A stretch of 53,551 bases of DNA from an uncultured Caldilineaceae bacterium (GTDB lineage: Bacteria; Chloroflexota; Anaerolineae; 4572-78; J111). The position numbers were made by a program, and so were the translations under genes. The notes below the pieces were generated by a model. It was not told where the DNA came from, made no database searches, and saw only the letters and a program-made list of their open reading frames with translations. How positions within the stretch are numbered: the stretch's first letter is position 1; the number at the start of each line of letters is the position of its first letter. Location of the stretch: contig CAYOXS010000001.1 of the NCBI GenBank assembly GCA_964407935.1, positions 15,324-68,874 on the forward strand, read 5' to 3'. Shown one piece after another: positions 1 through 53,551 of the stretch.

Positions 1-629
1 ACCGGCTTGCCGGCCTCGCTGCCGCGCTGGCGTTCGGCCAGCTTTTCGTGGTGCTGGAGCTTGTACAGGGTTTTGATTTCCTCGATGCTGTCTTCGAGCT
101 GGTCAATTTTGCGGGTGTGGCGCATTGTTGAGGCCAGCAGATTGGCCAAACTGGTGAGGCAGGCAATATCTTCGGGCGGAAAGGCATCGAGCTTGCCGCA
201 TTCCAGCCGCAGCACACCCAGTTTTTCGCGGCCAAATTTCAGCGGGATAGCCAGTTCTGAGTTGTGGGGCGGCTGGTCGCCGGCCGGTTCAAGATAAGCG
301 TAGGGGCTGGCGCTGATGTTGGGCACGTAGATAGTTTCGTCACGCCGGAGCGCATCACTGACAATATTAACCTCGTCCACCGAAAATAAATCCGGAATTT
401 GGGTGACGGGTTTGCTGCTGCTGCCTTTTTCAAGGTAGAGCCACACATCGTTGCCAGAGGCGGAGAGCTGGTAAATTTGGGCGGCCAGGTAGCCCAAACT
501 GGCCAGCAGCCGGTCGATGGCGGCCGACAGAATAGCTTCGGTGGCCTCATCGGCGGTGATGAGTTGGGTGATTTCCTGCAGCAGGCTGAGCTGGCGCGCG
601 CGTTTTGCGGCGGTGGTTGTTTTACTCAT
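1..629 (-). CDS. GAF-domain protein, 5' part only (the gene runs off the left edge of the window)
   Basis: This ORF is absent from the ORF track because it has no stop inside the window. The reverse complement of 627-629 is ATG. It reads MSKTTTAAKRARQLSLLQEITQLITADEATEAILSAAIDRLLASLGYLAAQIYQL...SELAIPLKFGREKLGVLRLE, a GAF-like pattern followed by a coiled-coil-like stretch. The start overlaps the upstream stop (ATGAGTAA, 629 down to 622). Confidence 0.7.
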   Translation of the reverse strand, partial: MSKTTTAAKRARQLSLLQEITQLITADEATEAILSAAIDRLLASLGYLAAQIYQLSASGNDVWLYLEKGSSSKPVTQIPDLFSVDEVNIVSDALRRDETIYVPNISASPYAYLEPAGDQPPHNSELAIPLKFGREKLGVLRLECGKLDAFPPEDIACLTSLANLLASTMRHTRKIDQLEDSIEEIKTLYKLQHHEKLAERQRGSEAGKP

Positions 630-3600
630 TGGCCGGTCCTCCCGTGCGTGAGTCCCCGTTGGATTTTGGCGGGGCAGCCAGGTGAATGTAGGCGCGCTTG
701 TTGGCAATGGCGTTGCCTACTTCTTTGACGGTGGTCTGCAAAATGGTGTCGAGGTTAGTTGACGCCCGCACGCGGGTGGTAATTTCTTTGATGAGCGCCT
801 CGCGGCGAGCGGCCTGCTGGCTGGCCCGGTAACGTTTGGCGTTGTCCAGCGCCAGCACGGTTTGGCTGATGAGCGCCTTCAAAAAACGAACGTGCGTGTC
901 GGTGACGGTGGCGGTGAGCGAGCGGTTAAAGCCGGCTTCTACCAGCCCCACGTTTTCGTGGCGCAGCACTACCGGCGTAAACAGGCGCACCCAGTTGGCG
1001 TGCCCTTCAACATCGTACAATTCCTGGTTAAAACGAGGGTCCCAGCCGGAAATAATTTCGGTTTTGCCGCTGCGGACAATATCGGCCATGATGTCGCCGC
1101 CGTCCAGCGGCTGCACGGCGCGGGCCAACTGGTTTTCCGACAATCCCACCCCGCCCCAGGCTTTAATCTGCTGGCTGGCCGGCTCTACCATCGACAGCAT
1201 TACGTACTCAAAGCCAATTTCAGAAATACAGGCTTTAAAGAAGATGTCCAGAATATCGTCAATATCCAGCGTGCCGGCCAGTTGCTGGCTTACCTGCTGC
1301 AGGGCGGCGGTTTCGTGCAGCCGTTCTTCGGCCTCTTTTTGAGCGCGGGCCACGTGTTCAAACAGGCGGGCGTTGGTCAGCGCGTTGGCCAACTGGTCGG
1401 CCATTGTTTGGAGCATGGTGATGTCCTCGTTGGAAAAGGCGTTGCGCTCGGTGCTTTGCACAGTGATCGCGCCCAGCACTTCGTCGCGGCTGATCAGCGG
1501 CAGGGCCATTTCCGAGTGGGTATCGGGCAGAACGGGGTTGACAAAACGCACCGCTTCCTCGCCCACATCAAGAGCGATCCGCGCTTTGCGGTTGGCCACG
1601 CTCCAGCCAATCATCGACTCGCCGCCAATTTTCAGCCGGTGCTTCCGGGCAATCTGGATTCGGCCGGCTTTGCCGGTGCCGGCGCGCAACACGGCCCATT
1701 CTCTGGCTTCGTCAACCAAAAACAGCCCCACGTAGTAAAAGCCAAAACTGTTGCGGATGAGGTTGACCGAGGTATTGATCAATTCGTCAACATCCAAAAT
1801 GGAGCTGGCCGCCTGGCTCACTTCGGCGGCGGTTTGCAGCCGCTGGGTACGGTAGTTGATGGCTCGCAGCAGTTCCCGGTTTTCCAGCCAGATGGTGAGC
1901 TGATCGGCCACCACCTGCCCAATTTCAACGTCATTTTGCGAAAAGGCGTAGCCGCTGCCTTCTGCACCCACCGCCAGCGCGCCGATCACCGTATTTTGCA
2001 TAATCATTGGGATGAACACCAGCGACTGCACCGCTTCGTCCTGCTGCCAGAAGCGGGGGCTGGTTTTGGTGAGCGGATGCCGGCGCACGTCGTCGATGAC
2101 CAGCGGCGTTTTGTGCTCAATCAAATGGCGGCCCACCGTGTCCTGCTGCGCCGAAAATGACAGGTTGCTGGGCACGGGCCGGCCTTTTACCACCAGCGCC
2201 CGCACCTTGCTGAAATCTTTGGCGTGCTCAAAGCGCAGCACGCTGCCGTAGGCCGGCTGAATGTTGAGCAGGCGTAAATATTCTACCAGCACGGTTTCGT
2301 ACAGTACCTGTTCTCTGGCGGCGCTGGCAATAGCGTTGCCAATCCGGTACAACGACTCGGTCCGTTCCAACGCCATCAGCAGCCCCTCTTCGGCGCGCTG
2401 CCGGTCGGCGATTTCCTGCTGGGCCCGCTGGAACAGCATGGCGTTTTCAATGGCGTTGGCCAACTGGTCGGCCATGGTCTGCAAAAAGATGATGTCTTCG
2501 CGGCTGAAGGCGGCCTGGTCGCGGCTTTGCAGGGTGATCGCGCCGATGGCTTTGGTGTGGTACAGTAGCGGCAGGGCCATCTCCGAGCGGGTTTCGGGCA
2601 GGTACGGCTGGTTGAAAACCACGGCTTCCTGGCCCACATCGAGGGCCAGATTGGGCTGGCGGTGCAAAATGCAGCGGCCAATGGGCGATTCGTCATCGAG
2701 TTTGAGGCGGTATTCGGCGGCCAGCAGTTCCGGCCCGGCCGGGGGGGTGCCGGCCATCAGGTTGGCCCACTCGCCGCTGCCGTCTACCAGAAATATGCCG
2801 GCAAAGTACAGGTCAAAGCGGTCCAGCATCAGCGCCGCCGCCGATTTGAGCAGGCTGGGCAAATCCACCAGCGAGCTGGCCGCCCGCACAACTTCGGCGG
2901 CGGTTTCCATCTGGATGGCCCGGTAGGCCGCTTCCTGTATAAGCTGGCGGTTGCTCAGGGCCATGCCGGCCTGATCGATCATGGCCAGCCAGAAGCGGCG
3001 GGTTACCTCCGGGAAACTGGCGGGTGTGGTAAAGTGAACCAGCACCACCCCGATTTTTTGGCCGATGAAGCTGAGCGGCAAAATGGCGCTCGAATGCGCG
3101 CCGGCGGGCGCAAAACAGCCTCGCTGTTCGGCGGACAGGCGTGGGTCGGCGGCGATGTCTTCTACAAACACGGCGTCGGCAGCACTGAGAATATCGCGCA
3201 GCGGCGACTCGGGCAGGTAAATTTGGGCGGGGGCGGGGCCAGCGGCGCTGCCTGGTTTGGTCCAGCTATCGCGCAGTTCCAGCCAGATGGGTTCGTCGTG
3301 CACGCTGCGAATACGGTAGGCGGCAATCTGGCAGGGGTCGTACCGCCGAATCTGGTTGAGCAGCGCGGTAAAGATTTGCCGCTCGCTGAGCGAGGTGGCA
3401 ATTTGCTGGGTGCCGGTGTACAGCGCCGACATTTCGGCCACAAACTGCTCCCGCTCGGCTTCGTGAGCGCGGCGTTCGGTGACATCGTGGCTCAGGCCCA
3501 ACAGGTACTCTGTTTCGCCGCCTTCGCCGGGAATGGGGATGAGCCGGGTGTAGGCGACGTGCTCGGCGTTGTCGGCCCACAGCGTTTTGTCTTCGTGCTC

Positions 3601-4920
3601 AAAAATTTTGTTGGACTCAAACACCACATCGTCGCGGCGATAAAATTCGGCGGCCAGTTCCGGGGCAAAAAAATCGCTGTCGGTTTTGCCCAGCAGCTTG
3701 TTTTTGGCATAGCCCAGCACCCTGGCGTTGGCCTGATTCATGGCAATCCAGGTGTGGTGGCGGTCTTTAATAAAAATGGGGTCGGGGATGTGATCAATCA
3801 CGGTTTGCAGAAAACGGCGGCTGTGTTCGGCTTCGGTGTACAACCGCGCTTTTTCAATGGCCGCGCCGGTTTGCGAGGCCAGCAGCGACAGGGTGTACAA
3901 ATCGTTTTCGTTGAAGGCTTGCGGGTTAGAAAAGTGCAGCACCTCGATAGCGCCCACAATTTTGTCCTGGCTGTGAATGGGCACATTGAGCACCGAGCGC
4001 ACGGTTTGGCCAAAATTAAACTTTTTGGCCAGCGGATGCTCCGGCCAGTTGGCGGCCAGCACCGCCTCGTGGGTTAGCACCACGTGGCCGCTCAGGCTGG
4101 CGGTGGCTGGTTCGATGGTGTTAACGTGCAGCCCGGCGGGCGGGCGATAGGCCGCTTTAATTTGCAGCGTCTGGCTTGAAGCATCAAAAAAGCGCAGCAG
4201 GCACGCATCGGCGACCACCAGTTTGGCGCTGAGGTCAACAATATCGGCCAGCAATTTATCAAGGTGATGGGCGTTGCTGATTTGCAGGTTGATGCTGTGC
4301 AGCGTGATCAACTGTTCAAGCTGCTGGTCGGCGCTGGCGTAGAGGATGGCGTTTTGCAGGGTGTTGGCCAGTTGGACGGCCACGCTGTTTTGAAAAAGCC
4401 GCACAAACTGCGGGGTGAGCTGCGGGGCCGATGGCTTTACCAAAATAGCGCCCACAATTCGGCCCCGGTTGAGCAGCGGAAAGGCGGCTTCGGTGATGTC
4501 TGCGTCTGCGCCGGCCGGCTGCGGCTCCTGCTGGAGAATGGCCCGGCCAACCAGCGACTCGCCATCGATTTTGATTTTTTGGCCGGCCGGGGAGTCGTCG
4601 CCGGCGGCGGCGCGACATTCGGCCCACTTTTCGGTGCGGGTGGTTAAAAAAATGAGCACCTGCGCAAAGCCAAAGTGGTTTTGGATAATATTGGCCGAAA
4701 TATCCAGCAGTTCATCCACGTTGGCTATTGAACCGGCGGCGTCTGAAATAGCCGCGGCTGTTTCCAGCAGCAGTTCCTGCTGGCCGGCCAGCTCGGATAG
4801 CTGGCCCAGCCCGGCCAGCACCGGCCCCAGCGATTGCTGGCTGTCTGCCGGCAGGCCGGCGATGGCTTGGGCCAATTGGTCAACCCGGGTTTGAAGTAGT
4901 TCTGAGACTTTGCTGCTCAT
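622..4920 (-). CDS. Giant multi-GAF protein (about 7 GAF domains plus one PAS) with no recognisable output domain
   Basis: 1432-aa ORF preceded by GAGGGA before the ATG. GAF-type modules recur, each ending in motifs such as PDTHSEMALPLISRDEVLGAITVQS...EDITMLQTMADQLANAL. One PAS module is present (IPDPIFIKDRHHTWIAMNQANARVLGY). I could find no H-box, HATPase, GGDEF, EAL or HTH segment by eye. Confidence 0.9.
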   Translation of the reverse strand: MSSKVSELLQTRVDQLAQAIAGLPADSQQSLGPVLAGLGQLSELAGQQELLLETAAAISDAAGSIANVDELLDISANIIQNHFGFAQVLIFLTTRTEKWAECRAAAGDDSPAGQKIKIDGESLVGRAILQQEPQPAGADADITEAAFPLLNRGRIVGAILVKPSAPQLTPQFVRLFQNSVAVQLANTLQNAILYASADQQLEQLITLHSINLQISNAHHLDKLLADIVDLSAKLVVADACLLRFFDASSQTLQIKAAYRPPAGLHVNTIEPATASLSGHVVLTHEAVLAANWPEHPLAKKFNFGQTVRSVLNVPIHSQDKIVGAIEVLHFSNPQAFNENDLYTLSLLASQTGAAIEKARLYTEAEHSRRFLQTVIDHIPDPIFIKDRHHTWIAMNQANARVLGYAKNKLLGKTDSDFFAPELAAEFYRRDDVVFESNKIFEHEDKTLWADNAEHVAYTRLIPIPGEGGETEYLLGLSHDVTERRAHEAEREQFVAEMSALYTGTQQIATSLSERQIFTALLNQIRRYDPCQIAAYRIRSVHDEPIWLELRDSWTKPGSAAGPAPAQIYLPESPLRDILSAADAVFVEDIAADPRLSAEQRGCFAPAGAHSSAILPLSFIGQKIGVVLVHFTTPASFPEVTRRFWLAMIDQAGMALSNRQLIQEAAYRAIQMETAAEVVRAASSLVDLPSLLKSAAALMLDRFDLYFAGIFLVDGSGEWANLMAGTPPAGPELLAAEYRLKLDDESPIGRCILHRQPNLALDVGQEAVVFNQPYLPETRSEMALPLLYHTKAIGAITLQSRDQAAFSREDIIFLQTMADQLANAIENAMLFQRAQQEIADRQRAEEGLLMALERTESLYRIGNAIASAAREQVLYETVLVEYLRLLNIQPAYGSVLRFEHAKDFSKVRALVVKGRPVPSNLSFSAQQDTVGRHLIEHKTPLVIDDVRRHPLTKTSPRFWQQDEAVQSLVFIPMIMQNTVIGALAVGAEGSGYAFSQNDVEIGQVVADQLTIWLENRELLRAINYRTQRLQTAAEVSQAASSILDVDELINTSVNLIRNSFGFYYVGLFLVDEAREWAVLRAGTGKAGRIQIARKHRLKIGGESMIGWSVANRKARIALDVGEEAVRFVNPVLPDTHSEMALPLISRDEVLGAITVQSTERNAFSNEDITMLQTMADQLANALTNARLFEHVARAQKEAEERLHETAALQQVSQQLAGTLDIDDILDIFFKACISEIGFEYVMLSMVEPASQQIKAWGGVGLSENQLARAVQPLDGGDIMADIVRSGKTEIISGWDPRFNQELYDVEGHANWVRLFTPVVLRHENVGLVEAGFNRSLTATVTDTHVRFLKALISQTVLALDNAKRYRASQQAARREALIKEITTRVRASTNLDTILQTTVKEVGNAIANKRAYIHLAAPPKSNGDSRTGGPANE

Positions 4921-4932
4921 AAGCTGTTCCCT

Positions 4933-7900
4933 CTACGACGACGCATCGCCGTTGCGTTTGGCGGTTTGTGGCGGCAGTTGCAGGGCAATGCGCCCCTGCG
5001 ATGTGCCAATCACTTTGCCCAACTCGGTGATGGTGGTTTTCATAATGTCGTTAACGTCGGTGGCGTTGCGGATTTTGCCGGTAATTTCACGGATAATCTC
5101 TTCGCGGCGAGCCCGTTTCTGCGAGTCATCCAGCAGGCGGATGTTTTCCAGCGTGACAATCATCTGCCGGCCAACCGTGGTAAAGAAGCGAATCTGGTTG
5201 GCGCTCATCTTTTGCAGCGGGCTTTTGTAGCTGGCCATAAAATAGCCCAGCCGCTCGTGGTAGGCCGTTAGCGGCACAACCAACTGCGATGAAATTTGCA
5301 GTGCGGCCAGAGCTTCGCGCATTTGGGCCGAAAGGCGCGGGTCGGTTGCTACGTCTTCAACTAAAAACGCTTCGTCGGATGAAATTTCATGTTCCAAAAT
5401 AAAGTCCGTCACTTTGAAGCGGCTGCCGGGAGCCAGAGCCGGCTGGCCGTCGCTGCTCCAGACGGCTTTCACTTCAACAAAGGGATCGGCCGCGCCGGGC
5501 TGCGTTTGGTTATAAATAAAGATGGTGGCCGCATCGACGCCGGTGGTGGCCATTGAATTGATGGCCAGCCGGTAAACCGTATCTTCATCGCGGGCCGAAG
5601 AAATGGCCTGGGTGAGCAGGTACAGGGTTTCCGCTTCTGACAGGGCAATTTGCGATTGGGTGAACAGTTCGGCGTTTTTGATGGCGTTGGCCAACTGGTC
5701 GGCCATCGTTTGGAGCATGGTGATGTCTTCGTTAGAAAAGGCCAGCCGTTTGGTGCTTTGCACGGTCACCGCGCCCAGCACCTCGTCGCGGCTGATCAGC
5801 GGCAGGGCCATTTCCGAGCGGGTATCGGGCAGCACCGGGTTGACAAAGCGTACCGCCTCTTCGCCCACGTCAAGGGCAATCCGGGCCTTGCGCTGGGCCA
5901 CGCACCAGCCAATCATCGACTCACCACCGATTTTGAGTTTGTGGTTTTTGGCCAGTTGAATGTTGCCCGCTTCACCGGTGCCGGCTTTGAGCACAGCCCA
6001 TTCGCCGGCCTCATCGAGCAGGAAAATCCCAACGTAGTAAAAGTCAAAATGGTCGCGGATGAGGTTGACCGAGGTTTCGATCAGGGCGTCGATGTTGAGG
6101 ATGGAGCTGGCCGCGCGCGAGACCTCGGCCGCGGTTTGCAGGCTGATGGAACGGTACTGGGCTTCTTCCAACAGTTGCCGGTTTTCCAGCCAGATGGTGA
6201 GCTGATCGGCAATGGCCTGACCAATTTCAACATCTTCGTCAATAAACATGTGGTCGGGGTTGGTCGCGTCGATGATGATGTCGCCCACCAAAGTGCCGCG
6301 AATGAGCAGCGGCAGCACCAGCATGTGCGTTACCTGCTGCTGGCTGCGGGTGTCTCGGGCCGATTTGACCAGCGGGCTTTCGGCCGGGTTGTTGATGAGC
6401 AGCGGCCGGGGGTCCTGCCGGAGTCGGTTGAAAATCCGGTCTTCGGAAACGGGTAAAATGAGTTGGGGCGGCGCCGGGCTGCCCTCAATAAAACGCGCTT
6501 CGGCCACGTTACTGTTGGCCGCCCGGTTAAAGAGCATAATTGCGCCCTGCTGCAAGCCCAACAGATTCAGGTATTCGCCCAAAACGGTTTCAAAGGTGCT
6601 GCGGCGTTCGGTGGCGGTAGACAGGGCGGCGCTAATGCGGAACAGCGTTTGGGTGCGTTCCAGCGTGCGCCGGGTTTCGCTGATCAGGCGTTCGCGTTCA
6701 AGTTCGCGCTGTTTGATGTGGGTAATATCCTGGATGATGCCAATGAGATAGTCCGGCCGGGTTTGGTTGGCGGTGAGCGCCAGCGGCACTTTGCGGGTAT
6801 ACAGGGTGCGGGTGCTGCCCGAAGCGTCGGTGATGGTTTCTTCGGTTTCGTGCGGCTCACCGGTGGTGAAAACCTGGTTGTCCTGCTCCCAAAAGAAATC
6901 GGCTTCGGCGGTGTTGGTCAGAAAATCGTAGTCGCTTTTGCCCAGAATTTCTTCTTCCGGCAGGCCAAAAATACCCTGGGCAAAGCTGGTGTTCACCACC
7001 ACCCAGCGATGCTCCCGGTCTTTGATAAAAATGGGGTCGGGGAGCTGGTCGATGATGGTTTTCATAAACGTCTGGCTTTCGCGGACGGCCTCAAACAGCC
7101 GGCTGTTTTCGATGGCGTTGGCCGCCAGCAGCGCCACCGAGTCGAGCAGCGAAATGTCGTCGTTGCCAATACGGTGGCCGGGCCGGTCATCGTATATTTC
7201 AAGCAGGCCGATGACTTCATCGCGCAGCAAAATGGGCACAAAGGCCATCACTGTACCGTGATGCCGGGTGAGATAATCAAACTCGCGGCCGGCGGCTTCC
7301 GGGTCGTCGGCGTAGATGATGAGTTCCTGTTTGGTGGCAATTACTTTGGTCAGGTTGACAAAATCGGCGGCGGGCGCGCGCTGGCCGGCATCGACTTTAA
7401 AAATTGAGCCTTTGCGAGCGTAATCGCTGATGGTGTACAGGGTGTCGCCGGCTTCCAGCAGGGTCAGCGCGCAGCGGCCGATGTGGAGCATTTCGGCGGT
7501 TTCCGAGACAAGAATGTGGGTGGTCTGTTCCAGGCTGAGGGTGCTGCTGATGCGCGTGCCAATGCGATAGAGCATGGCCTGTTCGTGCAGGCGGCGCTGG
7601 GTTTCTTCAAACAAGCGGGCGGTTTCGAGGGCGGTGGTAATCTGATCGGCCATAATTTGCAGCGCTTCGATGTCTTCGGCGGCAAAGGCGTTGGGCTCAA
7701 CGCTCTGCACATCGAGCGCGCCAATGGTGACGCCGCGGGAAATCAGCGGCAGGGCCATTTCTGAGCGGGTATCGGGCAGGAGCGGGTTGTTAAAATGGAC
7801 GGCGTCTTTACCCACGTCGAGGGCAATGCGCGGCTTGGCGTGGAAGGTAACAAAGCCCACAATTGAGTTGCTGCCCACGGCCAGCCGGTGCGGCCGTTCA

Positions 7901-9756
7901 ACCATAATTTTGCCCACATCGCCGGTAGAGGCTTTAACCACGGCCCATTCGCGGCGGTCGTCAACCAGAAAGATGGAAACGTGATAAAAGCCGAAGCGGT
8001 CGCGGATCAGGTTAACCGTCAGCCGGAGCACTTCGCTCAGATCGGTCAGGCCGGTTACGGCCTCGCCCACGGTGGCCACGGCGCGGAGCTGTTCGGCCCG
8101 GCGCTCGGTTTGTTCCAGCAGCAGCCGGTTTTGAATGGCAATGGTCACTTGATCGGCCATGGCCCGGGCCAGGTCCGTTTCCCGCTGAGAAAAGCGGCGC
8201 TGCTCGTCGGCAGAGACAACGGTGAGCCAGCCGATGGTTTCGCCGCGCATAATCATGGGCGCTTGCAGCACCGCGCGGATGGGTTTGGCCAGAGCCGCGT
8301 GGCTAAATTCGGCCAGGGGGATGTCATCCGGCAGCCGGTTGGTGACAAAAGGCTGGCCCGATAGCATAAGCTGCTGGCTGGGGTTGCTCCGGTTAAGCGG
8401 GAATGAGAATCGCTCAACCGGTTGAACATCGCCCTGATTCATGTAAACGGCCAGCTCGCCAAACTGCCGGTCATCAGAAATTCGGACGACCGCGCCCTGC
8501 TGCAAGCCCAGGCTGTAAACAAATTCAACCAGCGCTTCCTGTAGCACGGCCTGAACGCCGCCGGCGGCGGCCAGCACCCGGCCGGCCCGGTAGAGGGTTT
8601 GGGTTTCGGCCAGGGCGTCTTCGGTGCGCTGAATCTGGTTAACGTGTTCCAGGGCGATGGTGGTTTGGTTGGAGAGAGTCTGGTAAAGGGCCAGTTCGCG
8701 TTCGTTGAAAATATGGTGGGCGGCGTGGCCAATCAGCAAAATGCCAACCACGTGAATCCGCTGAATGAGCGGGTAAATGGCAATGCTGCTCAGGCCAAGC
8801 TGGTGCAGCAAGTCGCGGTCGGTGGCCGAGAGGCGCTCGTCTTTGGCCAGATTTTCAATAACCAGAATATCCTGGCTGGCCGCCAGATCGGCCAGGGCCG
8901 GATAGTTTTGCAGATCAAGATGTTGTTTGGTGAGTTTGTGGACCGATTTTGGCGATTTAACATTGCCCACAAACGAGACTTCGGCGTGGGTGGGCAGGTT
9001 TTTGCCGCTGAGGCCGTAGCATACCAGCATGGCGCACATATCTGCGCCAATGGCCGCCACACTGTGCTGGATGGCGCTATGCACGCTGCGCAGGTTTGAT
9101 GTGCCGGAAAGGTGGCGGCTGATGTCGATCATCAGGTGCGCTTCGGTCAGGCTGTCTTTAATATCGGTCACCTGATAGGCGTTTTCCAGCGCGATGACAA
9201 TGTGGTCGGTGAGGTTGCCCAGCAGGTTGAGGTCCTGTTCGTCAAAATGGTTGGGCTGCGGATGCACAAAGGAGAGCGCGCCCCGCAGCCGGCCGCGGCT
9301 GATTTTGATGGGGGCGCAAATAGCCGAACGCACTTCGATGGTTTGGTCCGGGTGTTTCACGTCGAGCCAGCGGTCATCGGTTTGGGTGTCCAGCACCAGG
9401 GCCATCTGGTCGGTTTGCTGCACCCAGGCATCCAGCCCCTCGTCCAGCACCCGGCGCACCAGTTCGCGCCGGGCCAGGTCGTCCAGATTGTTGCGCTCGG
9501 GGTAGGTGCTTTTAAAATAAACATCGCCGGTGTCAGACAGGAGATGGATTTCGCCAGAGGTGGCCCCCAGATGTTGGGCAAAATTTACAGCTCTGGCCAC
9601 AATGGTTTCAAAATCAAGGGCGGTGCTCAAAGAAACGCTCACATCATGCAGCAGGTTGGCCCGCTCTACCTGATGTTGCAGTTTGGTGTTTTTCTGGGTT
9701 AGCTGCTCAAGTTTGGCTTCAAGCTGGCTGACCAGTTCCTGAGTCGGTTCATTCAT
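4933..9756 (-). CDS. Giant multi-GAF protein (about 8 GAF domains plus one PAS) with no recognisable output domain; paralogue of 622-4920
   Basis: 1607-aa ORF. It carries repeated GAF modules (PDTRSEMALPLISRGVTIGALDVQS...; PDTRSEMALPLISRDEVLGAVTVQS...) and one PAS (LPDPIFIKDREHRWVVVNTSFAQGIFGL). It is colinear with the C-terminal ~900 aa of the downstream gene. Only 12 nt separate it from that gene. Confidence 0.9.
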   Translation of the reverse strand: MNEPTQELVSQLEAKLEQLTQKNTKLQHQVERANLLHDVSVSLSTALDFETIVARAVNFAQHLGATSGEIHLLSDTGDVYFKSTYPERNNLDDLARRELVRRVLDEGLDAWVQQTDQMALVLDTQTDDRWLDVKHPDQTIEVRSAICAPIKISRGRLRGALSFVHPQPNHFDEQDLNLLGNLTDHIVIALENAYQVTDIKDSLTEAHLMIDISRHLSGTSNLRSVHSAIQHSVAAIGADMCAMLVCYGLSGKNLPTHAEVSFVGNVKSPKSVHKLTKQHLDLQNYPALADLAASQDILVIENLAKDERLSATDRDLLHQLGLSSIAIYPLIQRIHVVGILLIGHAAHHIFNERELALYQTLSNQTTIALEHVNQIQRTEDALAETQTLYRAGRVLAAAGGVQAVLQEALVEFVYSLGLQQGAVVRISDDRQFGELAVYMNQGDVQPVERFSFPLNRSNPSQQLMLSGQPFVTNRLPDDIPLAEFSHAALAKPIRAVLQAPMIMRGETIGWLTVVSADEQRRFSQRETDLARAMADQVTIAIQNRLLLEQTERRAEQLRAVATVGEAVTGLTDLSEVLRLTVNLIRDRFGFYHVSIFLVDDRREWAVVKASTGDVGKIMVERPHRLAVGSNSIVGFVTFHAKPRIALDVGKDAVHFNNPLLPDTRSEMALPLISRGVTIGALDVQSVEPNAFAAEDIEALQIMADQITTALETARLFEETQRRLHEQAMLYRIGTRISSTLSLEQTTHILVSETAEMLHIGRCALTLLEAGDTLYTISDYARKGSIFKVDAGQRAPAADFVNLTKVIATKQELIIYADDPEAAGREFDYLTRHHGTVMAFVPILLRDEVIGLLEIYDDRPGHRIGNDDISLLDSVALLAANAIENSRLFEAVRESQTFMKTIIDQLPDPIFIKDREHRWVVVNTSFAQGIFGLPEEEILGKSDYDFLTNTAEADFFWEQDNQVFTTGEPHETEETITDASGSTRTLYTRKVPLALTANQTRPDYLIGIIQDITHIKQRELERERLISETRRTLERTQTLFRISAALSTATERRSTFETVLGEYLNLLGLQQGAIMLFNRAANSNVAEARFIEGSPAPPQLILPVSEDRIFNRLRQDPRPLLINNPAESPLVKSARDTRSQQQVTHMLVLPLLIRGTLVGDIIIDATNPDHMFIDEDVEIGQAIADQLTIWLENRQLLEEAQYRSISLQTAAEVSRAASSILNIDALIETSVNLIRDHFDFYYVGIFLLDEAGEWAVLKAGTGEAGNIQLAKNHKLKIGGESMIGWCVAQRKARIALDVGEEAVRFVNPVLPDTRSEMALPLISRDEVLGAVTVQSTKRLAFSNEDITMLQTMADQLANAIKNAELFTQSQIALSEAETLYLLTQAISSARDEDTVYRLAINSMATTGVDAATIFIYNQTQPGAADPFVEVKAVWSSDGQPALAPGSRFKVTDFILEHEISSDEAFLVEDVATDPRLSAQMREALAALQISSQLVVPLTAYHERLGYFMASYKSPLQKMSANQIRFFTTVGRQMIVTLENIRLLDDSQKRARREEIIREITGKIRNATDVNDIMKTTITELGKVIGTSQGRIALQLPPQTAKRNGDASS

Positions 9757-9848
9757 AACTGTATCTCCGACAGTGACATACCGGCGTGATTACGCTGGCT
9801 GTTGAGTTTTTAATGAACAAAGGCTCCGCCCAAATAGTGCGAAACCGG

Positions 9849-10304
9849 TTAACTTTGATACCCAAGGTCCCAAACTGATTCCCCCTGTAAAATTGAAATG
9901 ATCTGATTGGGAAATTTATCGGGATCGATGGGTTTGCCCAGAAAACCGTCAAAACCGGCCAGGCGGGCTTTTTCCATAGCCGTGGAGTTGGCGTCGGCGG
10001 TTACGGCCACAATTCTGGTGTTTTCAAAACGGGGGTCATTTTTTAATTTGGCCAACGCATCGTACCCGTCTTCGTAAGGCAGGTGCAGGTCCATGAGCAC
10101 CAGATCAACCCGGGGCATAGTATCGGCAAATTCAACCACCTGCCAGCCCGAGGCTTTCCATTCGTACCGGCGCACGCCGACAAAAGCCAGCAGCCGGGCA
10201 ATTAACACCAGGTTTTGCAGGTTGTCTTCGACAACCAGCACGTAGGCATCTTTGGGATTAACCGGTTCGTAGCGGGTGGACTCCGTGGTCGCTAGCTGGT
10301 TCAT
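9849..10304 (-). CDS. Single-domain response regulator (receiver only)
   Basis: Receiver motifs are VLVVEDN (acidic pocket), LVLMDLHLPYEDG (phospho-Asp), IVAVTAD and FLGKPI. The start overlaps the upstream stop as ATGA (10301-10304). Confidence 0.9.
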   Translation of the reverse strand: MNQLATTESTRYEPVNPKDAYVLVVEDNLQNLVLIARLLAFVGVRRYEWKASGWQVVEFADTMPRVDLVLMDLHLPYEDGYDALAKLKNDPRFENTRIVAVTADANSTAMEKARLAGFDGFLGKPIDPDKFPNQIISILQGESVWDLGYQS

Positions 10305-10681
10305 TGGTAACCACCTTTAATAAAATTCTCTACCTGCACAGGTAGATCATCAACGTCAATGGGTTTGGAAATATAACCGTCGCAGCCGGCCTGAAACACG
10401 TTTTCACGGTCTTTTTTCATGACGTTGGCGGTCATGGCCACAACCGGGATGTGCGCGGTTTTTTTGTTTTTCTTCAGGGCGTCGGTCACCTCGTAGCCGT
10501 CAATATCGGGCAGGTTGATATCGGTAATGATCAAATCCGGCAGCAATTCCTCGGCCTTTGATAAACCTTCTGTGCCGGTGCCGGCGGGGATAACTTCGTA
10601 GCCTTCAATTTCAAGCACGCGTCTGACCAGGGTCATGTTATCAAAATTATCTTCAATATATAAAACTTTGGCCTTGCCCAT
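10301..10681 (-). CDS. Single-domain response regulator (receiver only)
   Basis: Receiver motifs are VLYIEDN, LIITDINLPDIDG, VVAMTAN and YISKPI. I prefer the ATG at 10681 (MGKAKVLYIEDN), which is preceded by AAGGAG, over the track start at 10702. Confidence 0.88.
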   Translation of the reverse strand: MGKAKVLYIEDNFDNMTLVRRVLEIEGYEVIPAGTGTEGLSKAEELLPDLIITDINLPDIDGYEVTDALKKNKKTAHIPVVAMTANVMKKDRENVFQAGCDGYISKPIDVDDLPVQVENFIKGGYQ

Positions 10682-10698
10682 ACAAAAAAGACTCCTTA

Positions 10699-11115
10699 TC
10701 AACCTGGGTGCGCGAGCCGGGAATTGTTACTGGTGGCAAAAAGATTGTAGGTTAAATCGCGCAATTGCGCGGTGGGGAAGGGTTTGGTCAGGTAACCGTC
10801 AACGCTGAGTTCTTTGACTTCCGTTTGCACATCACAAGAACCAAAGGCCGTCATCAAGATGACCTTAATATTGGGCTGGAGTGAGCGGGCAACCTCTACC
10901 AGGGTAAAACCGGTAATATCCGGCATTTTTAAATCGGTAATGAGCAAATCGTAGGTGGTGCTGGTTAACTTGCCCAGGGCATCGTCACCACAAGAAGCGA
11001 CATCGATGATGAAGTTGCGGCCGCTCTCTTGCAGCGATTGCTGCAAAAAAAAGATTAACGTGGCCTCGTCATCAACAATTAATATGCGCCTGGGAAAAGT
11101 ACCATAATCTGGCAT
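10699..11115 (-). CDS. Single-domain response regulator (receiver only)
   Basis: Receiver motifs are ILIVDDE, LLITDLKMPDITG, VILMTAFG and YLTKPF. I prefer the ATG at 11115 (MPDYGTFPRRILIVDD), which is preceded by AAGGAG, over the track start at 11169. Confidence 0.85.
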   Translation of the reverse strand: MPDYGTFPRRILIVDDEATLIFFLQQSLQESGRNFIIDVASCGDDALGKLTSTTYDLLITDLKMPDITGFTLVEVARSLQPNIKVILMTAFGSCDVQTEVKELSVDGYLTKPFPTAQLRDLTYNLFATSNNSRLAHPG

Positions 11116-11207
11116 AAGAGCTTGCTCCTTATTGTTAAAGACCATACTAACGCTCTTAATATAACACAAAATTAAAGCCAGGCGACGTTACAGGATTGTT
11201 ACAATTG

Positions 11208-11915
11208 TTAACGTGTGCTCATTAAATAACGGCCGCCGGCAACGGTGGTAACGTATTTGGGCGCGGCCGGATCCGGTTCCAGTTTGTGGCGCAGCCGATG
11301 AATATGCACCCGGGCAATGGCCCGCGCGTCAGTTTCGTTGGCCTCGTAGCCGCGCACCAGCCGCACCAGCGTCATCGCGTCGATGGCCTGATTGGCGTAG
11401 GACATAAGCGTGGTCAAAATATCAAATTCGGTGGGGGTCAGCTCGATGCGCTCCCCCGCCCGCAGCACCTGCCGCGAGGCCCGGTTTAATTGAATGTCCT
11501 GCACTTCCAGCACCTCACCGGTGTCCGCCGAGCGCGGTGGGGGCGCGGCGGCGCGCCGGGCAATGCCGTCGGCCACGCTGGCCAGCAGTTCTTCGGTGTT
11601 GTACGGTTTGGTCAGATAATCGTGCGCGCCCTGACGCAGCGCCTCAATGGCGGAATCAACGGTGGCGTAGGCGGTTAAAATGATCACGCTGGTATCGGGC
11701 GTGGTTTTGCGCAAATGGCGCATTATTTCCAGCCCGTTCATATCGGCCAGTTGCAAATCCAGCAGCGCCACTTCAAAGGTGTTGTGGGCAATCAATCGCA
11801 GCGCCGTTTGGCCGTTGGCGGCTTCAGATACGTGATAACCTTTGTCTTCAAGGTGCAGCCGCAAAAAGTAACGCAGCGTATCTTCGTCGTCTACCACCAA
11901 AATTTTGTGTGTCAC
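11208..11915 (-). CDS. OmpR/PhoB-family response regulator (receiver plus winged-helix DNA-binding domain)
   Basis: The receiver shows ILVVDDEDT, ALLDLQLADMNG and YLTKPY. The C-terminal winged helix shows LTPTEFDILTTLM...RVHIHRLRHKLE. The likely start is the GTG at 11915 (VTHKILVVDD), preceded by GGAG and overlapping the kinase stop as GTGA. Confidence 0.9.
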   Translation of the reverse strand: MTHKILVVDDEDTLRYFLRLHLEDKGYHVSEAANGQTALRLIAHNTFEVALLDLQLADMNGLEIMRHLRKTTPDTSVIILTAYATVDSAIEALRQGAHDYLTKPYNTEELLASVADGIARRAAAPPPRSADTGEVLEVQDIQLNRASRQVLRAGERIELTPTEFDILTTLMSYANQAIDAMTLVRLVRGYEANETDARAIARVHIHRLRHKLEPDPAAPKYVTTVAGGRYLMSTR

Positions 11916-13801
11916 AGTTGTCTCTGCTCCCCAACAGGCAGTGATAAAGTAAAGCACGCGCCGCGCCCGGCCTCACTGGCAACGGTGATGTCGCCGCCGT
12001 GTTCCTCAATGATGCGCCGGGCCACGCTCAACCCCAACCCTGTTCCCTTGGTTTTGGTTGTGTAAAAGGGGTCAAAGATTCTGGGCTGGGTATCCGGGTC
12101 AATGCCCGGCCCGGTATCCGACACCCTGATAATGACCGCCGGCCGGGTGGCGTCGATGGCGGCAGAAATGGTGATGGTTCCCCCCTGCGGCAAAGCCTGG
12201 GTAGCGTTGATGACTAAATTGGTTAACACCTGTTCCAGCCGTTCGTTATCTACCCACAGGTTGGGCAACTGCTCGTCAATATTGATGACCAAAGCAGCGC
12301 CGCTGGCTTCAATTTGCGGCTGGCAGCGATGCTGAACCATGCGCACAATCGGCGGCAGCGGCTGCGCGGTTTTGTTCAATTGCAGCGGCCGGGCCACAAA
12401 CAAAATATCTTCCAAAATACGGTTGACCCGTTTGACCTCATTTTGGATCATCGCCGCGCCCTGCGCTTCGGCGGTGCCGGGCAGGGCGTTGCGGGTGAGA
12501 TAATCCACTCCGGCGGCGATGCCGGCCACCGGGTTGCGGATTTCGTGGGCCACCACTGCCGACATTTCGCCCAGCGCGGCCAGCCGGTCCAACCGGCGGT
12601 GTTCGGCTTCAAGAGCCTTGATCTCGCTCAAATCCTCAATAACGCCCACCGCGCCGTTTTCCTGGCCCAGTAAAGCCGTGCTGATAGAAATTGCCAGCGA
12701 GTGGCCGTTGCGGTGCGCCGCCAAAATTTCGGTTCTGGGTACGGCCTGCCCGCTGGCCAGGGTGGCGTTGAACACGCCGGCCAACTGTTCCGCCGCCGGG
12801 ATGGCCTGAGCCAGCGGCCGGTTGAGCGCCTGCTCAATGGGGCAGCCGAGCATGGCCGCCGCCGCCGGATTAAAGGCGGTGATTACCCCGGCCCGGTCAA
12901 TGGCGATCAGGCCGTTGGTCATATTTTTAATAATGTCTTCGTTAAATGCCCGCAGGTTTTCAGCCTGCTGGAAAAGCTGGCTGTTTTCAATGATTATGGC
13001 CAACTGGCCGGCCATCACCGTGAGCAAATCCAGGCTGATCTGCCCAAACGGGGCGCTGCCGGCTTCGGCGGTGAGAATCCCGGCCAACTGGCCTTTGATG
13101 AGCAGCGGCAGGGCCGCGCCAACAATGTTCACCCTGCCGGCGGCAGCGCTGATTAATTCGCCGCTGCCCAACACCCACACCGGCTGCCCGGACTCGGTAA
13201 CGGCCGTGAGCGCGGCCACCGGCAGCGTTGAGGCCGGGGCAACAGCCGGCACCACCGTTACCTCGGCGTTGCTCTGCGTGTTGAGCCAGGCCAGCCGCGC
13301 CGCGCCAAGCTGGGTGCAGGCGGTTTCCAGCACGCGCTGCACCAGCGACACCTCGCCGCCGGTAATTTGCAACATTTTGTTGATTTCCAGCAGCGGCAGC
13401 AGCGTTTGCAGCCGCAGGCTGTCGCGCAGCAGGTTGCGTTTGGCCAGGCTGGTTTCGATGGTTTGCACCAACTCTTTTGGCTCAAACGGTTTCATTAAAA
13501 AATCCTGCGCTCCCAGCCGGATAGCCCGAATGGCGTCTTCCATTGTGCCGTAACCGGTAATTAAAACCACGGTGATGTGCGGGTCAATTTCTTTGGCTAT
13601 TTTCAGCAGCTCCAGCCCGTCAATCCGCGGCATTTTAATATCGGTCAGCAGCAGATCGAATGTTTCCTGCCGGAGCACGTTGGGCACGGCGGTGCTATCG
13701 GTAATGCCGGTTACCACAAAATTGTTGCGTTTTAAAATGCGCTCGCACGAGTGCATCACCGCCGGTTCATCATCGACAACTAAAATTCGTTCGCTTGCCA
13801 C
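11912..13801 (-). CDS. Sensor histidine kinase with N-terminal receiver: REC, GAF-like region, PAS, HisKA, HATPase
   Basis: The receiver shows [21 protein letters not shown] and FLMKPF. The PAS shows MTNGLIAIDRAGVITAFNPAAAAMLG. The H-box is VAHEIRNPVAGI and the ATPase region is DTGPGI...GTGLGLSVARRIIEEHGG. GTG start at 13801. Confidence 0.9.
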   Translation of the reverse strand: MASERILVVDDEPAVMHSCERILKRNNFVVTGITDSTAVPNVLRQETFDLLLTDIKMPRIDGLELLKIAKEIDPHITVVLITGYGTMEDAIRAIRLGAQDFLMKPFEPKELVQTIETSLAKRNLLRDSLRLQTLLPLLEINKMLQITGGEVSLVQRVLETACTQLGAARLAWLNTQSNAEVTVVPAVAPASTLPVAALTAVTESGQPVWVLGSGELISAAAGRVNIVGAALPLLIKGQLAGILTAEAGSAPFGQISLDLLTVMAGQLAIIIENSQLFQQAENLRAFNEDIIKNMTNGLIAIDRAGVITAFNPAAAAMLGCPIEQALNRPLAQAIPAAEQLAGVFNATLASGQAVPRTEILAAHRNGHSLAISISTALLGQENGAVGVIEDLSEIKALEAEHRRLDRLAALGEMSAVVAHEIRNPVAGIAAGVDYLTRNALPGTAEAQGAAMIQNEVKRVNRILEDILFVARPLQLNKTAQPLPPIVRMVQHRCQPQIEASGAALVINIDEQLPNLWVDNERLEQVLTNLVINATQALPQGGTITISAAIDATRPAVIIRVSDTGPGIDPDTQPRIFDPFYTTKTKGTGLGLSVARRIIEEHGGDITVASEAGRGACFTLSLPVGEQRQL

Positions 13802-16503
13802 AGTGAGTCTTCCTGTTGAGATTGGTCAGAAACCGGTTCTACCGGTAGGGTAACGGTAAATGAAGTGCCCTGGCCAGGCGTGCTATCGACGGTAATGGTG
13901 CCGCCGTGCTGCTCGATAATGCTGTAACTGATCGAAAGCCCCAGGCCGGTGCCCTGGCCTACTTCTTTGGTGGTGAAAAAGGGATCGAAAATTTTATCCA
14001 GATGTTCCGGGGCAATACCGGGGCCGGTATCGCTGACGGTGAGGGTGATGGTGGGCGGCTGGCTGTTGGGGTTGGCGCGGGTGGCAATTATCAGCTTGGC
14101 GGGCCGACCCTGATTGTTGTCCTCTAGCATGGCCTGAACCCCGTTATTTAGCAAATTGACCACAATCTGTTTAACCTGGTTGATGTCCAGATAGAGCGGC
14201 GGCAGTTCGGACAACGATTTTTCCAGATCGATTTTGTAGCTGACGCTTTTGGTGTACACCAAAAAAATGGCATCTTCAATGAGCTGGTTCATGTCGGCGG
14301 CCTGCCGCTTGGGCGAGCCGGTGCGGGCAAAATCCAGCAGGCCGCGCACAATATCGCGGGCGCGCTGGGCTTCGCGGTTAACCATGTCCAGGTCATCGCG
14401 GGCCTCGCCGTCGATGGTGGTGCCCGGCGGGCTTTCCAGCAGCAGGCTGGTTAGCCCCAAAATGCTGGTGAGCGGGTTGTTGATTTCGTGAGCGATGCCC
14501 GCCGCCAGTTCGCCTACGGCGGCCAGCTTGGCGCTCTGCACCAGTTGCGATTGGGTTTGGGCCAGCCGTTCGATGGTTTTGGTTTTTTCGGCGTACAACT
14601 GCGCGTTTTCTATGGCCGTGGCTGCCGGAGCCGCCAGCGCTTGCAGCAGTTCCTGATCGTCCTGGTTAAATATGCCGTCCCCTTTGTTCATCACCTCAAT
14701 CGCGCCGATGGTGTGGCCCTTGGTTTGCAGCGGCACGCACAAAATTGAGCGGGTGGTAAAGCCGCTGTGCTCATCGATGCCGGGGAAAAAGCGCTGGTCG
14801 GTGTAAACATCCGGCACAATTACCGGCTGGCCGTGTTCGGTAACCCAACCGGCCACGCCCCGGCCGCGAGCCATGCGCACCCCAATCACCGAATGGGCGC
14901 CTTTGCCGGAGGCCGCGGCAAACCACACATCCTGGCGCTGTTCATCCAGCAGCGCCACCGACGCGGCGGCCACGTTCATAATCTGGATGGCCTGGCTGGT
15001 AATGAGCGTGAGTATTTCCTGCAAATCCAGGCTGGAGGTGATGGCCTGGCCAATGTCGTTGAGCGTTTTCAATTCCTGCACCCGCCGGTGAATGGCATCG
15101 TACAGGCGGGCGTTTTCTATGGCAATGGCCAGTTGATCGGCCAATGTTTCCAGCGCCGCCACGTGATACCGCTCAAAGGCATCGAGCTGAGTGCTTTGCA
15201 AATCCAGCACGCCGATGGGTTTAGTGCCCATCACAATGGGTACGCACAGTTCGGAGCGGATGGCCTGCTGGCCGCCGGCCGGAATATAGCGCGATTCCTG
15301 CAATACATCGTTGGCCACAACTGTTTTGCGCGTGGCCGCCGCCCAGCCAACCAGCCCCTGTTCCATGCGGTAGGTGGGAATGTAATCTTCCGCGCCGGCG
15401 ACGGGCTGGCTCATTGACGATTTGGCGTGCAGTTCAACCAAATCTGCGGCGGGACTAACCAGATAAATGGCCGCGCTGTAAAACGTAAAACTGCGCCGAA
15501 TGGCCTGCACCACAGTGCGGAGCATCGCATCCAGGCTGAGAATAGAGGTGGCGGCCTGGCTCACTTCATTAATGAGCGCCAATTGCACCGAGCGCTGCAT
15601 TTGGTTTTTAAAGAGGATGGCGTTTTCAAGGGCCATGCCAATTTGGGCGGCGGCGGCCTCAAGCAGGGGCAGTTGGTCGGCGGTGAAATGGCCGGGCGTG
15701 TTGTGCCCCAGCAGATAGACGGCGCTGGCGTTGACCCGGCCCAAAAACAGCGGCAGCGCGACCACGGCATGGTCGGCGGCGGGCAGGTAGGGAGCGTGCA
15801 GCCAGCGCGAATCCTGCCGGGTGCTGCCGATGATGGCGGTTTGTCGCTGCCGCAGCACCCAGCCCTCCAATCCATTGGCTACCAGTCGCTGGGCAAATTT
15901 GCGGCCAACCGTGCGGTTCAATTCTTCCCGGCCCGGCTGCGTAGAGCGATAGTACATTACCTGCTCATCTTCCAGCACCAGCAGCGCGGCAAACGAGGCG
16001 TTCAGGTAGGGGGCCAGTTCCAGCACCCGTTCAAACAGGTCGTTGATATCCAGTTGGCCGCTCAGAAACTGGGTGATGCCAAACAACAGCGGCAAATGGT
16101 CAAGTTTTTGCGGTTCAATGTCAAAATCAGGTGAGCGGTGCGGAAAGTGGCGGCCAAGCTGGCTCAGCACATCATCCGGGCTGCGGTCAAGATGATGCAG
16201 CGAAATGTGGCGCGCCCGCAGCCAGGGCGGGAGTTCGTCTTTGGGGTTGGCGGAAAACACCAAAATTGTGGGCACGCGCACGTACTGGCCAGATCGAGGC
16301 TGGCGGGCCGTGGCAATATCCAGCAGCAGAATGTTGACCCCGGCCAGTTCCGAGACAAGGTCGGCATCCTGGCCCAGCAAAACGGTGAGGTAGCCTTGTT
16401 CCTGCAGGGTGGGGCGCAGCGCGGCCAGCCGGTCCCCGTCAATTAACGCGATGCGGATAGAGTGTTGGGCGAGCTTCACAAATTGCTGATCCTGCACTCT
16501 CAT
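13780..16503 (-). CDS. Sensor histidine kinase: REC-like N-terminus, about 3 GAF domains, HisKA, HATPase
   Basis: 907-aa ORF. The N-terminus is receiver-like (IALIDGD...ILLLDIA). GAF modules end in [14 protein letters not shown] and [13 protein letters not shown]. The H-box is [14 protein letters not shown] and the ATPase region is DTGPGI...[18 protein letters not shown]. It overlaps the next gene by 22 nt. Confidence 0.9.
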
Positions 16504-16543
16504 GGTTGTAAACGTGCCTTAACGAATTTAACATTTGACCCGT

Positions 16544-16571
16544 ACAGTATAACACGACCCCAAACGGGTCG
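16544..16571 (-). terminator. Possible weak terminator hairpin after the MFS gene
   Basis: Stem CGACCC (16555-16560) pairs with GGGTCG (16566-16571). On the minus strand it is followed by the moderately U-rich tgttatactgt. It lies between the MFS stop (16588) and the kinase start (16503). Confidence 0.3.
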
Positions 16572-16587
16572 CAACAGGATTTTGTGG

Positions 16588-17847
16588 CTACGCGGCAGGC
16601 TGCGACTTGAGGTGATAAACCGTGTGAACCAGCCAGATAACCGCCGTTACGGCACTGACCAGGCCCATTGTCAGGGCTATTTGATGGGGACTCCAGCCCA
16701 GGTTGTCGCTGGCCCAACCGGCCCACAATGTCGATGTTGCCGAGGCCAGAGTCATCATGGCCATATCAAAGGCGAAAACCCGGCCCAGGTAGCTGGGCGG
16801 CACTGTGAGTTGCAGCAGCGATGAGGCGTACACCCAGTTAATGCCGGTGCCGATGGTGCGAATAAACGTGGCCAGCAGTACAATGGGCAGCGACGCGCCC
16901 CAGCCCAGCAGTAGATAGCCGGCCAGCATCGCCAGATAGCCCACAAAAATGGCCCAATACATCGGCGATTTTTCGTCGCCGGTAATGCGGCGGGCCACCA
17001 CCGGGCCAAGCCCAGTGCCCAACCCCACCGCCAGATAGATTAGCCCCAGCGTGGCCGAGGCGTCGCGCCCCAGCGGAAATATCTGTTCCGCAAAGGTCAC
17101 CTGCACAATTTCAATCCCGCCAAAGGCCAGCGCCGAGGACGCTTTTAGCAGCGCTACCATCAGCGTGCCCGGCCGGTCCCACAGATAGCGCAGCCCGTCC
17201 ACAAACATGCCCCAGCCGGCACTGGCCGGCTGGTCGCCGGTATCGATAAGGCTGGCCCGGTCGCTGAGGCGGGTAATAAACCAGGCCGACAGCAGGAACG
17301 TGGCCGAGTCGATGACAAAGGCGCTGGTGATGCCCAGTGCCGCCGTCGCCAGCCCACCCAGCGCCGCGCCGAGCGCCAGCATGGTGCTCCAGGTAACGCT
17401 GGCCAGTGCGTTGGCCGTAACCAGATTCCGGTAATCGACAATGCCGGGCAGAATGGCGGCCCGGGTTGGCTCAAAAAAGGCGCTGATGCTCAACTGCAAC
17501 ACGGTGAGCACGTACAGCAGCCACACATTTTGCGGGGTGCGCACCAGCAAAAAACCGAGCACAATCACGGCCCGCAGCAGGTCGCTGGTAATCAAAATTT
17601 TGCGCCGGTCAAAACGGTCGGCCACCACACCGACCACCGGTCCAAGCAAAAAAGGCGGCAGCAGCCGGGCAATAAACAGGCCGCCAATGGCTAGCCCCGA
17701 GCCGGATAACTGGGCCACCAGTGCCGCCGAGGCGATCAGGTTGAACCAATCGCCCAACTGGCTGATAATCTGGCTGAACCACAGCCGCCGGAAATCGTGA
17801 TTGTGTTTGACCAGGGAGATGTAACTCTGCAACAGGGGCAGGCGCAT
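16588..17847 (-). CDS. MFS transporter
   Basis: The protein is multi-spanning and hydrophobic, with an MFS loop motif (ADRFDRRKIL). I prefer the ATG at 17847 (MRLPLLQSYISLVKHNHDFRRLWFSQ); the 57 codons of track extension up to 18018 are hydrophilic junk. Confidence 0.85.
   Translation of the reverse strand: MRLPLLQSYISLVKHNHDFRRLWFSQIISQLGDWFNLIASAALVAQLSGSGLAIGGLFIARLLPPFLLGPVVGVVADRFDRRKILITSDLLRAVIVLGFLLVRTPQNVWLLYVLTVLQLSISAFFEPTRAAILPGIVDYRNLVTANALASVTWSTMLALGAALGGLATAALGITSAFVIDSATFLLSAWFITRLSDRASLIDTGDQPASAGWGMFVDGLRYLWDRPGTLMVALLKASSALAFGGIEIVQVTFAEQIFPLGRDASATLGLIYLAVGLGTGLGPVVARRITGDEKSPMYWAIFVGYLAMLAGYLLLGWGASLPIVLLATFIRTIGTGINWVYASSLLQLTVPPSYLGRVFAFDMAMMTLASATSTLWAGWASDNLGWSPHQIALTMGLVSAVTAVIWLVHTVYHLKSQPAA
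17759..17811. repeat. Left copy of a 53-bp direct repeat (partner at 46064-46116)
   Basis: tggctgataatctggctgaaccacagccgccggaaatcgtgattgtgtttgac matches 46064-46116 at 52 of 53 positions by my alignment (mismatch 17803 g versus 46108 c). Confidence 0.85.
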
Positions 17848-18899
17848 AAAGGGTCCTCGTGTAAAATGAATATTACGAATTGAACTGTTTGAACTGTCAA
17901 ACACCTTTTGAGTACTATCTACCGTACTATTTGCAGCGTAGCACATGGCCCAACCGGGAGATTTTTTATTGCTGTCACATTTCGGCTGGTCCGACCCACC
18001 CGAGTAACTTGTCGGCATTGAGTTGGGCCGCTACCCCAGGCCGCCCTCTGGTAATTAACTCTGCCGCGATGAGTGTCTCATTTAACCGCCAGAAAAATTG
18101 ATAGCTGATCAACCGCTTATCCGGGGTCGTTGCCCCGTATTTGGTTTTGACCAATTTCCAAGTTGGCTTCACCAGAAAAACGCAACCTTGCTGAGTTTGT
18201 ACGTGGTGCAGCACCAGTGCCACCCATTTTTGTAGTGACTCCATGTCGGTGGCCCGCCACAGACCATAAACTCGCCCAGTTTGTCATCCGTCCCCCCCTC
18301 GAATTTTGACAATTCTAGCTGAATTTCAGGCCATTAACAAGACTTTGCATGACTGCTGGCCCCGGTCACAATCACCCTGAAGAATCATTGATTTTCTTCC
18401 AAGCCGGTTTATGCTACATTCAAATTCTTTTCCCCAGAGGTTGCTATGCGCCAAGCGATACCCTATTTACTTTGCGAGGTTGCTGTCTCAGTTCAACATT
18501 ACGCCCAAAATGTTGATCGTTTTCCTCGGTTACCCGCCTGAGTATCGCCCTGTTGTGCCTGCTGCCGATATTAGTGCCGTTGTGGGTACTAATGTTGTCC
18601 TGGCTGTTTCCCTCCGGCAATTACCGCCCGAAAGCAATCATGCCGATAACCTGGAAAGGTGGACCGCCGATGAACAGAGGCGACTTAGATTGTCACGCGA
18701 CTGGCGGGCGATTTTAGTAGCCCGGCGTGAACGTCACCCGCAATTGGCCGAGAATGAACGGCAGGAAAATTGGATTATTGTTCGACGCAATTACCGCCCT
18801 CAAATGGCGTACCGTTATTAACTTGGACCAAAAGCCAAAGGAAGGGTGGGAGATTGTCGAGCAGGGACTGATCGGCTCTGAGAAGAAGGGGGTAGATCA

Positions 18900-19095
18900 A
18901 TGATCGAAGGGCAAACTGCGCTCAAACGAGCCGAGGATACGCTGATCCGCTACCCCCGTTTTCGAGAACTGCACCAAGATATCAAGGAATGCCAGGAATT
19001 ATCCAAAATTGCCGGCGAACCTCAGTATATATCACTGAAAGGACCAACCGGAGCGGGTAAGACAACCCTGATCAAGGATTACGCCCGGCAATTCC
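18900..19095 (+). pseudogene. TniB/TnsC-like AAA+ transposition ATPase, N-terminal fragment only
   Basis: IRYPRFRELHQDIKECQELSKIAGEPQYISLKGPTGAGKTTLIKDYARQFP matches the usual TniB N-terminus plus Walker A. Similarity stops near 19095, where the ORF runs into the antisense strand of the RraA-like fragment. Confidence 0.5.
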
Positions 19096-19678
19096 CACTC
19101 GGCTATCTGAGCCTGGATAGCGACCACGCCCTCGCCATCACCCACAATAAGGTCACCTGGCATGACTAAAATCCCGGCGCAGCCAATGGGTACGTTCATC
19201 TCAAAGGGGTGGTGGGTGACAAATGAGGTTGTGGCGTGTGAAGATTTAATATAGGTAGGGAGATCCAATCCCTTAAAGCTGGGCGTGTCACGCAACCCAC
19301 CGTCTGTAACCACTCCGGCTGCGCCGCGCACCATAATACGGGTCCCCAAAATGTGGCCGAATGTTGCCGCCCGCACATCACCGCGAGCATCAATCACCAA
19401 CACGTCATCTCTTTCAATGGACTTCACGGCCAGCCGCTGCAGAGTCACGTCGTTGTCGTAATTTTATCGGCCAGGTCTTCACGAGCGGGGACGTAGCGCA
19501 GCGCAAGGGTGTAACCAATCATACGTTTGTTAGGGTGCAGGGGGTGTAGTCCCTGCAAGAAGATATTTTGGAAACCACGGTTGAGCAGTTGTGTCGTCAG
19601 CGTAGCCGTGGAAACCGAGCGCAGTTTTTAAAAAGCCTCTGCGCTCAGTTGTATAGTTCAGTTGGATAATTTTGTCAT
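19095..19678 (-). pseudogene. RraA-like / HMG-aldolase-like gene, decayed
   Basis: From the ATG at 19678 the frame reads MTKLSN*TIQLSAEAF*KLRSVSTATLTTQLLNRGF...RMIGYTLALRYVPARED, with two in-frame stops. After a frameshift near 19455-19475 it continues as VTLQRLAVKSIERDDVLVIDARGD...GVVTDGGLRD...PGDLIVGDGEGVVAI. The C-terminus is lost at about 19095. Confidence 0.65.
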
Positions 19679-19693
19679 TAGCTGCTGACCTTT

Positions 19694-20836
19694 CTACAGA
19701 CTATTTGGCACATCCACCCAACCTTGTCCCATTCGTATCGCCTCTATCACCTCTTGATAAATCCAGCCATCTTTAAAGGTTTGATATTCCGTCTTCCCCT
19801 GTCCGTGAATATCGGCCACAAATTCACGGGCCAGCTGAGTCCAGTTGCGTTGGGTATCGTCTTCGATGTTGGGCAGGGTCGCGGTGATGTGAGCGGGCAC
19901 AGGGATTTCCTGCCATTCACCGCCACGAGGACAGAGGTAAAGCGGCCCCTGCGCATAATGGCCTTTGATGTAGATGGCGGCCTCATCGCCATAAAAAGCA
20001 AGGTGGTCATCGGCAAAGCGGGGCTGTAAGCCGCTGTGTTTGAACAGGGCAGACACAGGCCGGCTTTGATGGAGAGCAGAGGTAATCCTGGCCATCACGG
20101 TGTAGGACCATTCCGCATCGGCATCTGCCCACTGCAACCCTGGCTCATCTGCCGATTTGGGAGCGAGTTTCTGTCGCTCCAGAAAATGGTGAACCCCGGC
20201 AACGAGCGGCGCCTGGGGCATATCGTTGCGGGTTTCGCCGTTGACTGTCGTAATTGTGCCGTTCAAAACATGCAGCACAATGGACAGTTTGTGGGTGAAG
20301 TTGTTGTTCAGCCGCCCGCCGCCCTGATCGAGCCGGTGCGACCAGCCAAAGGGGATCAGCGGGTCGAGGTTGAAGTGGGAGATACATTCCACTTCCTGGG
20401 CTTCGCCGATAGTCCCCTTGGCCACTAATTCCCTGGCCAGCAACGCATAGGGTTGGTAGCGATAGGAAGCGACGTAAACAGTTTTCACGTCCCTATTTTG
20501 GGCTTCTTGAAACATGGCTTTTGCCTGGGCTGCGGTTGCGGCCAAAGGTTTGTCGCAGTAAATGTGACACCCTTGAGCCAGTGCGGCCATCACCGGTTCA
20601 AAGTGAACCCCACCCGGCGTGCCCACAGCCACAATATCCGGCTGTAGTTCGGCCAGAGTTTGCTGCCAGTCGGTTGAGGCGTGGGGGATGTTCAGGGCGG
20701 CGGTCACCTGCTCAACCACGTCGCGGGTGCGGCCCGCCATCCCGACAACTTCCGCGCCGGCATCACGCAGGGCCAGGGCGTGTCCCTGCCCGGCATAGCC
20801 GGATCCCAAAATAAGCGCGCGTAATGGCTCAGACAT
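19694..20836 (-). CDS. Gfo/Idh/MocA-family NAD(P)-dependent oxidoreductase
   Basis: N-terminal Rossmann motif LILGSGYAGQGHALAL, with a family-typical length of 380 aa. It abuts the eda stop. Confidence 0.85.
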   Translation of the reverse strand: MSEPLRALILGSGYAGQGHALALRDAGAEVVGMAGRTRDVVEQVTAALNIPHASTDWQQTLAELQPDIVAVGTPGGVHFEPVMAALAQGCHIYCDKPLAATAAQAKAMFQEAQNRDVKTVYVASYRYQPYALLARELVAKGTIGEAQEVECISHFNLDPLIPFGWSHRLDQGGGRLNNNFTHKLSIVLHVLNGTITTVNGETRNDMPQAPLVAGVHHFLERQKLAPKSADEPGLQWADADAEWSYTVMARITSALHQSRPVSALFKHSGLQPRFADDHLAFYGDEAAIYIKGHYAQGPLYLCPRGGEWQEIPVPAHITATLPNIEDDTQRNWTQLAREFVADIHGQGKTEYQTFKDGWIYQEVIEAIRMGQGWVDVPNSL

Positions 20837-21511
20837 TTAACCTCCCCTGGCCTGTTTGATCCAGGCCAGCACGCGGGCGGCGTTTTCCGCAATCGCGTCG
20901 AAATCACCCGCCGCCAGCCGGTCTTTGCCAATCAGCTTGGACCCCATGCCTACGCAGGCGACCCCGGCTTTGAACCAGACGCCGATGCTCTCCTCGGTGG
21001 CGTCCACCCCGCCGGTAGGCATGATGCGCGTCCAGGGACAAGGCCCCAGCACCGCCTTTACAAAGCCCGGCCCGCCAACCGAACTGCCGGGGAAAACCTT
21101 CACAATCTCCACTCCCAACTCTTCGGCTGCCGAAATTTCGGAGACGCTGCCGCAGCCGGGCATATAGGCAATTTTGCGCCGGTTGCACAGCCGGGCTACT
21201 TCCGGGTTGAGCACGGGGCCAACCACAAAATTTGCGCCGGCAGCAATGTACATGGCCGCGGTGGGCGCATCAACCACGGAGCCAACGCCCAGAATAACCT
21301 TGGGATCAGCCTCGGCAAAGTGTTGCGAGAGTTCAGCGAAGACCTGGAACGCAAAATCGCCCCGATTGGTGAACTCAATCACCCTTGCGCCGCCGGCGGC
21401 GCAGGCCGCGACAACTTTTTTGCTAATCTCGACATCCTGGTTGTAAAAAACCGGCACTAAGCCAAGCTCAATTGTTGTATTGAGCACTTCAAGTCTGCTA
21501 AATCGAGCCAT
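20837..21511 (-). CDS. eda: 2-dehydro-3-deoxyphosphogluconate (KDPG) / 4-hydroxy-2-oxoglutarate aldolase
   Basis: 224 aa with LVPVFYNQD...GARVIEFTNRG...GVGSVVD...VKVFPG (Schiff-base Lys context)...MPTGGV, typical of Eda-family aldolases. Confidence 0.85.
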   Translation of the reverse strand: MARFSRLEVLNTTIELGLVPVFYNQDVEISKKVVAACAAGGARVIEFTNRGDFAFQVFAELSQHFAEADPKVILGVGSVVDAPTAAMYIAAGANFVVGPVLNPEVARLCNRRKIAYMPGCGSVSEISAAEELGVEIVKVFPGSSVGGPGFVKAVLGPCPWTRIMPTGGVDATEESIGVWFKAGVACVGMGSKLIGKDRLAAGDFDAIAENAARVLAWIKQARGG

Positions 21512-21527
21512 CGTATCCCTTCCTTTT

Positions 21528-22565
21528 CTAGCGCGATACCCGCCCGGAGGCGTCGCCCTGCATCAATTTTTTAACGTCGGCCACCGTCACCAGGTTGAAA
21601 TCACCGAAAATGGTGTGCTTTAAGCAGGAGGCGGCTACGGCAAAATCAAGGGCCTGCTGCGGGGCAGCGGGGTAGGTGCGCAGGCCGTAAATCAGGCCGC
21701 CCATAAACGAGTCGCCGCCGCCAACGCGGTCAACAATGTGGGTGATATCGAATTGGGGGCCGGTGTAAAATTGGCCGCCCTGCCACAGCACCGCCGACCA
21801 GGTGTTGTGACTGGCCGAAATTGATCCCCGCAGGGTGATGGCAATCGTCTTCAACGATGGGATTTGGCGGGCCAATTCGGCGCAGACATGGCGGTACTGA
21901 TCGGCTTCTACCTTGCCGGCGGTCACATCAGCTTCGGGTGCTTTGATGCCCAACACTTTTTCCGCATCTTCCTCATTGCCTATGGCCACATCGCAATAAC
22001 TGACCAGTTCAGGCATGACTTCGCCGGCGGTTTTGCCCCACTTCCACAAGTTCTTGCGATAGTTCAAATCACACGATACGGTTAAGCCCATTTCGCGGGC
22101 CGTTTGCACCGCTTCCAGGCACGCATCTGCCGCGCCCGCCGAAATAGCCGGGGTGATGCCCGTCCAGTGGAACCAATCGGCATCGGCAAAAGCCGCCTGC
22201 CAGTCAATCATGCCCCGTTCGATGGTAGCCAGGGCGGAATTGGCCCGGTCGTAAACCACTTTACTGCCGCGCTGAACCGCGCCCATTTCCAGAAAATAGA
22301 GACCCAGCCGGTCGCCGCCGCGCACAATTTTATCCACGCCGACGCCGTACTGCCGCAGAAATTGCAGGCAAGCCTCGCCCAAATCGTTATCGGGCAGGCG
22401 GGTGACAAGGTCGGTAGGAATGCCGTAATTAGCCAGCGACACCGCCACGTTGGACTCGCCGCCGCCGTAAATGACATCAAATGAGCGAGCCTGGCCAAAG
22501 CGCAAGAATCCCGGCGGCGAGAGGCGCATCATAATTTCACCAAAGGTTACAACTTTTTTAGACAT
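21528..22565 (-). CDS. kdgK: 2-dehydro-3-deoxygluconokinase (PfkB family)
   Basis: VVTFGEIMMRLSPPG...YGGGESNVAVSLANYG...VGGGDSFMGGLIYGL. AGGAG lies before the ATG. Confidence 0.85.
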   Translation of the reverse strand: MSKKVVTFGEIMMRLSPPGFLRFGQARSFDVIYGGGESNVAVSLANYGIPTDLVTRLPDNDLGEACLQFLRQYGVGVDKIVRGGDRLGLYFLEMGAVQRGSKVVYDRANSALATIERGMIDWQAAFADADWFHWTGITPAISAGAADACLEAVQTAREMGLTVSCDLNYRKNLWKWGKTAGEVMPELVSYCDVAIGNEEDAEKVLGIKAPEADVTAGKVEADQYRHVCAELARQIPSLKTIAITLRGSISASHNTWSAVLWQGGQFYTGPQFDITHIVDRVGGGDSFMGGLIYGLRTYPAAPQQALDFAVAASCLKHTIFGDFNLVTVADVKKLMQGDASGRVSR

Positions 22566-22585
22566 TTTTTATCTCCTGAGAACGA

Positions 22586-23560
22586 TTATGATAAATCAAC
22601 CAAATTCAAAGACCGGCGCAACGGGGCATAGCTTCCGCCCGATTCCTCTTTTACCGCCGTGTCGAACAGCCCGGTCAGTTCCGTGTACTCATCGGGAGAG
22701 AGGGTAATGTTGAAGGCGTCAATGGAAGCCTGTAATTGCCGCTGAGAGCTGACCCCCACAATAGGCGCAGTGACGCCCGGCGAATACCGCACCCAGGCCG
22801 CGGCCAATTGGGCCGGGTGCAGGTTGCGCTCGGCGGCAAACTTGTAAAATTGCGAGATGGACTCGCCGTATTTGTCCAACCAGCCGGCCACCCGATCATC
22901 GGTTTGCCCGCGCGAGTCTTCCGGGATAGGCTGGCCGGGGGTGTATTTGCCGGTTAACATACCCATTGCCAAAGAACGATAGGTGGTAATAGCCACCCGA
23001 TCCGCCACGGCCTGGGGAATGACTTCAACTTCGATGCCCCGCTCAAGCAAATTGTAGGGCACCTGATTACAGACCAGTTTGGCCCAGCCGTTGCGCCCGG
23101 CGATGGCGTTGCAGTGGGCCACCAGCCAGGCCGGAAAGTTGCAGCAGCCCACAAAGCGAGTTTTGCCCTGCTGCACCACAGTGTTGAGGGCTTCCATCAT
23201 TTCAACGGTGCGCATATTTTCGCGGGGCCAGTGGATCATGTACAGGTCCACGTAATCAAGCCGCATCCGGGTTAAACTTTCATCAATGCTCTGCAACACC
23301 CAATCAGCGTCGGTGGTTTTGGTCACTTTGGTGCCGATGAACAGGCCATCGCGTTTGCCCTTGAGGATATTGCCCAGAATTTCTTCTGTGCCACCCTGGC
23401 AGTAGGAGGCGGCGGTGTCAACAAAAGTGACGCCCTGCTCAATTGCCGCCGACAGAATCCGGTCAGATTCTGCCTGGTCGCAACGGTCGCCAAACATCAT
23501 GGTGCCCAGGCACATTTCAGACAGTTTTTCGCCGGTTGTTCCAAATTCAATGGTGTTCAT
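22586..23560 (-). CDS. Aldo/keto reductase
   Basis: LGTMMFG...GVTFVDTAASY..GGTEEILG...IGTKV...VDLYMIHWP are AKR signatures. Confidence 0.9.
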   Translation of the reverse strand: MNTIEFGTTGEKLSEMCLGTMMFGDRCDQAESDRILSAAIEQGVTFVDTAASYCQGGTEEILGNILKGKRDGLFIGTKVTKTTDADWVLQSIDESLTRMRLDYVDLYMIHWPRENMRTVEMMEALNTVVQQGKTRFVGCCNFPAWLVAHCNAIAGRNGWAKLVCNQVPYNLLERGIEVEVIPQAVADRVAITTYRSLAMGMLTGKYTPGQPIPEDSRGQTDDRVAGWLDKYGESISQFYKFAAERNLHPAQLAAAWVRYSPGVTAPIVGVSSQRQLQASIDAFNITLSPDEYTELTGLFDTAVKEESGGSYAPLRRSLNLVDLS

Positions 23561-23648
23561 TTTTTCTCCTGTAAAGATTAAGGGATTAGGAATTAGGAGT
23601 TAGGGAAATGCTAATTCCTGACCCCTGATTCCTTTTTTATTCTATGTT

Positions 23649-24848
23649 TTATGGTTTGGCGGGCGTGCCATCGGGCAGGCGAGCCTGAGTCCACTGGATG
23701 ACTTCATCCTGGCAGGGGTATTTGGCCGCCAGCTTTTCATTAATGTCGATGCCCAACCCCGGCTTGTCGTTGGGGTACAGGTAGCCATTCCTGATTTCCG
23801 GCATACCGGGGAACATGTCGTAGTCCAGGTCAGAAACGCGGAACATCTCCTGCACGCCAAAGTTGGGCGCCCACACATCCAGGTGCAGGTTGGCGGCGTG
23901 GCCCACCGGCGAGGTATCGCTGGGGCCGTGCCAGGCGGTGCGGATGCCGTACATATCGGCAAAGGCCGCCACTTTACGGGCCGGGGTAATGCCGCCCATC
24001 TGGCTAACGTGCATCCTGATAAAATCTATCAGCCGGTTGGCAATCAGCGGCTGCCACTCGTGCGGGCTGTTAAACAGTTCACCGATGGCGATGGGGGTGG
24101 CGGTTTGCTGGCGAAGGGTGTTAAACCAGGCAATCTGCTCCGGCGGGAGCACATCTTCCAGAAAGAATAGCTTGAATGGCTCTAAATCTTTGGCAAATTG
24201 CACGGCGTTTATGGGCGACAGGCGCTCGTGCGCGTCGTGCAGCAGTTCAATTTCATCGCCAAATTCGGCCCGGATGCGCTCCAGCAAACGCAACGTATCG
24301 CGCATGTAGGCTTTGGGGTCGTAGTATGCGCCATCGGGCGCGCCCTCCGGTTTGGCAAAGGCATTGGATACGCCGCCGTAGATGCCCAACTGAACACGCA
24401 GATAGCGGTAGCCCTGTTCCATGCGGGTGTGCATGTTGTCGATGACTCCTTCAACGGTGGGTGCGTCGGCATGAACGTAAACGTGGGCGGCCTCGCGGAC
24501 CTTGCCGCCTAACAGTTGATACACCGGCATGCCAGCCATTTTGCCTTTGATGTCCCACAGAGCCTGATCGATGCCGGAAACGGCGTTGTTTAGCACCGGG
24601 CCGTTGCGCCAGTAGCCGTTGACCATAGCCAGTTGCCACATCTCTTCAATGCGCGATACATCCCGGCCGATGACAAAGGGTTTGAGGTGTTTCTCGATGG
24701 CGGCGTGAACGGCGTGAAACCGCTGCTTAAAGGTGGCGCAGCCCAGGCCGTACAACCCCGGCTCAGACGTGATGACCTTAACAATGACCAACTGCGAGAA
24801 ACCCGGCTGGGTGAGAATGGTTTTGACATCTTTGATGGTAACGGGCAT
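23649..24848 (-). CDS. Enolase-superfamily sugar-acid dehydratase, ManD (D-mannonate/D-gluconate dehydratase) subgroup
   Basis: MPVTIKDVKTILTQPG...LVIVKVITSEPGLYGLGCATF...GIDQALWDIKGK. The length (399 aa) and N-terminal capping-domain pattern are typical of ManD-like enzymes. Confidence 0.8.
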   Translation of the reverse strand: MPVTIKDVKTILTQPGFSQLVIVKVITSEPGLYGLGCATFKQRFHAVHAAIEKHLKPFVIGRDVSRIEEMWQLAMVNGYWRNGPVLNNAVSGIDQALWDIKGKMAGMPVYQLLGGKVREAAHVYVHADAPTVEGVIDNMHTRMEQGYRYLRVQLGIYGGVSNAFAKPEGAPDGAYYDPKAYMRDTLRLLERIRAEFGDEIELLHDAHERLSPINAVQFAKDLEPFKLFFLEDVLPPEQIAWFNTLRQQTATPIAIGELFNSPHEWQPLIANRLIDFIRMHVSQMGGITPARKVAAFADMYGIRTAWHGPSDTSPVGHAANLHLDVWAPNFGVQEMFRVSDLDYDMFPGMPEIRNGYLYPNDKPGLGIDINEKLAAKYPCQDEVIQWTQARLPDGTPAKP

Positions 24849-24862
24849 GAAAACCTCTGTCT

Positions 24863-26011
24863 TTATCCAACTTGCAGCATTTGCCGGGGAAACAACGCGG
24901 CTTCCAGATCCGGGCGCAGCAGGCGCACCAGCGTTTCAACAAAGTAATAGTCGCCGTAAATCAGGGGGTGATCCATCCAGTTATGGGGCACAGAGCGGGC
25001 TGCTTTGAGCAAGATAGCGGGAATGCCTGTTCCCCTGGTTGAGTAATTCTGCCATAAAGAGAGGGTGATGGCTTCCGCTTCGGCGCGCCAGTGGGTGGCT
25101 AATGTCGAATCCGTTTCAGCGGCGGCCAGCTCAAGCAGGCCGGCGGCAATGACCGCTGCCGCCGACGAATCGCGGTAGGTGTTGGGAATATCCAAACTGT
25201 TGTAATCCCAAAACGGTACTTTGTCCTCCGGCGCATTGGCGATGGCGTAACGGGAAACCTGACGCGCCGTTTGGAGGAAGACCTCTTCGCCCGTCCAGCG
25301 GTAGGCTTCGGCAAAACCGTACAACGCCCAGCCTAACCCGCGAGCCCAGCAGGTGTTGTGGCTCAAGCCCTGATGGGTTTCCTGCCGCAAAAAGACGCCG
25401 GTATCGGGGTTAAAATCGGCAACCTGAGAAATGGAGCCATCGGGGCGCATTAGCACGTGGCGGCTGGTGCGGGCGTGGCGCGCGGCGATACGCCCGTATC
25501 GCAGATTTTTGGTGTGCGCACTGGCCCAGAAAAAGAAGGGCATATTCATCATCAGGTCCACATTGATGCGCCCGCGCTCGTGGGGCGGCCCATCGATATG
25601 GCCCCAGGCTTGCATATACTCGCCGCGCGGGTTGTAGCGTTGGGTAAATGTTTGGGCGGCGGCCAAAGCATCCGGCAATAAAGATTCATCGCCCGTAATC
25701 CGGTAGCCCAGCACGTTGGACAGGTAGAAGATAAAGCCGAGGTCGTGGGTGTCGGTGGTGTGCTTTAGCCAGGCCAGCTTTTGCGTCCAGGCGCGGGCGG
25801 CTGTTTCAAAGGCGGGGTCCTGGGTGTGGACAGCGGCCAGCCACAGCAGCCCTGTCCAGAAACCATCCACCCAATGGCTGGGGATACGCTTTTCTTCGGC
25901 TGTTACCCACATACCATTTTCGTAGCGTTCCGGAAAGTAGGTTAAGGTTTTAATGTTTTGGGCGGTGATTTGCAAGCTGTAATTGAGTGCTTCTTCCAGT
26001 TGATTTATCAT
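24863..26011 (-). CDS. Glycoside hydrolase family 88-like unsaturated glucuronyl hydrolase, cytoplasmic
   Basis: WVDGFWTGLLWLA and THDLGFIFY are GH88/GH105-type motifs. No signal peptide is visible. The start overlaps the upstream stop as ATGA. Confidence 0.75.
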   Translation of the reverse strand: MINQLEEALNYSLQITAQNIKTLTYFPERYENGMWVTAEEKRIPSHWVDGFWTGLLWLAAVHTQDPAFETAARAWTQKLAWLKHTTDTHDLGFIFYLSNVLGYRITGDESLLPDALAAAQTFTQRYNPRGEYMQAWGHIDGPPHERGRINVDLMMNMPFFFWASAHTKNLRYGRIAARHARTSRHVLMRPDGSISQVADFNPDTGVFLRQETHQGLSHNTCWARGLGWALYGFAEAYRWTGEEVFLQTARQVSRYAIANAPEDKVPFWDYNSLDIPNTYRDSSAAAVIAAGLLELAAAETDSTLATHWRAEAEAITLSLWQNYSTRGTGIPAILLKAARSVPHNWMDHPLIYGDYYFVETLVRLLRPDLEAALFPRQMLQVG

Positions 26012-26514
26012 TTTTGTCCCTTTATTGCTTTTTTTGTCTTTTCTGAGATCAACGCCAGAAGTACAAAAACAACTACATAGAACGCTCCAAACAGGATTGG
26101 CTCTCCCGGTAGCGGCACAGAATGAGCAGGCAAGGCAAACAGGGATATCAGGGCGCTATTTAGTGCTATGTAAATCAAGGCAACCATAAGCATAATGAGA
26201 ATATTCTTTAGCAGTTCTACTAAATAATCGCTGATCCGTTGCCAAAATGTGTTTTCGTGGGCGGGGCGTTTGGGGGCAATATTAAACATCATCCGCAGGC
26301 CCGGATTGATAATTATGATGTTGAATAACCCCATCACTAATCCCAGCGAAACTACAAAATCGATGATTGACTGTTGCGTGCCTAAATATGTGCCCCAGCC
26401 GATGAAAAAGTAGACAGCGCCGGCGGCCCACCATCGGATAATCAGGGAGATATTTCGGTCGGATAAATATTTTTGAAAACGGTGTTGTTTCATTATCATT
26501 GCCATTTCCATCAA
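26008..26514 (-). CDS. Small integral membrane protein, unknown family (168 aa, about 4 TM)
   Basis: Four hydrophobic segments (for example WWAAGAVYFFIGWGTYLG and ILFGAFYVVVFVLLALI). ATGA overlaps occur at both ends. I recognise no family. Confidence 0.65.
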   Translation of the reverse strand: MMEMAMIMKQHRFQKYLSDRNISLIIRWWAAGAVYFFIGWGTYLGTQQSIIDFVVSLGLVMGLFNIIIINPGLRMMFNIAPKRPAHENTFWQRISDYLVELLKNILIMLMVALIYIALNSALISLFALPAHSVPLPGEPILFGAFYVVVFVLLALISEKTKKAIKGQK

Positions 26515-26918
26515 GTTTTAACTACTCTGTTCCAACTGACCACCGGGATTACCAGTAACCCGGCCAGATAGATGCCGATAGAGATACTCACTAACAACCA
26601 GCTCGTTCTTACATCGGCCATTGTTAATACTTCCTGGGCTGCTACATCTGTTTGCATAATGTTTAAATATACAAACCCGGCACCTATTGCAAACAAACCG
26701 GATAGCGTAAAAAAGATCAAGCCTCTTCGTTTTTCCAATATGTAAGCATTAAATGCTGTGGTTAGCCCAAATATGACGAACATAAATAGATAAACCCCAA
26801 TTTCGTTGGCGAAAAATTTTGTAATTGCCAGAATATGGATTTGGGATGCAGCTAATTGACCCACTGCATTCACCAATAAAATACCAACGGTAATTTTCAA
26901 TACTAATTCTTTCATCAT
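26511..26918 (-). CDS. Small integral membrane protein, unknown family (135 aa, about 4 TM)
   Basis: Hydrophobic segments include ITVGILLVNAVGQLAA, VYLFMFVIFGLTTAF, LIFFTLSGLFAIGAGFVYL and LLVSISIGIYLAGLLVIPVV. The gene is translationally coupled on both sides. Confidence 0.65.
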   Translation of the reverse strand: MMKELVLKITVGILLVNAVGQLAASQIHILAITKFFANEIGVYLFMFVIFGLTTAFNAYILEKRRGLIFFTLSGLFAIGAGFVYLNIMQTDVAAQEVLTMADVRTSWLLVSISIGIYLAGLLVIPVVSWNRVVKT

Positions 26919-28009
26919 TTGCCCCCTTCCAGACGAATGCGCTCCTCAGATTCAGGATCGAAGAAATGCGCACGAGTCATATCTACATAGAATTTAAGGG
27001 TCTTTCCAACGAATTGACTGAGATTTTTTTTCAGATTCGCGGTATATGTAAAATCACCTATCTGTAGATGTACCAGCGAATGATTCCCAAGAAATTCACA
27101 GTCAATAACTTCAGCAGAAATAGCTTCTAAAGCCCCATTTGGTTCTATGCTAAAATGTTCCGCCCTGACACCCAGGATAATGCTGTCATAATTATGGGCG
27201 CCAACTATATCCAATAGGTTTTCCGGAACCCTCAGATTCATGCCAGGAGCGATAAATCGACCTTTTTCAATGTGTCCGCTAATAAGATTCATCGGCGGGC
27301 TGCCGATAAAGCTGCCTACAAACATATTTTTCGGCCAGTGATAGACCTCCGCAGGGGTGCCAATCTGTTGGATACGGCCTGCGTTCATAATGACAATGCG
27401 GCTAGCCATGGTCATGGCTTCCGTTTGGTCGTGGGTAACATAGATGAAGGTGCTGCCTAGCTGCCGATGCAATTTAGTTAATTCCCGGCGCGATTGGGCG
27501 CGTAATTTGGCATCCAGATTGCTTAAGGGTTCGTCCATTAAAATAACGTTTGCTGAACTTACAATAGAGCGGCCAAGGGCAACACGCTGGCGTTGCCCCC
27601 CCGATAAATTTTTAGGATAGCGGTTCAACTGGCTTTTCAACTGCACCACATCGGCCGCCTTCATCACTTTTTGGTGAGTTTCATCTACGTCTTTATGCCG
27701 TATGGTCTGGCTAAACCCCATGTTTTGGTACACCGACATATGTCCGTAAAGCGCATAATCTTGAAAAACCATCGAGATATCCCGATCTGCCGGGGCAACA
27801 TCATTAATGCGTTTACCGGACAAAATCATGTCTCCGCCGGATATTTTTTCAAGGCCGGCGATCATGCGCAAGACTGTGCTTTTTCCACAACCGGAAGGGC
27901 CAACGAATACGATAAATTCCCCGTGCTCAACCTCGATACTGAAATCAAAGACGGCCTGAACCCCGCCGGGATATATTTTGTCTACATTCTTCAAGATTAA
28001 TTCTGACAT
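26915..28009 (-). CDS. MalK/MsmX/UgpC-type sugar ABC transporter ATP-binding protein
   Basis: Walker A is GPSGCGKST, the signature is LSGGQRQRVALGR and Walker B is ILMDEPLSNLD. A C-terminal regulatory/TOBE-like domain follows. I prefer the ATG at 28009 (MSELILKNVDKIY). Confidence 0.9.
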   Translation of the reverse strand: MSELILKNVDKIYPGGVQAVFDFSIEVEHGEFIVFVGPSGCGKSTVLRMIAGLEKISGGDMILSGKRINDVAPADRDISMVFQDYALYGHMSVYQNMGFSQTIRHKDVDETHQKVMKAADVVQLKSQLNRYPKNLSGGQRQRVALGRSIVSSANVILMDEPLSNLDAKLRAQSRRELTKLHRQLGSTFIYVTHDQTEAMTMASRIVIMNAGRIQQIGTPAEVYHWPKNMFVGSFIGSPPMNLISGHIEKGRFIAPGMNLRVPENLLDIVGAHNYDSIILGVRAEHFSIEPNGALEAISAEVIDCEFLGNHSLVHLQIGDFTYTANLKKNLSQFVGKTLKFYVDMTRAHFFDPESEERIRLEGGK

Positions 28010-28019
28010 AGGAATATCC

Positions 28020-28448
28020 TTACCTTTGCAACAGGGATAAATCGATATTGTTTTCAACAATGAATTTCTGCCGCTCCCGGGAGCGCTTGATGCAAATTAT
28101 TGAACCGGCCAGGACCGATATACCGGTGGCCAGCAACAACGCCGCCAGGAAGACTCTCATCGACCCTGTTATCTCTGCCGGCATCCACAGGAAACGGGCA
28201 AACTGAAATGCAGCCAGGGCGATCCCGACATAGCCCCAATCCGCGGCATACAATTTCTGTCGCACAGCCATTAAAAAAGCCACCAGTGACAGCACAATAT
28301 TTACCATAATGAAGATACCTAACTGAGCATCAACATCCATACTGTTTACATAAAGAATGGTAAAGAGGGCATTCCCGCCAATGTAAAGCAAAGTCAACTG
28401 TTGGCTGATGGAATTCTCCAGAAACAATCGTTTTTCAGAGGTTTTCAT
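28020..28448 (-). CDS. Small integral membrane protein, unknown family (142 aa, about 4 TM)
   Basis: Hydrophobic segments include LTLLYIGGNALFTILYV, IFIMVNIVLSLVAFLMAV, YVGIALAAFQFARFLW and VFLAALLLATGISVLAGSII. It shares an ATGA overlap with the upstream gene. Confidence 0.65.
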   Translation of the reverse strand: MKTSEKRLFLENSISQQLTLLYIGGNALFTILYVNSMDVDAQLGIFIMVNIVLSLVAFLMAVRQKLYAADWGYVGIALAAFQFARFLWMPAEITGSMRVFLAALLLATGISVLAGSIICIKRSRERQKFIVENNIDLSLLQR

Positions 28449-28969
28449 ATCAATTTCCTCACAAGCGGGTTTCCATCTTTTAGTCTTTGACTAAAGGTTA
28501 GAATTGCAACCACGGTGAAGCCGGCCAGCAGCACTATCAAAATAGAGTGCAACACCAGGCCGGCATCAAACGCAAATGTGGAAGGCGCGTAATCTGCCAT
28601 TGGGGAGAAATCCAGCGCAAGATAGCTTTGCTTATATTTTGGAATTATTCTGAGTACCGTAATGGAATTCAGGGAAATATAGACAGTTGTACCAAGCACA
28701 AAGAGCAACCCAAATAAGCCTGGCCTGTATTTGTGCAACTCGAACATGAGCAGTACCAGGGCCAATACCACAAATATAATGGCGAGATTAAACGCCTCTT
28801 TGTTAAAAACCTGCAATTTCTTGTAATAATCAAACATTTCGGCAGTGCCATCATAAAACAAAACGTAATATTGGGTCATAAAGCCCAGGTAGAGTACAAA
28901 CAGAGCTAAAATGACGGTTTCTACCGCATAAACCAGTATGGATTGAGCTTTCATCAGGTGATTTTTCAC
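28445..28969 (-). CDS. Small integral membrane protein, unknown family (174 aa, about 4 TM)
   Basis: Hydrophobic segments include ILVYAVETVILALFVLYLGF, LAIIFVVLALVLLMF, LFGLLFVLGTTVYISL and LVLHSILIVLLAGFTVVAIL. It is the first gene after the hairpin pair that follows the binding-protein gene. Confidence 0.65.
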   Translation of the reverse strand: MKNHLMKAQSILVYAVETVILALFVLYLGFMTQYYVLFYDGTAEMFDYYKKLQVFNKEAFNLAIIFVVLALVLLMFELHKYRPGLFGLLFVLGTTVYISLNSITVLRIIPKYKQSYLALDFSPMADYAPSTFAFDAGLVLHSILIVLLAGFTVVAILTFSQRLKDGNPLVRKLI

Positions 28970-28999
28970 AATGCGCCTCCGGTGATAGACTTCTGGGTA

Positions 29000-29072
29000 G
29001 TGAGCAGAACTGTTTTCAGCGCATTCTGCTCACGGCGGAAAGGGAGAGGGAGAAAGTGGATTTCTCCCTCTC
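29000..29072 (-). other. Two strong hairpins between the binding-protein gene and the next gene (possible attenuator or mRNA-stabilising structures)
   Basis: Stem 1 pairs 29000-29009 (gtgagcagaa) with 29024-29033 (ttctgctcac). Stem 2 pairs 29044-29055 (gagagggagaaa) with 29061-29072 (tttctccctctc). Neither is followed by a U-run on the minus strand, so they are not canonical intrinsic terminators. Confidence 0.45.
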
Positions 29073-29089
29073 TCTATTCAATAAGCAAA

Positions 29090-31156
29090 CTATTGTTGAG
29101 CACCGGTCATGCGAGAATAAGCAGTGCGATAAACCTTAACATAGTTGTCCAGACCGGCATTAACGTAGAGCGCTTTCAGAGCGTCCACATTGGCCACCGC
29201 GTTATCGGCACCGGTAATGAACAGGAAAAGCTGATCCGTTTGTTCTTCGTTGATGGCCAATTGCCCCAGTTTGGCTGTTTCCTGTTCAGTTAAAGAAAAG
29301 ACCGGAGGCACCAGGCGGAACAGCGGGTTTTCGGCCTCGTAGGAGGTGGAAACAACCTCATCATTGATATACAGCGCCCAGGCATCCCAGCCACGATTGA
29401 TCGTGGTTTGCAGTTCAAACCCAATTTCTTTTTGGTAGCCAATTGGAATTTGTGAGCCGATGAAGTCGCGCAAGTAACCAGACATATCACAGTTCTTCAG
29501 TTCACAAGAGCCGTCCACCAGCCACTTATTAAACTTGGGATATTCGGTCCCATCGGGGGCCGTAAATTTTTCGCCTGCTTCCAGGCCATACGGCGGTCCA
29601 TAATTCTGGACAACATGCCCTTCTTCACTGAAGAAGTAATCAAAGAGCTTCAGGGCCGCACTGATTTCCTCTGGCGAGGCAGCCGCAGAAATGGACCAGC
29701 CGTCCGGTTTAATCACGCGGGTATTCTCATCAAAGTGGATGAATTTATCAGAACCAACGGTTGTGAGCGGCGGCAGTATTCCCACAACATCCGGGTTAGC
29801 GGCGGTGGTGGAGGCAATCCAGTCATAGGTCATAAAACCAAACTGCTGATGACCATCTTCCTTATCCTTGGAGTAAAGTGGTAAGCGGAAGTTGTCACTG
29901 GTACTCAGGTCTGCAAATTCGGAGTGAATGAGACCTTCAGAGTACAACTCGGCCAGGTACCCCACCCCTTTCAGGAAGTTGTCTTGAGCGTAAGAGTATT
30001 GCAGTTCGCCGTCTGCATCCAGATAGAAGCGAGCCGTATAGGAGTCTGACCCGTGGACACGTTGGCCGCCCCAATAGGTGATTAACCGTAAGACATCTTC
30101 ACGATACTCAGATTGGCGCACAAAGAAGGGGGAAATTACGGCGCCCTCTACCACTTTGCCGGTAGATACCTTTGAAAGCGTATTCGGTGAAAGCTCTATG
30201 ACACGCCACAGCGCCACCAGTTCGTCCATATCATATTTGGCCGTTGCGCCCAGGTACAGCTCGGATGGTTTTTTCAGGTCGGGGTAAGTTTCTGCAATGT
30301 AGGCCAGCAGGGTGTCCCGCGCCACATCACGGGTCAAGGCGCCGCCGCCGGCGCCTTCGTTCTGAAGGTCAACCACGTTGGTTGCATTCCGCTGCCAGTA
30401 GCCTTTGTAGGCGGGGGTGAGGGTGTGGGTTTCGGCTTCCAGCGCTTCATCAGAGTCAAGCAAGGCCGTGACCCAGCTTTCACGGCCAAGGAATACGCGG
30501 GCATAGTTGCCCAATTCTGCGGCGTAGGGGACGTGGTAGATGCCGCCATCGTAGGCAGTGATGGCTTTGGCGATATTGGGATTTGCTTCGAGATAGGCGG
30601 CAAAGTTTGGCATCTGATCCAGATGATCATTCAGGCGAACCATATACCCTTGCGCGCCATAGCTCATCAGCGCTTCCGCAATGCCGCTGCCACCAAACAC
30701 AACCGCGCCATTAAAGCCGGTGGCGGAGGAGACCTGGATCATTTCTGAAGAGCTTTGATCCTGAATGGTAACATCTTTTAATTTGAGGCCAAGCTGCTTT
30801 TCAATGTATTGCCAGGTGGGTTTGAGCTGGCCCTGTGAAATCACGGCGCCATCTGGCAGTTCAAGCGGGGTAGATTGTTGATAGGTGAGGGTACGTTGAT
30901 TGTTGCCCATTGCAAAATTTATATTTAACGACTCAGCCATTGCCATTTCTTCCGCTTTGGCGGGGGCGGCTTCTTCTTTGGCAGCGGGGGCGGCTTCTTC
31001 TTTGGCCGGCGCGACTTCTTTGGCAGCGGGAGCGGCCTCTTCTTTAGCGGGGGCGGGAGCCGCATCGGGATCAGACACACCGCCGCACGCTGCAAAAGCA
31101 AACACGGCCATACTCGCCAACAAAATCAATAGTAAACGTTTTGAATACTTTTTCAT
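29090..31156 (-). CDS. Large extracellular solute-binding lipoprotein of an LplA-like carbohydrate ABC importer
   Basis: 688 aa with a lipoprotein signal (MKKYSKRLLLILLASMAVFAFAACGG). A low-complexity (EEAAPAAK)n linker follows, then a large family-1-type binding domain. Confidence 0.8.
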   Translation of the reverse strand: MKKYSKRLLLILLASMAVFAFAACGGVSDPDAAPAPAKEEAAPAAKEVAPAKEEAAPAAKEEAAPAKAEEMAMAESLNINFAMGNNQRTLTYQQSTPLELPDGAVISQGQLKPTWQYIEKQLGLKLKDVTIQDQSSSEMIQVSSATGFNGAVVFGGSGIAEALMSYGAQGYMVRLNDHLDQMPNFAAYLEANPNIAKAITAYDGGIYHVPYAAELGNYARVFLGRESWVTALLDSDEALEAETHTLTPAYKGYWQRNATNVVDLQNEGAGGGALTRDVARDTLLAYIAETYPDLKKPSELYLGATAKYDMDELVALWRVIELSPNTLSKVSTGKVVEGAVISPFFVRQSEYREDVLRLITYWGGQRVHGSDSYTARFYLDADGELQYSYAQDNFLKGVGYLAELYSEGLIHSEFADLSTSDNFRLPLYSKDKEDGHQQFGFMTYDWIASTTAANPDVVGILPPLTTVGSDKFIHFDENTRVIKPDGWSISAAASPEEISAALKLFDYFFSEEGHVVQNYGPPYGLEAGEKFTAPDGTEYPKFNKWLVDGSCELKNCDMSGYLRDFIGSQIPIGYQKEIGFELQTTINRGWDAWALYINDEVVSTSYEAENPLFRLVPPVFSLTEQETAKLGQLAINEEQTDQLFLFITGADNAVANVDALKALYVNAGLDNYVKVYRTAYSRMTGAQQ
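30955..31060. repeat. Imperfect tandem repeats of about 24 nt encoding the Ala/Pro/Glu/Lys linker of the binding protein
   Basis: gcgggggcggcttcttctttggca (30961-30984) is repeated at 30985-31008, with degenerate copies up to about 31056. The translation is APAKEEAAPAAKEVAPAKEEAAPAAKEEAAPAKAEE. Confidence 0.75.
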
Positions 31157-31245
31157 TTTCTGCTCCTTTAATGGGTGAACCTATATTGAACGAAACTGTT
31201 TTTGAACGATTGATGGTATTTTCTGGTGTTAAACCTCACTTTCTG

Positions 31246-32109
31246 CTAGCCCTTTACACCGCCAACGTTGACACCCCTGGCGAAGTGACGCTGGATGTAA
31301 GGATAAATAATCAATACGGGAATAATTGAACAGACCAGCACCGCAAAGATGTATGAATCAGATGAATAAGGCAGATTGATGGGCATATCGTCAAACATTT
31401 TTTGATAGTTCTCAATCAGGATACGCATATAAACTTGCAGCGGTAACTCCATCGGGTTGGTCAGCAGCATTCGGGACCAGAAATAGGTGTTCCAGCGGGA
31501 GGTGGCATAGAACAGGGTCACAGTGGCCAGCGCTGCTTTGGACATTGGTATATAAATTTGGCTTAACAACTGAAATTCATTGGCCCCATCAATGAGGGCG
31601 GCTTCCTCGATCTCCGTGGGGATTACCTGAAAGAAACTCCGCAGCAGGATGATGTTGAAGGCTTGCACCCCAAACGCAACAATGATGCCCCACCGATTGT
31701 CTACCCCCATATTGATATAATTCAGATATAACGGAACCATACCGGCGCTAAACCACATGGTAAACACCACTAAAAAATTTATCTGCCGGCGGAATATCAG
31801 GCGCTGCCTGGAAAGCGCATACGCGCCCGTTACCGAGATTAAAAGGCTCCAGGCGGTTCCGAAGATGGTGTAGAAAAGGGTATTGGTAAAAGAAATCCAT
31901 AAACCCTTATCCTGATAAATCAACTCATAAACCTGAAAGCTTACGTCCTTGGGAAACAGGATGACTTCTCCCGCTTCGTAGGCTGCTTTGCCGCTGACAG
32001 AAGCAGAAAAGGCATAGAGTACCGGATAAAATGCCGCGGCACTAAAGGCAACAACCAGTGACACGGACAATATTTTGAAAATCAATTCGGATTTACTTAA
32101 ACGCTCCAT
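31246..32109 (-). CDS. Carbohydrate ABC transporter permease (LplC-like)
   Basis: About six TM segments and an EAA loop (EEAALIDGANEFQLLSQIYIPMSKAAL). Confidence 0.9.
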   Translation of the reverse strand: MERLSKSELIFKILSVSLVVAFSAAAFYPVLYAFSASVSGKAAYEAGEVILFPKDVSFQVYELIYQDKGLWISFTNTLFYTIFGTAWSLLISVTGAYALSRQRLIFRRQINFLVVFTMWFSAGMVPLYLNYINMGVDNRWGIIVAFGVQAFNIILLRSFFQVIPTEIEEAALIDGANEFQLLSQIYIPMSKAALATVTLFYATSRWNTYFWSRMLLTNPMELPLQVYMRILIENYQKMFDDMPINLPYSSDSYIFAVLVCSIIPVLIIYPYIQRHFARGVNVGGVKG

Positions 32110-32120
32110 AATACTGCTCC

Positions 32121-33098
32121 TTACCAGAGAGAATTGTCTGAAATTTCACGGCTGATGAAGTTAGCCCCCACTACCAATGCAAACCCAATTAACGCCTCAA
32201 ACATCCCCGCCGCAGCCCCCATTGACTGATTACCGCCTTCCAACCCAATACGCAGTACAAACGTGCTCAACACATCAGCCGTCTCATAGGTATTGGCGTT
32301 GTACAGCAGAATGACGCGTTCATAGCCTACGGCCAGCATTTGGCCTATCCTGAGCACAATCATGATGGTGAGCGTTGGCGCTATGCCGGGGAACGTTACA
32401 AAGCGGATTTCCTGCAATTTGTTGCCGCCATCCACTTTGATAGCCTCGTACAGGACCGGCGATATGCCCATAATGGCGGCAAAATAGACAATTGAACTAT
32501 ATCCGGCCTCTTTCCAGATACCCGTCATAATAAATATGGGGCGAAAATAATCAGCATTTTGCATAATCTTGGTCGTTCCATCGATGATGCCGAGATCAAT
32601 CAAGAACTGGGCAATCACCCCGGTGGTTACTTCGCCGTTAAACAACAAGGTCAGCACCAGACCCGTGATGGTTACTTCAGAAAGAAAGTGGGGTAAATAA
32701 GAAGCGGTTTGTGTAATATTACGTAGGCCGCTGTTGCTAATCTCGCTAAAAAATATCGCCAGCAGGATGGGGATGGGGAAGCCGAAAATAAACCCATAAA
32801 GACTGATCACAAACGTGTTGCGGAATGCCCGCCAAAACTGGGGCGCGAAAGGGCCACTAATTAAAGACGAAAAATTCGCAAATCCAACAAAATCACTATC
32901 CCATACCCCCAGATTGGGCTGGTAGTTTTTGAAAGCAATCAGGAGACCGGCCAGCGGTTTGTAAAACCATAAACCGTACCAGATCAAGATGGGCAGCAAC
33001 AGCAAATACAGTCGATAATCCTTTAGAATGATCAGGGTATACTTTAAAAACTTATTTTGCTCTGCGTCATCTGGTTCTACCCTCTTGTGTTGAACCAT
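32121..33098 (-). CDS. Carbohydrate ABC transporter permease (LplB-like)
   Basis: The N-terminus (YRLYLLLLPILIWYGLWFYKPLAGLLIAFKNY) is typical of LplB-type permeases. EAA loop: YEAIKVDGGNKLQEIRFVTFPGIAP. Confidence 0.9.
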   Translation of the reverse strand: MVQHKRVEPDDAEQNKFLKYTLIILKDYRLYLLLLPILIWYGLWFYKPLAGLLIAFKNYQPNLGVWDSDFVGFANFSSLISGPFAPQFWRAFRNTFVISLYGFIFGFPIPILLAIFFSEISNSGLRNITQTASYLPHFLSEVTITGLVLTLLFNGEVTTGVIAQFLIDLGIIDGTTKIMQNADYFRPIFIMTGIWKEAGYSSIVYFAAIMGISPVLYEAIKVDGGNKLQEIRFVTFPGIAPTLTIMIVLRIGQMLAVGYERVILLYNANTYETADVLSTFVLRIGLEGGNQSMGAAAGMFEALIGFALVVGANFISREISDNSLW

Positions 33099-33179
33099 AA
33101 ATTTTCCTCCTTATGTTGGTTTACAAAATATTCCCGTAATGAAATTTTGAGCGCATGTTTGGCGTCCACATCATCATAA

Positions 33180-35432
33180 TCAAGCGGCCCCCGTAGATTT
33201 CTTCTCCCAGGTAAGGTGCGATTCACCTGAATCGACAAGGAAACGGATGAGATTGGGGACAGGGCTGCTTTTTATGGCGATGGGCTGGTTATTGCACGTA
33301 ACATTATCGATCAGGGGCGTTTTCCGCAGGCTAACCCAGGATGCCCGTTTAGCCACCACTACACACTGCTCTGCTAACAAGGCAACCTCCACAGGCGTTG
33401 AAGCCAGCCATTGTAGCTTTCCATTTAGCCACAAATTGGTCACATTTCCAGCCCAAAGTTCGCCGGTTGCCGGGTTGGCTACCACCCAATCAGCATCGGT
33501 TGACAGCAGTTCTGGAATGACCAGCCGAGACCGGCCGGCGGCAAAGGCCGCAATGCGCGTTTCTCCGTTTTTTGTAAGCTGCATGGCCGTTCCCCCCTCA
33601 CAGGGCAGCGAGACCACCTCAGCCGCTTTACTGCCGGCGTTTGCCACATCAAGGGCCACCAGAAAGCGGGTTTGAGCGCAGGGTTCTGCCGGCGACAGCG
33701 CCAGCGTGTGCTGGGTCCGGCGAATAATCCAGTCGGGTTTGGCCGAGGTGGGGTTGGCGGTAATTTCAACCTGGCGTAGGTCACAAGCAAGCGGCCTGGG
33801 CGCAACCGCCGTTACAACCATTTGGCTGCCGCCTGTTTGAAAGGTGAACTGGTTAGCGGTTGTTTGTTGCGGCGCAACGTCTGTTTGTAATAGCCACTGA
33901 TAATCGTGGGGCCGGGCAGACTGCAAATCGTCACAGATAACGCACAGGTCAGCGCCCATCATCAGGATTTGCCGCCGAAACCGATCCAGTTGTAAATCAG
34001 GGTGGTAAGCCCCGGCCGCTTCGCCGCTGGCGCAGGTTAACCCCGGGGCGATGAACCAGCCCTCAAGCCGCCCGCCCCACGCCGGGTCCAGTCCTTCAAA
34101 GGCGTTGTACGCGCCTTCGTTGTACTGGCCCTGGCCATCAACCAGCAGGGTGCTGTGGTGGCGAGTGAGCTTCTCTTTGCTGTAGCCCTCGTCCACAACC
34201 AGATAATCGGAGCCGCGAATAAGAATGAAGCTGTTTTCATCCGGGTGTTCGTGGCTGGCCTTAATGGTGTCCCAGTTGTTTTGGCGGTTGAAGGCCTGGC
34301 CCAAATGCCAGCCGCGAGCGCCGTTGGGCGTGCCGCATTTAAAGGCGAGACAGGTGGCATCGGGTTGCCAGCTACTGCGGGTGGTGATAAGCCCCATATC
34401 GGGGAACACCGCCGTTTTCGCTTTTTCATGCACCGGTTGAGGCGCTACCGTTGGGTCAAACCAGATAAAATCGAGCCAGGCTTCCGGCAGCAGCCCCGGC
34501 TTTATCAGCCCTTCTTGGCCTTCGCGCTCCCATTCGCCCGTTTCTTCAAAATGATTTGCCAGCCACTGCGCTTCGCCAAGACGGTACAAACCGGCCAAAC
34601 GGTACAGCACCGCGCGAGAATGGGCGCTGCGCCGGTCGTGGCCATCGCCAAAATTGGTGGTGTCCACCAGATTTGGCCCGCTGAGATAGAGCCTAAAATC
34701 AAATGAATGGCGCAGAAAACTGTTATCGTGCAGGTTAAGCCCGGTTTGCTGCTGAAACAGGTGGGCGCTAATGAGCAGCCACGGGAAGCCGTAGCGCCAG
34801 TACACCGGCCCTTCGTAATCAGAGCCATCCTCCGGAAATACCGAGAGAACGGTTTGCAGGTTATCCAGCGCCCGCGCCGACCAGGCCCGGGTTTCCGGGT
34901 AATCGGCTTCCAGGGCGTAGGCCGCGGTAGCCAGCCCGCCGTAACAAATCCAGTTGTGGTTTTGCCAGTAGGCCGAACCCCACCAGCGCCCTTCTGATGC
35001 CAGGGCAAAGTTGTACAGCAGTTGGCCTTGATGCCGCAGCTTGTGGCGCAGCGCGTTTAGTTCATCGGCTGGCAAGTGATGGCCAATCCAGTTGTAGGCC
35101 AGTCCAAAGCCAAAGAGCAGCCAGGCCGCGTCCAGGTCGTGGTTGGGCATGCGGGCCAATCCCCAACTGGGGTAGGCACCGGCCACGTTTAACCAGCGCC
35201 GAACCCCGTTCAGGTAATCCGTTTGCCCGGTTAGCAGGTAGGCCAAAGACATATTGGCCACGGCCATGCCAATGTAGGTGATGGAGTCAGCCGGATGTTG
35301 GGCCGGGGGAAGCTGGTCCAGGTAAGAATTAGCTTGCTTGAGCAAACGTTGAGCCTGCACCTGGTGGGTTGTCTGGCTCAGGTTGCGCCATTCTTCAATT
35401 GAATGCGCTTGTAAAAATAAGTGGTTTGTCAT
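33180..35432 (-). CDS. Heparinase II/III-like polysaccharide lyase family protein, cytoplasmic
   Basis: About 750 aa with alpha/alpha-toroid-type motifs (WQNHNWICYGGLATAAYAL) and a C-terminal beta-sandwich region (HHSTLLVDGQGQ). No signal peptide is visible. I prefer the ATG at 35432, one nt after the upstream stop. Confidence 0.75.
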   Translation of the reverse strand: MTNHLFLQAHSIEEWRNLSQTTHQVQAQRLLKQANSYLDQLPPAQHPADSITYIGMAVANMSLAYLLTGQTDYLNGVRRWLNVAGAYPSWGLARMPNHDLDAAWLLFGFGLAYNWIGHHLPADELNALRHKLRHQGQLLYNFALASEGRWWGSAYWQNHNWICYGGLATAAYALEADYPETRAWSARALDNLQTVLSVFPEDGSDYEGPVYWRYGFPWLLISAHLFQQQTGLNLHDNSFLRHSFDFRLYLSGPNLVDTTNFGDGHDRRSAHSRAVLYRLAGLYRLGEAQWLANHFEETGEWEREGQEGLIKPGLLPEAWLDFIWFDPTVAPQPVHEKAKTAVFPDMGLITTRSSWQPDATCLAFKCGTPNGARGWHLGQAFNRQNNWDTIKASHEHPDENSFILIRGSDYLVVDEGYSKEKLTRHHSTLLVDGQGQYNEGAYNAFEGLDPAWGGRLEGWFIAPGLTCASGEAAGAYHPDLQLDRFRRQILMMGADLCVICDDLQSARPHDYQWLLQTDVAPQQTTANQFTFQTGGSQMVVTAVAPRPLACDLRQVEITANPTSAKPDWIIRRTQHTLALSPAEPCAQTRFLVALDVANAGSKAAEVVSLPCEGGTAMQLTKNGETRIAAFAAGRSRLVIPELLSTDADWVVANPATGELWAGNVTNLWLNGKLQWLASTPVEVALLAEQCVVVAKRASWVSLRKTPLIDNVTCNNQPIAIKSSPVPNLIRFLVDSGESHLTWEKKSTGAA

Positions 35433-35433
35433 T

Positions 35434-37302
35434 TTATAGTTGGTTAATGATGGTTTGATACCGTTGCCGGGTGCCAACGGTACGGCCAATTAAGCTATGG
35501 CGCGGTTGCTGCGGGTAACGGGATGTTCCCGGCGATTTGCCCAGCAGCAGGGTGAAGGGCTGTTCTCCGGTAAGCGTTAGCTGGTAAGTGGTTGATTGAT
35601 AACTAATGTAGAAGGACACGCTTTCATTCGCGTTTACGGGGCATTGCGCCTGTAATGTGATATAGGTTCCTGCCCCCTCTTCCGCTAAAAAGCCAGACAG
35701 CGGCTGCAAATTGGGCGGGGGCGCAATATCGCCATCAAGGTGAAAGACCCAATCAAAGGTGTGCGGCATGTTTGATTGCACGGTCACCTCGTCCAAAATG
35801 GCGTCATCTTTTATTTCTGTGGTGCGCTTAAAATCAACGCCGGGGTAGGCATCGGGGGCGGCGGCGGCCAGGCGATGGCCATCCCAGGCAAGCAGTTGGC
35901 CGCCGCAATTGGTGTGGGATAAGCCATCAACCACCAGAGTGTTATGGGCGTAGCTGTGTGGATACCACGCCTTTCGCGCCGGCAAGCCATACAACGGACT
36001 GCCGGCATCGCGTGAAAAAGGCCATACGGTTAAACCAAGCCGGTCGTGCTGGTGGTGAGAGCCACAATATGGGCCAAACGACACCAGGGCCGCCAGCTTT
36101 TTAGCCGAGCGCAAAACGGCAATGCCGGATTCTTTGAGAAAGGTGTGGGCCTGAGCAGCAGTAACTGCGGTTGATAAATCATCTCTGCCATATAACAGCG
36201 CCGCCCAATTGTCTCGCGTTGCTCCCCGCCGTTCATAGGCGTTGCGCAGCGTTTGAACAAACGCCTGGTGCGGCTGCGCAGCGTTGAGTATTTCAAACGC
36301 CACACAAATTTCCGGGTCATAAATGCTGTTTTGCCAGTATGAGCCTTCTGAAATATCGGGAATTGTTCCGTCTGGCCAGGCCAGCCCGGCAAAAGCGTGC
36401 CCCATACTGGCCAGGGTTTGCCCGTGGCTGCCGGCCACGGTGTACAGGTTGATATTATTTGCCCTGGCCGCTTCGGCCAGAATCAGGTTGGCCAGCAACA
36501 CAAAGTTGTGATAGTAGGGCGATCCTTCGTATTCAAGGCCACCGGCCAGAATTGCCCGGTCAAGATGGGCCGCAAAACCGGCGGGCGGCTGGATGGCGCG
36601 CTCAATCAGGGCCGGGTCGTTTAACGCAAAGCCAAGGCAGCCAATTGTAACGTTTAACCAGGCCATGTAATTGCTTTCAATGCGCTTTTGGGCAATCAAT
36701 TTATCTTGAGCGCCCGTCATTACCGCCGCTAACGGCTGCCACAAATCGCGGGTTAAGCGCGCTCGCAGGTCATCGTCAAGAGTATCGGCCACCAGATCAA
36801 AGGCGTGGATGAGGGGCACAGCCCACAGCGCTTCGGTGAGGGCCTGGTTGAAGGCATGGCCGGTCAGCATCCACGGTTCAGCGCCGGCCTGGCCGTCAAA
36901 GCGGGTGTAAAAGTTGGCGTATTGAGTAAGGATGGAGACGGCCGTTTCCCGGCCACGCTCCAGCCCCAATACTGCATACGCCAGCGCGGCTTCTCGGGCT
37001 AAATCTGCTATTTGCCGGTGCCGCCACACGCGCCAGGCCGCGTCATACTTTTCACCGGTGCAAACATGCCCGGCGGGGCACTGATGCCGGCTGGGCACAT
37101 TGCCGTCAAACGTCAGCGGCAGCCAGTGTTCCGGGCAAACGTAGTTGTGAATCCAACCGCCTGCTTCTACCGGAATCTGGCCGGGCTGGCCCTGCCATGC
37201 CGCAAGGCGCTGCTGCACAGCTTGCCAGCCCGCCGCCGCCCACGGCGTTGATTCACTTTTCTGTTTGGCTTGTTTAAGATTGGCCTGAGAAAATAAACGC
37301 AT
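35434..37302 (-). CDS. Alginate-lyase-like N-domain plus heparinase II/III-like C-domain protein, cytoplasmic
   Basis: GGWIHNYVCPEHWLPLTFDG...HQCPAGHVCTGEKYDAAWRVWRH is an N-terminal pattern common in this lyase group. The C-terminal part contains AHNTLVVDGLSH. No signal peptide is visible. Confidence 0.75.
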   Translation of the reverse strand: MRLFSQANLKQAKQKSESTPWAAAGWQAVQQRLAAWQGQPGQIPVEAGGWIHNYVCPEHWLPLTFDGNVPSRHQCPAGHVCTGEKYDAAWRVWRHRQIADLAREAALAYAVLGLERGRETAVSILTQYANFYTRFDGQAGAEPWMLTGHAFNQALTEALWAVPLIHAFDLVADTLDDDLRARLTRDLWQPLAAVMTGAQDKLIAQKRIESNYMAWLNVTIGCLGFALNDPALIERAIQPPAGFAAHLDRAILAGGLEYEGSPYYHNFVLLANLILAEAARANNINLYTVAGSHGQTLASMGHAFAGLAWPDGTIPDISEGSYWQNSIYDPEICVAFEILNAAQPHQAFVQTLRNAYERRGATRDNWAALLYGRDDLSTAVTAAQAHTFLKESGIAVLRSAKKLAALVSFGPYCGSHHQHDRLGLTVWPFSRDAGSPLYGLPARKAWYPHSYAHNTLVVDGLSHTNCGGQLLAWDGHRLAAAAPDAYPGVDFKRTTEIKDDAILDEVTVQSNMPHTFDWVFHLDGDIAPPPNLQPLSGFLAEEGAGTYITLQAQCPVNANESVSFYISYQSTTYQLTLTGEQPFTLLLGKSPGTSRYPQQPRHSLIGRTVGTRQRYQTIINQL

Positions 37303-37352
37303 GATGCCCTTACTCAGAATAAGTTTTGCCGGTTAACCCCTAAAGGGTTTAA

Positions 37353-38099
37353 TTACGCAAAGTACAACCCGCCGTTGATTTCCATCAGTTCGCCGGTGAT
37401 AAAACTGCCCAGGTCAGACACCAGATAAAGGGCGGCATTGGCTACATCATCGGGGGTACCGCCACGTCCTAGCGGCGTTTTGCCTATAATGGCTTGTTGC
37501 ACGGCATCCGGGGTGAAGGTGTTGTGGAAGGTGGTGTTGGCGATGAAGCCGGGAGCTAACGCATTGACCGTAATCTTGCGCGGGCCGAGTTCTTTGGCCA
37601 GCCCTCGGGTGAACCCAATTACGGCTGCTTTCGAGGCCGAATAAATCACAGAACCGTTTCCACCGCCGTCATGGGCGGCCAGTGAAGACAAGTTGACAAT
37701 GCGACCGCCGTCTGGCATGTAGGGCAGCACAGCCCGGCTACAGTAAAAGGTACTGCTAAAGTTAACGTTCATGACGTTGTGGAAATGCTCGTCGCTCATT
37801 TCAGAGATGAGCACTCGGCCCAGCAACCCCCCGGCGTTATTGATGAGGATGTCGATGTGACCGCCCAATTTTTCAGCCGCTTCTGCCATAACCTTGTTGA
37901 CTTGCTCACTGTCTGTGGCGTCCAGGGGAATGCCGATAATTGTCTGGCCTTCCTCAGCGATTTTTTCAAATGTGCTGGTGAAATAGGTGGCAACAACCTT
38001 TGCGCCACAACGGGCCAGAGCCAGCGAATAGGCTCGCCCGATTCCAATGTTTCCACCGGTTACTACAGCAGTTTTGCCTGCAAGATTGATTTCCATCAT
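37353..38099 (-). CDS. Short-chain dehydrogenase/reductase (KduD/FabG-like)
   Basis: TGGNIGIGRA is the cofactor motif, NNAG is present, and YSASKAAV is the YxxxK catalytic motif. Confidence 0.9.
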   Translation of the reverse strand: MMEINLAGKTAVVTGGNIGIGRAYSLALARCGAKVVATYFTSTFEKIAEEGQTIIGIPLDATDSEQVNKVMAEAAEKLGGHIDILINNAGGLLGRVLISEMSDEHFHNVMNVNFSSTFYCSRAVLPYMPDGGRIVNLSSLAAHDGGGNGSVIYSASKAAVIGFTRGLAKELGPRKITVNALAPGFIANTTFHNTFTPDAVQQAIIGKTPLGRGGTPDDVANAALYLVSDLGSFITGELMEINGGLYFA

Positions 38100-38101
38100 A
38101 T

Positions 38102-39160
38102 TTATTCTCCTTTATGGTTTGAGCAGCGGGCAGTTGAAGCCCGTACAATTAATGTGGGTGATAGCATCTGGTGCCCCAGCGGTTCGGTGCAGGTATCCTG
38201 CAGGCGGCCAATCAGTCGCTTCACAGCCAGCCGAGTAATATCACGGATAGGCTGGCGCACGGTGGTGAGTGGTGGCTGGACAACTTCCGTTAAGAGAATA
38301 TCGTCCACGCCAACCACCGACACATCCTCCGGTATATTCAAGCCCAGGTCACGGGCGCCGGCATATACGCCAAAGGCGTACATATCGTTAATAGTAATCA
38401 TGGCTGTAGGGGGATTGGTTTTGCTGAGCATGTCGTGTGCTCCCTGTCGCCCCAACTCTACGGCTGTCGCGTCGCCAAAGTTACTGGCCATACCTTCCCA
38501 AACAAATTGAGGGTCAAATTCTACGCCGGCTTCCTCAAGGGCAGAACGATATCCTTCCAGGCGGTCCAGGCGGCTCACGGTACGGATTGGCCCCGAGATA
38601 AAGCCAATCCGCCGATGACCCAGCGCCAGCAAATGTTTGGTAGCTAATCTGGTGACCTGCACGTTATCAACGCCGATACTGTCAATAACAATCCGGTCGC
38701 TTTGTTGGGCAGTCCGATCAAAGGCAACAACGTGCAAGCCCTTGTCTATTAAATTTTCAAGATGCGTGTATTGCGCCAGTGATGAGCCAAAGATGATGCC
38801 TCTTACGCCGTAACCCCAAAGCTCTTCTGCATATCGTTGCTCACGGTCAGGGTTACGGTCGCTGTTTCCCAACAACACCTGGTAACCGCCGGCCAGGGCT
38901 ACCTCTTCTACCAACCGGGCAAAAACCCCATAAAAAGGATTGGCAACCGACGGCACAATCAACCCGATGATCGGGGCATGGCCGGTTTTGAGCTGTCGCG
39001 CGGCCAGATTGGGCGTGTAACCAAGCTGCTCAATAGCCTGCTGTATGCGCTCCTTTGTGCTGGGTTTCATCCGCTCAGACCGGCCATTAAGCACATTTGA
39101 GACACTGCTGGGCGATACCTTGGCCCGACGGGCCACATCGGCAATAGTTATCTTGTCCAT
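38102..39160 (-). CDS. LacI-family transcriptional regulator
   Basis: N-terminal HTH (ITIADVARRAKVSPSSVSNVLNG...AARQLK) followed by a periplasmic-binding-protein-like sugar-binding core. Confidence 0.9.
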   Translation of the reverse strand: MDKITIADVARRAKVSPSSVSNVLNGRSERMKPSTKERIQQAIEQLGYTPNLAARQLKTGHAPIIGLIVPSVANPFYGVFARLVEEVALAGGYQVLLGNSDRNPDREQRYAEELWGYGVRGIIFGSSLAQYTHLENLIDKGLHVVAFDRTAQQSDRIVIDSIGVDNVQVTRLATKHLLALGHRRIGFISGPIRTVSRLDRLEGYRSALEEAGVEFDPQFVWEGMASNFGDATAVELGRQGAHDMLSKTNPPTAMITINDMYAFGVYAGARDLGLNIPEDVSVVGVDDILLTEVVQPPLTTVRQPIRDITRLAVKRLIGRLQDTCTEPLGHQMLSPTLIVRASTARCSNHKGE

Positions 39161-39227
39161 TTTAGCTCCACAGACAGTTTCTGTTTTCTAAATCAAGAAC
39201 GAATGGGAAATTGGAAAAAGAGAAAGG

Positions 39228-39260
39228 TTAGTGCAACGATTTAGTATAACGATATACTAA
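39228..39260. promoter_or_regulatory. Two overlapping LacI-type operator candidates upstream of the regulator gene
   Basis: The stronger site is ttagtataacgatatactaa (39241-39260): 8-bp perfect inverted arms around a central CG. ttagtgcaacgatttagta (39228-39246) is a related half-palindrome. The pair lies 68-100 nt upstream of the lacI-family start. Confidence 0.55.
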
Positions 39261-39430
39261 CACATACCTGTCGCTTTGTCAATACCCTCTGCCCGGCATT
39301 TCCGTATTTGGCCCCATAGATAACAAAATGAGTCAAAAATAAGCCATATTCCGGCTAATTAGTGGTAAATATCGACTGATTCTTTGTTTGTTTCGCAGCT
39401 CTCGGCTGGAGTTAATCCTGGAAATCCTGA

Positions 39431-39452
39431 TTTAGTGTAACGATTTACTAAA
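39431..39452. promoter_or_regulatory. Third LacI-type operator candidate
   Basis: tttagtgtaacgatttactaaa shares the core TAGTnnAACGATnTAnTA with the boxes at 39228-39260. In the longer form gatttagt..actaaatc the outer 8-bp arms are perfectly inverted. Confidence 0.45.
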
Positions 39453-39691
39453 TCATAACACAGCAAGGGCAAGCTCGTTGCTTTTTATTACGATGATTTC
39501 TCTTGAAAGGTTGGGGCTATTTTATGGTCAGTTCAATTGTCGTGTTTTTTCGCAGGAAAGCAGGAAAATAAAAAAGTTGGCGCCACATATTGTGCCAACT
39601 AATCCCCAAAATGTTTTGGTGAGGATTATACTACGTCACGTCACCGGCTGGGTACACTACCTTAGGTTTGAAAGAAGTCAAAGCGTTAATT

Positions 39692-40214
39692 TAACCCAAG
39701 TTGTGGGCTAATAAAGACGATCAAAGCTATGAGCCAACATAAACTGAATAACCTTCAATCAAAACCAGCAGTATTGGTAGCGTGAATATGCTTGGGTAAC
39801 ATACGTTCAACCAAACTGGCCGAGGTTTCAACAATCTGTTGAGGGACTTAAATTGTTCAGCCACCTGTTGAAACAAGGGGACGAACACAGGCTGTAACCG
39901 CTTAAACCGACGACTGAATTGGCTCTTGCTCAACATCCAGGGAATGTACTGGGGTGTTCTGAGCCACCGCCGGGCCTGAGCATAGTTGCCACTGCAGTAC
40001 AACATTGCTACCAGGGCTATGGTTAGCACTTCGGCATCATTCATTTCGCTTTGTTGGTGATCCTGTCGGTTCATATAGTTTAGAAACTCGTCACAGATGA
40101 CGTACAGTGTTATAATTTCAGTCTCCATCAGTCTTTCCTTTCTGGTTTTGTTTGGCAACTTGACCTTAAAGAAAGACTGATGGTTCTACAAATCTTTACC
40201 CACAACTTGGGTTA
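39692..40214 (-). mobile_element. Internally deleted IS remnant (about 523 bp) with both terminal inverted repeats intact
   Basis: taacccaagttgtggg (39692-39707) is the exact inverse of cccacaacttgggtta (40199-40214). The element encloses only an N-terminal transposase fragment. Confidence 0.7.
39727..40128 (-). pseudogene. Transposase N-terminal fragment (IS982/IS4-like by recollection)
   Basis: METEIITLYVICDEFL...MNDAEVLTIALVAMLYCSGNYAQARRWLRTPQYIPWMLSKSQFSRRFKRL resembles the N-terminal DNA-binding part of IS982-type transposases. No DDE catalytic region follows. Confidence 0.5.
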
Positions 40215-40334
40215 TTTATTGAAACCTATAAAAATATTCCGCATCCTTAACACCATTATCCCGCCGAATGTATTTGTTTTCTGGCACAATGGAGTTGGTG
40301 CTCCTCCGCAAATATTTGAAACAGAGGAAAATTA

Positions 40335-40946
40335 ATGACCTACCCCAAACGCCTCATCGAGGTTGACCTGCCCATCAAAGAAATCTCTGCCCACGCCCGG
40401 CGTGAGAAGTCCATCCGGCACGGACATATCTCCACCCTGCACATCTGGTGGGCGCGGCGACCGCTGGCCGCCTGCCGGGCGGTGATCTGCGCCGCGCTGT
40501 GGCCGGACCCCGCTGGCGACCTCTGCCCGCAATCCTTCCGCGAGGCCGCCGCCCGCATTCTGGCCGATCTTGCCGAGCAAACCCGCCGCGACGCCGCCCT
40601 GGCTGGGCTGGTGAAAGATCACTGGAGCCACTGGCACCGCACCAACGCCGCCACCTTTGGTGGCAAGACGGAAGGTGGAAAGACGAAGGCTGAAACAAAA
40701 AACTCTTCTGCCTTCAGCCTTCCGCATTCTGCCTTTACCACATTAGACCGGGTGCATCAAAGCATGCTGCTCTTTGCTGCCGGTCGCAGCGAAGCCCTGC
40801 GCCGCTTTTTGGTGGATGACGGCGTGGGCCGCGACTCGCGTTACTGGGCGCTGGCCAACGCGCTCAGCGCCCTTTACCCGCCCGCCACCGATGAAAAGCG
40901 CTGGGTCGATGGCGTGCTGGCGCGGAAGAAAGGACTTGGATTTTAA
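40335..40946 (+). pseudogene. DUF1156-type DNA methyltransferase remnant; only the N- and C-terminal ends are retained
   Basis: The N-terminus [49 protein letters not shown] is the DUF1156 signature. The ORF is 203 aa, whereas this family is normally about 900-1000 aa. It has no methyltransferase motifs (no FxGxG, no [DN]PPY). The end ...[34 protein letters not shown] looks like the family C-terminus. Confidence 0.7.
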
Positions 40947-40952
40947 CCGTAG

Positions 40953-41006
40953 ATCACGCTTGCAGCGTGACCGATTAGGAGCAGGGCGTCACGTTACAAA
41001 CGTGAC
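40953..41006. repeat. Paired-hairpin element, copy 1
   Basis: Hairpin 1 is tcacgct-tgc-agcgtga (40953-40969). Hairpin 2 is cgtcacgtt-aca-aacgtgacg (40986-41006). Confidence 0.8.
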
Positions 41007-41024
41007 GTACGAAAAGGTAGAATT

Positions 41025-41267
41025 ATGACCGAAGACACCATTACCCAACTCAACAACCGGATTGGCGTTTACGATCAGCAGCAAATTCTGATCTGGCAGC
41101 AGATGACGCCGGCAGAGCGGCTGGCCGTGGCCGATCAGGCTTATCACTTTGCGCTGGAAATGGTGCGCCTTACCGAGCGCCAGCGTCATCCCAACCTGTC
41201 GGAAGAAGAGTTCCAATGGCGGGTCATTCGCCGGATGCAGGGCAACCAACACCTGGGGAGGGAATGA
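41025..41267 (+). CDS. Small protein of unknown function (80 aa), antitoxin-like partner of the downstream NTase-fold gene
   Basis: The ORF overlaps the next gene as ATGA (41264-41267). No family was recognised. Confidence 0.55.
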   Translation: MTEDTITQLNNRIGVYDQQQILIWQQMTPAERLAVADQAYHFALEMVRLTERQRHPNLSEEEFQWRVIRRMQGNQHLGRE

Positions 41268-41869
41268 CAATGGCCGGCCCAGTATCGCCACAGGAATTGA
41301 GCGGATTTTTCGCCACGGTAGTGCAAAAACTGGAGCAGTTGTCGTTACTGTATATGGTCGCCGGCGGCTTTGCCGCCATCTTTTACGGCGAACCCCGGTT
41401 GACAGTGGACATCGACATTGTGCTTGACCTCAATACCAGCCACATCCAACCGTTGCTGGCCGCCTTTCCCTTTCCCGAATACTACCTGAGCGAAGAGACT
41501 ATGCGCGACTCCATCCGCCGCCGATTCCCGTTCAACATCATCCAGACCGCCACCGCCGCCAAAGTAGACCTCATCCCCTTGCCGGATGATGTCTTTAGCC
41601 GGATGGCCTTTTCCCGGCGGCAGCAGCTAGTTTTTGACCAGGCTGGGACGAAAGCCTGGTTCATCTCCGCCGAAGATATGGTGTTGGCCAAACTGTTTGC
41701 CTGGCAGCAAACCGGCTCCGACAAACACCTGCGCGATGTGAAAGGTGTACTGGTGACCCAATGGGGTACCCTGAACCTTGACCTGATTCGCCGCGCTGCC
41801 GCTCAACGTAATCTGCTGGCTCAGTTTGAGCAGCTCTACGAAGCCGCCCGCCGCGAAGTGGAAGATTAA
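41264..41869 (+). CDS. Nucleotidyltransferase-fold protein (AbiEii/MNT-like minimal NTase)
   Basis: MVAGGFAAIFYGEPRLTVDIDIVLD carries the GG...DxD NTase motif. I prefer the ATG at 41264, preceded by GGGGAGGG. Confidence 0.65.
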   Translation: MTMAGPVSPQELSGFFATVVQKLEQLSLLYMVAGGFAAIFYGEPRLTVDIDIVLDLNTSHIQPLLAAFPFPEYYLSEETMRDSIRRRFPFNIIQTATAAKVDLIPLPDDVFSRMAFSRRQQLVFDQAGTKAWFISAEDMVLAKLFAWQQTGSDKHLRDVKGVLVTQWGTLNLDLIRRAAAQRNLLAQFEQLYEAARREVED

Positions 41870-41891
41870 CGGCAGGGTCGCTCCGTAGGCT

Positions 41892-41928
41892 ACGCTTGTA
41901 GCGTAACAGTCACGTTATAAACGTGACC
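41892..41928. repeat. Paired-hairpin element, copy 2
   Basis: Hairpins tacgct-tgt-agcgta (41892-41906) and gtcacgtt-ata-aacgtgac (41910-41928), in the same order and orientation as copy 1. Confidence 0.8.
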
Positions 41929-42024
41929 TACATTTGATTATTTGGTTGGACTGACTTTGTGACAACCTTGACCGCCCAATGACGCAGCGCCTTTTTTGAA
42001 ACCATTCGCCAGCACCGGCACGCG

Positions 42025-42540
42025 GTGGCCTTGCAGGCGGCCTCGCAGCGGGGGCAATTGGGCCAGTGGACCAGCCTACTCACCGATGTGGTGATGACAG
42101 CCTGTCAATCGCTGGGCTGGCGAGCCTCGGCCAAAGGCCACAAGCTCGATCTGCTGCCGGTGGCGCGCCATGAATATCTCTCGCAGGATGTGATGGCTTT
42201 TAGCCGGGGTGACAAACGGTGGCGTTTTCCGGTGGCGGTAATGGAACTGGAAAACCGGCAGGAACTCGATTATATCGCCTATGCGTTGTGGAAGGTGTTG
42301 TGCGTGCGGGCCGATTTGCGGGTGGTCTACTGCTATCGCCGCAGCAGCGCCGAAGTGAACACGCTGGTGCAATTTTTGCAAAACGATGTTATTGGCGCGA
42401 TGGGTATCAGCGGGCGTATGGCGCTCGATGGCCAAACGCTGCTGGTGGTCGGCAGCCGGGCCGAGGCCGACACCTTTCCCTACGGCTTTTTCAAATGGTG
42501 GGCGCTGGAAGAAAATACGGGGTTATTCCGCTTACTCTGA
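42025..42540 (+). CDS. Hypothetical protein (171 aa), possibly nuclease-fold
   Basis: The ORF has a GTG start. An ATG at 41979 (MTQRLF) would join this frame if the T6 run at 41992-41997 were one base shorter. The D...ELE...K spacing (QDVMAF...VMELENRQ...ALWKVL) is only weakly PD-(D/E)xK-like. Confidence 0.45.
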   Translation: MALQAASQRGQLGQWTSLLTDVVMTACQSLGWRASAKGHKLDLLPVARHEYLSQDVMAFSRGDKRWRFPVAVMELENRQELDYIAYALWKVLCVRADLRVVYCYRRSSAEVNTLVQFLQNDVIGAMGISGRMALDGQTLLVVGSRAEADTFPYGFFKWWALEENTGLFRLL

Positions 42541-42599
42541 CAGGCTGTGGGCCTGGCGGGCGTGGATAAACAAAAGTTGCGGAACGGAGAGGTACTGCG

Positions 42600-42845
42600 T
42601 CACTGCGCCAGGGTTTCCAGCGCCGGCCGATACTGCTCAATAAACTCGGCCACCTGCCTGGCAAAATCCGGGTCAATATCCGTCGCGGCAACGGGCAGCG
42701 CTGCCGGCGCAATCACAATCTGGTTATGGGCCGGGTTCAAAGCAACCGTCACTTCGCTGTCCGGGGACAGGCCCAGCGTGGCCACCAGGTCATCCGGTAA
42801 AACAACCACCATACCCTGCTCGGTTTTCTGTAATTTACTGATCAT
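42600..42845 (-). CDS. AbrB/MazE/SpoVT-type antitoxin-like protein with no adjacent toxin
   Basis: MVVVLPDDLVATLGLSPDSEVTVAL fits the swapped-hairpin AbrB-type motif. The protein is 81 aa. Confidence 0.55.
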   Translation of the reverse strand: MISKLQKTEQGMVVVLPDDLVATLGLSPDSEVTVALNPAHNQIVIAPAALPVAATDIDPDFARQVAEFIEQYRPALETLAQ

Positions 42846-42960
42846 AACTCACCTTCATTCGTAAGAATGCTTAAAGCAAGTATAGCCATCAACCCGTTAA
42901 CGTCAAGGCGGTGAGGCAATTCCACCGCTAACCGCCGCCAACATAATTCAGGAGATTCTA

Positions 42961-45693
42961 ATGGCTCTCAAACCCTGGTATCACGTTGTTTATCCCCGTG
43001 AGGATTTGCGCGAAGGCAAACCGCTGGACGCCGCCGAATTTGCGGTGCATCTGGATCAGGTGCAGGCCGGCCATGCCCCGGCCGATTACCAAAACCCCAA
43101 ACTCTTCTTTGAACGCACCTACATGACCCAAAACCTGACCCTGTTGGCCAGCCAGGTTATCCGCCGGCTGTCGGGCATCACCACCGAAACCTCGGCGGTG
43201 TTTAATATGGCCACCCAGTTTGGCGGCGGCAAAACCCACAGCCTGACCCTGCTTTACCACCTGGCCCAAAACGGCGCGGCGGCCAATAGCTGGCAGGGCG
43301 TGCCGGATTTGCTGCAAAAAGCCGGCGTCAAAACTGTACCCAGCGCCAAAACCGCTGTGTTTGTCGGCCAAAAATTCGATCCTCGCGGCGGTGATGATGG
43401 CACTCCCTTGCGGCGGACTCCCTGGGGCGAAATCGCCTGGCAGTTGGGCGGGGCCGAAGGCTTCAATCTGTTTGCCTCGTTTGACGAGGCCGGCAACTCC
43501 CCCGGCGGGGATACCATCGGCAAGCTGTTTCGGCTGGTTAACCAACCCATTCTCATCCTGATGGACGAACTGATGAACTACATCAGCCGCTACCGCCGCA
43601 GCGGGCTGGGTGGCCAGTTCTACAACTTCATCCAGAACCTGTCGGAAGAAGCGCGCAGTCACAACAATGTGGCGCTGGCAGTCTCCATTCCGGCCTCGGA
43701 ACTGGAAATGAGCGCCGATGACCAGGCCGATCACGAACGCACCAAAAAGCTGCTCGACCGGGTGGGCAAGGCCATCATCATGGCCTCGGAGTCGGAAACC
43801 TCCGAGATTATCCGCCGACGCCTGTTTGAGTGGAACCCGCAGGCCATCGGCCAGGGCGGGAAGGTCATCCTCAGCCGCGATGCGTTAGCTGTCTGCAATG
43901 AATACGCCGATTGGGTGGTAGCCCATCGCCACCAGGTACCGGGCTGGTTCCCCGTAGATAACGCCCGCGAAATGTTCGCTGCCACCTATCCCTTTCACCC
44001 GGCCCTGATCTCCGTTTTTGAGCGCAAATGGCAATCGCTGCCCCGCTTTCAACGCACCCGCGGCATTTTGCGGCTGCTGGCCCTGTGGGTGTCGCACGCC
44101 TACCACACCGACCACAAAGGCGCTTACCGCGACCCGATCATCGGTCTGGGTACGGCCCCACTGGACGACCCCACCTTTCGCGCCGCCGTGTTTGAGCAGT
44201 TGGGCGAAGCCCGACTGGAGGTGCCCGTCACCACCGACATCTGCGGTAAAAAAGAATCGCACGCCATCCGGCTGGATGTCGAAGCGGGCGAGGCGATCAA
44301 AAAGGGGCGGCTGCATCGCAAAATCGCTACTACGATTTTCTTTGAGTCGAATGGCGGCCAGTATCGGCAGGGGACCACGGTGCCGGAAATCCGGCTGAAT
44401 GTGGCCGAACCGGATATGGACATTGGCAACGTGGAAACCGTGCTGGAAGAATTGAACCGCACGCTCTACTACCTGCATGTTGATCGCAACACCTACCGCT
44501 TCAGCCTGACCCCGGCCCTCAACAAACTGCTTGCCGACCGGCTGGCCACCATCAGCAGCGCCAAACTTAATGAACGCATCCTGACCGAAATCGGCAAGGT
44601 GTTTGGGCCGGGGGTTATCGAGCGGATTCTCTTTGCCGATAAAAGCAGCCAGGTGCCGGATCGACCCCGCCTGACAATGGTGGTCTTGTCGCCGGATTAT
44701 CCTATGCAGGAGCCGGACACTCTGGCGATGGTTGAGCGGATGACCAAAGAGTATGGTAGCTCGGCCCGCACCTACAAAAGCGCCCTGCTGTGGGTCATTG
44801 CCGAAACCGCCTCAACCCTCAAAGATGATGCCCGTAAAGTATTGGCCTGGGAGGATATTGAAGATGAAACGGAAACCGGCAGCCACAAACTGGATGAAAC
44901 GCAAAGCCGGCAATTGCGTGAAAGCATTCTCAAAGCCCGCCGCGATTTGAAAGAAACCATCTGGCGTGCCTACAAAAACGTCACCCTGTTGGATCGTAAC
45001 AACGAACTGCGGGTGATCGATCTGGGACTGGTGCATTCTAGCGCCGCCGACAGCCCCATGAATTTGATTGTCAATCGGCTGCGGCAGGATGGCGAAATAG
45101 AAGATGCCATCAGCCCCAATTTTCTGGATCGCAACTGGCCGCCGGCTTTCAAAGAATGGAGCACCCGCGCCGTGCGTGACGCCTTTTTCGCCTCGCCGCA
45201 ATTCCCCAAATTGCTCAATGCTGATGCAATTAAAGACACCATTGCCAAAGGGGTGACCAATGGCATCTTTGGCTATGTCGGCAAAACCGGCGGTGGTTAC
45301 AATCCGTTCTATTTTGCCACCGACCTGCCCACCTACGATGTCGAAATCTCGGATGATATGTTCCTTATCAGTCGGGTAACCGCCGAGGAGTATCTTCGCC
45401 GCCCCACTCGTCTGGAGATCACACCCGCCACAATAACTCTCACCGCCGGTGAAATTCACCAATTTAAGGTAACGGCGTACAATCAAAATAACCAGGCCGT
45501 CCCACTGGATTCGATTAAATGGGAGGCCACAGGGGGAACTATCGATAGTACCGGCAAATTCCGGGCCGGCCCAAACGCTGGGTGGTGGAACGCAGTTTCG
45601 CCTGGGCCGCCCGTTTTCGCCGGCTGGCGCGGGACTATGAGCGCTTGTCCGAAACCCTGGTCGGCCTGCATTTCCTGGCTTTTGCGATGGTGA
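42961..45693 (+). CDS. DUF499-type P-loop ATPase (BrxC/PglY-like family), with the 3' end replaced by IS debris
   Basis: [31 protein letters not shown]...FFERTYMTQ...[15 protein letters not shown] is the DUF499 N-terminus and P-loop. AGGAG lies before the ATG. The last Ig-like segment ([24 protein letters not shown]...[16 protein letters not shown]) breaks off at about 45572. After that point the frame reads a transposase fragment out of frame. Confidence 0.8.
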
Positions 45694-45734
45694 TGCTCAA
45701 ACAGGCTGTTCATCTTTTGGCCCAAAGTTCATAA
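45573..45734 (+). pseudogene. IS5/IS4-superfamily transposase, last 53 codons only
   Basis: [53 protein letters not shown] is the characteristic C-terminus of IS5-family DDE transposases (RWxVER.FaW...rRL.kDYErl). Confidence 0.8.
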
Positions 45735-46070
45735 CACGCTTTAGTAAATGAGGTTAAGGCAACCCGAGCCACTATCCAAAGCGAATTAGCCGAACTTATC
45801 AGCTTGCGCGATGAAACCGAAAAGACCAAAAACACACTTGATTATGCCCGGAATTTGCTTACCGAATTTGGGCGACGAATTACAGAAATTGACTTAACCG
45901 AGGATGAAATTTCAGCCATGCCTAAACCTGCCAGAATAGAAATACTCACCCGGCGGCAGCAATTGGTGAGAGCGTTAGTTGATCGAGTGGACTTTTATCC
46001 AAATAAATTGGTCATAACTGGAACAATTGGAAGTAAAACGGTACAAATTGACTGTATGTCACTTGGCTGA
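45735..46070 (+). pseudogene. Large serine recombinase, C-terminal coiled-coil/tail fragment only
   Basis: The frame is open from directly after the IS stop. It reads NEVKATRATIQSELAELISLRDETEKTKNTLDYARNLL...ILTRRQQLVRALVDRVDFYPNKLVITGTI, which resembles the coiled-coil and terminal strand of large serine recombinases and the 50977-51723 ORF. No catalytic or zinc-ribbon part is present. Confidence 0.55.
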
Positions 46071-46116
46071 TAATCTGGCTGAACCACAGCCGCCGGAAAT
46101 CGTGATTCTGTTTGAC
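46064..46116. repeat. Right copy of the 53-bp direct repeat (partner at 17759-17811)
   Basis: Same orientation, 52 of 53 identical by my alignment. Confidence 0.85.
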
Positions 46117-46150
46117 TAAGTTGACGTAACTGCTCAGAAATGACGTGTGC
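46064..46150 (-). pseudogene. Stranded 5' end (29 codons) of an MFS transporter gene
   Basis: From the ATG at 46150 the minus strand reads MHTSFLSSYVNLVKQNHDFRRLWFSQIISQ. The intact gene reads MRLPLLQSYISLVKHNHDFRRLWFSQIISQ. MFS similarity ends abruptly at 46064. Confidence 0.75.
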
Positions 46151-46281
46151 ATGGGCGGAATTTTTGACAAGTGGCAAGTATATCACACCGCCGGTACTCC
46201 GGCCAACATGGATTGACTCTGATTTGAATTGGGCCATAATAAAACGGTTCTGCAACACTCATACCGAAAGGATTTTTCTCA

Positions 46282-46950
46282 ATGTCCAAATCAGCAGAAG
46301 GCGTCATCAAATTTCAACTCGATTTTGCGCCGGCTCCGGCCCTGCCGGCAGCCGAACTGGCCGAACTCAACGCCTGGCGCAAAATTTTGTTTCAGCTTGA
46401 CCTCATTGGCCAGCAGCCGGACCGCTACGAAGGCTACGGCTTTGGCAACATCAGCCGCCGGCTGCGCGGCGAGCAGTTTGTTATTTCTGGCACGCAAACG
46501 GGCGGCCTGCCCAATCTGTTGGCCGGGCATTACGCCGTGGTGCTGGCCTGTATGCCCCACCTGAACCGGCTAACGGCTCAAGGGCCTATCAGACCCTCCG
46601 CCGAGTCGTTGACTCACGGCGCGGTTTACGCCCTTGACGAAACCGCCAACTGGGTGATGCACGCCCATTCGCCCCACATCTGGCGGCACGCGGCAGCGCT
46701 TAATTTGCCAACCACTCACCCGGAGGTACCTTACGGCTCGGTTGAAATGGCCGCCGAAGTAGAGCGCCTGTTTGCCGAAACGCCGGTTAAAGAGACGCGC
46801 ATTTTTTCAATGGGCGGCCACGAGGACGGCATCGTCACCTTTGGGCCATCGGCGCTGGCGGCCGGGCAGGTAATGATCACGGCGCTGACTCGGGCTTATC
46901 AGTTAGGGATGAAGGATAACCCCCTTGCAGGGGCAGGGGATGAAGGATGA
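46282..46950 (+). CDS. Class II aldolase/adducin N-terminal domain family protein
   Basis: 222 aa with FVISGTQTG, SAESLTHGAVY and WVMHAHSPHIW, which resemble the class II aldolase fold motifs (metal-binding His region). Confidence 0.6.
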   Translation: MSKSAEGVIKFQLDFAPAPALPAAELAELNAWRKILFQLDLIGQQPDRYEGYGFGNISRRLRGEQFVISGTQTGGLPNLLAGHYAVVLACMPHLNRLTAQGPIRPSAESLTHGAVYALDETANWVMHAHSPHIWRHAAALNLPTTHPEVPYGSVEMAAEVERLFAETPVKETRIFSMGGHEDGIVTFGPSALAAGQVMITALTRAYQLGMKDNPLAGAGDEG

Positions 46951-47091
46951 AGGGGCTTAGAGTCGCCATTCATAATTCGTAATTCGCAATTCGCCATTCG
47001 TGTGGTAGAATTTACATAATTCAAGTTTTGCGGTATAATCACCCCTACATACAGTGTCTATCCAGTAAACCGATCCCAGATGTAGTATAAC

Positions 47092-47121
47092 TTGAAATTT
47101 TTGGCTTGATGTGGCAATAAT
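47092..47121 (+). promoter_or_regulatory. Candidate sigma70-type promoter for the 47147 gene
   Basis: TTGAAA (47092-47097), an 18-nt spacer, then AATAAT (47116-47121). GGTGGA precedes the ATG at 47147. Confidence 0.35.
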
Positions 47122-47146
47122 CAGGGCAGTAAAACGGGTGGATTGA

Positions 47147-48244
47147 ATGTCGATAGACCGGCACCTCCAGGAAAAAATATATCGGCTGGAAACGCTCCGC
47201 AAGTATCAGGCGTATTACGGGCCAAACACGCCGCAGCAAATTATCGCTGAGGTCAACCAGTTAGAGGCCGAACTGCGCCGGATGCTCAAGGCCGATGTGA
47301 CGCGGCCCACCAAGGTTGCGCCCCGGTTTTCCGGGCCAAAACCGCGCCAGGCCGCCCGCAAAAAACAGCCGCAGCAGCCGGCCAAAAAGAAAGTAGCGGC
47401 AGCCAAAAGCGCCCAGCCCGGGACCAAACAGACATCCCAGCTAACTACCGATTTGCTGGCGACCGTGGCATTTGTGGGACTGGTGCTGCTGTTCGGCGCA
47501 ATTGTGTTTGTCGCTTATCTGGAGTCCCGCCCCAGCAGCAACGCCGCGCTGGCTCAGGCCAACAACCCGTCGGCCGGCGTGATTTTGCGTCCCACATTTA
47601 CGCCAACGGTTAATCCCAACGCGCCGGGCGGCGCTCAATCCGCCGGCATGGTTGTGGCCGATGACTCGTTGCTGCCGCCGGCTCAGCGGGAACCCACTCC
47701 GCTGCCCACAACGGTGCCTACTCTCACACCCAGCCCGGCCCCGCTGCCCACCGATACCCCAACTCCGCCGCCCACCGATACGCCACCGCCAACGTTGCCG
47801 CCGCCTCCGCCGCCGGCAACGGCAACGCCCGCGCCGCCAACGCCCATCCCTGCACCCACATTTCCGTTTAACATGACCGAACAGGGCAACCGGATGTTCC
47901 AAAGCACCAATTATCATGGCATTACTATTTATGTGGCCATTGTTTCAGAGGGGAACATTCCAATGGGCGGCTACAAAATTGTGGGCGATCAGGTGCCATC
48001 CGGGCAACACGCCGAAAGCGCTCTCAGCACCTGGAACTGGAGTGTGACCAACTGCCTGGATTGCGATTACGTAAAATTTGGCAATGTGAAATTTGAACCG
48101 GGCACTTTTACCGACGGAACCTGGAACATTTACGTGGCCGATGAGTCCGGCAACAAACTGTCGGATGTTGTGCCGCTCTCGTATTCCGCAGACCCGGCGC
48201 AGTGGGTGTGGGATTTTGTTATTTTTCAGCGAAACTCATCGTAA
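47147..48244 (+). CDS. Single-pass membrane protein: cytoplasmic basic/coiled N-terminus, TM helix, Pro/Thr-rich linker, about 130-aa extracytoplasmic C-domain of unknown family
   Basis: The TM helix is LLATVAFVGLVLLFGAIVFVAYL. The linker is PTPLPTTVPTLTPSPAPLPTDTPTPPPTDTPPPTLPPPPPPATATPAPPTPIPAP. The C-domain contains CLDCDY. Confidence 0.75.
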   Translation: MSIDRHLQEKIYRLETLRKYQAYYGPNTPQQIIAEVNQLEAELRRMLKADVTRPTKVAPRFSGPKPRQAARKKQPQQPAKKKVAAAKSAQPGTKQTSQLTTDLLATVAFVGLVLLFGAIVFVAYLESRPSSNAALAQANNPSAGVILRPTFTPTVNPNAPGGAQSAGMVVADDSLLPPAQREPTPLPTTVPTLTPSPAPLPTDTPTPPPTDTPPPTLPPPPPPATATPAPPTPIPAPTFPFNMTEQGNRMFQSTNYHGITIYVAIVSEGNIPMGGYKIVGDQVPSGQHAESALSTWNWSVTNCLDCDYVKFGNVKFEPGTFTDGTWNIYVADESGNKLSDVVPLSYSADPAQWVWDFVIFQRNSS

Positions 48245-48253
48245 TGAGACGAA

Positions 48254-48287
48254 CAAAAAAGCCCCGGCGCGTCCGGGGCTTTTTTTA
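48254..48287. terminator. Bidirectional intrinsic terminator between convergent genes
   Basis: aaaaaa-gccccgg-cgcgt-ccggggc-ttttttt. The GC stem (48260-48267 pairing with 48273-48280) is flanked by an A-run and a T-run. It sits between the stops at 48244 (+) and 48285 (-). Confidence 0.8.
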
Positions 48288-50789
48288 TGGCGTGTCCAAT
48301 ACCTGCCGAACTTTGGCCACGAGTTCGCCGGGCGAAAACGGTTTCTGCAAAAAGACAATTTCGGGATCAAGCACCCCGTAGTGCGAAATGGCGTCGTTGC
48401 TGTAGCCCGACGTAAAAATAACCTTGATATTGGGGTTGATTTCGCTCACCCGGTCGGCCAGTTCTTTGCCGCCCATCTGCGGCATTACAATATCGGTGAG
48501 GAGCAGGTGTATCTCGCCTTCGTGGTTTTTGAACAGCGTGAGCGCCTCTGCGCCGTTGGTCGCTTTGACCACATTATATCCCTGCGCCGTTAAGGTGAGT
48601 GTCACCAGCTCCCGCACCGCCGAGCTGTCTTCCACCAGCAAAACCGTTTCTGTTCCCTTTGAAAGTTTTTCCGCGCCGGCTTCGGCCGGGGCAGCGATGA
48701 CGGCATCGGTGGCGCGGGGCAGGTAAATTTCAAACGTCGAGCCTTCGCCCTCGCGGCTGTAAACCTGAATATCACCGCCGTTTTGCTTGACAATACCGTA
48801 CACGGTGGCCAACCCCAGGCCGGTGCCTTTGCCGTGTTCTTTGGTGGTAAAAAACGGCTCAAAAATTCGGCTTTTGGTGGTTTCGTTCATCCCCACGCCG
48901 GTGTCAATCACCGACAGCACCACGTAATCACCGGGCTGCAACCTGAGCAGATCGGCCGTTTGATTTTTGATTTGCATATTGGTTGTTTCAAGGGTAAGTT
49001 GGCCGCCGGTGGGCATGGCATCACGGGCATTCACGGCTAAATTGACAATAATCTGTTCAACCTGCGACGGGTCCAGTTTGATCGACCACAATTGCGGGTA
49101 CAGCCGGGTTTGCAGGTTGATATCTTCGCCGATAATCCGGCGCAGCATTTTATCGATCTCGGTCACGGTATCGTTCAGGTTGATGACCTGTGGCTCAACA
49201 ATCTGTTTTCGGCTAAAAACGAGCAGTTGCCGAATCAGGTTGGCTGCGCTCTCGCCGGACGCCACAATCCGGCTGGCCATATCCTGAAACGGGCTGTCTT
49301 TGGGCAGCCGAAACTGCATCAGTTCGGCAAAGCCGTTAATCGCCATCAGCAGGTTGTTAAAATCGTGGGCAATGCCGGCGGTTAGCTGGCCGATCGCTTC
49401 CATTTTTTGAGCCTGCCGGTACTGTTTTTCCAGCGCAAGCTCGCGGGTTACATCAACCTGGGTGCTCACGTAGTTAACAATTTTGCCGCTGTCGTCTTTA
49501 ACCGGGGTAATGGTAGTTTTGGTGGTAAGTGGAGAACCATCTTTGGTTTGACCGGTGATGTTACCCTGCCACACCTGCCCCGCCCGAATGGTTGACCAGA
49601 TCGCATCGTAAAACGCGGTGTCATGGGCGCCGCCGGGCAAAATAAAGGGGCGCTTGCCGATAACCTCAACCCGGGCAAAACCGGTAATTTGTTCAAAGGC
49701 GGGGTTGGCGTACAGAATCGTACCCTGGTCATCGGTTACTACAATAATATCGGCAGCCTGATTGATAGCGGTGCTCAGCAGCCGTCGTTCTTCATTGAGC
49801 CAGGCTTTGGCCACTGCTCCGGCCACCTGATCGCTCACGCTCCAGGCCAGGTTCACCTCGCTGCTGGTAAATTGGCGGGGCGAATAAAAATATATTTCCA
49901 AGCTGCCGATAACCTCATCTTCAACAATTAATGGGATCAGCAGCATGGCGGCGAGACCCAGTTTTTCCATCCATTTATTAAAAGCCGTTGTGTATAAATC
50001 TGATTGTGCGTGCGGCAAAACCAGGGGCGCGCGAGTTTGCAGCAGGTATTGGGCAACTACATCGCCCTCAACCGGGGTAACCCGGTTTCTTACCGAAAGT
50101 CTCTCGCCCACCACATACTCGCTCACCACCATCGCGGTGGATTTGTCTTTGCTGAACATGCTGGCGCTAACGCACGGCGCCAAAAAACTTTCGGCCAGTT
50201 CGCGGCAGGCCAATTCCAGAAAAGAGTTAGGATCAAAATTAGCAGCCGATGCCGCAGCGATTCGATCCAGCAGTTCCAGTTTTTTACTGTGCTGTCTTAT
50301 TTTGGCTTCCGCTTTTTTCCATTGGGTGATGTCACGGATAATGCTCAAAATATGAGGCTCATCGCCAAGATCGATAATTTTGGCTGAAATCAGGCCGGCG
50401 CGGATGCTGCCTGCTTTGGTCTCAAATTCAATTTCCATATTTGAGACTATTCCGTGTGTGGTTAATTCTGTTACAAACCTGTCCCGGTAATGGGCATCAA
50501 GCCAGATGTTGAGCTCAACCGTGGTTTGGCCAATTACCTCATCGCGGCTATAGCCGGTGATGGCTTTAAAACTATCGTTAATCTCAATCAACTGGCCATC
50601 GCGCAGGCGGGTAATGGTAATAGCGTCGGGGCTGGTTTTAAAGGCGGTAGCAACCAGCGCCTTGTGGTGGCGCAGGTCATCGATAACCTGCCGGGACTGC
50701 GCCTCGGCCGCCTCGAGCGTGGCGACACGCTGCCGAAGCGTTGAAATCTCTTGAAGAAGCTGAGCTTTGGTTTCGTTCTCGTCTTCCAT
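48285..50789 (-). CDS. Hybrid sensor histidine kinase: PAS, GAF, PAS, HisKA, HATPase, C-terminal receiver
   Basis: The PAS modules show SPDAITITRLRDGQLIEINDSFKAITGY and AADIIVVTDDQGTILYANPAFEQITGF. The H-box is IAHDFNNLLMAINGFAEL and the ATPase region is DTGVGM...GTGLGLATVYGIVKQNGG. The receiver shows VLLVEDS...LLLTDIVMPQMGG...FLQKPF. Confidence 0.9.
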   Translation of the reverse strand: MEDENETKAQLLQEISTLRQRVATLEAAEAQSRQVIDDLRHHKALVATAFKTSPDAITITRLRDGQLIEINDSFKAITGYSRDEVIGQTTVELNIWLDAHYRDRFVTELTTHGIVSNMEIEFETKAGSIRAGLISAKIIDLGDEPHILSIIRDITQWKKAEAKIRQHSKKLELLDRIAAASAANFDPNSFLELACRELAESFLAPCVSASMFSKDKSTAMVVSEYVVGERLSVRNRVTPVEGDVVAQYLLQTRAPLVLPHAQSDLYTTAFNKWMEKLGLAAMLLIPLIVEDEVIGSLEIYFYSPRQFTSSEVNLAWSVSDQVAGAVAKAWLNEERRLLSTAINQAADIIVVTDDQGTILYANPAFEQITGFARVEVIGKRPFILPGGAHDTAFYDAIWSTIRAGQVWQGNITGQTKDGSPLTTKTTITPVKDDSGKIVNYVSTQVDVTRELALEKQYRQAQKMEAIGQLTAGIAHDFNNLLMAINGFAELMQFRLPKDSPFQDMASRIVASGESAANLIRQLLVFSRKQIVEPQVINLNDTVTEIDKMLRRIIGEDINLQTRLYPQLWSIKLDPSQVEQIIVNLAVNARDAMPTGGQLTLETTNMQIKNQTADLLRLQPGDYVVLSVIDTGVGMNETTKSRIFEPFFTTKEHGKGTGLGLATVYGIVKQNGGDIQVYSREGEGSTFEIYLPRATDAVIAAPAEAGAEKLSKGTETVLLVEDSSAVRELVTLTLTAQGYNVVKATNGAEALTLFKNHEGEIHLLLTDIVMPQMGGKELADRVSEINPNIKVIFTSGYSNDAISHYGVLDPEIVFLQKPFSPGELVAKVRQVLDTP

Positions 50790-50884
50790 TTGCCCACGTC
50801 GCTTTTACTGCAATTGATGACCTGTATCCTAGCACGATTGATTCCGGCATGCAAAGCATCCAAAACAGTTTGTGGCAGAAATCT

Positions 50885-50913
50885 TTGACTATCGCGGGTA
50901 ATTGTTGTAAGAT
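50885..50913 (+). promoter_or_regulatory. Candidate strong sigma70-type promoter for tRNA-Leu
   Basis: TTGACT (50885-50890), a 17-nt spacer, then TAAGAT (50908-50913), 15 nt upstream of the tRNA 5' end. Confidence 0.5.
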
Positions 50914-50928
50914 GCTCAAAATTTATTT

Positions 50929-51013
50929 GGGCCGGTGGCGGAATGGCAGACGCAGGGGACTTAAAATCCCCCGAGGCTAATACCTCGTGTGGGTTCGACT
51001 CCCACCCGGCCCA
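50929..51013 (+). tRNA. tRNA-Leu, anticodon UAA (type II with long variable arm); CCA not encoded
   Basis: The acceptor stem GGGCCGG (50929-50935) pairs with CCGGCCC (51006-51012), and the discriminator is A. The anticodon stem-loop is GGGGA-CTTAAAA-TCCCC. The variable arm is CGAGGCTAATACCTCG. The T arm is GTGGG-TTCGACT-CCCAC. Confidence 0.85.
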
Positions 51014-52181
51014 TTGTTAAAACGAAAAAATGGGCTGGCCCACGGCCGCGGTGCAATGTTAACAATTGTGCCGTTGGCGATCTCTACACGCTCAAAGAGC
51101 ATATTGACCAACCCTTTGAGCGTGTTTTTGTCAGCAGTTGGGATACGGCCCAGAATGTTGGACACGCGGTCAACCACCTGGTGTAGCTCGTTGACTCCGC
51201 CTCGTTTTTCAATTGAGATTGTCAGTTCAGCTATTTTAGCCTGTAAGACAGCACGCCGCTTGACGTAGCTGTCTTTTTTTATGTGCCCCTCGATGTAGAT
51301 ATCTTCTAATCTGGCAAGCTGTTCTCTGTTTTCTTTGAGCTCCCCGGCAATACCATCGTTGTTGCTGTCGATTAGTACAGCCTCAACTAACCGGTCCAAT
51401 TCAGCCCGGATTACCGAAATGAAGTCGCTGGCGGCAAACTCTTCCAGGATTTCCAGGATTTCACGTTCAACCGATTCTACCGGCATAGCCCATTTTTCCG
51501 AACAGTCTCCTTTTTGGCGTTGGTGCCGATAACGTTCCCGGCCATGATCCAGATTGCCAACCATCCGTTGACCACACACGCCGCAATAGGCTACATCTGA
51601 CAACAGATAGACTATTGCAGCCTTGCCGGCAGATTTTGAAAAAGACCACGATCTCTGAGCGCGAATATCACCGACTTTATTGCATAACTCCGGCGGTAAA
51701 ATATGCTGGTGATTGCCGGCCAAAGCCGTGGCGTTTTTTTGTTTTGGAGCTTGCCGGTTGGTAGATCACCCCGGTATAACTGCCAGGCGGCAATAATGCG
51801 CCGAATAGATTCGCTGGTAAAATGTTTGGCCTCATCGGCGAGGGTGTAATAGCGCCACCCGACTTCGTTGGCCAGGTCGGCCAGATTGTTGAATCCATAG
51901 TTGCCCGTGGCATACTGGATGTAAATGAAATGCAGAGCGTCAATGTACTGGCGTTCAACTCCGTCAAGGATATATGTTCGTGAGGTTGGAATCAGTACCC
52001 CCTGTTCGTTGCGTTCTACGCCAAATGGTAGTGGTCCCCAATGCCGGCCCAATTTCTCGCGCCGGTATTGAATACCTTCTCGCATTCGTTCGCTGGCCCG
52101 TTTGCACTCGACAAAAGTCGGAACACCACCCTTTCCATTTTTTGACACACCCTCATTTTTAGCCCGTCTGGGCGTGTCAAA
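50977..52181 (-). pseudogene. Large serine recombinase, N-terminally truncated and frameshifted
   Basis: Upstream ORF part: FVECKRASERMREGIQYRREKLGRHWGPLPFGVERNEQGVLIP...IDALHFIYIQYATGNYGFNNLADLANEVGW, which is the end of the resolvase domain plus the recombinase domain. Downstream ORF part: YCGVCGQRM zinc ribbon plus coiled coil. The two frames join if the A7 run (minus strand, 51726-51732) gains one base. No catalytic-Ser N-terminal half is present. The last codons run into the 3' half of the tRNA. Confidence 0.7.
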
Positions 52182-52257
52182 CGTATTCTTGACACACTTT
52201 TGGGCCGGATTTGGCCCGGTCCGGCAAAGATTACACGCGAGAGAGGATGCACACACA

Positions 52258-52743
52258 ATGAACATCAGCGACCTATACAATCTGTGGCTCAAGCCGCACC
52301 ACCTGCCGGCTGAAGGCCAGGAGTTTACCATCGAGTCGGTCAGCGTTCAGGACCTGACTCCCAAACCGAATCAAACGGAGAAAAAGGCGATTCTCAAATT
52401 CAGAAACGAACCCCGCCGGCTCATCCTCAACGACGGCAACGCCAACCGGCTGGTGGACATCGCCGGCCTCGATCCGTCCGCCTGGGCCGGCGTGGTCGTT
52501 AAACTGGTGCCGGAGCCGTACAACCGCACCACCAATACGATTATCATCAAACGGCCCGGCGAAAATGAAGCCGGCGGCAAATCGAAACCGGCTGGCAACG
52601 GCGGCGACTTCAGCAAATTCTGGTCGGCGATTTTTAGCCGCTACCCCAACAAAACCGAGGGGCAGGCAGTGGGCAAACGCCTGCTGGAGCAGGCCGGCGG
52701 TAATGCTGACGCTGCGCTGAAACTATTGGAGGCGTCCGCATGA
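52258..52743 (+). CDS. Hypothetical protein (161 aa) of the integrated element
   Basis: ATG at 52258 preceded by GAGAGGA. The stop overlaps the parA-like start as ATGA. No family was recognised. Confidence 0.55.
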   Translation: MNISDLYNLWLKPHHLPAEGQEFTIESVSVQDLTPKPNQTEKKAILKFRNEPRRLILNDGNANRLVDIAGLDPSAWAGVVVKLVPEPYNRTTNTIIIKRPGENEAGGKSKPAGNGGDFSKFWSAIFSRYPNKTEGQAVGKRLLEQAGGNADAALKLLEASA

Positions 52744-53114
52744 TCATCGTCATCGCCAACCAGAAGGGCGGAGTCGGCAAAACGACCACTTGCGTAACCG
52801 TGGCCACCGGGATGGCCGAGCTGGGTTACCCGACGGTATTGGTGGACGCCGACAGCCAGGGCAACGCCGCGCAGTTTTTGGGCCTGGACCCCCGGCCCGA
52901 AGAGCACGCCGACACCATTGCCAAATGGCAGGCCCGCTTTCCGGGGCTGGTGCTGCCGGCGGTGCGGCGGTTGATCGCTTATGGCAAAGCGCCGGGGGCC
53001 GGTGAGCCGATCTGGGATTACGCGCCCAACGCCGCCGAGGATTACGCCGACGTGATGGCGGCTATCCTGCCGCGGTTGAGCCGGCAGTTGCAGCGCCAGG
53101 CGGTGCGGCCATGA
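52740..53114 (+). CDS. Mini ParA/Soj-like protein (124 aa), apparently an in-frame internal deletion derivative
   Basis: IVIANQKGGVGKTTT (deviant Walker A) and LVDADSQGN are followed directly by a C-terminal-type segment (IAYGKAPGAGEPIWDYAPNAAEDYADVMAAIL). The Walker B and central region expected in 200-260-aa ParA proteins are missing. Confidence 0.65.
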   Translation: MIIVIANQKGGVGKTTTCVTVATGMAELGYPTVLVDADSQGNAAQFLGLDPRPEEHADTIAKWQARFPGLVLPAVRRLIAYGKAPGAGEPIWDYAPNAAEDYADVMAAILPRLSRQLQRQAVRP

Positions 53115-53521
53115 GCCGGCGGGATGCATTTGATGAGGGGACCTCGGGACTGGTCAGCCGGATGGTGAGCCAGGCCCAGGACAAGCTGGCCGAGGAGCAG
53201 CCCCGGGCCGAGGGTAAGAAGCTCGACGGGCGGGGCCGGCCGGGGAACGCGGGGCAGGTGGGGCGGGATGCCAGCGGGAACGCCAAGACGACGATCCGGC
53301 CATCGGCGGAGGGACAGGCCTTGCTGAAACAGTTGGCGATGGAGCAGCACCTGACTCAGGACGACGTGGCCGAGTTGGGGGTGCGGGTGCTGGCGGTGGT
53401 GCTGGCCGCCGGGTTGATCGACGTTCACGCGATGACTTACATCAAATATAACGATAAGCGCCCGTGGCTGTCAACAACCAGAATCGACTGGGCGCGGTTT
53501 CGGCGCGATTTTTTGCCATAG
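53111..53521 (+). CDS. Hypothetical protein (136 aa), possible partition adaptor / DNA-binding partner of the ParA-like gene
   Basis: ATGA overlap with the parA-like gene. It has a charged N-terminal half followed by IRPSAEGQALLKQLAMEQHLTQDDVAELGV (ribbon-helix-helix-like). Position is the main argument. Confidence 0.45.
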   Translation: MSRRDAFDEGTSGLVSRMVSQAQDKLAEEQPRAEGKKLDGRGRPGNAGQVGRDASGNAKTTIRPSAEGQALLKQLAMEQHLTQDDVAELGVRVLAVVLAAGLIDVHAMTYIKYNDKRPWLSTTRIDWARFRRDFLP

Positions 53522-53523
53522 TG

Positions 53524-53541
53524 CCAGCTTGAAAGCTGGCC
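53524..53541. repeat. Hairpin of the same ..GCTTGnAGC.. style as the 40953 and 41892 hairpins
   Basis: gccagctt-ga-aagctggc, immediately after the stop at 53521. Confidence 0.5.
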
Positions 53542-53551
53542 TGATGCTGGC

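Follow-up and report, generated by a model that had tools for sequence, protein, structure and literature searches.

Gene order in relatives indicates that uncultured Anaerolineae (Chloroflexota) conserve a two-component cluster of ~30 kb, of which positions 1–16503 of the window (the whole stretch of 53,551 nucleotides that was analysed) cover roughly one half. Two of the cluster products, the giant proteins A and B, are genuinely output-less arrays of GAF and PAS domains, and the gene that follows them almost certainly encodes, to go by its orthologues, a huge histidine kinase that we call HY. Since the HY orthologues are kinases and B and HY are fused in some relatives, a split sensor kinase of several subunits, set in a large phosphorelay cluster, explains the genes better than a free-standing ligand-binding scaffold does. 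Comparison of the loci and structural models together tip the balance towards a joint reading in which, within this conserved cluster, A and B would be sensor arms that dock their C-terminal tails into two truncated GAF domains (half-GAFs) of HY. The sequence-only reading had proposed a multi-component sensory or scaffold system; its two output-less arrays stand and the gene order is conserved, while the output-less third array does not hold up.

The ORF map and Pfam bear out nine packed genes on the minus strand, in the order that had been described (Table 1). The cluster order on that strand is HK1, HK2, OmpR-type regulator, three receivers, A, B, HY, a threonine-synthase-like/receiver fusion and a REC-kinase; the enzyme fused to a receiver, and then this fourth kinase, are found in relatives beyond the window edge. 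By the ORF map, neighbouring genes overlap by 4, 4, 8 or 22 nt or are separated by 12, 38 or 92 nt, in line with the overlaps of 4–22 nt or gaps below 100 nt noted earlier. The exception is the OmpR-type regulator, which in its longest ORF shares 46 nt with the gene before it. Coupling around the giants is tight, with a 12-nt gap and an 8-nt overlap in which the start of HY overlaps the stop of B (ATGAGTAA). Programmed frameshifting at this overlap is unlikely, because the same junction is a 6-nt gap in L002. Promoter-like sites show no clear enrichment in the region (11 vs 7.0 ± 2.4 in shuffles), a search for terminators within the cluster gave none that was convincing and no enrichment of terminator-like sites, and an Rfam scan of 1–16503 returned no matches.

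Table 1. Features of the minus-strand cluster, with positions in the window
Feature	Position (strand)	Description	Basis
HK1	13780-16503 (-)	907 aa; degenerate receiver-like N-terminus, 3 GAF, HisKA, HATPase_c	ORF + Pfam
HK2	11912-13801 (-)	629 aa; REC, weak GAF, PAS, HisKA, HATPase_c	ORF + Pfam
OmpR-type response regulator	11208-11957 (-)	249 aa; REC + Trans_reg_C	ORF + Pfam
Single-domain receiver 1	10699-11169 (-)	156 aa; acceptor residues D-D-D-T-K intact	Pfam + CheY alignment
Single-domain receiver 2	10301-10702 (-)	133 aa; acceptor residues E-D-D-T-K	Pfam + CheY alignment
Single-domain receiver 3	9849-10304 (-)	151 aa; acceptor residues E-D-D-T-K	Pfam + CheY alignment
Giant A	4933-9756 (-)	1607 aa; N-terminal coiled coil, GAF x5, PAS, GAF x3, C-terminal tail	Pfam, own HMMs
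Giant B	622-4920 (-)	1432 aa; N-terminal helical leader, GAF x2, PAS, GAF x5, C-terminal tail	Pfam, own HMMs
A tail	4975-5115 (-)	residues 1548-1594, RARREEIIREITGKIRNATDVNDIMKTTITELGKVIGTSQGRIALQL	orphan first third of GAF
B tail	679-810 (-)	residues 1371-1414, ARREALIKEITTRVRASTNLDTILQTTVKEVGNAIANKRAYIHL	orphan first third of GAF
HY 5' part	1-629 (-)	ATG at 629; first 209 codons = GAF1; ORF runs off left window edge	ORF + Pfam (one GAF)
Sigma-70-like promoter match	16546-16574 (-)	TTGCGA-17-TATACT, TG-extended; 84-nt gap upstream of HK1	consensus match only

The neighbourhood, for which conservation of the order HK-HK-RR-REC-REC-REC-GAF-GAF-GAF elsewhere had been put forward as a test, is kept in about 25 loci, with HY as the third of the GAF genes. 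The full gene order is present in the genome loci L001, L002, L003-L020 and L028 and in the metagenome loci L030, L031, L034 and L037. The A-B-HY order is invariant in about 25 Anaerolineae loci, genomes and metagenome contigs together, and orthologues of A take the same position in every related locus.

We scanned both complete giants with profile HMMs and found no known output domain. Pfam assigns eight GAF stretches (313 bits) and one PAS (residues 897-1012) to A, and seven GAF stretches (275 bits) and one PAS (residues 370-485) to B; the GAF matches (PF01590/PF13185/PF13492) are significant and span the GAF fold. Neither Pfam nor NCBIfam detects a kinase, GGDEF/EAL/HD-GYP, cyclase, phosphatase or DNA-binding domain in A or B, and HMMs made from the window's own kinases find no HisKA or HATPase_c in them. 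HMMs derived from GAF, PAS, REC and kinase segments of the window itself leave uncovered only an N-terminal coil of 30–50 aa and a C-terminal tail of ~60 aa in each giant, and the N-terminal leaders give nothing but weak coiled-coil-type noise in Pfam at E ≤ 10. The earlier count of about eight and seven GAF domains with one PAS each is thus reproduced by Pfam. An AlphaFold2 model of the last domain of B matches solved GAF structures in Foldseek with a probability of 1.00 and a TMt of ~0.8, and the B family comprises about 35 relatives without an output domain. A and B also share a collinear two-GAF block, with 58 % identity over 335 residues and a nearly identical second GAF.

HisKA and HATPase_c, the pair that makes a sensor histidine kinase, occur together in HK1 and in HK2 and in neither giant. 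The N-terminal ~130 aa of HK1 have no Pfam match and, when aligned to CheY, keep only two Asp positions (12 and 57); the REC of HK2 has its acceptor residues intact in the same type of alignment. Altogether, four kinases and nine receiver domains are encoded in the cluster. An HPt domain (PF01627) is absent, according to Pfam, from all window genes, from HY of L001 and L002 and from the PALP-REC orthologue of L001, and NCBIfam applied to PALP-REC and REC-kinase of L003 yields only threonine-synthase, receiver and kinase among the matches listed, with no HPt. A single weak HPTransfase match, in HK2, lies over the ATPase domain of this kinase. No HPt that would stand between a hybrid receiver and a terminal regulator in a multi-step phosphorelay was thus found among the genes scanned; one could be encoded elsewhere in the genome.

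The window holds only 209 codons of the third gene. This fragment aligns with 58 % identity, from residue 1, to a 2313-aa protein of L001 with the architecture GAF-array-HisKA-HATPase_c-REC-REC, and an orthologue of this architecture occurs in 20 genome loci, including L003, a 96 %-identical relative. All HY orthologues checked in related genomes are hybrid histidine kinases of 2000–2400 aa, and the HisKA and HATPase_c domains that they carry in every related locus checked contradict the description of three output-less arrays "in triplicate". HY (~2300 aa) contains about nine full GAFs, two half-GAFs, HisKA, HATPase_c, REC and REC; exactly two of its GAFs lack their N-terminal third.

Adjacent and collinear here, a B-type array and the kinase are a single ORF in three of the 26 genome loci (L022, L025 and L026), by two different junctions; by this comparison B and HY are a split gene. 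In L022, an ORF of 2848 aa joins B, to residue 1430, directly to HY from residue 207. In L025 and L026 (3163 and 3159 aa), the last GAF of B runs into an HY GAF at about residue 481, and these ORFs lack the tail as well as HY GAF1, half-GAF 1 and GAF2; residues 1-1321 of these ORFs align to B of L011 and the remainder to HY of L011. A neighbour-joining tree of the kinase core places L025 and L026 beside this split locus L011 and L022 elsewhere, which implies at least two independent events; the fusions are few and stem from two or three events. The sequence-only reading had envisaged that homologues elsewhere might be fused GAF-kinase genes, which turned out to be so for B and not for A, of which no fused form exists among the loci compared. 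A protein search seeded with the L022 junction did not return the fused protein among its matches.

The junction domain of L022 covers the whole Pfam GAF profile (1-133/133), whereas an HY half-GAF alone reaches only profile positions 50/82-136. When the B tail was placed in silico in front of half-GAF 1, the Pfam GAF match extended back to 1-133 and its score rose from 34.6 to 47.9 bits. In the L022 fusion, the B tail and the first half-GAF of HY are accordingly one complete GAF. In L008 and L010, HY has no GAF1; its start, which overlaps the stop codon of B, lies some 30 residues ahead of the half-GAF's first hairpin, such that the boundary between the B and HY genes lies inside one GAF.

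The tails themselves (~45 aa) correspond to the opening third of a GAF, comprising its linker helix, the next helix and the first strand. Each matches positions 6-42 of a 168-position GAF HMM made from the giants' own domains, and the B tail aligns to residues 11-62 of solved cyanobacteriochrome GAFs; Pfam finds nothing in either tail at E ≤ 10. The A tail is conserved over 17 A orthologues, and the B tail, with an identity of 0.72-0.87 over 32 B relatives, is among the best-conserved parts of the protein; each is conserved, yet the two are distinct from one another. In the AlphaFold2 model of the last GAF of B with its tail, the GAF has a pLDDT of ~90, the last helix continues into the tail as one helix (residues 139-184), and the tail projects off the GAF with its strand segment unpaired and the pLDDT down to 58-71 there. 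Foldseek matches to tandem-GAF structures (e.g. PDE5A 3lfv) cover ~215 of 230 residues, indicating that the tail sits where the next domain would begin.

Tails and half-GAFs also agree in number. A split HY always carries a single full half-GAF 1 and a single full half-GAF 2, in a cluster with two tail-bearing giants; in the B-fused HYs of L025 and L026, half-GAF 2 is the only one, alongside one tail-bearing giant. L039, with a single giant beside a PAS-containing kinase of 2287 aa, follows the same count pattern as these two loci, although its junction could not be placed. As a test of docking, conservation along HY does not decide the matter: the strand-bearing part of half-GAF 1 is moderately conserved (0.34-0.51) and its helix more so (0.76). 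An AlphaFold2 monomer model of the HY N-terminus (P0213 residues 1-502, from a four-sequence alignment) has a pLDDT of 47 and is uninterpretable. Since the jackhmmer profiles of the half-GAF socket drifted to the C-terminal halves of ordinary GAFs, only full-length matches of at least 100 aa with E ≤ 1e-28 were used. Lone half-GAFs in distant proteins proved to be full GAFs of ~180 aa partly covered by the narrow HMM, and count neither for nor against complementation.

In the mechanism that we propose, the B tail would complete the first half-GAF of HY and the A tail the second, the latter pairing following by elimination and counting, with both features present in every locus. Each pairing would be a non-covalent fragment complementation that grafts A and B as sensor arms onto the helical spine of the kinase. 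Ligand binding by ~26 GAF and two PAS domains would then set the autophosphorylation of HY, from which phosphoryl groups could flow to its own receivers, the cluster receivers, the OmpR-type regulator and the enzyme-receiver fusion. More tentatively, and with rather less confidence than the sensor-arm reading as such, we suggest that a split GAF may serve as a non-covalent connector: a tail of ~45 aa (helix-helix-strand) would insert into the N-truncated half-GAF of its partner, making the half-GAF the meeting point of two arrays on one kinase and allowing kinases of more than 5000 residues per protomer to be assembled from separate genes.

We looked at how widely such tails occur. The tail profile matches 7976 cluster representatives, and in 54 of the 134 new top matches the tail is at the extreme C-terminus, with a kinase domain in none of the 54. 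In some families, tandem genes carry one half-GAF and one tail each; together with the tail-ended kinase-less arrays, these suggest that, through such docking, chains of sensor proteins could be built widely in Chloroflexota. L036 and L040, from other Chloroflexota families, end in a half-GAF followed by a tail on a single chain, so that the tail may be an element that generally terminates arrays rather than a connector in trans. Such observations fit the view that neither A nor B ever binds HY and that both are soluble GAF-array proteins in their own right, such as ligand buffers or homodimeric scaffolds, the tail being a generic C-terminal cap or dimerisation element and the fusions incidental shuffling among paralogous GAFs. 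The kinase-less tail-ended arrays are indeed numerous and varied, and GAF arrays recombine easily, A and B sharing their two-GAF block (58 %, 335 residues). We nevertheless regard this view as unlikely: both fusion types are collinear B-HY and fall exactly at the tail/half-GAF region, the gene boundary of L008 and L010 lies inside a GAF, the tail and half-GAF 1 are lost together, the tail is not packed on its own GAF in the AlphaFold2 model, and the A-B-HY order does not vary in about 25 loci.

Still less probable is a role of A and B elsewhere in the cluster, either in regulating HK1, HK2 or the downstream REC-kinase or in scaffolding the three single receivers, with the tail as a receiver-docking peptide or a kinase dimerisation helix. 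With four kinases, nine receiver domains, acceptor residues intact in all receivers and no HPt detected, an organising scaffold would be plausible, but HY is the sole partner tied to A or B by fusion or count, and the tail, by homology a GAF N-terminus, would most naturally pair with the rest of a GAF. Three collinear, nearly abutting, paralogous genes, and extra breaks inside B in L009 and L013 (possibly errors), might suggest that sequencing frameshifts or pseudogenisation broke up a single giant gene. We reject such an origin of the A/B/HY split, by artefact or decay, in view of its conserved boundaries: about 25 independent assemblies, which span 44–96 % identity in the matched B segment, show the same two, each accompanied by a start codon of its own, a conserved N-terminal leader and a conserved tail, and a low-complexity stretch precedes the stop codon at the tail end in every case.

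Multi-GAF and multi-PAS proteins that lack an output usually go under the name "GAF domain-containing protein", their signalling route unexplained. For one large group of them, the cluster offers a concrete and testable answer, namely that the output-less arrays may be detached arms of a neighbouring kinase, with the conserved tail marking the attachment. Were split-domain docking true, it would represent a new route to modular sensors encoded in several genes, a rule by which orphan sensor arrays in metagenomes could be matched to kinases and a natural split-domain pair reusable in sensor-kinase engineering; were it false, this would be a conserved but otherwise ordinary large two-component cluster of uncultured Anaerolineae.

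That no described pathway matches the cluster, as the sequence-only reading had it, agrees with our search of the literature on tandem or stand-alone GAF proteins in Chloroflexi and on split kinases, in which we found no account of the cluster or of tail-ended kinase-less arrays. Adjacent collinear genes that are fused in relatives are, by the Rosetta-stone argument, functionally and usually physically linked, and B and HY, a single ORF in some relatives, form such a pair. Genes normally split between domains; in contrast, the B/HY split cuts through a domain, and conservation of the orphan fragment is among the highest in the protein. The proposed mechanism, in which one chain would supply a missing strand and helix to another, recalls split-protein reassembly and the donor-strand complementation of chaperone-usher pili, an analogy that extends to mechanism and not to descent; our literature searches found no report of fragment complementation for GAF domains. 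The only link to phytochrome and cyanobacteriochrome photosensors is the alignment of the tail to the generic GAF N-terminal helix-strand. HY and the fusions of L022, L025 and L026 are ordinary members of the multi-GAF hybrid sensor histidine kinases of Chloroflexota and cyanobacteria, with tandem GAFs, long helices, HisKA/HATPase_c and C-terminal receivers, and the predicted fold of the B-last-GAF model matches tandem-GAF structures. Here, however, about 3000 sensor residues are in two separate output-less proteins, and the break between B and the kinase passes through a GAF. Stand-alone sensors that control a separate kinase are known from the nitrate sensor NreA with the kinase NreB in Staphylococcus and from H-NOX proteins with their kinases; A and B resemble these in being output-less sensory proteins encoded beside a kinase and presumably acting by protein-protein contact. 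NreA is a single GAF of ~150 aa with a known ligand, whereas A and B, compared by architecture only, have seven to eight GAFs and a PAS with a dedicated conserved tail and look like detached parts of a kinase.

The third gene of the series, taken in the sequence-only reading for another GAF array without output, starts with an ATG at position 629, overlaps the stop codon of B (the 1432-aa giant) by 8 nt, and is present in the window for 209 codons only, encoding one GAF. We reached two syntenic contigs through B homologues and showed that the gene following B in both of them encodes a protein of 2313 or 2369 aa composed of a GAF array, HisKA, HATPase_c and two receivers (Pfam). From residue 1 onwards, the window fragment shares 58 % identity with the first 207 residues of the corresponding protein of a related locus, L001. 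A scan of one genome per species gave 26 loci, all from MAGs labelled Anaerolineae, Anaerolineales, Caldilineaceae or Chloroflexota and including a 96 %-identical relative (L003). In our domain annotation, this hybrid histidine kinase (HY, 2000-2400 aa) follows B as a separate gene in 17 of the 26 loci and is fused to B in three more. Because the same kinase stands after B in relatives, the third gene is almost certainly not an output-less array: the kinase output is present in the relatives and, by orthology, is expected for the gene cut by the window edge.

The two complete giants do lack an output domain, as had been claimed. None was found by Pfam or NCBIfam in A (1607 aa; eight GAF stretches and one PAS) or in B (seven GAF stretches and one PAS), and HMMs built from the window's own domains account for everything except a short coil at the N-terminus and a C-terminal tail of ~60 aa. 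The length of B varies from 359 to 2191 aa among relatives; its last GAF and tail are always kept. B is shrunk to one or two GAFs plus tail in two loci, and the same form is seen in proteins P0134, P0152 and about 20 others (359-403 aa). A collinear two-GAF block is common to A and B (58 % identity over 335 residues); its second GAF (LPDT[RH]SEMALPL type) is near-identical between them, suggesting duplication or gene conversion between the giants. In two further loci the B-type gene lies in two ORFs (577 + 854 aa in L009, 568 + 1125 aa in L013), the upstream piece stopping shortly after a GAF has begun; either another natural split or an assembly frameshift could account for this.

A split gene, which the sequence-only reading had named as evidence that would count against it, is what we found for one giant: B and HY form one ORF in L022, L025 and L026 while remaining separate in the 17 loci. 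In L022, a single 2848-aa ORF follows B up to residue 1430 of 1432, then directly HY from residue 207. The ORFs of L025 and L026 (3163 and 3159 aa) align to B of L011, their closest split relative, and then to HY from about residue 481. In a distance tree of kinase cores, L025 and L026 fall beside the split L011 and L022 falls elsewhere; thus, at least two separate B-HY fusion or fission events took place. That the split of A, B and HY is an artefact is effectively excluded.

We also located the break. B ends with a conserved ~45-aa segment, ARREALIKEITTRVRASTNLDTILQTTVKEVGNAIANKRAYIHL, and A with its counterpart, RARREEIIREITGKIRNATDVNDIMKTTITELGKVIGTSQGRIALQL; in both, a short low-complexity stretch separates this segment from the stop codon. 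Against a 168-position GAF HMM trained on the domains of the giants themselves, this tail matches positions 6-42, which span the linker helix, the following helix and the first strand; in alignments with solved cyanobacteriochrome GAFs it corresponds to residues 11-62. The B tail (identity 0.72-0.87 in 32 relatives) equals the best GAF of the protein in conservation; the A and B tails are each conserved, yet distinct from one another. Exactly two modules of HY match just the last third of the HMM (positions 107-168), at about residues 239-301 (half-GAF 1) and 1402-1464 (half-GAF 2), and the sequence ahead of each is too short to accommodate the absent helix and strand. Half-GAF 1 follows the B tail directly in L022, and the resulting 150-aa segment matches the whole Pfam GAF profile; half-GAF 1 alone covers no more than the C-terminal half to two-thirds of a profile, namely positions 50-136 of 136 in PF13185 and 82-133 of 133 in PF01590. 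Joining the B tail to half-GAF 1 in silico gave a full-length GAF match and raised the score from 34.6 to 47.9 bits. In L008 and L010, HY is devoid of its first GAF; it starts about 30 residues ahead of where the half-GAF forms its first hairpin, and this start overlaps the stop codon of B, so the gene boundary in these genomes lies inside a GAF domain. In all split clusters HY has both half-GAFs, each full and present once, and there are two tail-bearing giants (A and B). HY retains half-GAF 2 only, with A as the one tail-bearing giant, in L025 and L026 (B fused, unit lost) and in L039, where one giant precedes a 2287-aa kinase containing a PAS, an architecture from which we infer the fused type; in L022, HY has one internal complete domain plus half-GAF 2, and A again is the one tail-bearing giant.

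An AlphaFold2 model of the last GAF of B with its tail (15-sequence alignment, mean pLDDT 81.6) shows a confident GAF, the last helix of which runs unbroken into the tail. The second tail helix is modelled at pLDDT 58-71, the strand segment is unpaired, and the tail is not packed against the GAF from which it extends. Foldseek confirmed the GAF fold and, because its tandem-GAF matches cover ~215 of 230 residues, the tail is predicted to sit where a helix linking two domains, and then the beginning of the second, would be. Such geometry would be expected of a tail that requires the body of another domain after it.

The evidence best supports a reading of A and B as sensor arms of HY that are encoded by genes of their own. 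Natural fusions of two kinds, together with an adjacency that never varies and close coupling of the genes, link B to HY. The B tail would dock to HY through a split GAF, as suggested by domain homology, by the variants in which the two are fused or the gene boundary lies within the domain, by the loss of tail and half-GAF together, and by the model geometry; A, by elimination and counting only, would dock at half-GAF 2.

The tail profile matched 7976 cluster representatives among 1.84 billion proteins, many of them through the N-termini of ordinary GAFs. In 54 of 134 new top matches the tail lies at most 45 residues from the C-terminus (representative search, within handles P0232-P0357), although a few of these may be ORFs cut at contig ends; 43 of the 54 are at least 700 aa long and none contains a kinase domain. 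A single chain thus appears not to combine the tail with a kinase output. In other Chloroflexota families, tandem genes each end with a half-GAF and then directly a tail, which could reflect a chain-like, head-to-tail assembly of sensor proteins, or equally a more general array-terminating or cis role of the tail. Three or more tandem output-less arrays with such ends occur on two metagenome contigs. It is mainly because half-GAF and tail share one chain in these families that we remain cautious about split-GAF docking. A rival in which A and B act on their own as buffers or scaffolds and the tail is a generic cap would accord with a terminating role; the B-HY fusions and adjacency argue for the sensor arms. 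A second rival has A and B acting on other kinases or receivers of the cluster, which in full comprises four kinases and nine receiver domains, with no HPt domain detected; against it stands the same link of B to HY.

The ORF listing upheld the packing of nine co-directional genes, whose junctions range between an overlap of 22 nt and a gap of 92 nt; the spacing fails solely at the regulator, where taking the longest ORF gives a 46-nt overlap. A promoter-like match lies immediately upstream of HK1, and no convincing terminator was found inside the cluster. Alignment with CheY showed the acidic pocket, acceptor Asp, Thr and Lys intact in all four receivers and in the HK2 receiver. The N-terminus of HK1 has no Pfam match and keeps two Asp positions alone; it shows a receiver-like alternating pattern and, because most acceptor-pocket residues are absent, is probably a pseudo-receiver. 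Elsewhere, a region of GC 0.44-0.51, against 0.55-0.61 across most of the remaining window, may be a compositionally distinct insert.

Gene order is also conserved: HK1, HK2, OmpR-type regulator, three receivers, A, B, HY, a ~560-aa PLP-enzyme/receiver fusion and a ~440-aa REC-kinase recur in this order in genome loci and in four further metagenome contigs. Because the order in relatives continues after HY, the cluster reaches about 10-11 kb past the left window edge. The PLP-enzyme/receiver fusion follows HY in nearly every related locus and may be an enzymatic output of the cluster; because it scores 254 bits against NF006050 (curated cut-off 303), its enzyme is a relative rather than a confirmed threonine synthase.

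Features of the window and of related loci (L handles)
Feature	Location	Strand	Length	Description
Nine-gene cluster	1-16503	-
HK1		-	907 aa	GAFx3-HisKA-HATPase_c (Pfam)
HK1 N-terminus	16112-16503	-	first ~130 residues	receiver-like
HK2		-	629 aa	REC-(weak GAF)-PAS-HisKA-HATPase_c (Pfam)
OmpR-type regulator		-	249 aa	REC-Trans_reg_C (Pfam)
Three small proteins		-		one REC apiece (Pfam)
Two-GAF block of A	5640-6669	-
Two-GAF block of B	1344-2364	-
MFS transporter gene	16588-18018	-	476 aa	adjoins cluster upstream, same strand
Low-GC region	26001-34000
tRNA-Leu	50928-51014	+		anticodon TAA; sole Rfam or ARAGORN RNA match in window
Shrunken B	L018:9581-10660; L020:9470-10669
B-type gene in two ORFs	L009:6059-10510; L013:5573-10666
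PLP enzyme with C-terminal receiver	L003:17702-19381; L001:21325-23004			threonine-synthase-like; left of window edge
Tandem arrays with half-GAF-tail ends	L040:2-7763; L036:1725-8693			metagenome contigs

Our literature search found no description of giant output-less GAF arrays with a conserved GAF-fragment tail, nor of a sensor kinase split within a GAF domain, and the connector mechanism itself has a substantial chance of being new. HY and its fused forms, in contrast, are ordinary multi-GAF hybrid kinases, and fission/fusion pairs such as B-HY are a familiar type of evidence. Accessory sensors of kinases are likewise known, as with the single-GAF NreA, which works with NreB, and the H-NOX proteins.

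Follow-up and report, generated by a model that had tools for sequence, protein, structure and literature searches.

Gene content of the locus

The window (the whole 53,551-nt stretch of DNA analysed here, from an uncultured Caldilineaceae bacterium) carries an intact MFS transporter gene and a class II aldolase-family gene, and between them lie catabolic genes, a defence remnant and the debris of mobile elements, bracketed by a long direct repeat. The features are listed in Table 1, where LSR stands for large serine recombinase and designations such as L001 refer to the loci of relatives.

Table 1. Features of the MFS locus and the island, in window coordinates.
Feature	Position	Strand	Basis or remark
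Intact MFS transporter gene, 419 aa, chimeric 5' end	16588-17847	-	Pfam MFS_1, MFS_3
Left 53-nt repeat copy	17759-17811		With 17735-17758, an uninterrupted LSR attB (predicted), centre TG 17759-17760
Imported-type MFS start (first 15 codons) and ~100-130 nt of imported-type upstream/promoter DNA	17803-17975	-	Likeness to L025/L026
Left-end debris: two ORFs without family match, P-loop fragment, RraA-like fragment	17976-19693
P-loop fragment, TniB-like	18900-19169		Pfam, sub-threshold
RraA-like C-terminal fragment	19032-19448	-
Uronate-polysaccharide utilisation locus	19694-39160	-	Pfam
IS982-family transposase, N-terminal fragment	39727-40158	-	NCBIfam NF033520, sub-threshold
Hma defence system remnant	40335-45560	+	PADLOC, Pfam, comparison with intact loci L031, L032
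IS5/IS4-type DDE transposase, C-terminal tail; abuts recombinase stump	45582-45734	+	Pfam DDE_Tnp_1_2, 2.4e-8
LSR stump, last 111 codons	45735-46070	+	Residues 435-543 of 565-aa P0122
Right 53-nt repeat copy	46064-46116		TG 46064-46065, LSR crossover dinucleotide; attR-type P|B' junction
Stranded native-type MFS start (12 codons, ATG 46152-46150) and promoter	46117-46281	-	34/36 to L001
Class II aldolase-family gene, divergent neighbour of MFS (right flank)	46282-46950	+	Pfam

The utilisation locus encodes a GFO/IDH oxidoreductase, a KDPG aldolase, a PfkB kinase, an aldo-keto reductase, an enolase-superfamily enzyme and a GH88 enzyme, together with an ABC transporter, two heparinase II/III-like or alginate-type lyases with weak similarity to oligoalginate lyases, an SDR and a LacI regulator. 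Judged by its lyases, GH88, ABC transporter and KDG/KDPG enzymes, this operon is catabolic, which corrects the preliminary description of it as simply a polysaccharide operon. In the Hma remnant, the HmaB methylase (DUF1156) has suffered an internal deletion that leaves N- and C-terminal pieces (PADLOC profile positions 7-72 of 967). Next come an antitoxin-like ORF together with an AbiEii-type NTase (41025-41869), an ORF at 42025-42540 and then the HmaC ATPase (DUF499), which is without its C-terminus (PADLOC profile 1-818 of 941). The HmaA helicase is absent, leaving the HmaA/HmaB/HmaC set by which PADLOC calls Hma incomplete. The label 'Tn7-like', previously given to part of the debris, is not substantiated, as it rests on the P-loop fragment, which falls below the Pfam TniB threshold (20.4 vs 22.4 bits).

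GC and tetranucleotide profiling portrays the region as a mosaic. Two blocks are atypical (r 0.58-0.67), namely the left-end debris (GC 0.51, r 0.67) and a low-GC block at 26-33.1 kb (GC 0.47, r 0.58), and the rest is host- or Anaerolineae-like (r 0.90-0.92); given this mosaic, the cargo may have arrived in one step or in several. The island yielded no phage genes, and a scan of viral contigs with the recombinase C-terminus gave no match and no sign that the element is a phage.

Direct repeat and empty site

The two repeat copies lie in direct orientation and are identical at 52/53 positions, the sole mismatch being g at 17803 vs c at 46108, with an exact run of 44 nt (17759-17802). The pair (repeat family D12) can be extended to 68 nt at 91% and has a spacing of 28,305; an exact 44-nt repeat would be expected by chance about 5e-18 times in 53.5 kb (N^2/2 x 4^-44, our own arithmetic). 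The next 36 nt, which include the start codon, agree between the left and right copies at only 20/36 positions, and both minus strands encode MFS N-termini (MRLPLLQSYISLVKHNHDFRRLWFSQIISQ and MHTSFLSSYVNLVKQNHDFRRLWFSQIISQ). The preliminary description had reported both the near-perfect repeats and the diverged pair of N-termini, and both observations hold.

That description had also called for an empty site in relatives, and locus L001 has the structure predicted for one: MFS body, core, a 5' end of the right-copy type, then the aldolase gene. Our reconstructed empty site aligns to L001 in one HSP of 16,178 nt at 92.4%, colinear over 16.2 kb, and the MFS proteins share 94% aa identity. An aldolase homologue adjoins the MFS gene both in L001 (95% aa) and in L029 (78% aa), whose MFS is 81% identical, so the native neighbourhood is seen there as well. 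At none of 22 related loci do island genes adjoin the MFS gene. These alignments show the 28.3 kb (28,305 bp) that separates the repeats to be an insertion, a genomic island. The reverse history, in which the island is ancestral and the empty site of L001 is a deletion scar, is extremely improbable: recombination between the 53-nt repeats would yield exactly the L001 structure, but the 81% relative L029 already has the aldolase gene beside MFS with the same promoter type, the right-copy promoter recurs in L028, L003 and L030, and island genes are found at 0/22 related loci.

An assembly chimera, with two co-occurring Anaerolineae strains joined through the MFS core and again inside the island, is highly unlikely. 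The window does come from a metagenome assembly (source contig 68.9 kb) and the relatives are MAGs, a conserved 44-nt block holds the left junction, and the island is compositionally mosaic; however, two independent misjoins would be required, the junction of LSR and MFS at the right end recurs independently in L023 and in L027, and L001 is colinear with the window on either flank. The final k-mers of the usual assemblers are also longer than 44 nt.

Two starts for one MFS gene

Nucleotides 1-45 of the MFS gene are of a foreign type, and from nucleotide 46 onward the gene is of the native type. The first 36 nt of the left copy match L025 at 31/36 and L026 at 29/36 positions, vs 18/36 for L001; upstream, homology of the left copy to L025 reaches ~17946 and includes a common element, ATGTGCTAyGCTGCAAATAGT. 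Only L025 and L026, both more distant lineages, resemble the left copy in its start and upstream region. The right copy, in turn, is followed by a promoter (TTGGCC-18-TATACT with TG, 46206-46177) of a type common to L001, L029, L028, L003 and L030. Because the closer relatives carry the right-copy promoter and the left start resembles only distant lineages, the right copy is identified by comparison as the native 5' end and promoter, and the left copy as imported. The reverse assignment, in which the left copy would be native and both the right copy and the aldolase gene imported, would agree with L025, whose MFS gene has a 47147-type gene as its neighbour and the left-copy promoter. It is rejected because the closer relatives L029, L028, L003 and L030 carry the right-copy promoter, L029 together with the aldolase neighbour. 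Exact-protein look-ups with the MFS and aldolase proteins of the window returned no match.

The earlier proposal that the element supplied a surrogate 5' end and promoter, leaving the original stranded, agrees with the L025/L026-type start and the intact 419-aa ORF; the stranded native start exists, although it ends at 46152 and not at 46150 (start codon 46150-46152).

A serine-recombinase stump and its target site

On the plus strand, an ORF at 45804-46070 has its stop codon (46068-46070) inside the right repeat. It belongs to a stump without the catalytic, recombinase and zinc-ribbon domains, and Pfam found no match for the 88-aa ORF even at E = 10. Homology was reached through the protein P0121 and an exhaustive profile search, which finds LSRs: identity to P0121 and P0122 is 58-60% (P0121 58%), and full-length relatives had Resolvase and Recombinase domains in 10/10 tested. 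The ORF is, on this homology, a genuine C-terminal stump of an LSR, and the earlier assignment to a serine recombinase is confirmed.

Recombinase homology ends at 46064, and the same boundary recurs elsewhere. In L023 the same codon ends the recombinase ORF, which is joined there to the MFS 5' end of a different lineage, again at the ISQ codon. In L027 the recombinase adjoins the MFS body in reverse orientation and the central dinucleotide is TT, so that the orientation of the LSR flips with the dinucleotide (TG vs TT). The LSR DNA of L024 is 84% identical to that of L023, with divergence starting exactly at TG, and an inverted repeat centred there is 17/24 symmetric (a score with a frequency of ~2e-5 in the window); this is the predicted attP of the family. 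It would lie inside the recombinase ORF, integration replacing the last 22 codons. The half-sites of the MFS attB (GGTTGAACCA...TG...TGGCTGAACC) are more weakly symmetric at 12/24, a score reached by ~1% of window positions. Three independent junctions and one symmetric attP identify codon 30 of the MFS gene as the target of this LSR family, whose crossover dinucleotide, TG, forms the inner margin of the right repeat.

The preliminary description had regarded the 53 bp as an att core of an integrative element and its adjacency to a serine recombinase as odd. This reading is partly supported: the 28.3-kb insertion and its native right end stand, but the 53 bp are doubtful as an att core. The crossover proper to the LSR family takes up just two nucleotides, situated right at the margin of the repeat. 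The same position of the crossover explains the adjacency. LSR insertion normally duplicates only 2-5 bp. Serine integrases recombine only attP with attB (PMC3783163). Here, attR is present at the right end; the left end has an intact attB (17735-17785) and then the 53-nt duplicate. The canonical attL (B-xx-P') is absent, the window contains no second recombinase, and searches of it for a P'-like half-site, the recombinase tail and the L024 tyrosine integrase gave only noise. The 53-bp repeat is therefore probably not the product of canonical action by this LSR.

The LSR might nevertheless have inserted the island itself at TG, if its P' arm mimicked the 5' end of the target and carried a promoter of its own. 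Insertion at codon 30 would then restore the gene; the left copy would be element DNA starting from TG, and the right copy wholly native. This is unlikely, if not negligibly so. In its favour, the right repeat has its inner edge exactly at the family crossover dinucleotide, its sequence from TG outward is native (34/36 and 51/53 vs L001), and the family repeatedly targets MFS codon 30. However, L024, whose LSR and the stump in the window are ~60% identical in aa sequence, has a free-form attP that is a symmetric P-TG-P' without MFS similarity. A P/B' hybrid would in effect be an attR, which the exclusive attP x attB pairing (PMC3783163) does not admit, and 44 host-identical nt beside 45 foreign-type nt would have to be explained. 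That an LSR element evolved, or was rebuilt by aberrant excision, with a P' arm copying the target 5' end and promoter is, similarly, an unlikely proposition. If true, such an element would insert at codon 30, by its recombinase or by homology, and spare the MFS gene. It would provide a serine-recombinase route to the combination of long repeat and gene-end replacement, a design thought typical of tyrosine integrases, and it would also demand that attB recombine with a hybrid site of the P/B' type.

A tyrosine-type (or other) integrase may instead have used the 53-bp core, its gene since deleted and the LSR stump a separate, older event, which we regard as very doubtful. Long att repeats that preserve the target gene are typical of such enzymes (106 bp at glnA, 60 bp in ICEBs1), a tyrosine recombinase gene lies directly beside the LSR gene in the relatives L024 and L027, and the island is heavily decayed. 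Against this, neither Pfam on the ORFs nor tblastn with the L024 integrase found an integrase remnant in the window, where loss by decay is possible, and the end of the repeat at the LSR crossover dinucleotide would be a coincidence.

Proposed route of integration

We consider it moderately probable that the island entered by a Campbell-type route, through a stretch of MFS gene shared with a circle that bore a fossil LSR junction. A single reciprocal exchange with circular DNA would have taken place inside the first 90 nt of the MFS gene. The circle would have borne ~190-220 bp from the MFS 5' region of a different Anaerolineae lineage, covering the promoter, the start codon and the first 30 codons and ending exactly at the LSR crossover dinucleotide. 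There it would have held a fossil attR-type junction (recombinase 3' end - TG - MFS 5' end) from an LSR element once inside an MFS gene, and the circle itself may have arisen by aberrant excision. The exchange would have fallen within the only sequence common to both molecules, 44-53 nt of near identity. It is placed left of 17803, because the mismatch there is donor-type (common to L025 and L026, absent from L001 and the right copy). The resident gene would thereby have come to read from the imported start and promoter, with the native ones stranded beside the recombinase stump. Later decay would have fixed the island, through the IS5-type remnant that truncates the recombinase, the internal deletion of HmaB and the truncation of HmaC.

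Homologous recombination is favoured as the agent of the exchange over the LSR or a lost integrase, although as an assignment of the enzyme this falls a little short of an even chance; non-canonical LSR action is doubtful, and a lost tyrosine integrase is improbable. A related (Anaerolineae) donor would fit both the Anaerolineae-like composition of most of the island (r 0.90-0.92) and the Hma remnant, whose DNA is 76-81% identical to other Anaerolineae loci. A hunt for the donor through HmaC homologues led to intact Anaerolineae Hma loci, 0 of which adjoin a recombinase or an orthologous MFS gene.

Neither a donor genome nor a circular form was found, which counts against the Campbell-type reading, as do three further points. 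The core copies are more alike (52/53) than the window core is to that of any orthologue (L001 51, L003 47, L026 45, L025 39, L029 38), and the incoming fragment must therefore have been host-identical over 44 nt, yet L025/L026-like in the adjoining 45 nt; otherwise, an added conversion step is needed, either heteroduplex repair or later gene conversion. Identity over 44-53 bp is also a poor substrate for RecA-type recombination, and an inner repeat edge at the LSR crossover would equally be expected from direct catalysis by the LSR at TG.

Comparison with known systems

Islands and prophages that replace gene ends include ICEBs1 at trnS-leu2, with 60-bp repeats, and phages of the SPbeta type, which have 106-bp repeats at glnA. 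The island resembles them in its bracketing direct repeats, the diverged gene end that is supplied by the element and keeps the target gene intact, and the empty site in relatives. Those elements, however, use tyrosine integrases and usually replace 3' ends, whereas the island replaces a 5' end and promoter, has no tyrosine integrase and has a repeat that ends at a serine-recombinase crossover.

SCCmec, mobilised by CcrAB, has repeats of ~15-18 bp at the 3' end of rlmH which are the recombinase's own sites. It shares with the island the association with a serine recombinase, the location at the end of a conserved gene, flanking direct repeats and a gene that is not inactivated, but the repeat of the island is longer and is not the recombinase's site. 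In phage lambda, gal and bio are acquired by aberrant excision, with Campbell integration following through the carried host DNA (specialised transduction). Loss of one att arm, gain of flanking host DNA, integration by homology and partial duplication are the points of likeness; here, in contrast, the homology is only ~50-90 bp and comes from the orthologue of another lineage, and the process is inferred.

Among LSR elements, the SPbeta-like phage Goe14 has its attP within its own integrase ORF (bioRxiv 10.1101/2021.11.22.469490). The island is like this group, Goe14 included, in the homology of its stump to LSR C-termini, the symmetric attP predicted inside the recombinase ORF and the codon-specific target in a host gene. 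Unlike a canonical LSR insertion, in which 2-5 bp are duplicated and the gene is disrupted, it has a 53-bp repeat and a repaired target gene, and its left end is an intact attB with no P' arm.

Significance

The feature is of a known kind, a fairly ordinary though well-documented genomic island, with a slightly unusual route of integration. It offers a clean, polarity-resolved case of 5' end and promoter replacement by an island in an uncultured Anaerolineae lineage. Once decayed, a serine-recombinase junction can mimic a tyrosine-type att repeat, which calls for caution in automated att-site and island callers. The case also defines an LSR family that has a predicted attP, in L024, and a natural attB conserved within an MFS gene, site pairs that are directly testable as recombination tools. 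For the organism itself, the uronate-polysaccharide utilisation cargo suggests that the island changed the carbon niche of its host.

Repeats, two starts and an empty site

The preliminary description had claimed 53-nt direct repeats at 17759–17811 and 46064–46116, and these were confirmed both by reading the two sites and by a repeat scan. The copies differ at one position (17803 g vs. 46108 c) and the exact run is 44 nt; with weaker similarity included, the pair (family D12 of the scan) reaches 68 nt at 91% identity. Chance would give such a repeat in 53.5 kb at about 5e-18 by our own arithmetic, and the pair cannot be of chance origin. The 36 nt beyond the repeats are diverged as had been noted, with 20 of 36 matching (start codons included), and an MFS N-terminus on the minus strand is plausible for both copies. 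The left start codon stands at 17845–17847; the right one occupies 46150–46152 and so reaches 46152, the sole slip among the earlier coordinates. The stop codon of ORF 45804–46070 does fall inside the right repeat.

An empty site had been predicted in related genomes. The MFS alignment was scanned against one genome per species, yielding 22 loci, all Anaerolineae/Chloroflexota, and the site is present in one of them, L001 (MAG Bin_81R; MFS identity 94%). This locus aligns to window 6608–17826 and then, directly adjoining, to 46064–51014. In a three-way alignment it has the MFS body, a single core copy, a start and upstream region of the right-copy type, and the class II aldolase gene. The window minus 17812–46116 aligns with L001 as one 16,178-nt HSP (92.4%) and the joint is without discontinuity. 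None of the related loci encodes island proteins beside the MFS gene. An assembly chimera would require two misjoins and is unlikely.

Native and imported copies

The MFS genes of loci L025 and L026 are 71–72% identical to the window's, and match the first 36 nt of the left copy at 31 and 29 positions, respectively. About 100 nt upstream of the left-copy start are also common to both, including a conserved ATGTGCTAyGCTGCAAATAGT, and the divergent neighbour of the L025 MFS gene is a homologue of 47147–48244. This sharing briefly suggested that the left copy was the vertical one, which closer relatives overturned. In L029 (81%) the divergent neighbour is an aldolase homologue (78% identical) and the intergenic region aligns with that of the right copy, while the right-copy promoter TTGGCC-18-TGnTATACT (window 46206–46177) is common to L028 (80%), L003 (78%) and L030 (75%). 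These four relatives bear out the earlier reading of a native right and an imported left copy: their right-copy type shows that the right copy and its promoter are native to this clade, and that the first 45 nt of the left copy, with the upstream region to about 17946–17975, were imported.

The stranded native MFS promoter (46177–46206) is intact; by way of a gene fragment of 30 codons it is now directed, in antisense, into the stump of the recombinase described below. Upstream of the 47147–48244 gene (46951–47146), the motif ATTATGTAAATTyTACCA is conserved in L025 (322–682). Only in the group of the window, L001 and L029 does the aldolase gene separate that gene from the MFS gene, and it therefore may be an earlier acquisition at this intergenic region. 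Relatives (L028, L030) also carry GAF/PAS/histidine-kinase and response-regulator genes downstream of the MFS gene. Two very large multi-domain sensor proteins of 1432 and 1607 aa are encoded at 622–9756 and 11912–16503, with 300-nt internal repeats (family D1).

A serine recombinase targeting the MFS gene

The ORF with its stop inside the right repeat encodes 111 residues, in frame from the stop of the IS5 tail, and its only close relative is P0121 (58% identity). Full-length relatives (551–583 aa) were reached by exhaustive profile search; Resolvase and Recombinase domains are present in 10/10 of those tested, and a zinc ribbon in most, which identifies the ORF as a large serine recombinase (LSR) reduced to a C-terminal stump. 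Its counterpart in one relative, P0122 (565 aa), is residues 435–543, and the homology stops exactly at 46064.

The junctions of the family show that it targets precisely this MFS site. On the contig of P0121 (L023), from another host lineage, the recombinase ORF ends in ...IDCHSPG and a stop and directly abuts an oppositely encoded MFS 5′ end (RHNPNYRRLWLSAVISQ), the same junction as the window's on both partners. A full-length LSR ORF of L027 (551-aa protein) continues at the same codon into the MFS body (LGDWFNLIAS...) on the same strand; the target is unchanged but entered in the reverse orientation, and the central dinucleotide is TT because codon 30 is TTG (Leu) in that host and CAG (Gln) in the window. 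The LSR DNA of L024 is 84% identical to that of L023 up to TG and unrelated beyond, and its ORF, for a 565-aa protein, goes on 22 codons past the TG. This TG centres TTGATTGTCAATCACT-TG-AGTTACAGACAATCAA, 17/24 symmetric (a score at about 2e-5 of window positions), a site that is putatively attP. The MFS site is weakly symmetric about 17759–17760 (GGTTGAACCA...TG...TGGCTGAACC, 12/24), a score that about 1% of positions attain. By the crossover position shared by L023, L027 and L024, the right repeat has an attR-type junction (P-TG-B′) as its inner edge. The adjacency to a serine recombinase, earlier called odd, is real, and this junction accounts for it and removes the oddness.

The putative attP (L024:1985–2035) lies within the recombinase ORF, with 22 codons left to the stop, and integration would therefore replace the C-terminal tail, which is ELQTIKLQYRLLIELDNMTIGA in L024, by residues that the host encodes. 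These are G and a stop in the window (46050–46070) and L023 (690–710), and CWVIGST and a stop in L027 (3705–3725). Across the family, C-termini diverge right past the attP point, with a KLxY-type hydrophobic tail kept in a subset. The TT in place of TG/CA (L027:3700–4066) fits dinucleotide-determined polarity on a symmetric attB, and the L027 host is left with an MFS body lacking its first 30 codons. Two of three integrated recombinase copies (window, L023) are stumps cut at different points and adjoining non-recombinase sequence, which is the IS5-type transposase tail in the window and an unrelated ORF end, transposase-like in appearance, at L023:1–186. In the two better-preserved relatives a tyrosine recombinase gene lies directly beside the LSR gene, downstream in L024 (2083–3093) and upstream in L027 (1134–2081); no trace of it was seen in the window.

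Origin of the long repeat

Canonical LSR insertion at this site would give attL (MFS body, TG, P′ and the recombinase tail) on the left and duplicate only the dinucleotide. What stands on the left is an uninterrupted attB (17735–17785) and then the imported start, and no P′-like half-site, recombinase tail or other recombinase was found in the window. The only pairing that serine integrases recombine is attP with attB (PMC3783163). A long repeat that spares the target gene is the hallmark of tyrosine integrases. The 53-bp repeat is thus unlikely to be a canonical LSR product.

We propose that the DNA arrived as a circle that carried, without interruption, the recombinase 3′ end, TG and an MFS 5′ fragment with its promoter. 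This junction would be the fossil attR of an earlier host, of the kind that aberrant excision would yield. One recombination with the resident MFS gene, inside the shared stretch, would have followed; the exchange would lie left of 17803, because the base there is donor-type, and the stretch would have TG, the end of MFS homology in the circle, as its other limit. This model would account for the duplication, for the missing P′ and for both starts, the surrogate and the stranded native one. Its weak point is that no orthologue matches the core of the window as well as the two copies match each other (52/53, against L001 51, L003 47, L026 45, L025 39, L029 38). Either the fragment resembled the host over these 44 nt before the exchange, e.g. 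through earlier passage through a close relative with differing entry and exit points, or it was evened out by heteroduplex repair or later gene conversion. The rivals, direct LSR catalysis on a hybrid site and a lost tyrosine integrase, meet the same problem, and we consider both unlikely. Confidence is high for the insertion, its polarity and the role of the recombinase, and low for the enzyme responsible for the exchange.

Contents of the island

The island was mapped from Pfam, NCBIfam and PADLOC scans.

Features of the island and its left boundary gene
Feature	Position	Strand	Remarks
MFS gene, intact	16588–17847	minus	
Debris, about 1.8 kb	~17848–19693		two ORFs without family match, P-loop fragment, RraA-like C-terminal fragment
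Uronate-containing polysaccharide catabolism locus, 19.5 kb	19694–39160	minus	
IS982-like fragment	39727–40158		
Hma defence locus, decayed	40335–45560		compared with intact L031 and L032
IS5-type transposase tail	45582–45734		
ORF ending in right repeat	45735–46070		

The P-loop fragment is sub-threshold for TniB. The polysaccharide locus encodes two heparinase II/III-like or alginate-type lyases, GH88 and an ABC transporter, together with an SDR, an enolase-superfamily enzyme, an aldo-keto reductase, a PfkB kinase, a KDPG aldolase, a GFO/IDH oxidoreductase and a LacI regulator. Island composition is mosaic: blocks at 17.85–19.7 kb and 26–33.1 kb are atypical (GC 0.47–0.51, tetranucleotide r 0.58–0.67), and the remaining blocks are flank-like (r 0.90–0.92 vs. 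0.93–0.97 among the flanks themselves). The ABC-transporter part (26000–33100; GC 0.47, r 0.58) is markedly AT-richer and compositionally foreign relative to the enzyme genes on both sides, and the operon itself looks mosaic. Short tandem repeats of 21–24 nt at 30949–31055, inside a 688-aa ORF without Pfam match (29090–31156, minus strand), probably encode a low-complexity linker of a secreted or lipoprotein binding protein.

The Hma remnant comprises, in order, HmaB with an internal deletion, an antitoxin-like ORF with an AbiEii-type nucleotidyltransferase, and HmaC without its C-terminus. The DUF1156 ORF (40335–40946) is an in-frame join of the ~104 first and ~79 last residues of a ~1000-aa HmaB methylase, about 800 codons being deleted internally (compared with L031:4917–7925). 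The nucleotidyltransferase and 171-aa ORF between HmaB and HmaC (41216–42540) have homologues of 76% aa identity in the same slot of L032 (9188–9955), an Hma locus of another Anaerolineae genome, and therefore may be a regular accessory of this Hma subtype, not an inserted toxin-antitoxin cassette.

Known and less usual features

Islands that replace gene ends are well known, and so are serine recombinases that insert into coding sequences. The SPbeta-like phage Goe14 sets a precedent for an attP within the ORF of the recombinase itself, as in this LSR family (bioRxiv 10.1101/2021.11.22.469490). Less usual is the combination of a replaced 5′ end and promoter, an intact attB kept beside the island, and a repeat that has a serine-recombinase crossover as its boundary but is not the site of that enzyme.

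Follow-up and report, generated by a model that had tools for sequence, protein, structure and literature searches.

Genes for four small tetraspan membrane proteins, here called A, B, C and D and each of a new family, lie as two pairs on either side of a MalK-type ABC ATPase gene within a sugar importer operon of an uncultured Caldilineaceae bacterium (Chloroflexota). In the current view, two permeases, two ATPase subunits and one binding protein make up the whole of a type I ABC importer, and a MalK-type ATPase accompanied by four different tetraspans is, to our knowledge, not an arrangement described in the literature. Together with two permease genes (perm1 and perm2) and the gene of a solute-binding protein (SBP), the A-B-NBD1-C-D genes, NBD1 being the embedded ATPase, make up an eight-gene layout, in which a familiar kind of transporter probably carries an addition that has not been described before. 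The reading that we tentatively prefer, at a little below an even chance, is that the five genes are a co-inherited module and the obligate companion of one AlgM1M2SS/AlgQ-type subfamily for uronate-containing oligosaccharides; with the same reserve, A-D may be extra membrane subunits of one enlarged importer.

The window, that is, the whole stretch of 53,551 nucleotides that was analysed, carries the following features, all on the minus strand:

32121..33098, minus strand: perm1, an AlgM1-like type I permease with an EAA-type loop
31246..32109, minus strand: perm2, a type I permease with the EAA loop EAALIDGANEFQLLSQIYIP
29090..31156, minus strand: SBP, a solute-binding lipoprotein of 688 aa without Pfam match, its C-terminal half related to AlgQ1/AlgQ2
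29000..29072, minus strand: two strong hairpins in the SBP-A spacer (MFE -45.8 kcal/mol, z -4.4)
28445..28969, minus strand: A, a four-helix membrane protein of 174 aa, with a GTG start and GGAGG 7 nt upstream
28020..28448, minus strand: B, a four-helix membrane protein of 142 aa, its gene directly upstream of the ATPase gene
26915..28009, minus strand: NBD1, the embedded MalK/MsmX-type ATPase, 364 aa
26511..26918, minus strand: C, a four-helix protein of 135 aa, almost wholly membrane-embedded
26008..26514, minus strand: D, 168 aa, its start possibly a few codons downstream
24863..26011, minus strand: a GH88-family unsaturated uronyl hydrolase, its start overlapping the D stop (ATGA)

The ATPase open reading frame spans 28060..26915, and the start that agrees with homologues is the ATG at 28009. 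Three junctions (A/B, ATPase/C and D/GH88) are ATGA overlaps, the C/D junction is a TTGATG overlap, and B and the ATPase are separated by a gap of exactly 10 nt. A check of reading frames and junctions thus bore out the order of small-protein genes around the ATPase, the overlapping codons and the single 10-nt gap described in an earlier note on this DNA; its count of about four hydrophobic helices in each small protein agrees with hydropathy and with the helices modelled by AF2. The only long spacer within the window's cassette, of 120 nt, lies between SBP and A, and other loci have a spacer of about 90-170 nt at this position. This hairpin spacer, present in all loci, parts perm-perm-SBP from A-B-NBD-C-D, an observation that speaks against a single importer. 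A-D are single-copy in a genome that has more than 20 CUT1 permeases.

Judged by comparison of perm1, the ATPase and the SBP, the core importer lacks no part and belongs to the AlgM1M2SS/AlgQ type: perm1 matches AlgM1 (4tqu_M) at E 2e-77, NBD1 matches AlgS at E 5e-92, and the SBP matches AlgQ1/AlgQ2 at E 2e-32 over residues 352-606 only. The importer had been described as LplABC-type; it is indeed a relative of LplABC, but the perm1 match to AlgM1 refines the assignment. With two EAA-loop permeases, an SBP and an ATPase in place, A-D are, as had been proposed, surplus to a complete type I importer. The AlgM1M2SS-AlgQ1/Q2 alginate importer of Sphingomonas sp. A1 (PDB 4TQU) and the cassette both concern acidic uronate glycans and are both accompanied by cytoplasmic lyases. 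However, the solved complex contains only M1, M2, two S and Q and no tetraspan subunits, whereas cassette loci have four more conserved membrane-protein genes and so depart from an M1·M2·S2 plus Q-only composition. The cassette further differs in its lipid-anchored SBP of 640-770 aa, without Pfam match, and in an ATPase that forms a separate lineage locked between A-B and C-D. That the solved AlgM1M2SS complex works without such subunits also counts against a single enlarged importer. CUT1 importers of the Bacillus subtilis LplABC/YesOPQ type share with the cassette LplB/LplC-like permeases, large lipoprotein SBPs and pectin- or uronate-derived substrates, but their ATPase, MsmX, is unlinked and shared, whereas that of the cassette is embedded; they are sometimes accompanied by YesL/DUF624 proteins, to which about 100 members of the A-D families gave no match.

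The perm1-perm2-SBP-A-B-NBD-C-D order was found in every locus with enough flanking sequence, in about 50 loci from four phyla (29 genome loci, 18 metagenome loci and six contigs from protein look-ups were counted). Carriers belong to Chloroflexota, Bacillota, Spirochaetota and Haloplasmataceae, and include Defluviitalea phaphyphila Alg1 (Bacillota), a cultured alginate degrader; habitats are soil, sea and sediment for Chloroflexota, and sea and gut for Bacillota, with many pectin loci in Lachnospiraceae. Stop and start codons overlap or nearly touch throughout the module, and the flanking enzymes vary between loci while the cassette order stays fixed. A distant branch of 808 proteins, from pectin loci of gut Clostridia, has the identical gene order although its D is only about 27% identical. 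The arrangement of two genes, ATPase and two genes is therefore not unique to this genome, and the coupling of A-D to the ATPase that was noted in the window holds across loci in its codon overlaps and fixed gene order. In about 55 loci the module always came with the permeases and SBP; the one exception is a lone D-like gene in locus L058.

A-D are real genes: their dN/dS ratios against relatives are 0.06-0.32, indicating purifying selection, and homologues at 30-40% identity occupy the equivalent position in other phyla. For all four, positive-inside counts over 21-30 homologues per family favour an N-in/C-in topology. On its extracytoplasmic side A bears a conserved helical cap, about 60 residues long, in which aromatic and acidic residues abound (LGFMTxYYxLFYDGTxEM..YYKxLQVFN; YLxxDFS..Y), and its AF2 model, folded alone, reached a pLDDT of 93.9 and a pTM of 0.88; A and B are in frame in one locus only (L055). 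Both ends of B are cytoplasmic, a conserved N-terminus (EKxLYxxN) and a tail rich in K and R, and C has a conserved QLAxSQxHIxAxTKxF motif in which S25 and H28 are invariant. D, the best conserved of the four, has the motifs RWWxxGAVYFFIGWGT and LPGEPILFGxFY, about 55 K/R-rich cytoplasmic residues, and two invariant polar residues, R27 and E138, that lie within the membrane or close to it. For a natural read-through fusion of C and D, the model is one confident helical bundle (pLDDT 88.7), of which the pTM of 0.74 is an indirect indicator of packing, the short natural linker forcing C and D together. This model used an alignment (A7) in which natural read-through fusions were more numerous and single D sequences fewer, after an earlier one (A6), in which MAFFT had placed single C sequences onto D, was discarded. 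A profile search with D retrieved 207 representatives among 1.84 billion proteins, all short, and no D fusion was present among these 1.84 billion representatives. Protein P0172 resembles a gene-call merger of D with the lyase next downstream.

The absence of any recognised family, of an EAA loop and of a likeness to YesL/DUF624, which the earlier note had stated for A-D, was confirmed by profile and structure searches, and none of these led to a characterised family. Pfam and NCBIfam gave no family match for A-D among the window proteins; Pfam scans of each family member singly, and searches of PDB sequences with profiles, yielded no more than scattered sub-threshold matches, and for B neither a Pfam nor a PDB relative was found. 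Foldseek with the A model returned only generic four-helix bundles (E at least 0.08), and with the C-D model no significant match and no likeness to transporter membrane domains. The top matches of the A model and of half the C-D model were MS4A/Fc-epsilon-RI beta, claudin, synaptogyrin and de novo maquettes, which share four long antiparallel helices with these models; at E 0.08 or worse and 10-16% identity, they have a simple topology in common rather than relatedness. Type I permeases were rejected (no PF00528 match, no EAA motif, an hhalign probability of at most 2% against the perm1 and perm2 profiles, which do carry EAA loops), as were YesL/DUF624 proteins (no match at E <= 0.1 in 98 members scanned singly, and none at E <= 1 for the window proteins). 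An ECF (type III) importer was rejected on the lack of Pfam matches to CbiQ or S components and on an ATPase of MalK rather than CbiO type, and a type VII ABC system on the lack of an FtsX match; MacB, LolC and FtsX chains are absent from the listed top 50 Foldseek matches of both models. Paralogous pairs (A with D, B with C) or a split multi-helix protein were likewise rejected, with BLASTP E values of at least 0.38 and hhalign probabilities of 0.1-7.6% over all six pairs. With no homology among A-D or to the permeases, A-D are not a pseudo-symmetric transmembrane-domain pair. Accessory membrane subunits outside the two canonical transmembrane domains occur in other ABC machines, as LptC (in LptB2FGC), Mam/LucA (Mce) and the ECF S and T components; the likeness is one of analogy only, and no sequence or fold relation of these to A-D was found. 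Literature searches found no description of the A-D proteins. In a 2026 review of bacterial glycoside transporters, the words 'additional transmembrane' do not occur, and 'auxiliary' is used only of SusE/F, which are not ABC importers.

NBD1 has intact Walker A, Q-loop, LSGGQ, Walker B and H-loop motifs and a C-terminal OB_MalK/TOBE domain (Pfam: ABC_tran 5.5e-30, OB_MalK 2.3e-08, TOBE_2 4.4e-06), scores 427 bits against the UgpC subfamily model (cut-off 432), and has MsmX (6YIR; E 3e-107) as its best solved match. On these motifs and profiles it qualifies as a MalK/MsmX/UgpC-type ATPase. In trees, the NBD1 sequences of the two branches group in a single clade (99/98 support), separately from generic MsmX-like ATPases, and between phyla the NBD1 core keeps 64-70% identity, a level close to that of the permeases. 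Six substitutions are specific to this clade, mostly in the membrane-facing helical subdomain. A second, canonical MalK-type ATPase (NBD2) is present in four of the six pectin-type loci examined; a single machine would need no NBD2. Generic MsmX-like ATPases, which could serve the permeases and so count against a single importer, occur in nine of ten cassette-bearing genomes checked, as well as in the genomes of the window, of locus L059 and of D. phaphyphila; only G468 had NBD1 as its sole MalK-type ATPase, and its assembly, full of frameshifts, makes that case unusable.

The single enlarged importer that we tentatively favour draws on the invariant gene order, the deep pectin-type branch, the tight coupling and the fact that the module, one lone D-like gene aside, keeps to the core; on a complete EAA-loop core, an NBD1 with all catalytic motifs and a co-diversified ATPase clade; on the confident C-D bundle of a natural fusion and the lack of homology among A-D or to the permeases; and on the single-copy state of A-D despite more than 20 CUT1 permeases. 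All eight products would then assemble into one importer, in which an NBD1 dimer would power the canonical permease pair via the EAA loops, and additional membrane subunits, A paired with B and C paired with D, would pack onto this core. The A cap may point towards the SBP or the glycan chain being taken in, and the cytoplasmic segments of B and D may contact NBD1.

Alternatively, the operon may encode two machines, which we consider possible though doubtful: A-D would provide the membrane portion of a distinct, non-canonical ABC unit, powered by NBD1 and without an SBP of its own, and the permeases would be driven by an MsmX-like ATPase or NBD2. The work proposed for such a unit, equally doubtful, would be one on which the importer depends, such as uptake of a different product or an ATP-driven action, at the outer face, on the tethered SBP or the glycan chain. 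NBD1 is indeed embedded between A-B and C-D in every case, with the canonical-looking ATPase variably in the cluster or elsewhere; an ATPase variably linked or located elsewhere is the usual CUT1 pattern. Two machines would also suit the NBD1 clade, the hairpin spacer between the two gene groups and the substitutions that face the membrane partner, of which P89G, A98G and G100S occur in NBD1 only, NBD2 and generic ATPases keeping the canonical residues there. Distance correlations group perm1, perm2 and SBP on the one hand and A, B, NBD, C and D on the other, and NBD-core distances correlate with those of A and B (r 0.92) slightly better than with those of the permeases (r 0.84-0.87); this grouping, weak and drawn from points that are not independent, counts against a single importer. 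However, EAA-loop permeases are the only established partners of MalK-type ATPases, and we know of no such ATPase that drives a partner lacking this loop. A-D offer neither an EAA loop nor a recognisable coupling helix, nor a homologous pair for a homodimeric ATPase, and the C-D model is unlike any transporter membrane domain in Foldseek. NBD1 also retains, after Walker A, the LRMIAGLE segment common to MsmX and other generic ATPases, and the constant company of permeases and SBP in about 55 loci is equally at odds with a separate unit.

A bolder form of this alternative, which we regard as rather unlikely, makes A-B-NBD1-C-D a previously unrecognised ABC machine, with a MalK-type dimer on four unrelated tetraspans instead of two EAA-loop permeases, placed beside or clamping an AlgM1M2-type importer for long polyanionic glycans. 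It could open a second route of translocation or act as an ATP-driven clamp that makes import processive, and the NBD2 of four of the six pectin-type loci would then serve the permease pair.

It is improbable that A-D are not strict subunits but a membrane scaffold or an ion path for uronate uptake. A scaffold, at the same low level of likelihood, would tether the first cytoplasmic degrading enzyme (GH88, lyase, GH28 or cupin) at the importer exit; an ion path, no likelier, would let cations follow the polyanionic substrate. The gene after D is a cytoplasmic glycan-processing gene in every case, often with overlapping codons, the lone D-like gene of L058 sits directly upstream of GH28, and pectin-type D has a cytoplasmic N-terminal extension of about 60 residues. 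Also in favour are the invariant polar residues of C (S25 and H28) and D (R27 and E138), placed within or close to the membrane, and the anionic glycans with which all loci are concerned. However, the enzyme after D varies, so that adjacency may simply mark the 3' end of the cassette; Foldseek, Pfam and PDB searches found no likeness of A-D to channel or anchor families; and a dedicated ATPase lineage locked between the gene pairs is left unexplained. The notion that A-D are chance hydrophobic reading frames or functionless decaying remnants, to which the lack of known domains and a composition AT-richer than the flanks might lead, is scarcely credible, given that orthologues in four phyla keep their motifs invariant and their lengths alike, that dN/dS ratios are low and that AF2 confidence is high.

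A whole subfamily of type I importers, which serves acidic glycans of plants and algae, thus adds to the usual parts four conserved membrane proteins and an ATPase lineage of its own, in fixed order. If A-D are subunits, no larger type I importer architecture would be known, and the system would give a handle on the uptake of long polyanionic chains in bacteria without an outer membrane; if they form a second machine, MalK-type ATPases would have membrane partners of a new class. Either way, four families to which every database gives the label 'hypothetical' acquire a context and a role that can be tested, and annotation of pectin and alginate utilisation loci from gut and marine bacteria should cover A-D.

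The four small membrane proteins, here A, B, C and D, and the MalK/MsmX-type ATPase between them (NBD1, 364 aa) form part of an eight-gene cassette with the two permeases (perm1 and perm2) and the solute-binding lipoprotein (SBP) of a sugar importer. The order in the earlier note, of 174-aa and 142-aa proteins, ATPase, and 135-aa and 168-aa proteins, with overlaps and one gap, is correct in the ORF list and at the junctions:

33098..32121, minus strand, perm1
32109..31246, minus strand, perm2
31156..29090, minus strand, SBP (688 aa)
28969..28445, minus strand, A (174 aa)
28448..28020, minus strand, B (142 aa)
28060..26915, minus strand, ORF of the ABC ATPase NBD1
26918..26511, minus strand, C (135 aa)
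26514..26008, minus strand, D (168 aa)
26011..24863, minus strand, GH88

ATGA overlaps join A to B, the ATPase to C and D to GH88, C and D share a TTGATG overlap, and between B and the ATPase, whose start in agreement with homologues is the ATG at 28009, lie 10 nt. A starts with GTG, preceded by GGAGG 7 nt before it.

Both permeases match BPD_transp_1 and possess EAA loops, and perm1 resembles AlgM1 from the alginate importer of Sphingomonas A1 (E 2e-77). No Pfam model matched the SBP, the C-terminal half of which is related to AlgQ1/AlgQ2 (E 2e-32), with the likeness confined to residues 352-606. AlgQ is roughly 500 aa long, well below the AlgQ-related binding proteins of the other cassettes (640-777 aa). 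NBD1 matches MsmX (3e-107), AlgS (5e-92) and MalK, and carries the full set of catalytic motifs and an OB_MalK/TOBE tail. The core importer is complete, and A-D are therefore more than a normal type I importer needs, as had been claimed.

About four hydrophobic helices had been noted in each small protein, and hydropathy and AF2 indeed give four long helices in all of them. An N-in/C-in topology is supported by K+R counts in 21-30 homologues of each family, which are, inside versus outside, 10.0 vs 1.1 for B, 13.3 vs 0.4 for D, 5.1 vs 2.1 for C and 8.6 vs 4.8 for A. The extracytoplasmic side of A bears a conserved cap (~60 residues, many of them aromatic or acidic), B and D each have ~50 K/R-rich residues exposed to the cytoplasm, and C, in which S25 and H28 are invariant, lies nearly all within the membrane. 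The earlier view that A-D belong to no recognised family, and differ from YesL/DUF624, withstood profile and structure searches: no Pfam/NCBIfam model, including DUF624/YesL, CbiQ and FtsX, matched A-D or 98 relatives scanned singly, family profiles reached at best E 0.2 among PDB sequences, and the AF2 model of A (pLDDT 93.9, pTM 0.88) retrieved nothing but generic four-helix bundles (E >= 0.08). A-D as paralogues or permease relatives can be ruled out, since they show no homology to each other or to the permeases (BLASTP E >= 0.38; hhalign probability <= 7.6%). dN/dS of A-D against relatives is 0.06-0.32. They are real genes, representing four undescribed families.

C and D probably pack against each other. 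Several loci have them in frame with stop codons alone between them, and the natural C-D read-through fusion of locus L005 (TAG read as G) was folded with an alignment of nine read-through fusions and rows of C or D alone. The model is a continuous helical bundle (pLDDT 88.7, pTM 0.74), and is supportive only because the short linker forces C and D together; Foldseek returned neither a PDB chain at E < 0.3 nor any transporter membrane domain. The C and D genes touch or overlap in all loci except L016, an Ardenticatenaceae MAG, in which a 232-aa soluble ORF (8756-9454) lies between them, its stop overlapping the D start.

D has 175 close homologues, all called "hypothetical" save one with a JGI YvlD/DUF360-type label, and the eight-gene order is identical on contigs carrying three of them. 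The earlier note had suggested looking elsewhere for two small proteins, an ATPase and two more, and this arrangement recurs in each informative locus of 29 from a genome-collection scan and 18 more from metagenomes. The former include Defluviitalea phaphyphila Alg1, an isolate of the Bacillota, and MAGs of Chloroflexota, other Bacillota, Spirochaetota and Haloplasmataceae. Wherever flanks suffice, the genes follow one another as perm1-perm2-SBP-A-B-NBD-C-D, closely spaced or overlapping, and the flanking enzymes vary by locus (GH88, heparinase II/III-like lyases, or cupin and SDR). In locus L018 two binding-protein genes stand in tandem before A (3661-7404); in L031 each cassette gene is split into several frameshifted pieces, reflecting either a pseudogenised copy or long-read assembly errors. 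Across loci the sole sizeable spacer, ~90-170 nt long, follows SBP and precedes A. In the window it measures 120 nt and contains two strong hairpins (29000-29072, minus strand; MFE -45.8 kcal/mol, z -4.4), one with a perfect 12-bp stem, GAGAGGGAGAAA/TTTCTCCCTCTC. As an attenuator, or as a stabiliser of the mRNA, they could set the level of perm-perm-SBP relative to the genes downstream.

Against 1.84 billion representatives, the D profile found only 207 proteins (57-262 aa) and no fusions. A D subgroup with an N-terminal extension of ~60 residues (808 proteins, gut-type Clostridia and Lachnospiraceae) marks a deep second, pectin-type branch. Six of its loci encode a 195-aa membrane protein and perm-perm-SBP(700-777 aa)-A'-B'-NBD-C'-D', in which window-type profiles match A', B' and D' at 1e-13 to 1e-24 and C' only at 1e-3; GH28 and GH88/105 follow D' in 4/6. 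Four of the six also encode a second MalK-type ATPase, NBD2, directly after D' in two. The ~195-aa protein has no Pfam match and no counterpart in the window-type cassette.

L036 8645-9730, NBD2
L037 12191-13279, NBD2
L059 9679-10779, NBD2
L060 13641-14720, NBD2
L036 305-901, ~195-aa membrane protein directly upstream of perm1
L037 164-748, the same
L059 1191-1790, the same
L060 1204-1788, the same

NBD2 forms its own clade (100/100 support), keeps the canonical helical-subdomain residues, and appears specific to the cassette, since the L059 genome holds a generic MsmX-like ATPase elsewhere. A lone D-like gene (L058 2971-3534, 187 aa, ~31% identical) precedes a GH28 gene by 4 nt in a pectin locus with UxaC, a GDSL esterase, CE8 pectinesterase, KdgK, KduI and Eda; A, B, C and the ATPase do not adjoin it.

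The embedded ATPases of both branches come together as a single clade in two trees (support 97/91 in the first, 99/98 in the second), distinct from the generic MsmX-like ATPases of the same genomes, MsmX itself and NBD2. This clade has six conserved positions at which all generic and NBD2 sequences differ from it (P89G, A98G, G100S, E/D112H, D129N and F252). The first five fall between Q-loop and signature motif, which we take from established MalK structures to be the helical subdomain facing the membrane partner. Between the window and Bacillota, identity is ~70% for the permeases, ~58% for SBP, ~52% for the ATPase and 30-44% for A-D. Between phyla the ATPase core is 64-70% identical, as are the permeases, and its C-terminal regulatory domain only 25-32%, as are A-D. 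Pairwise-distance correlations, treated as weak, group perm1, perm2 and SBP apart from A, B, NBD, C and D.

The eight-gene block (26008-33098) has a GC3 of 0.40-0.58 vs 0.61-0.74 in flanking catabolic genes, and its low values extend to the binding protein and the soluble ATPase (0.48). Chloroflexota embedded ATPases nest within Bacillota, beside Defluviitalea, and D occurs in 1/4 congeners, 0/26 genomes of the same family and none of 400 sampled genomes of the phylum. GC3, nesting and patchy occurrence indicate a horizontally moved unit, acquired as a whole. The cassette is single-copy in a genome with >20 CUT1 permeases and 10 MalK-like ATPases.

We conclude firmly that A-D and NBD1 are inherited together, and that in every case the module is linked to an importer of the AlgM1M2/AlgQ type for anionic glycans. 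Our tentative preference is for one enlarged importer, in which NBD1 would dock on the permease EAA loops, with A·B and C·D as additional membrane subunits. It is the simplest explanation, because MalK-type ATPases are known only in company with EAA permeases, A-D contain neither a homologous pair nor a coupling motif, and the module is never seen alone. That A-D and NBD1 constitute a separate ATP-driven unit working beside the importer is a less likely but serious alternative; the second canonical ATPase of pectin-type loci, the NBD1-specific changes in the helical subdomain and the hairpin-bearing spacer that parts the two sets of genes speak for it. A role of A-D as scaffold or ion path is improbable. 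Literature searches that covered alginate transport and D. phaphyphila, and pectin transport by Firmicutes, turned up no description of A-D, and term searches in a 2026 review of bacterial glycoside transporters gave no mention of extra ABC importer membrane subunits. We regard the cassette as an importer of known type to which a conserved set of five genes, so far undescribed, has been added.
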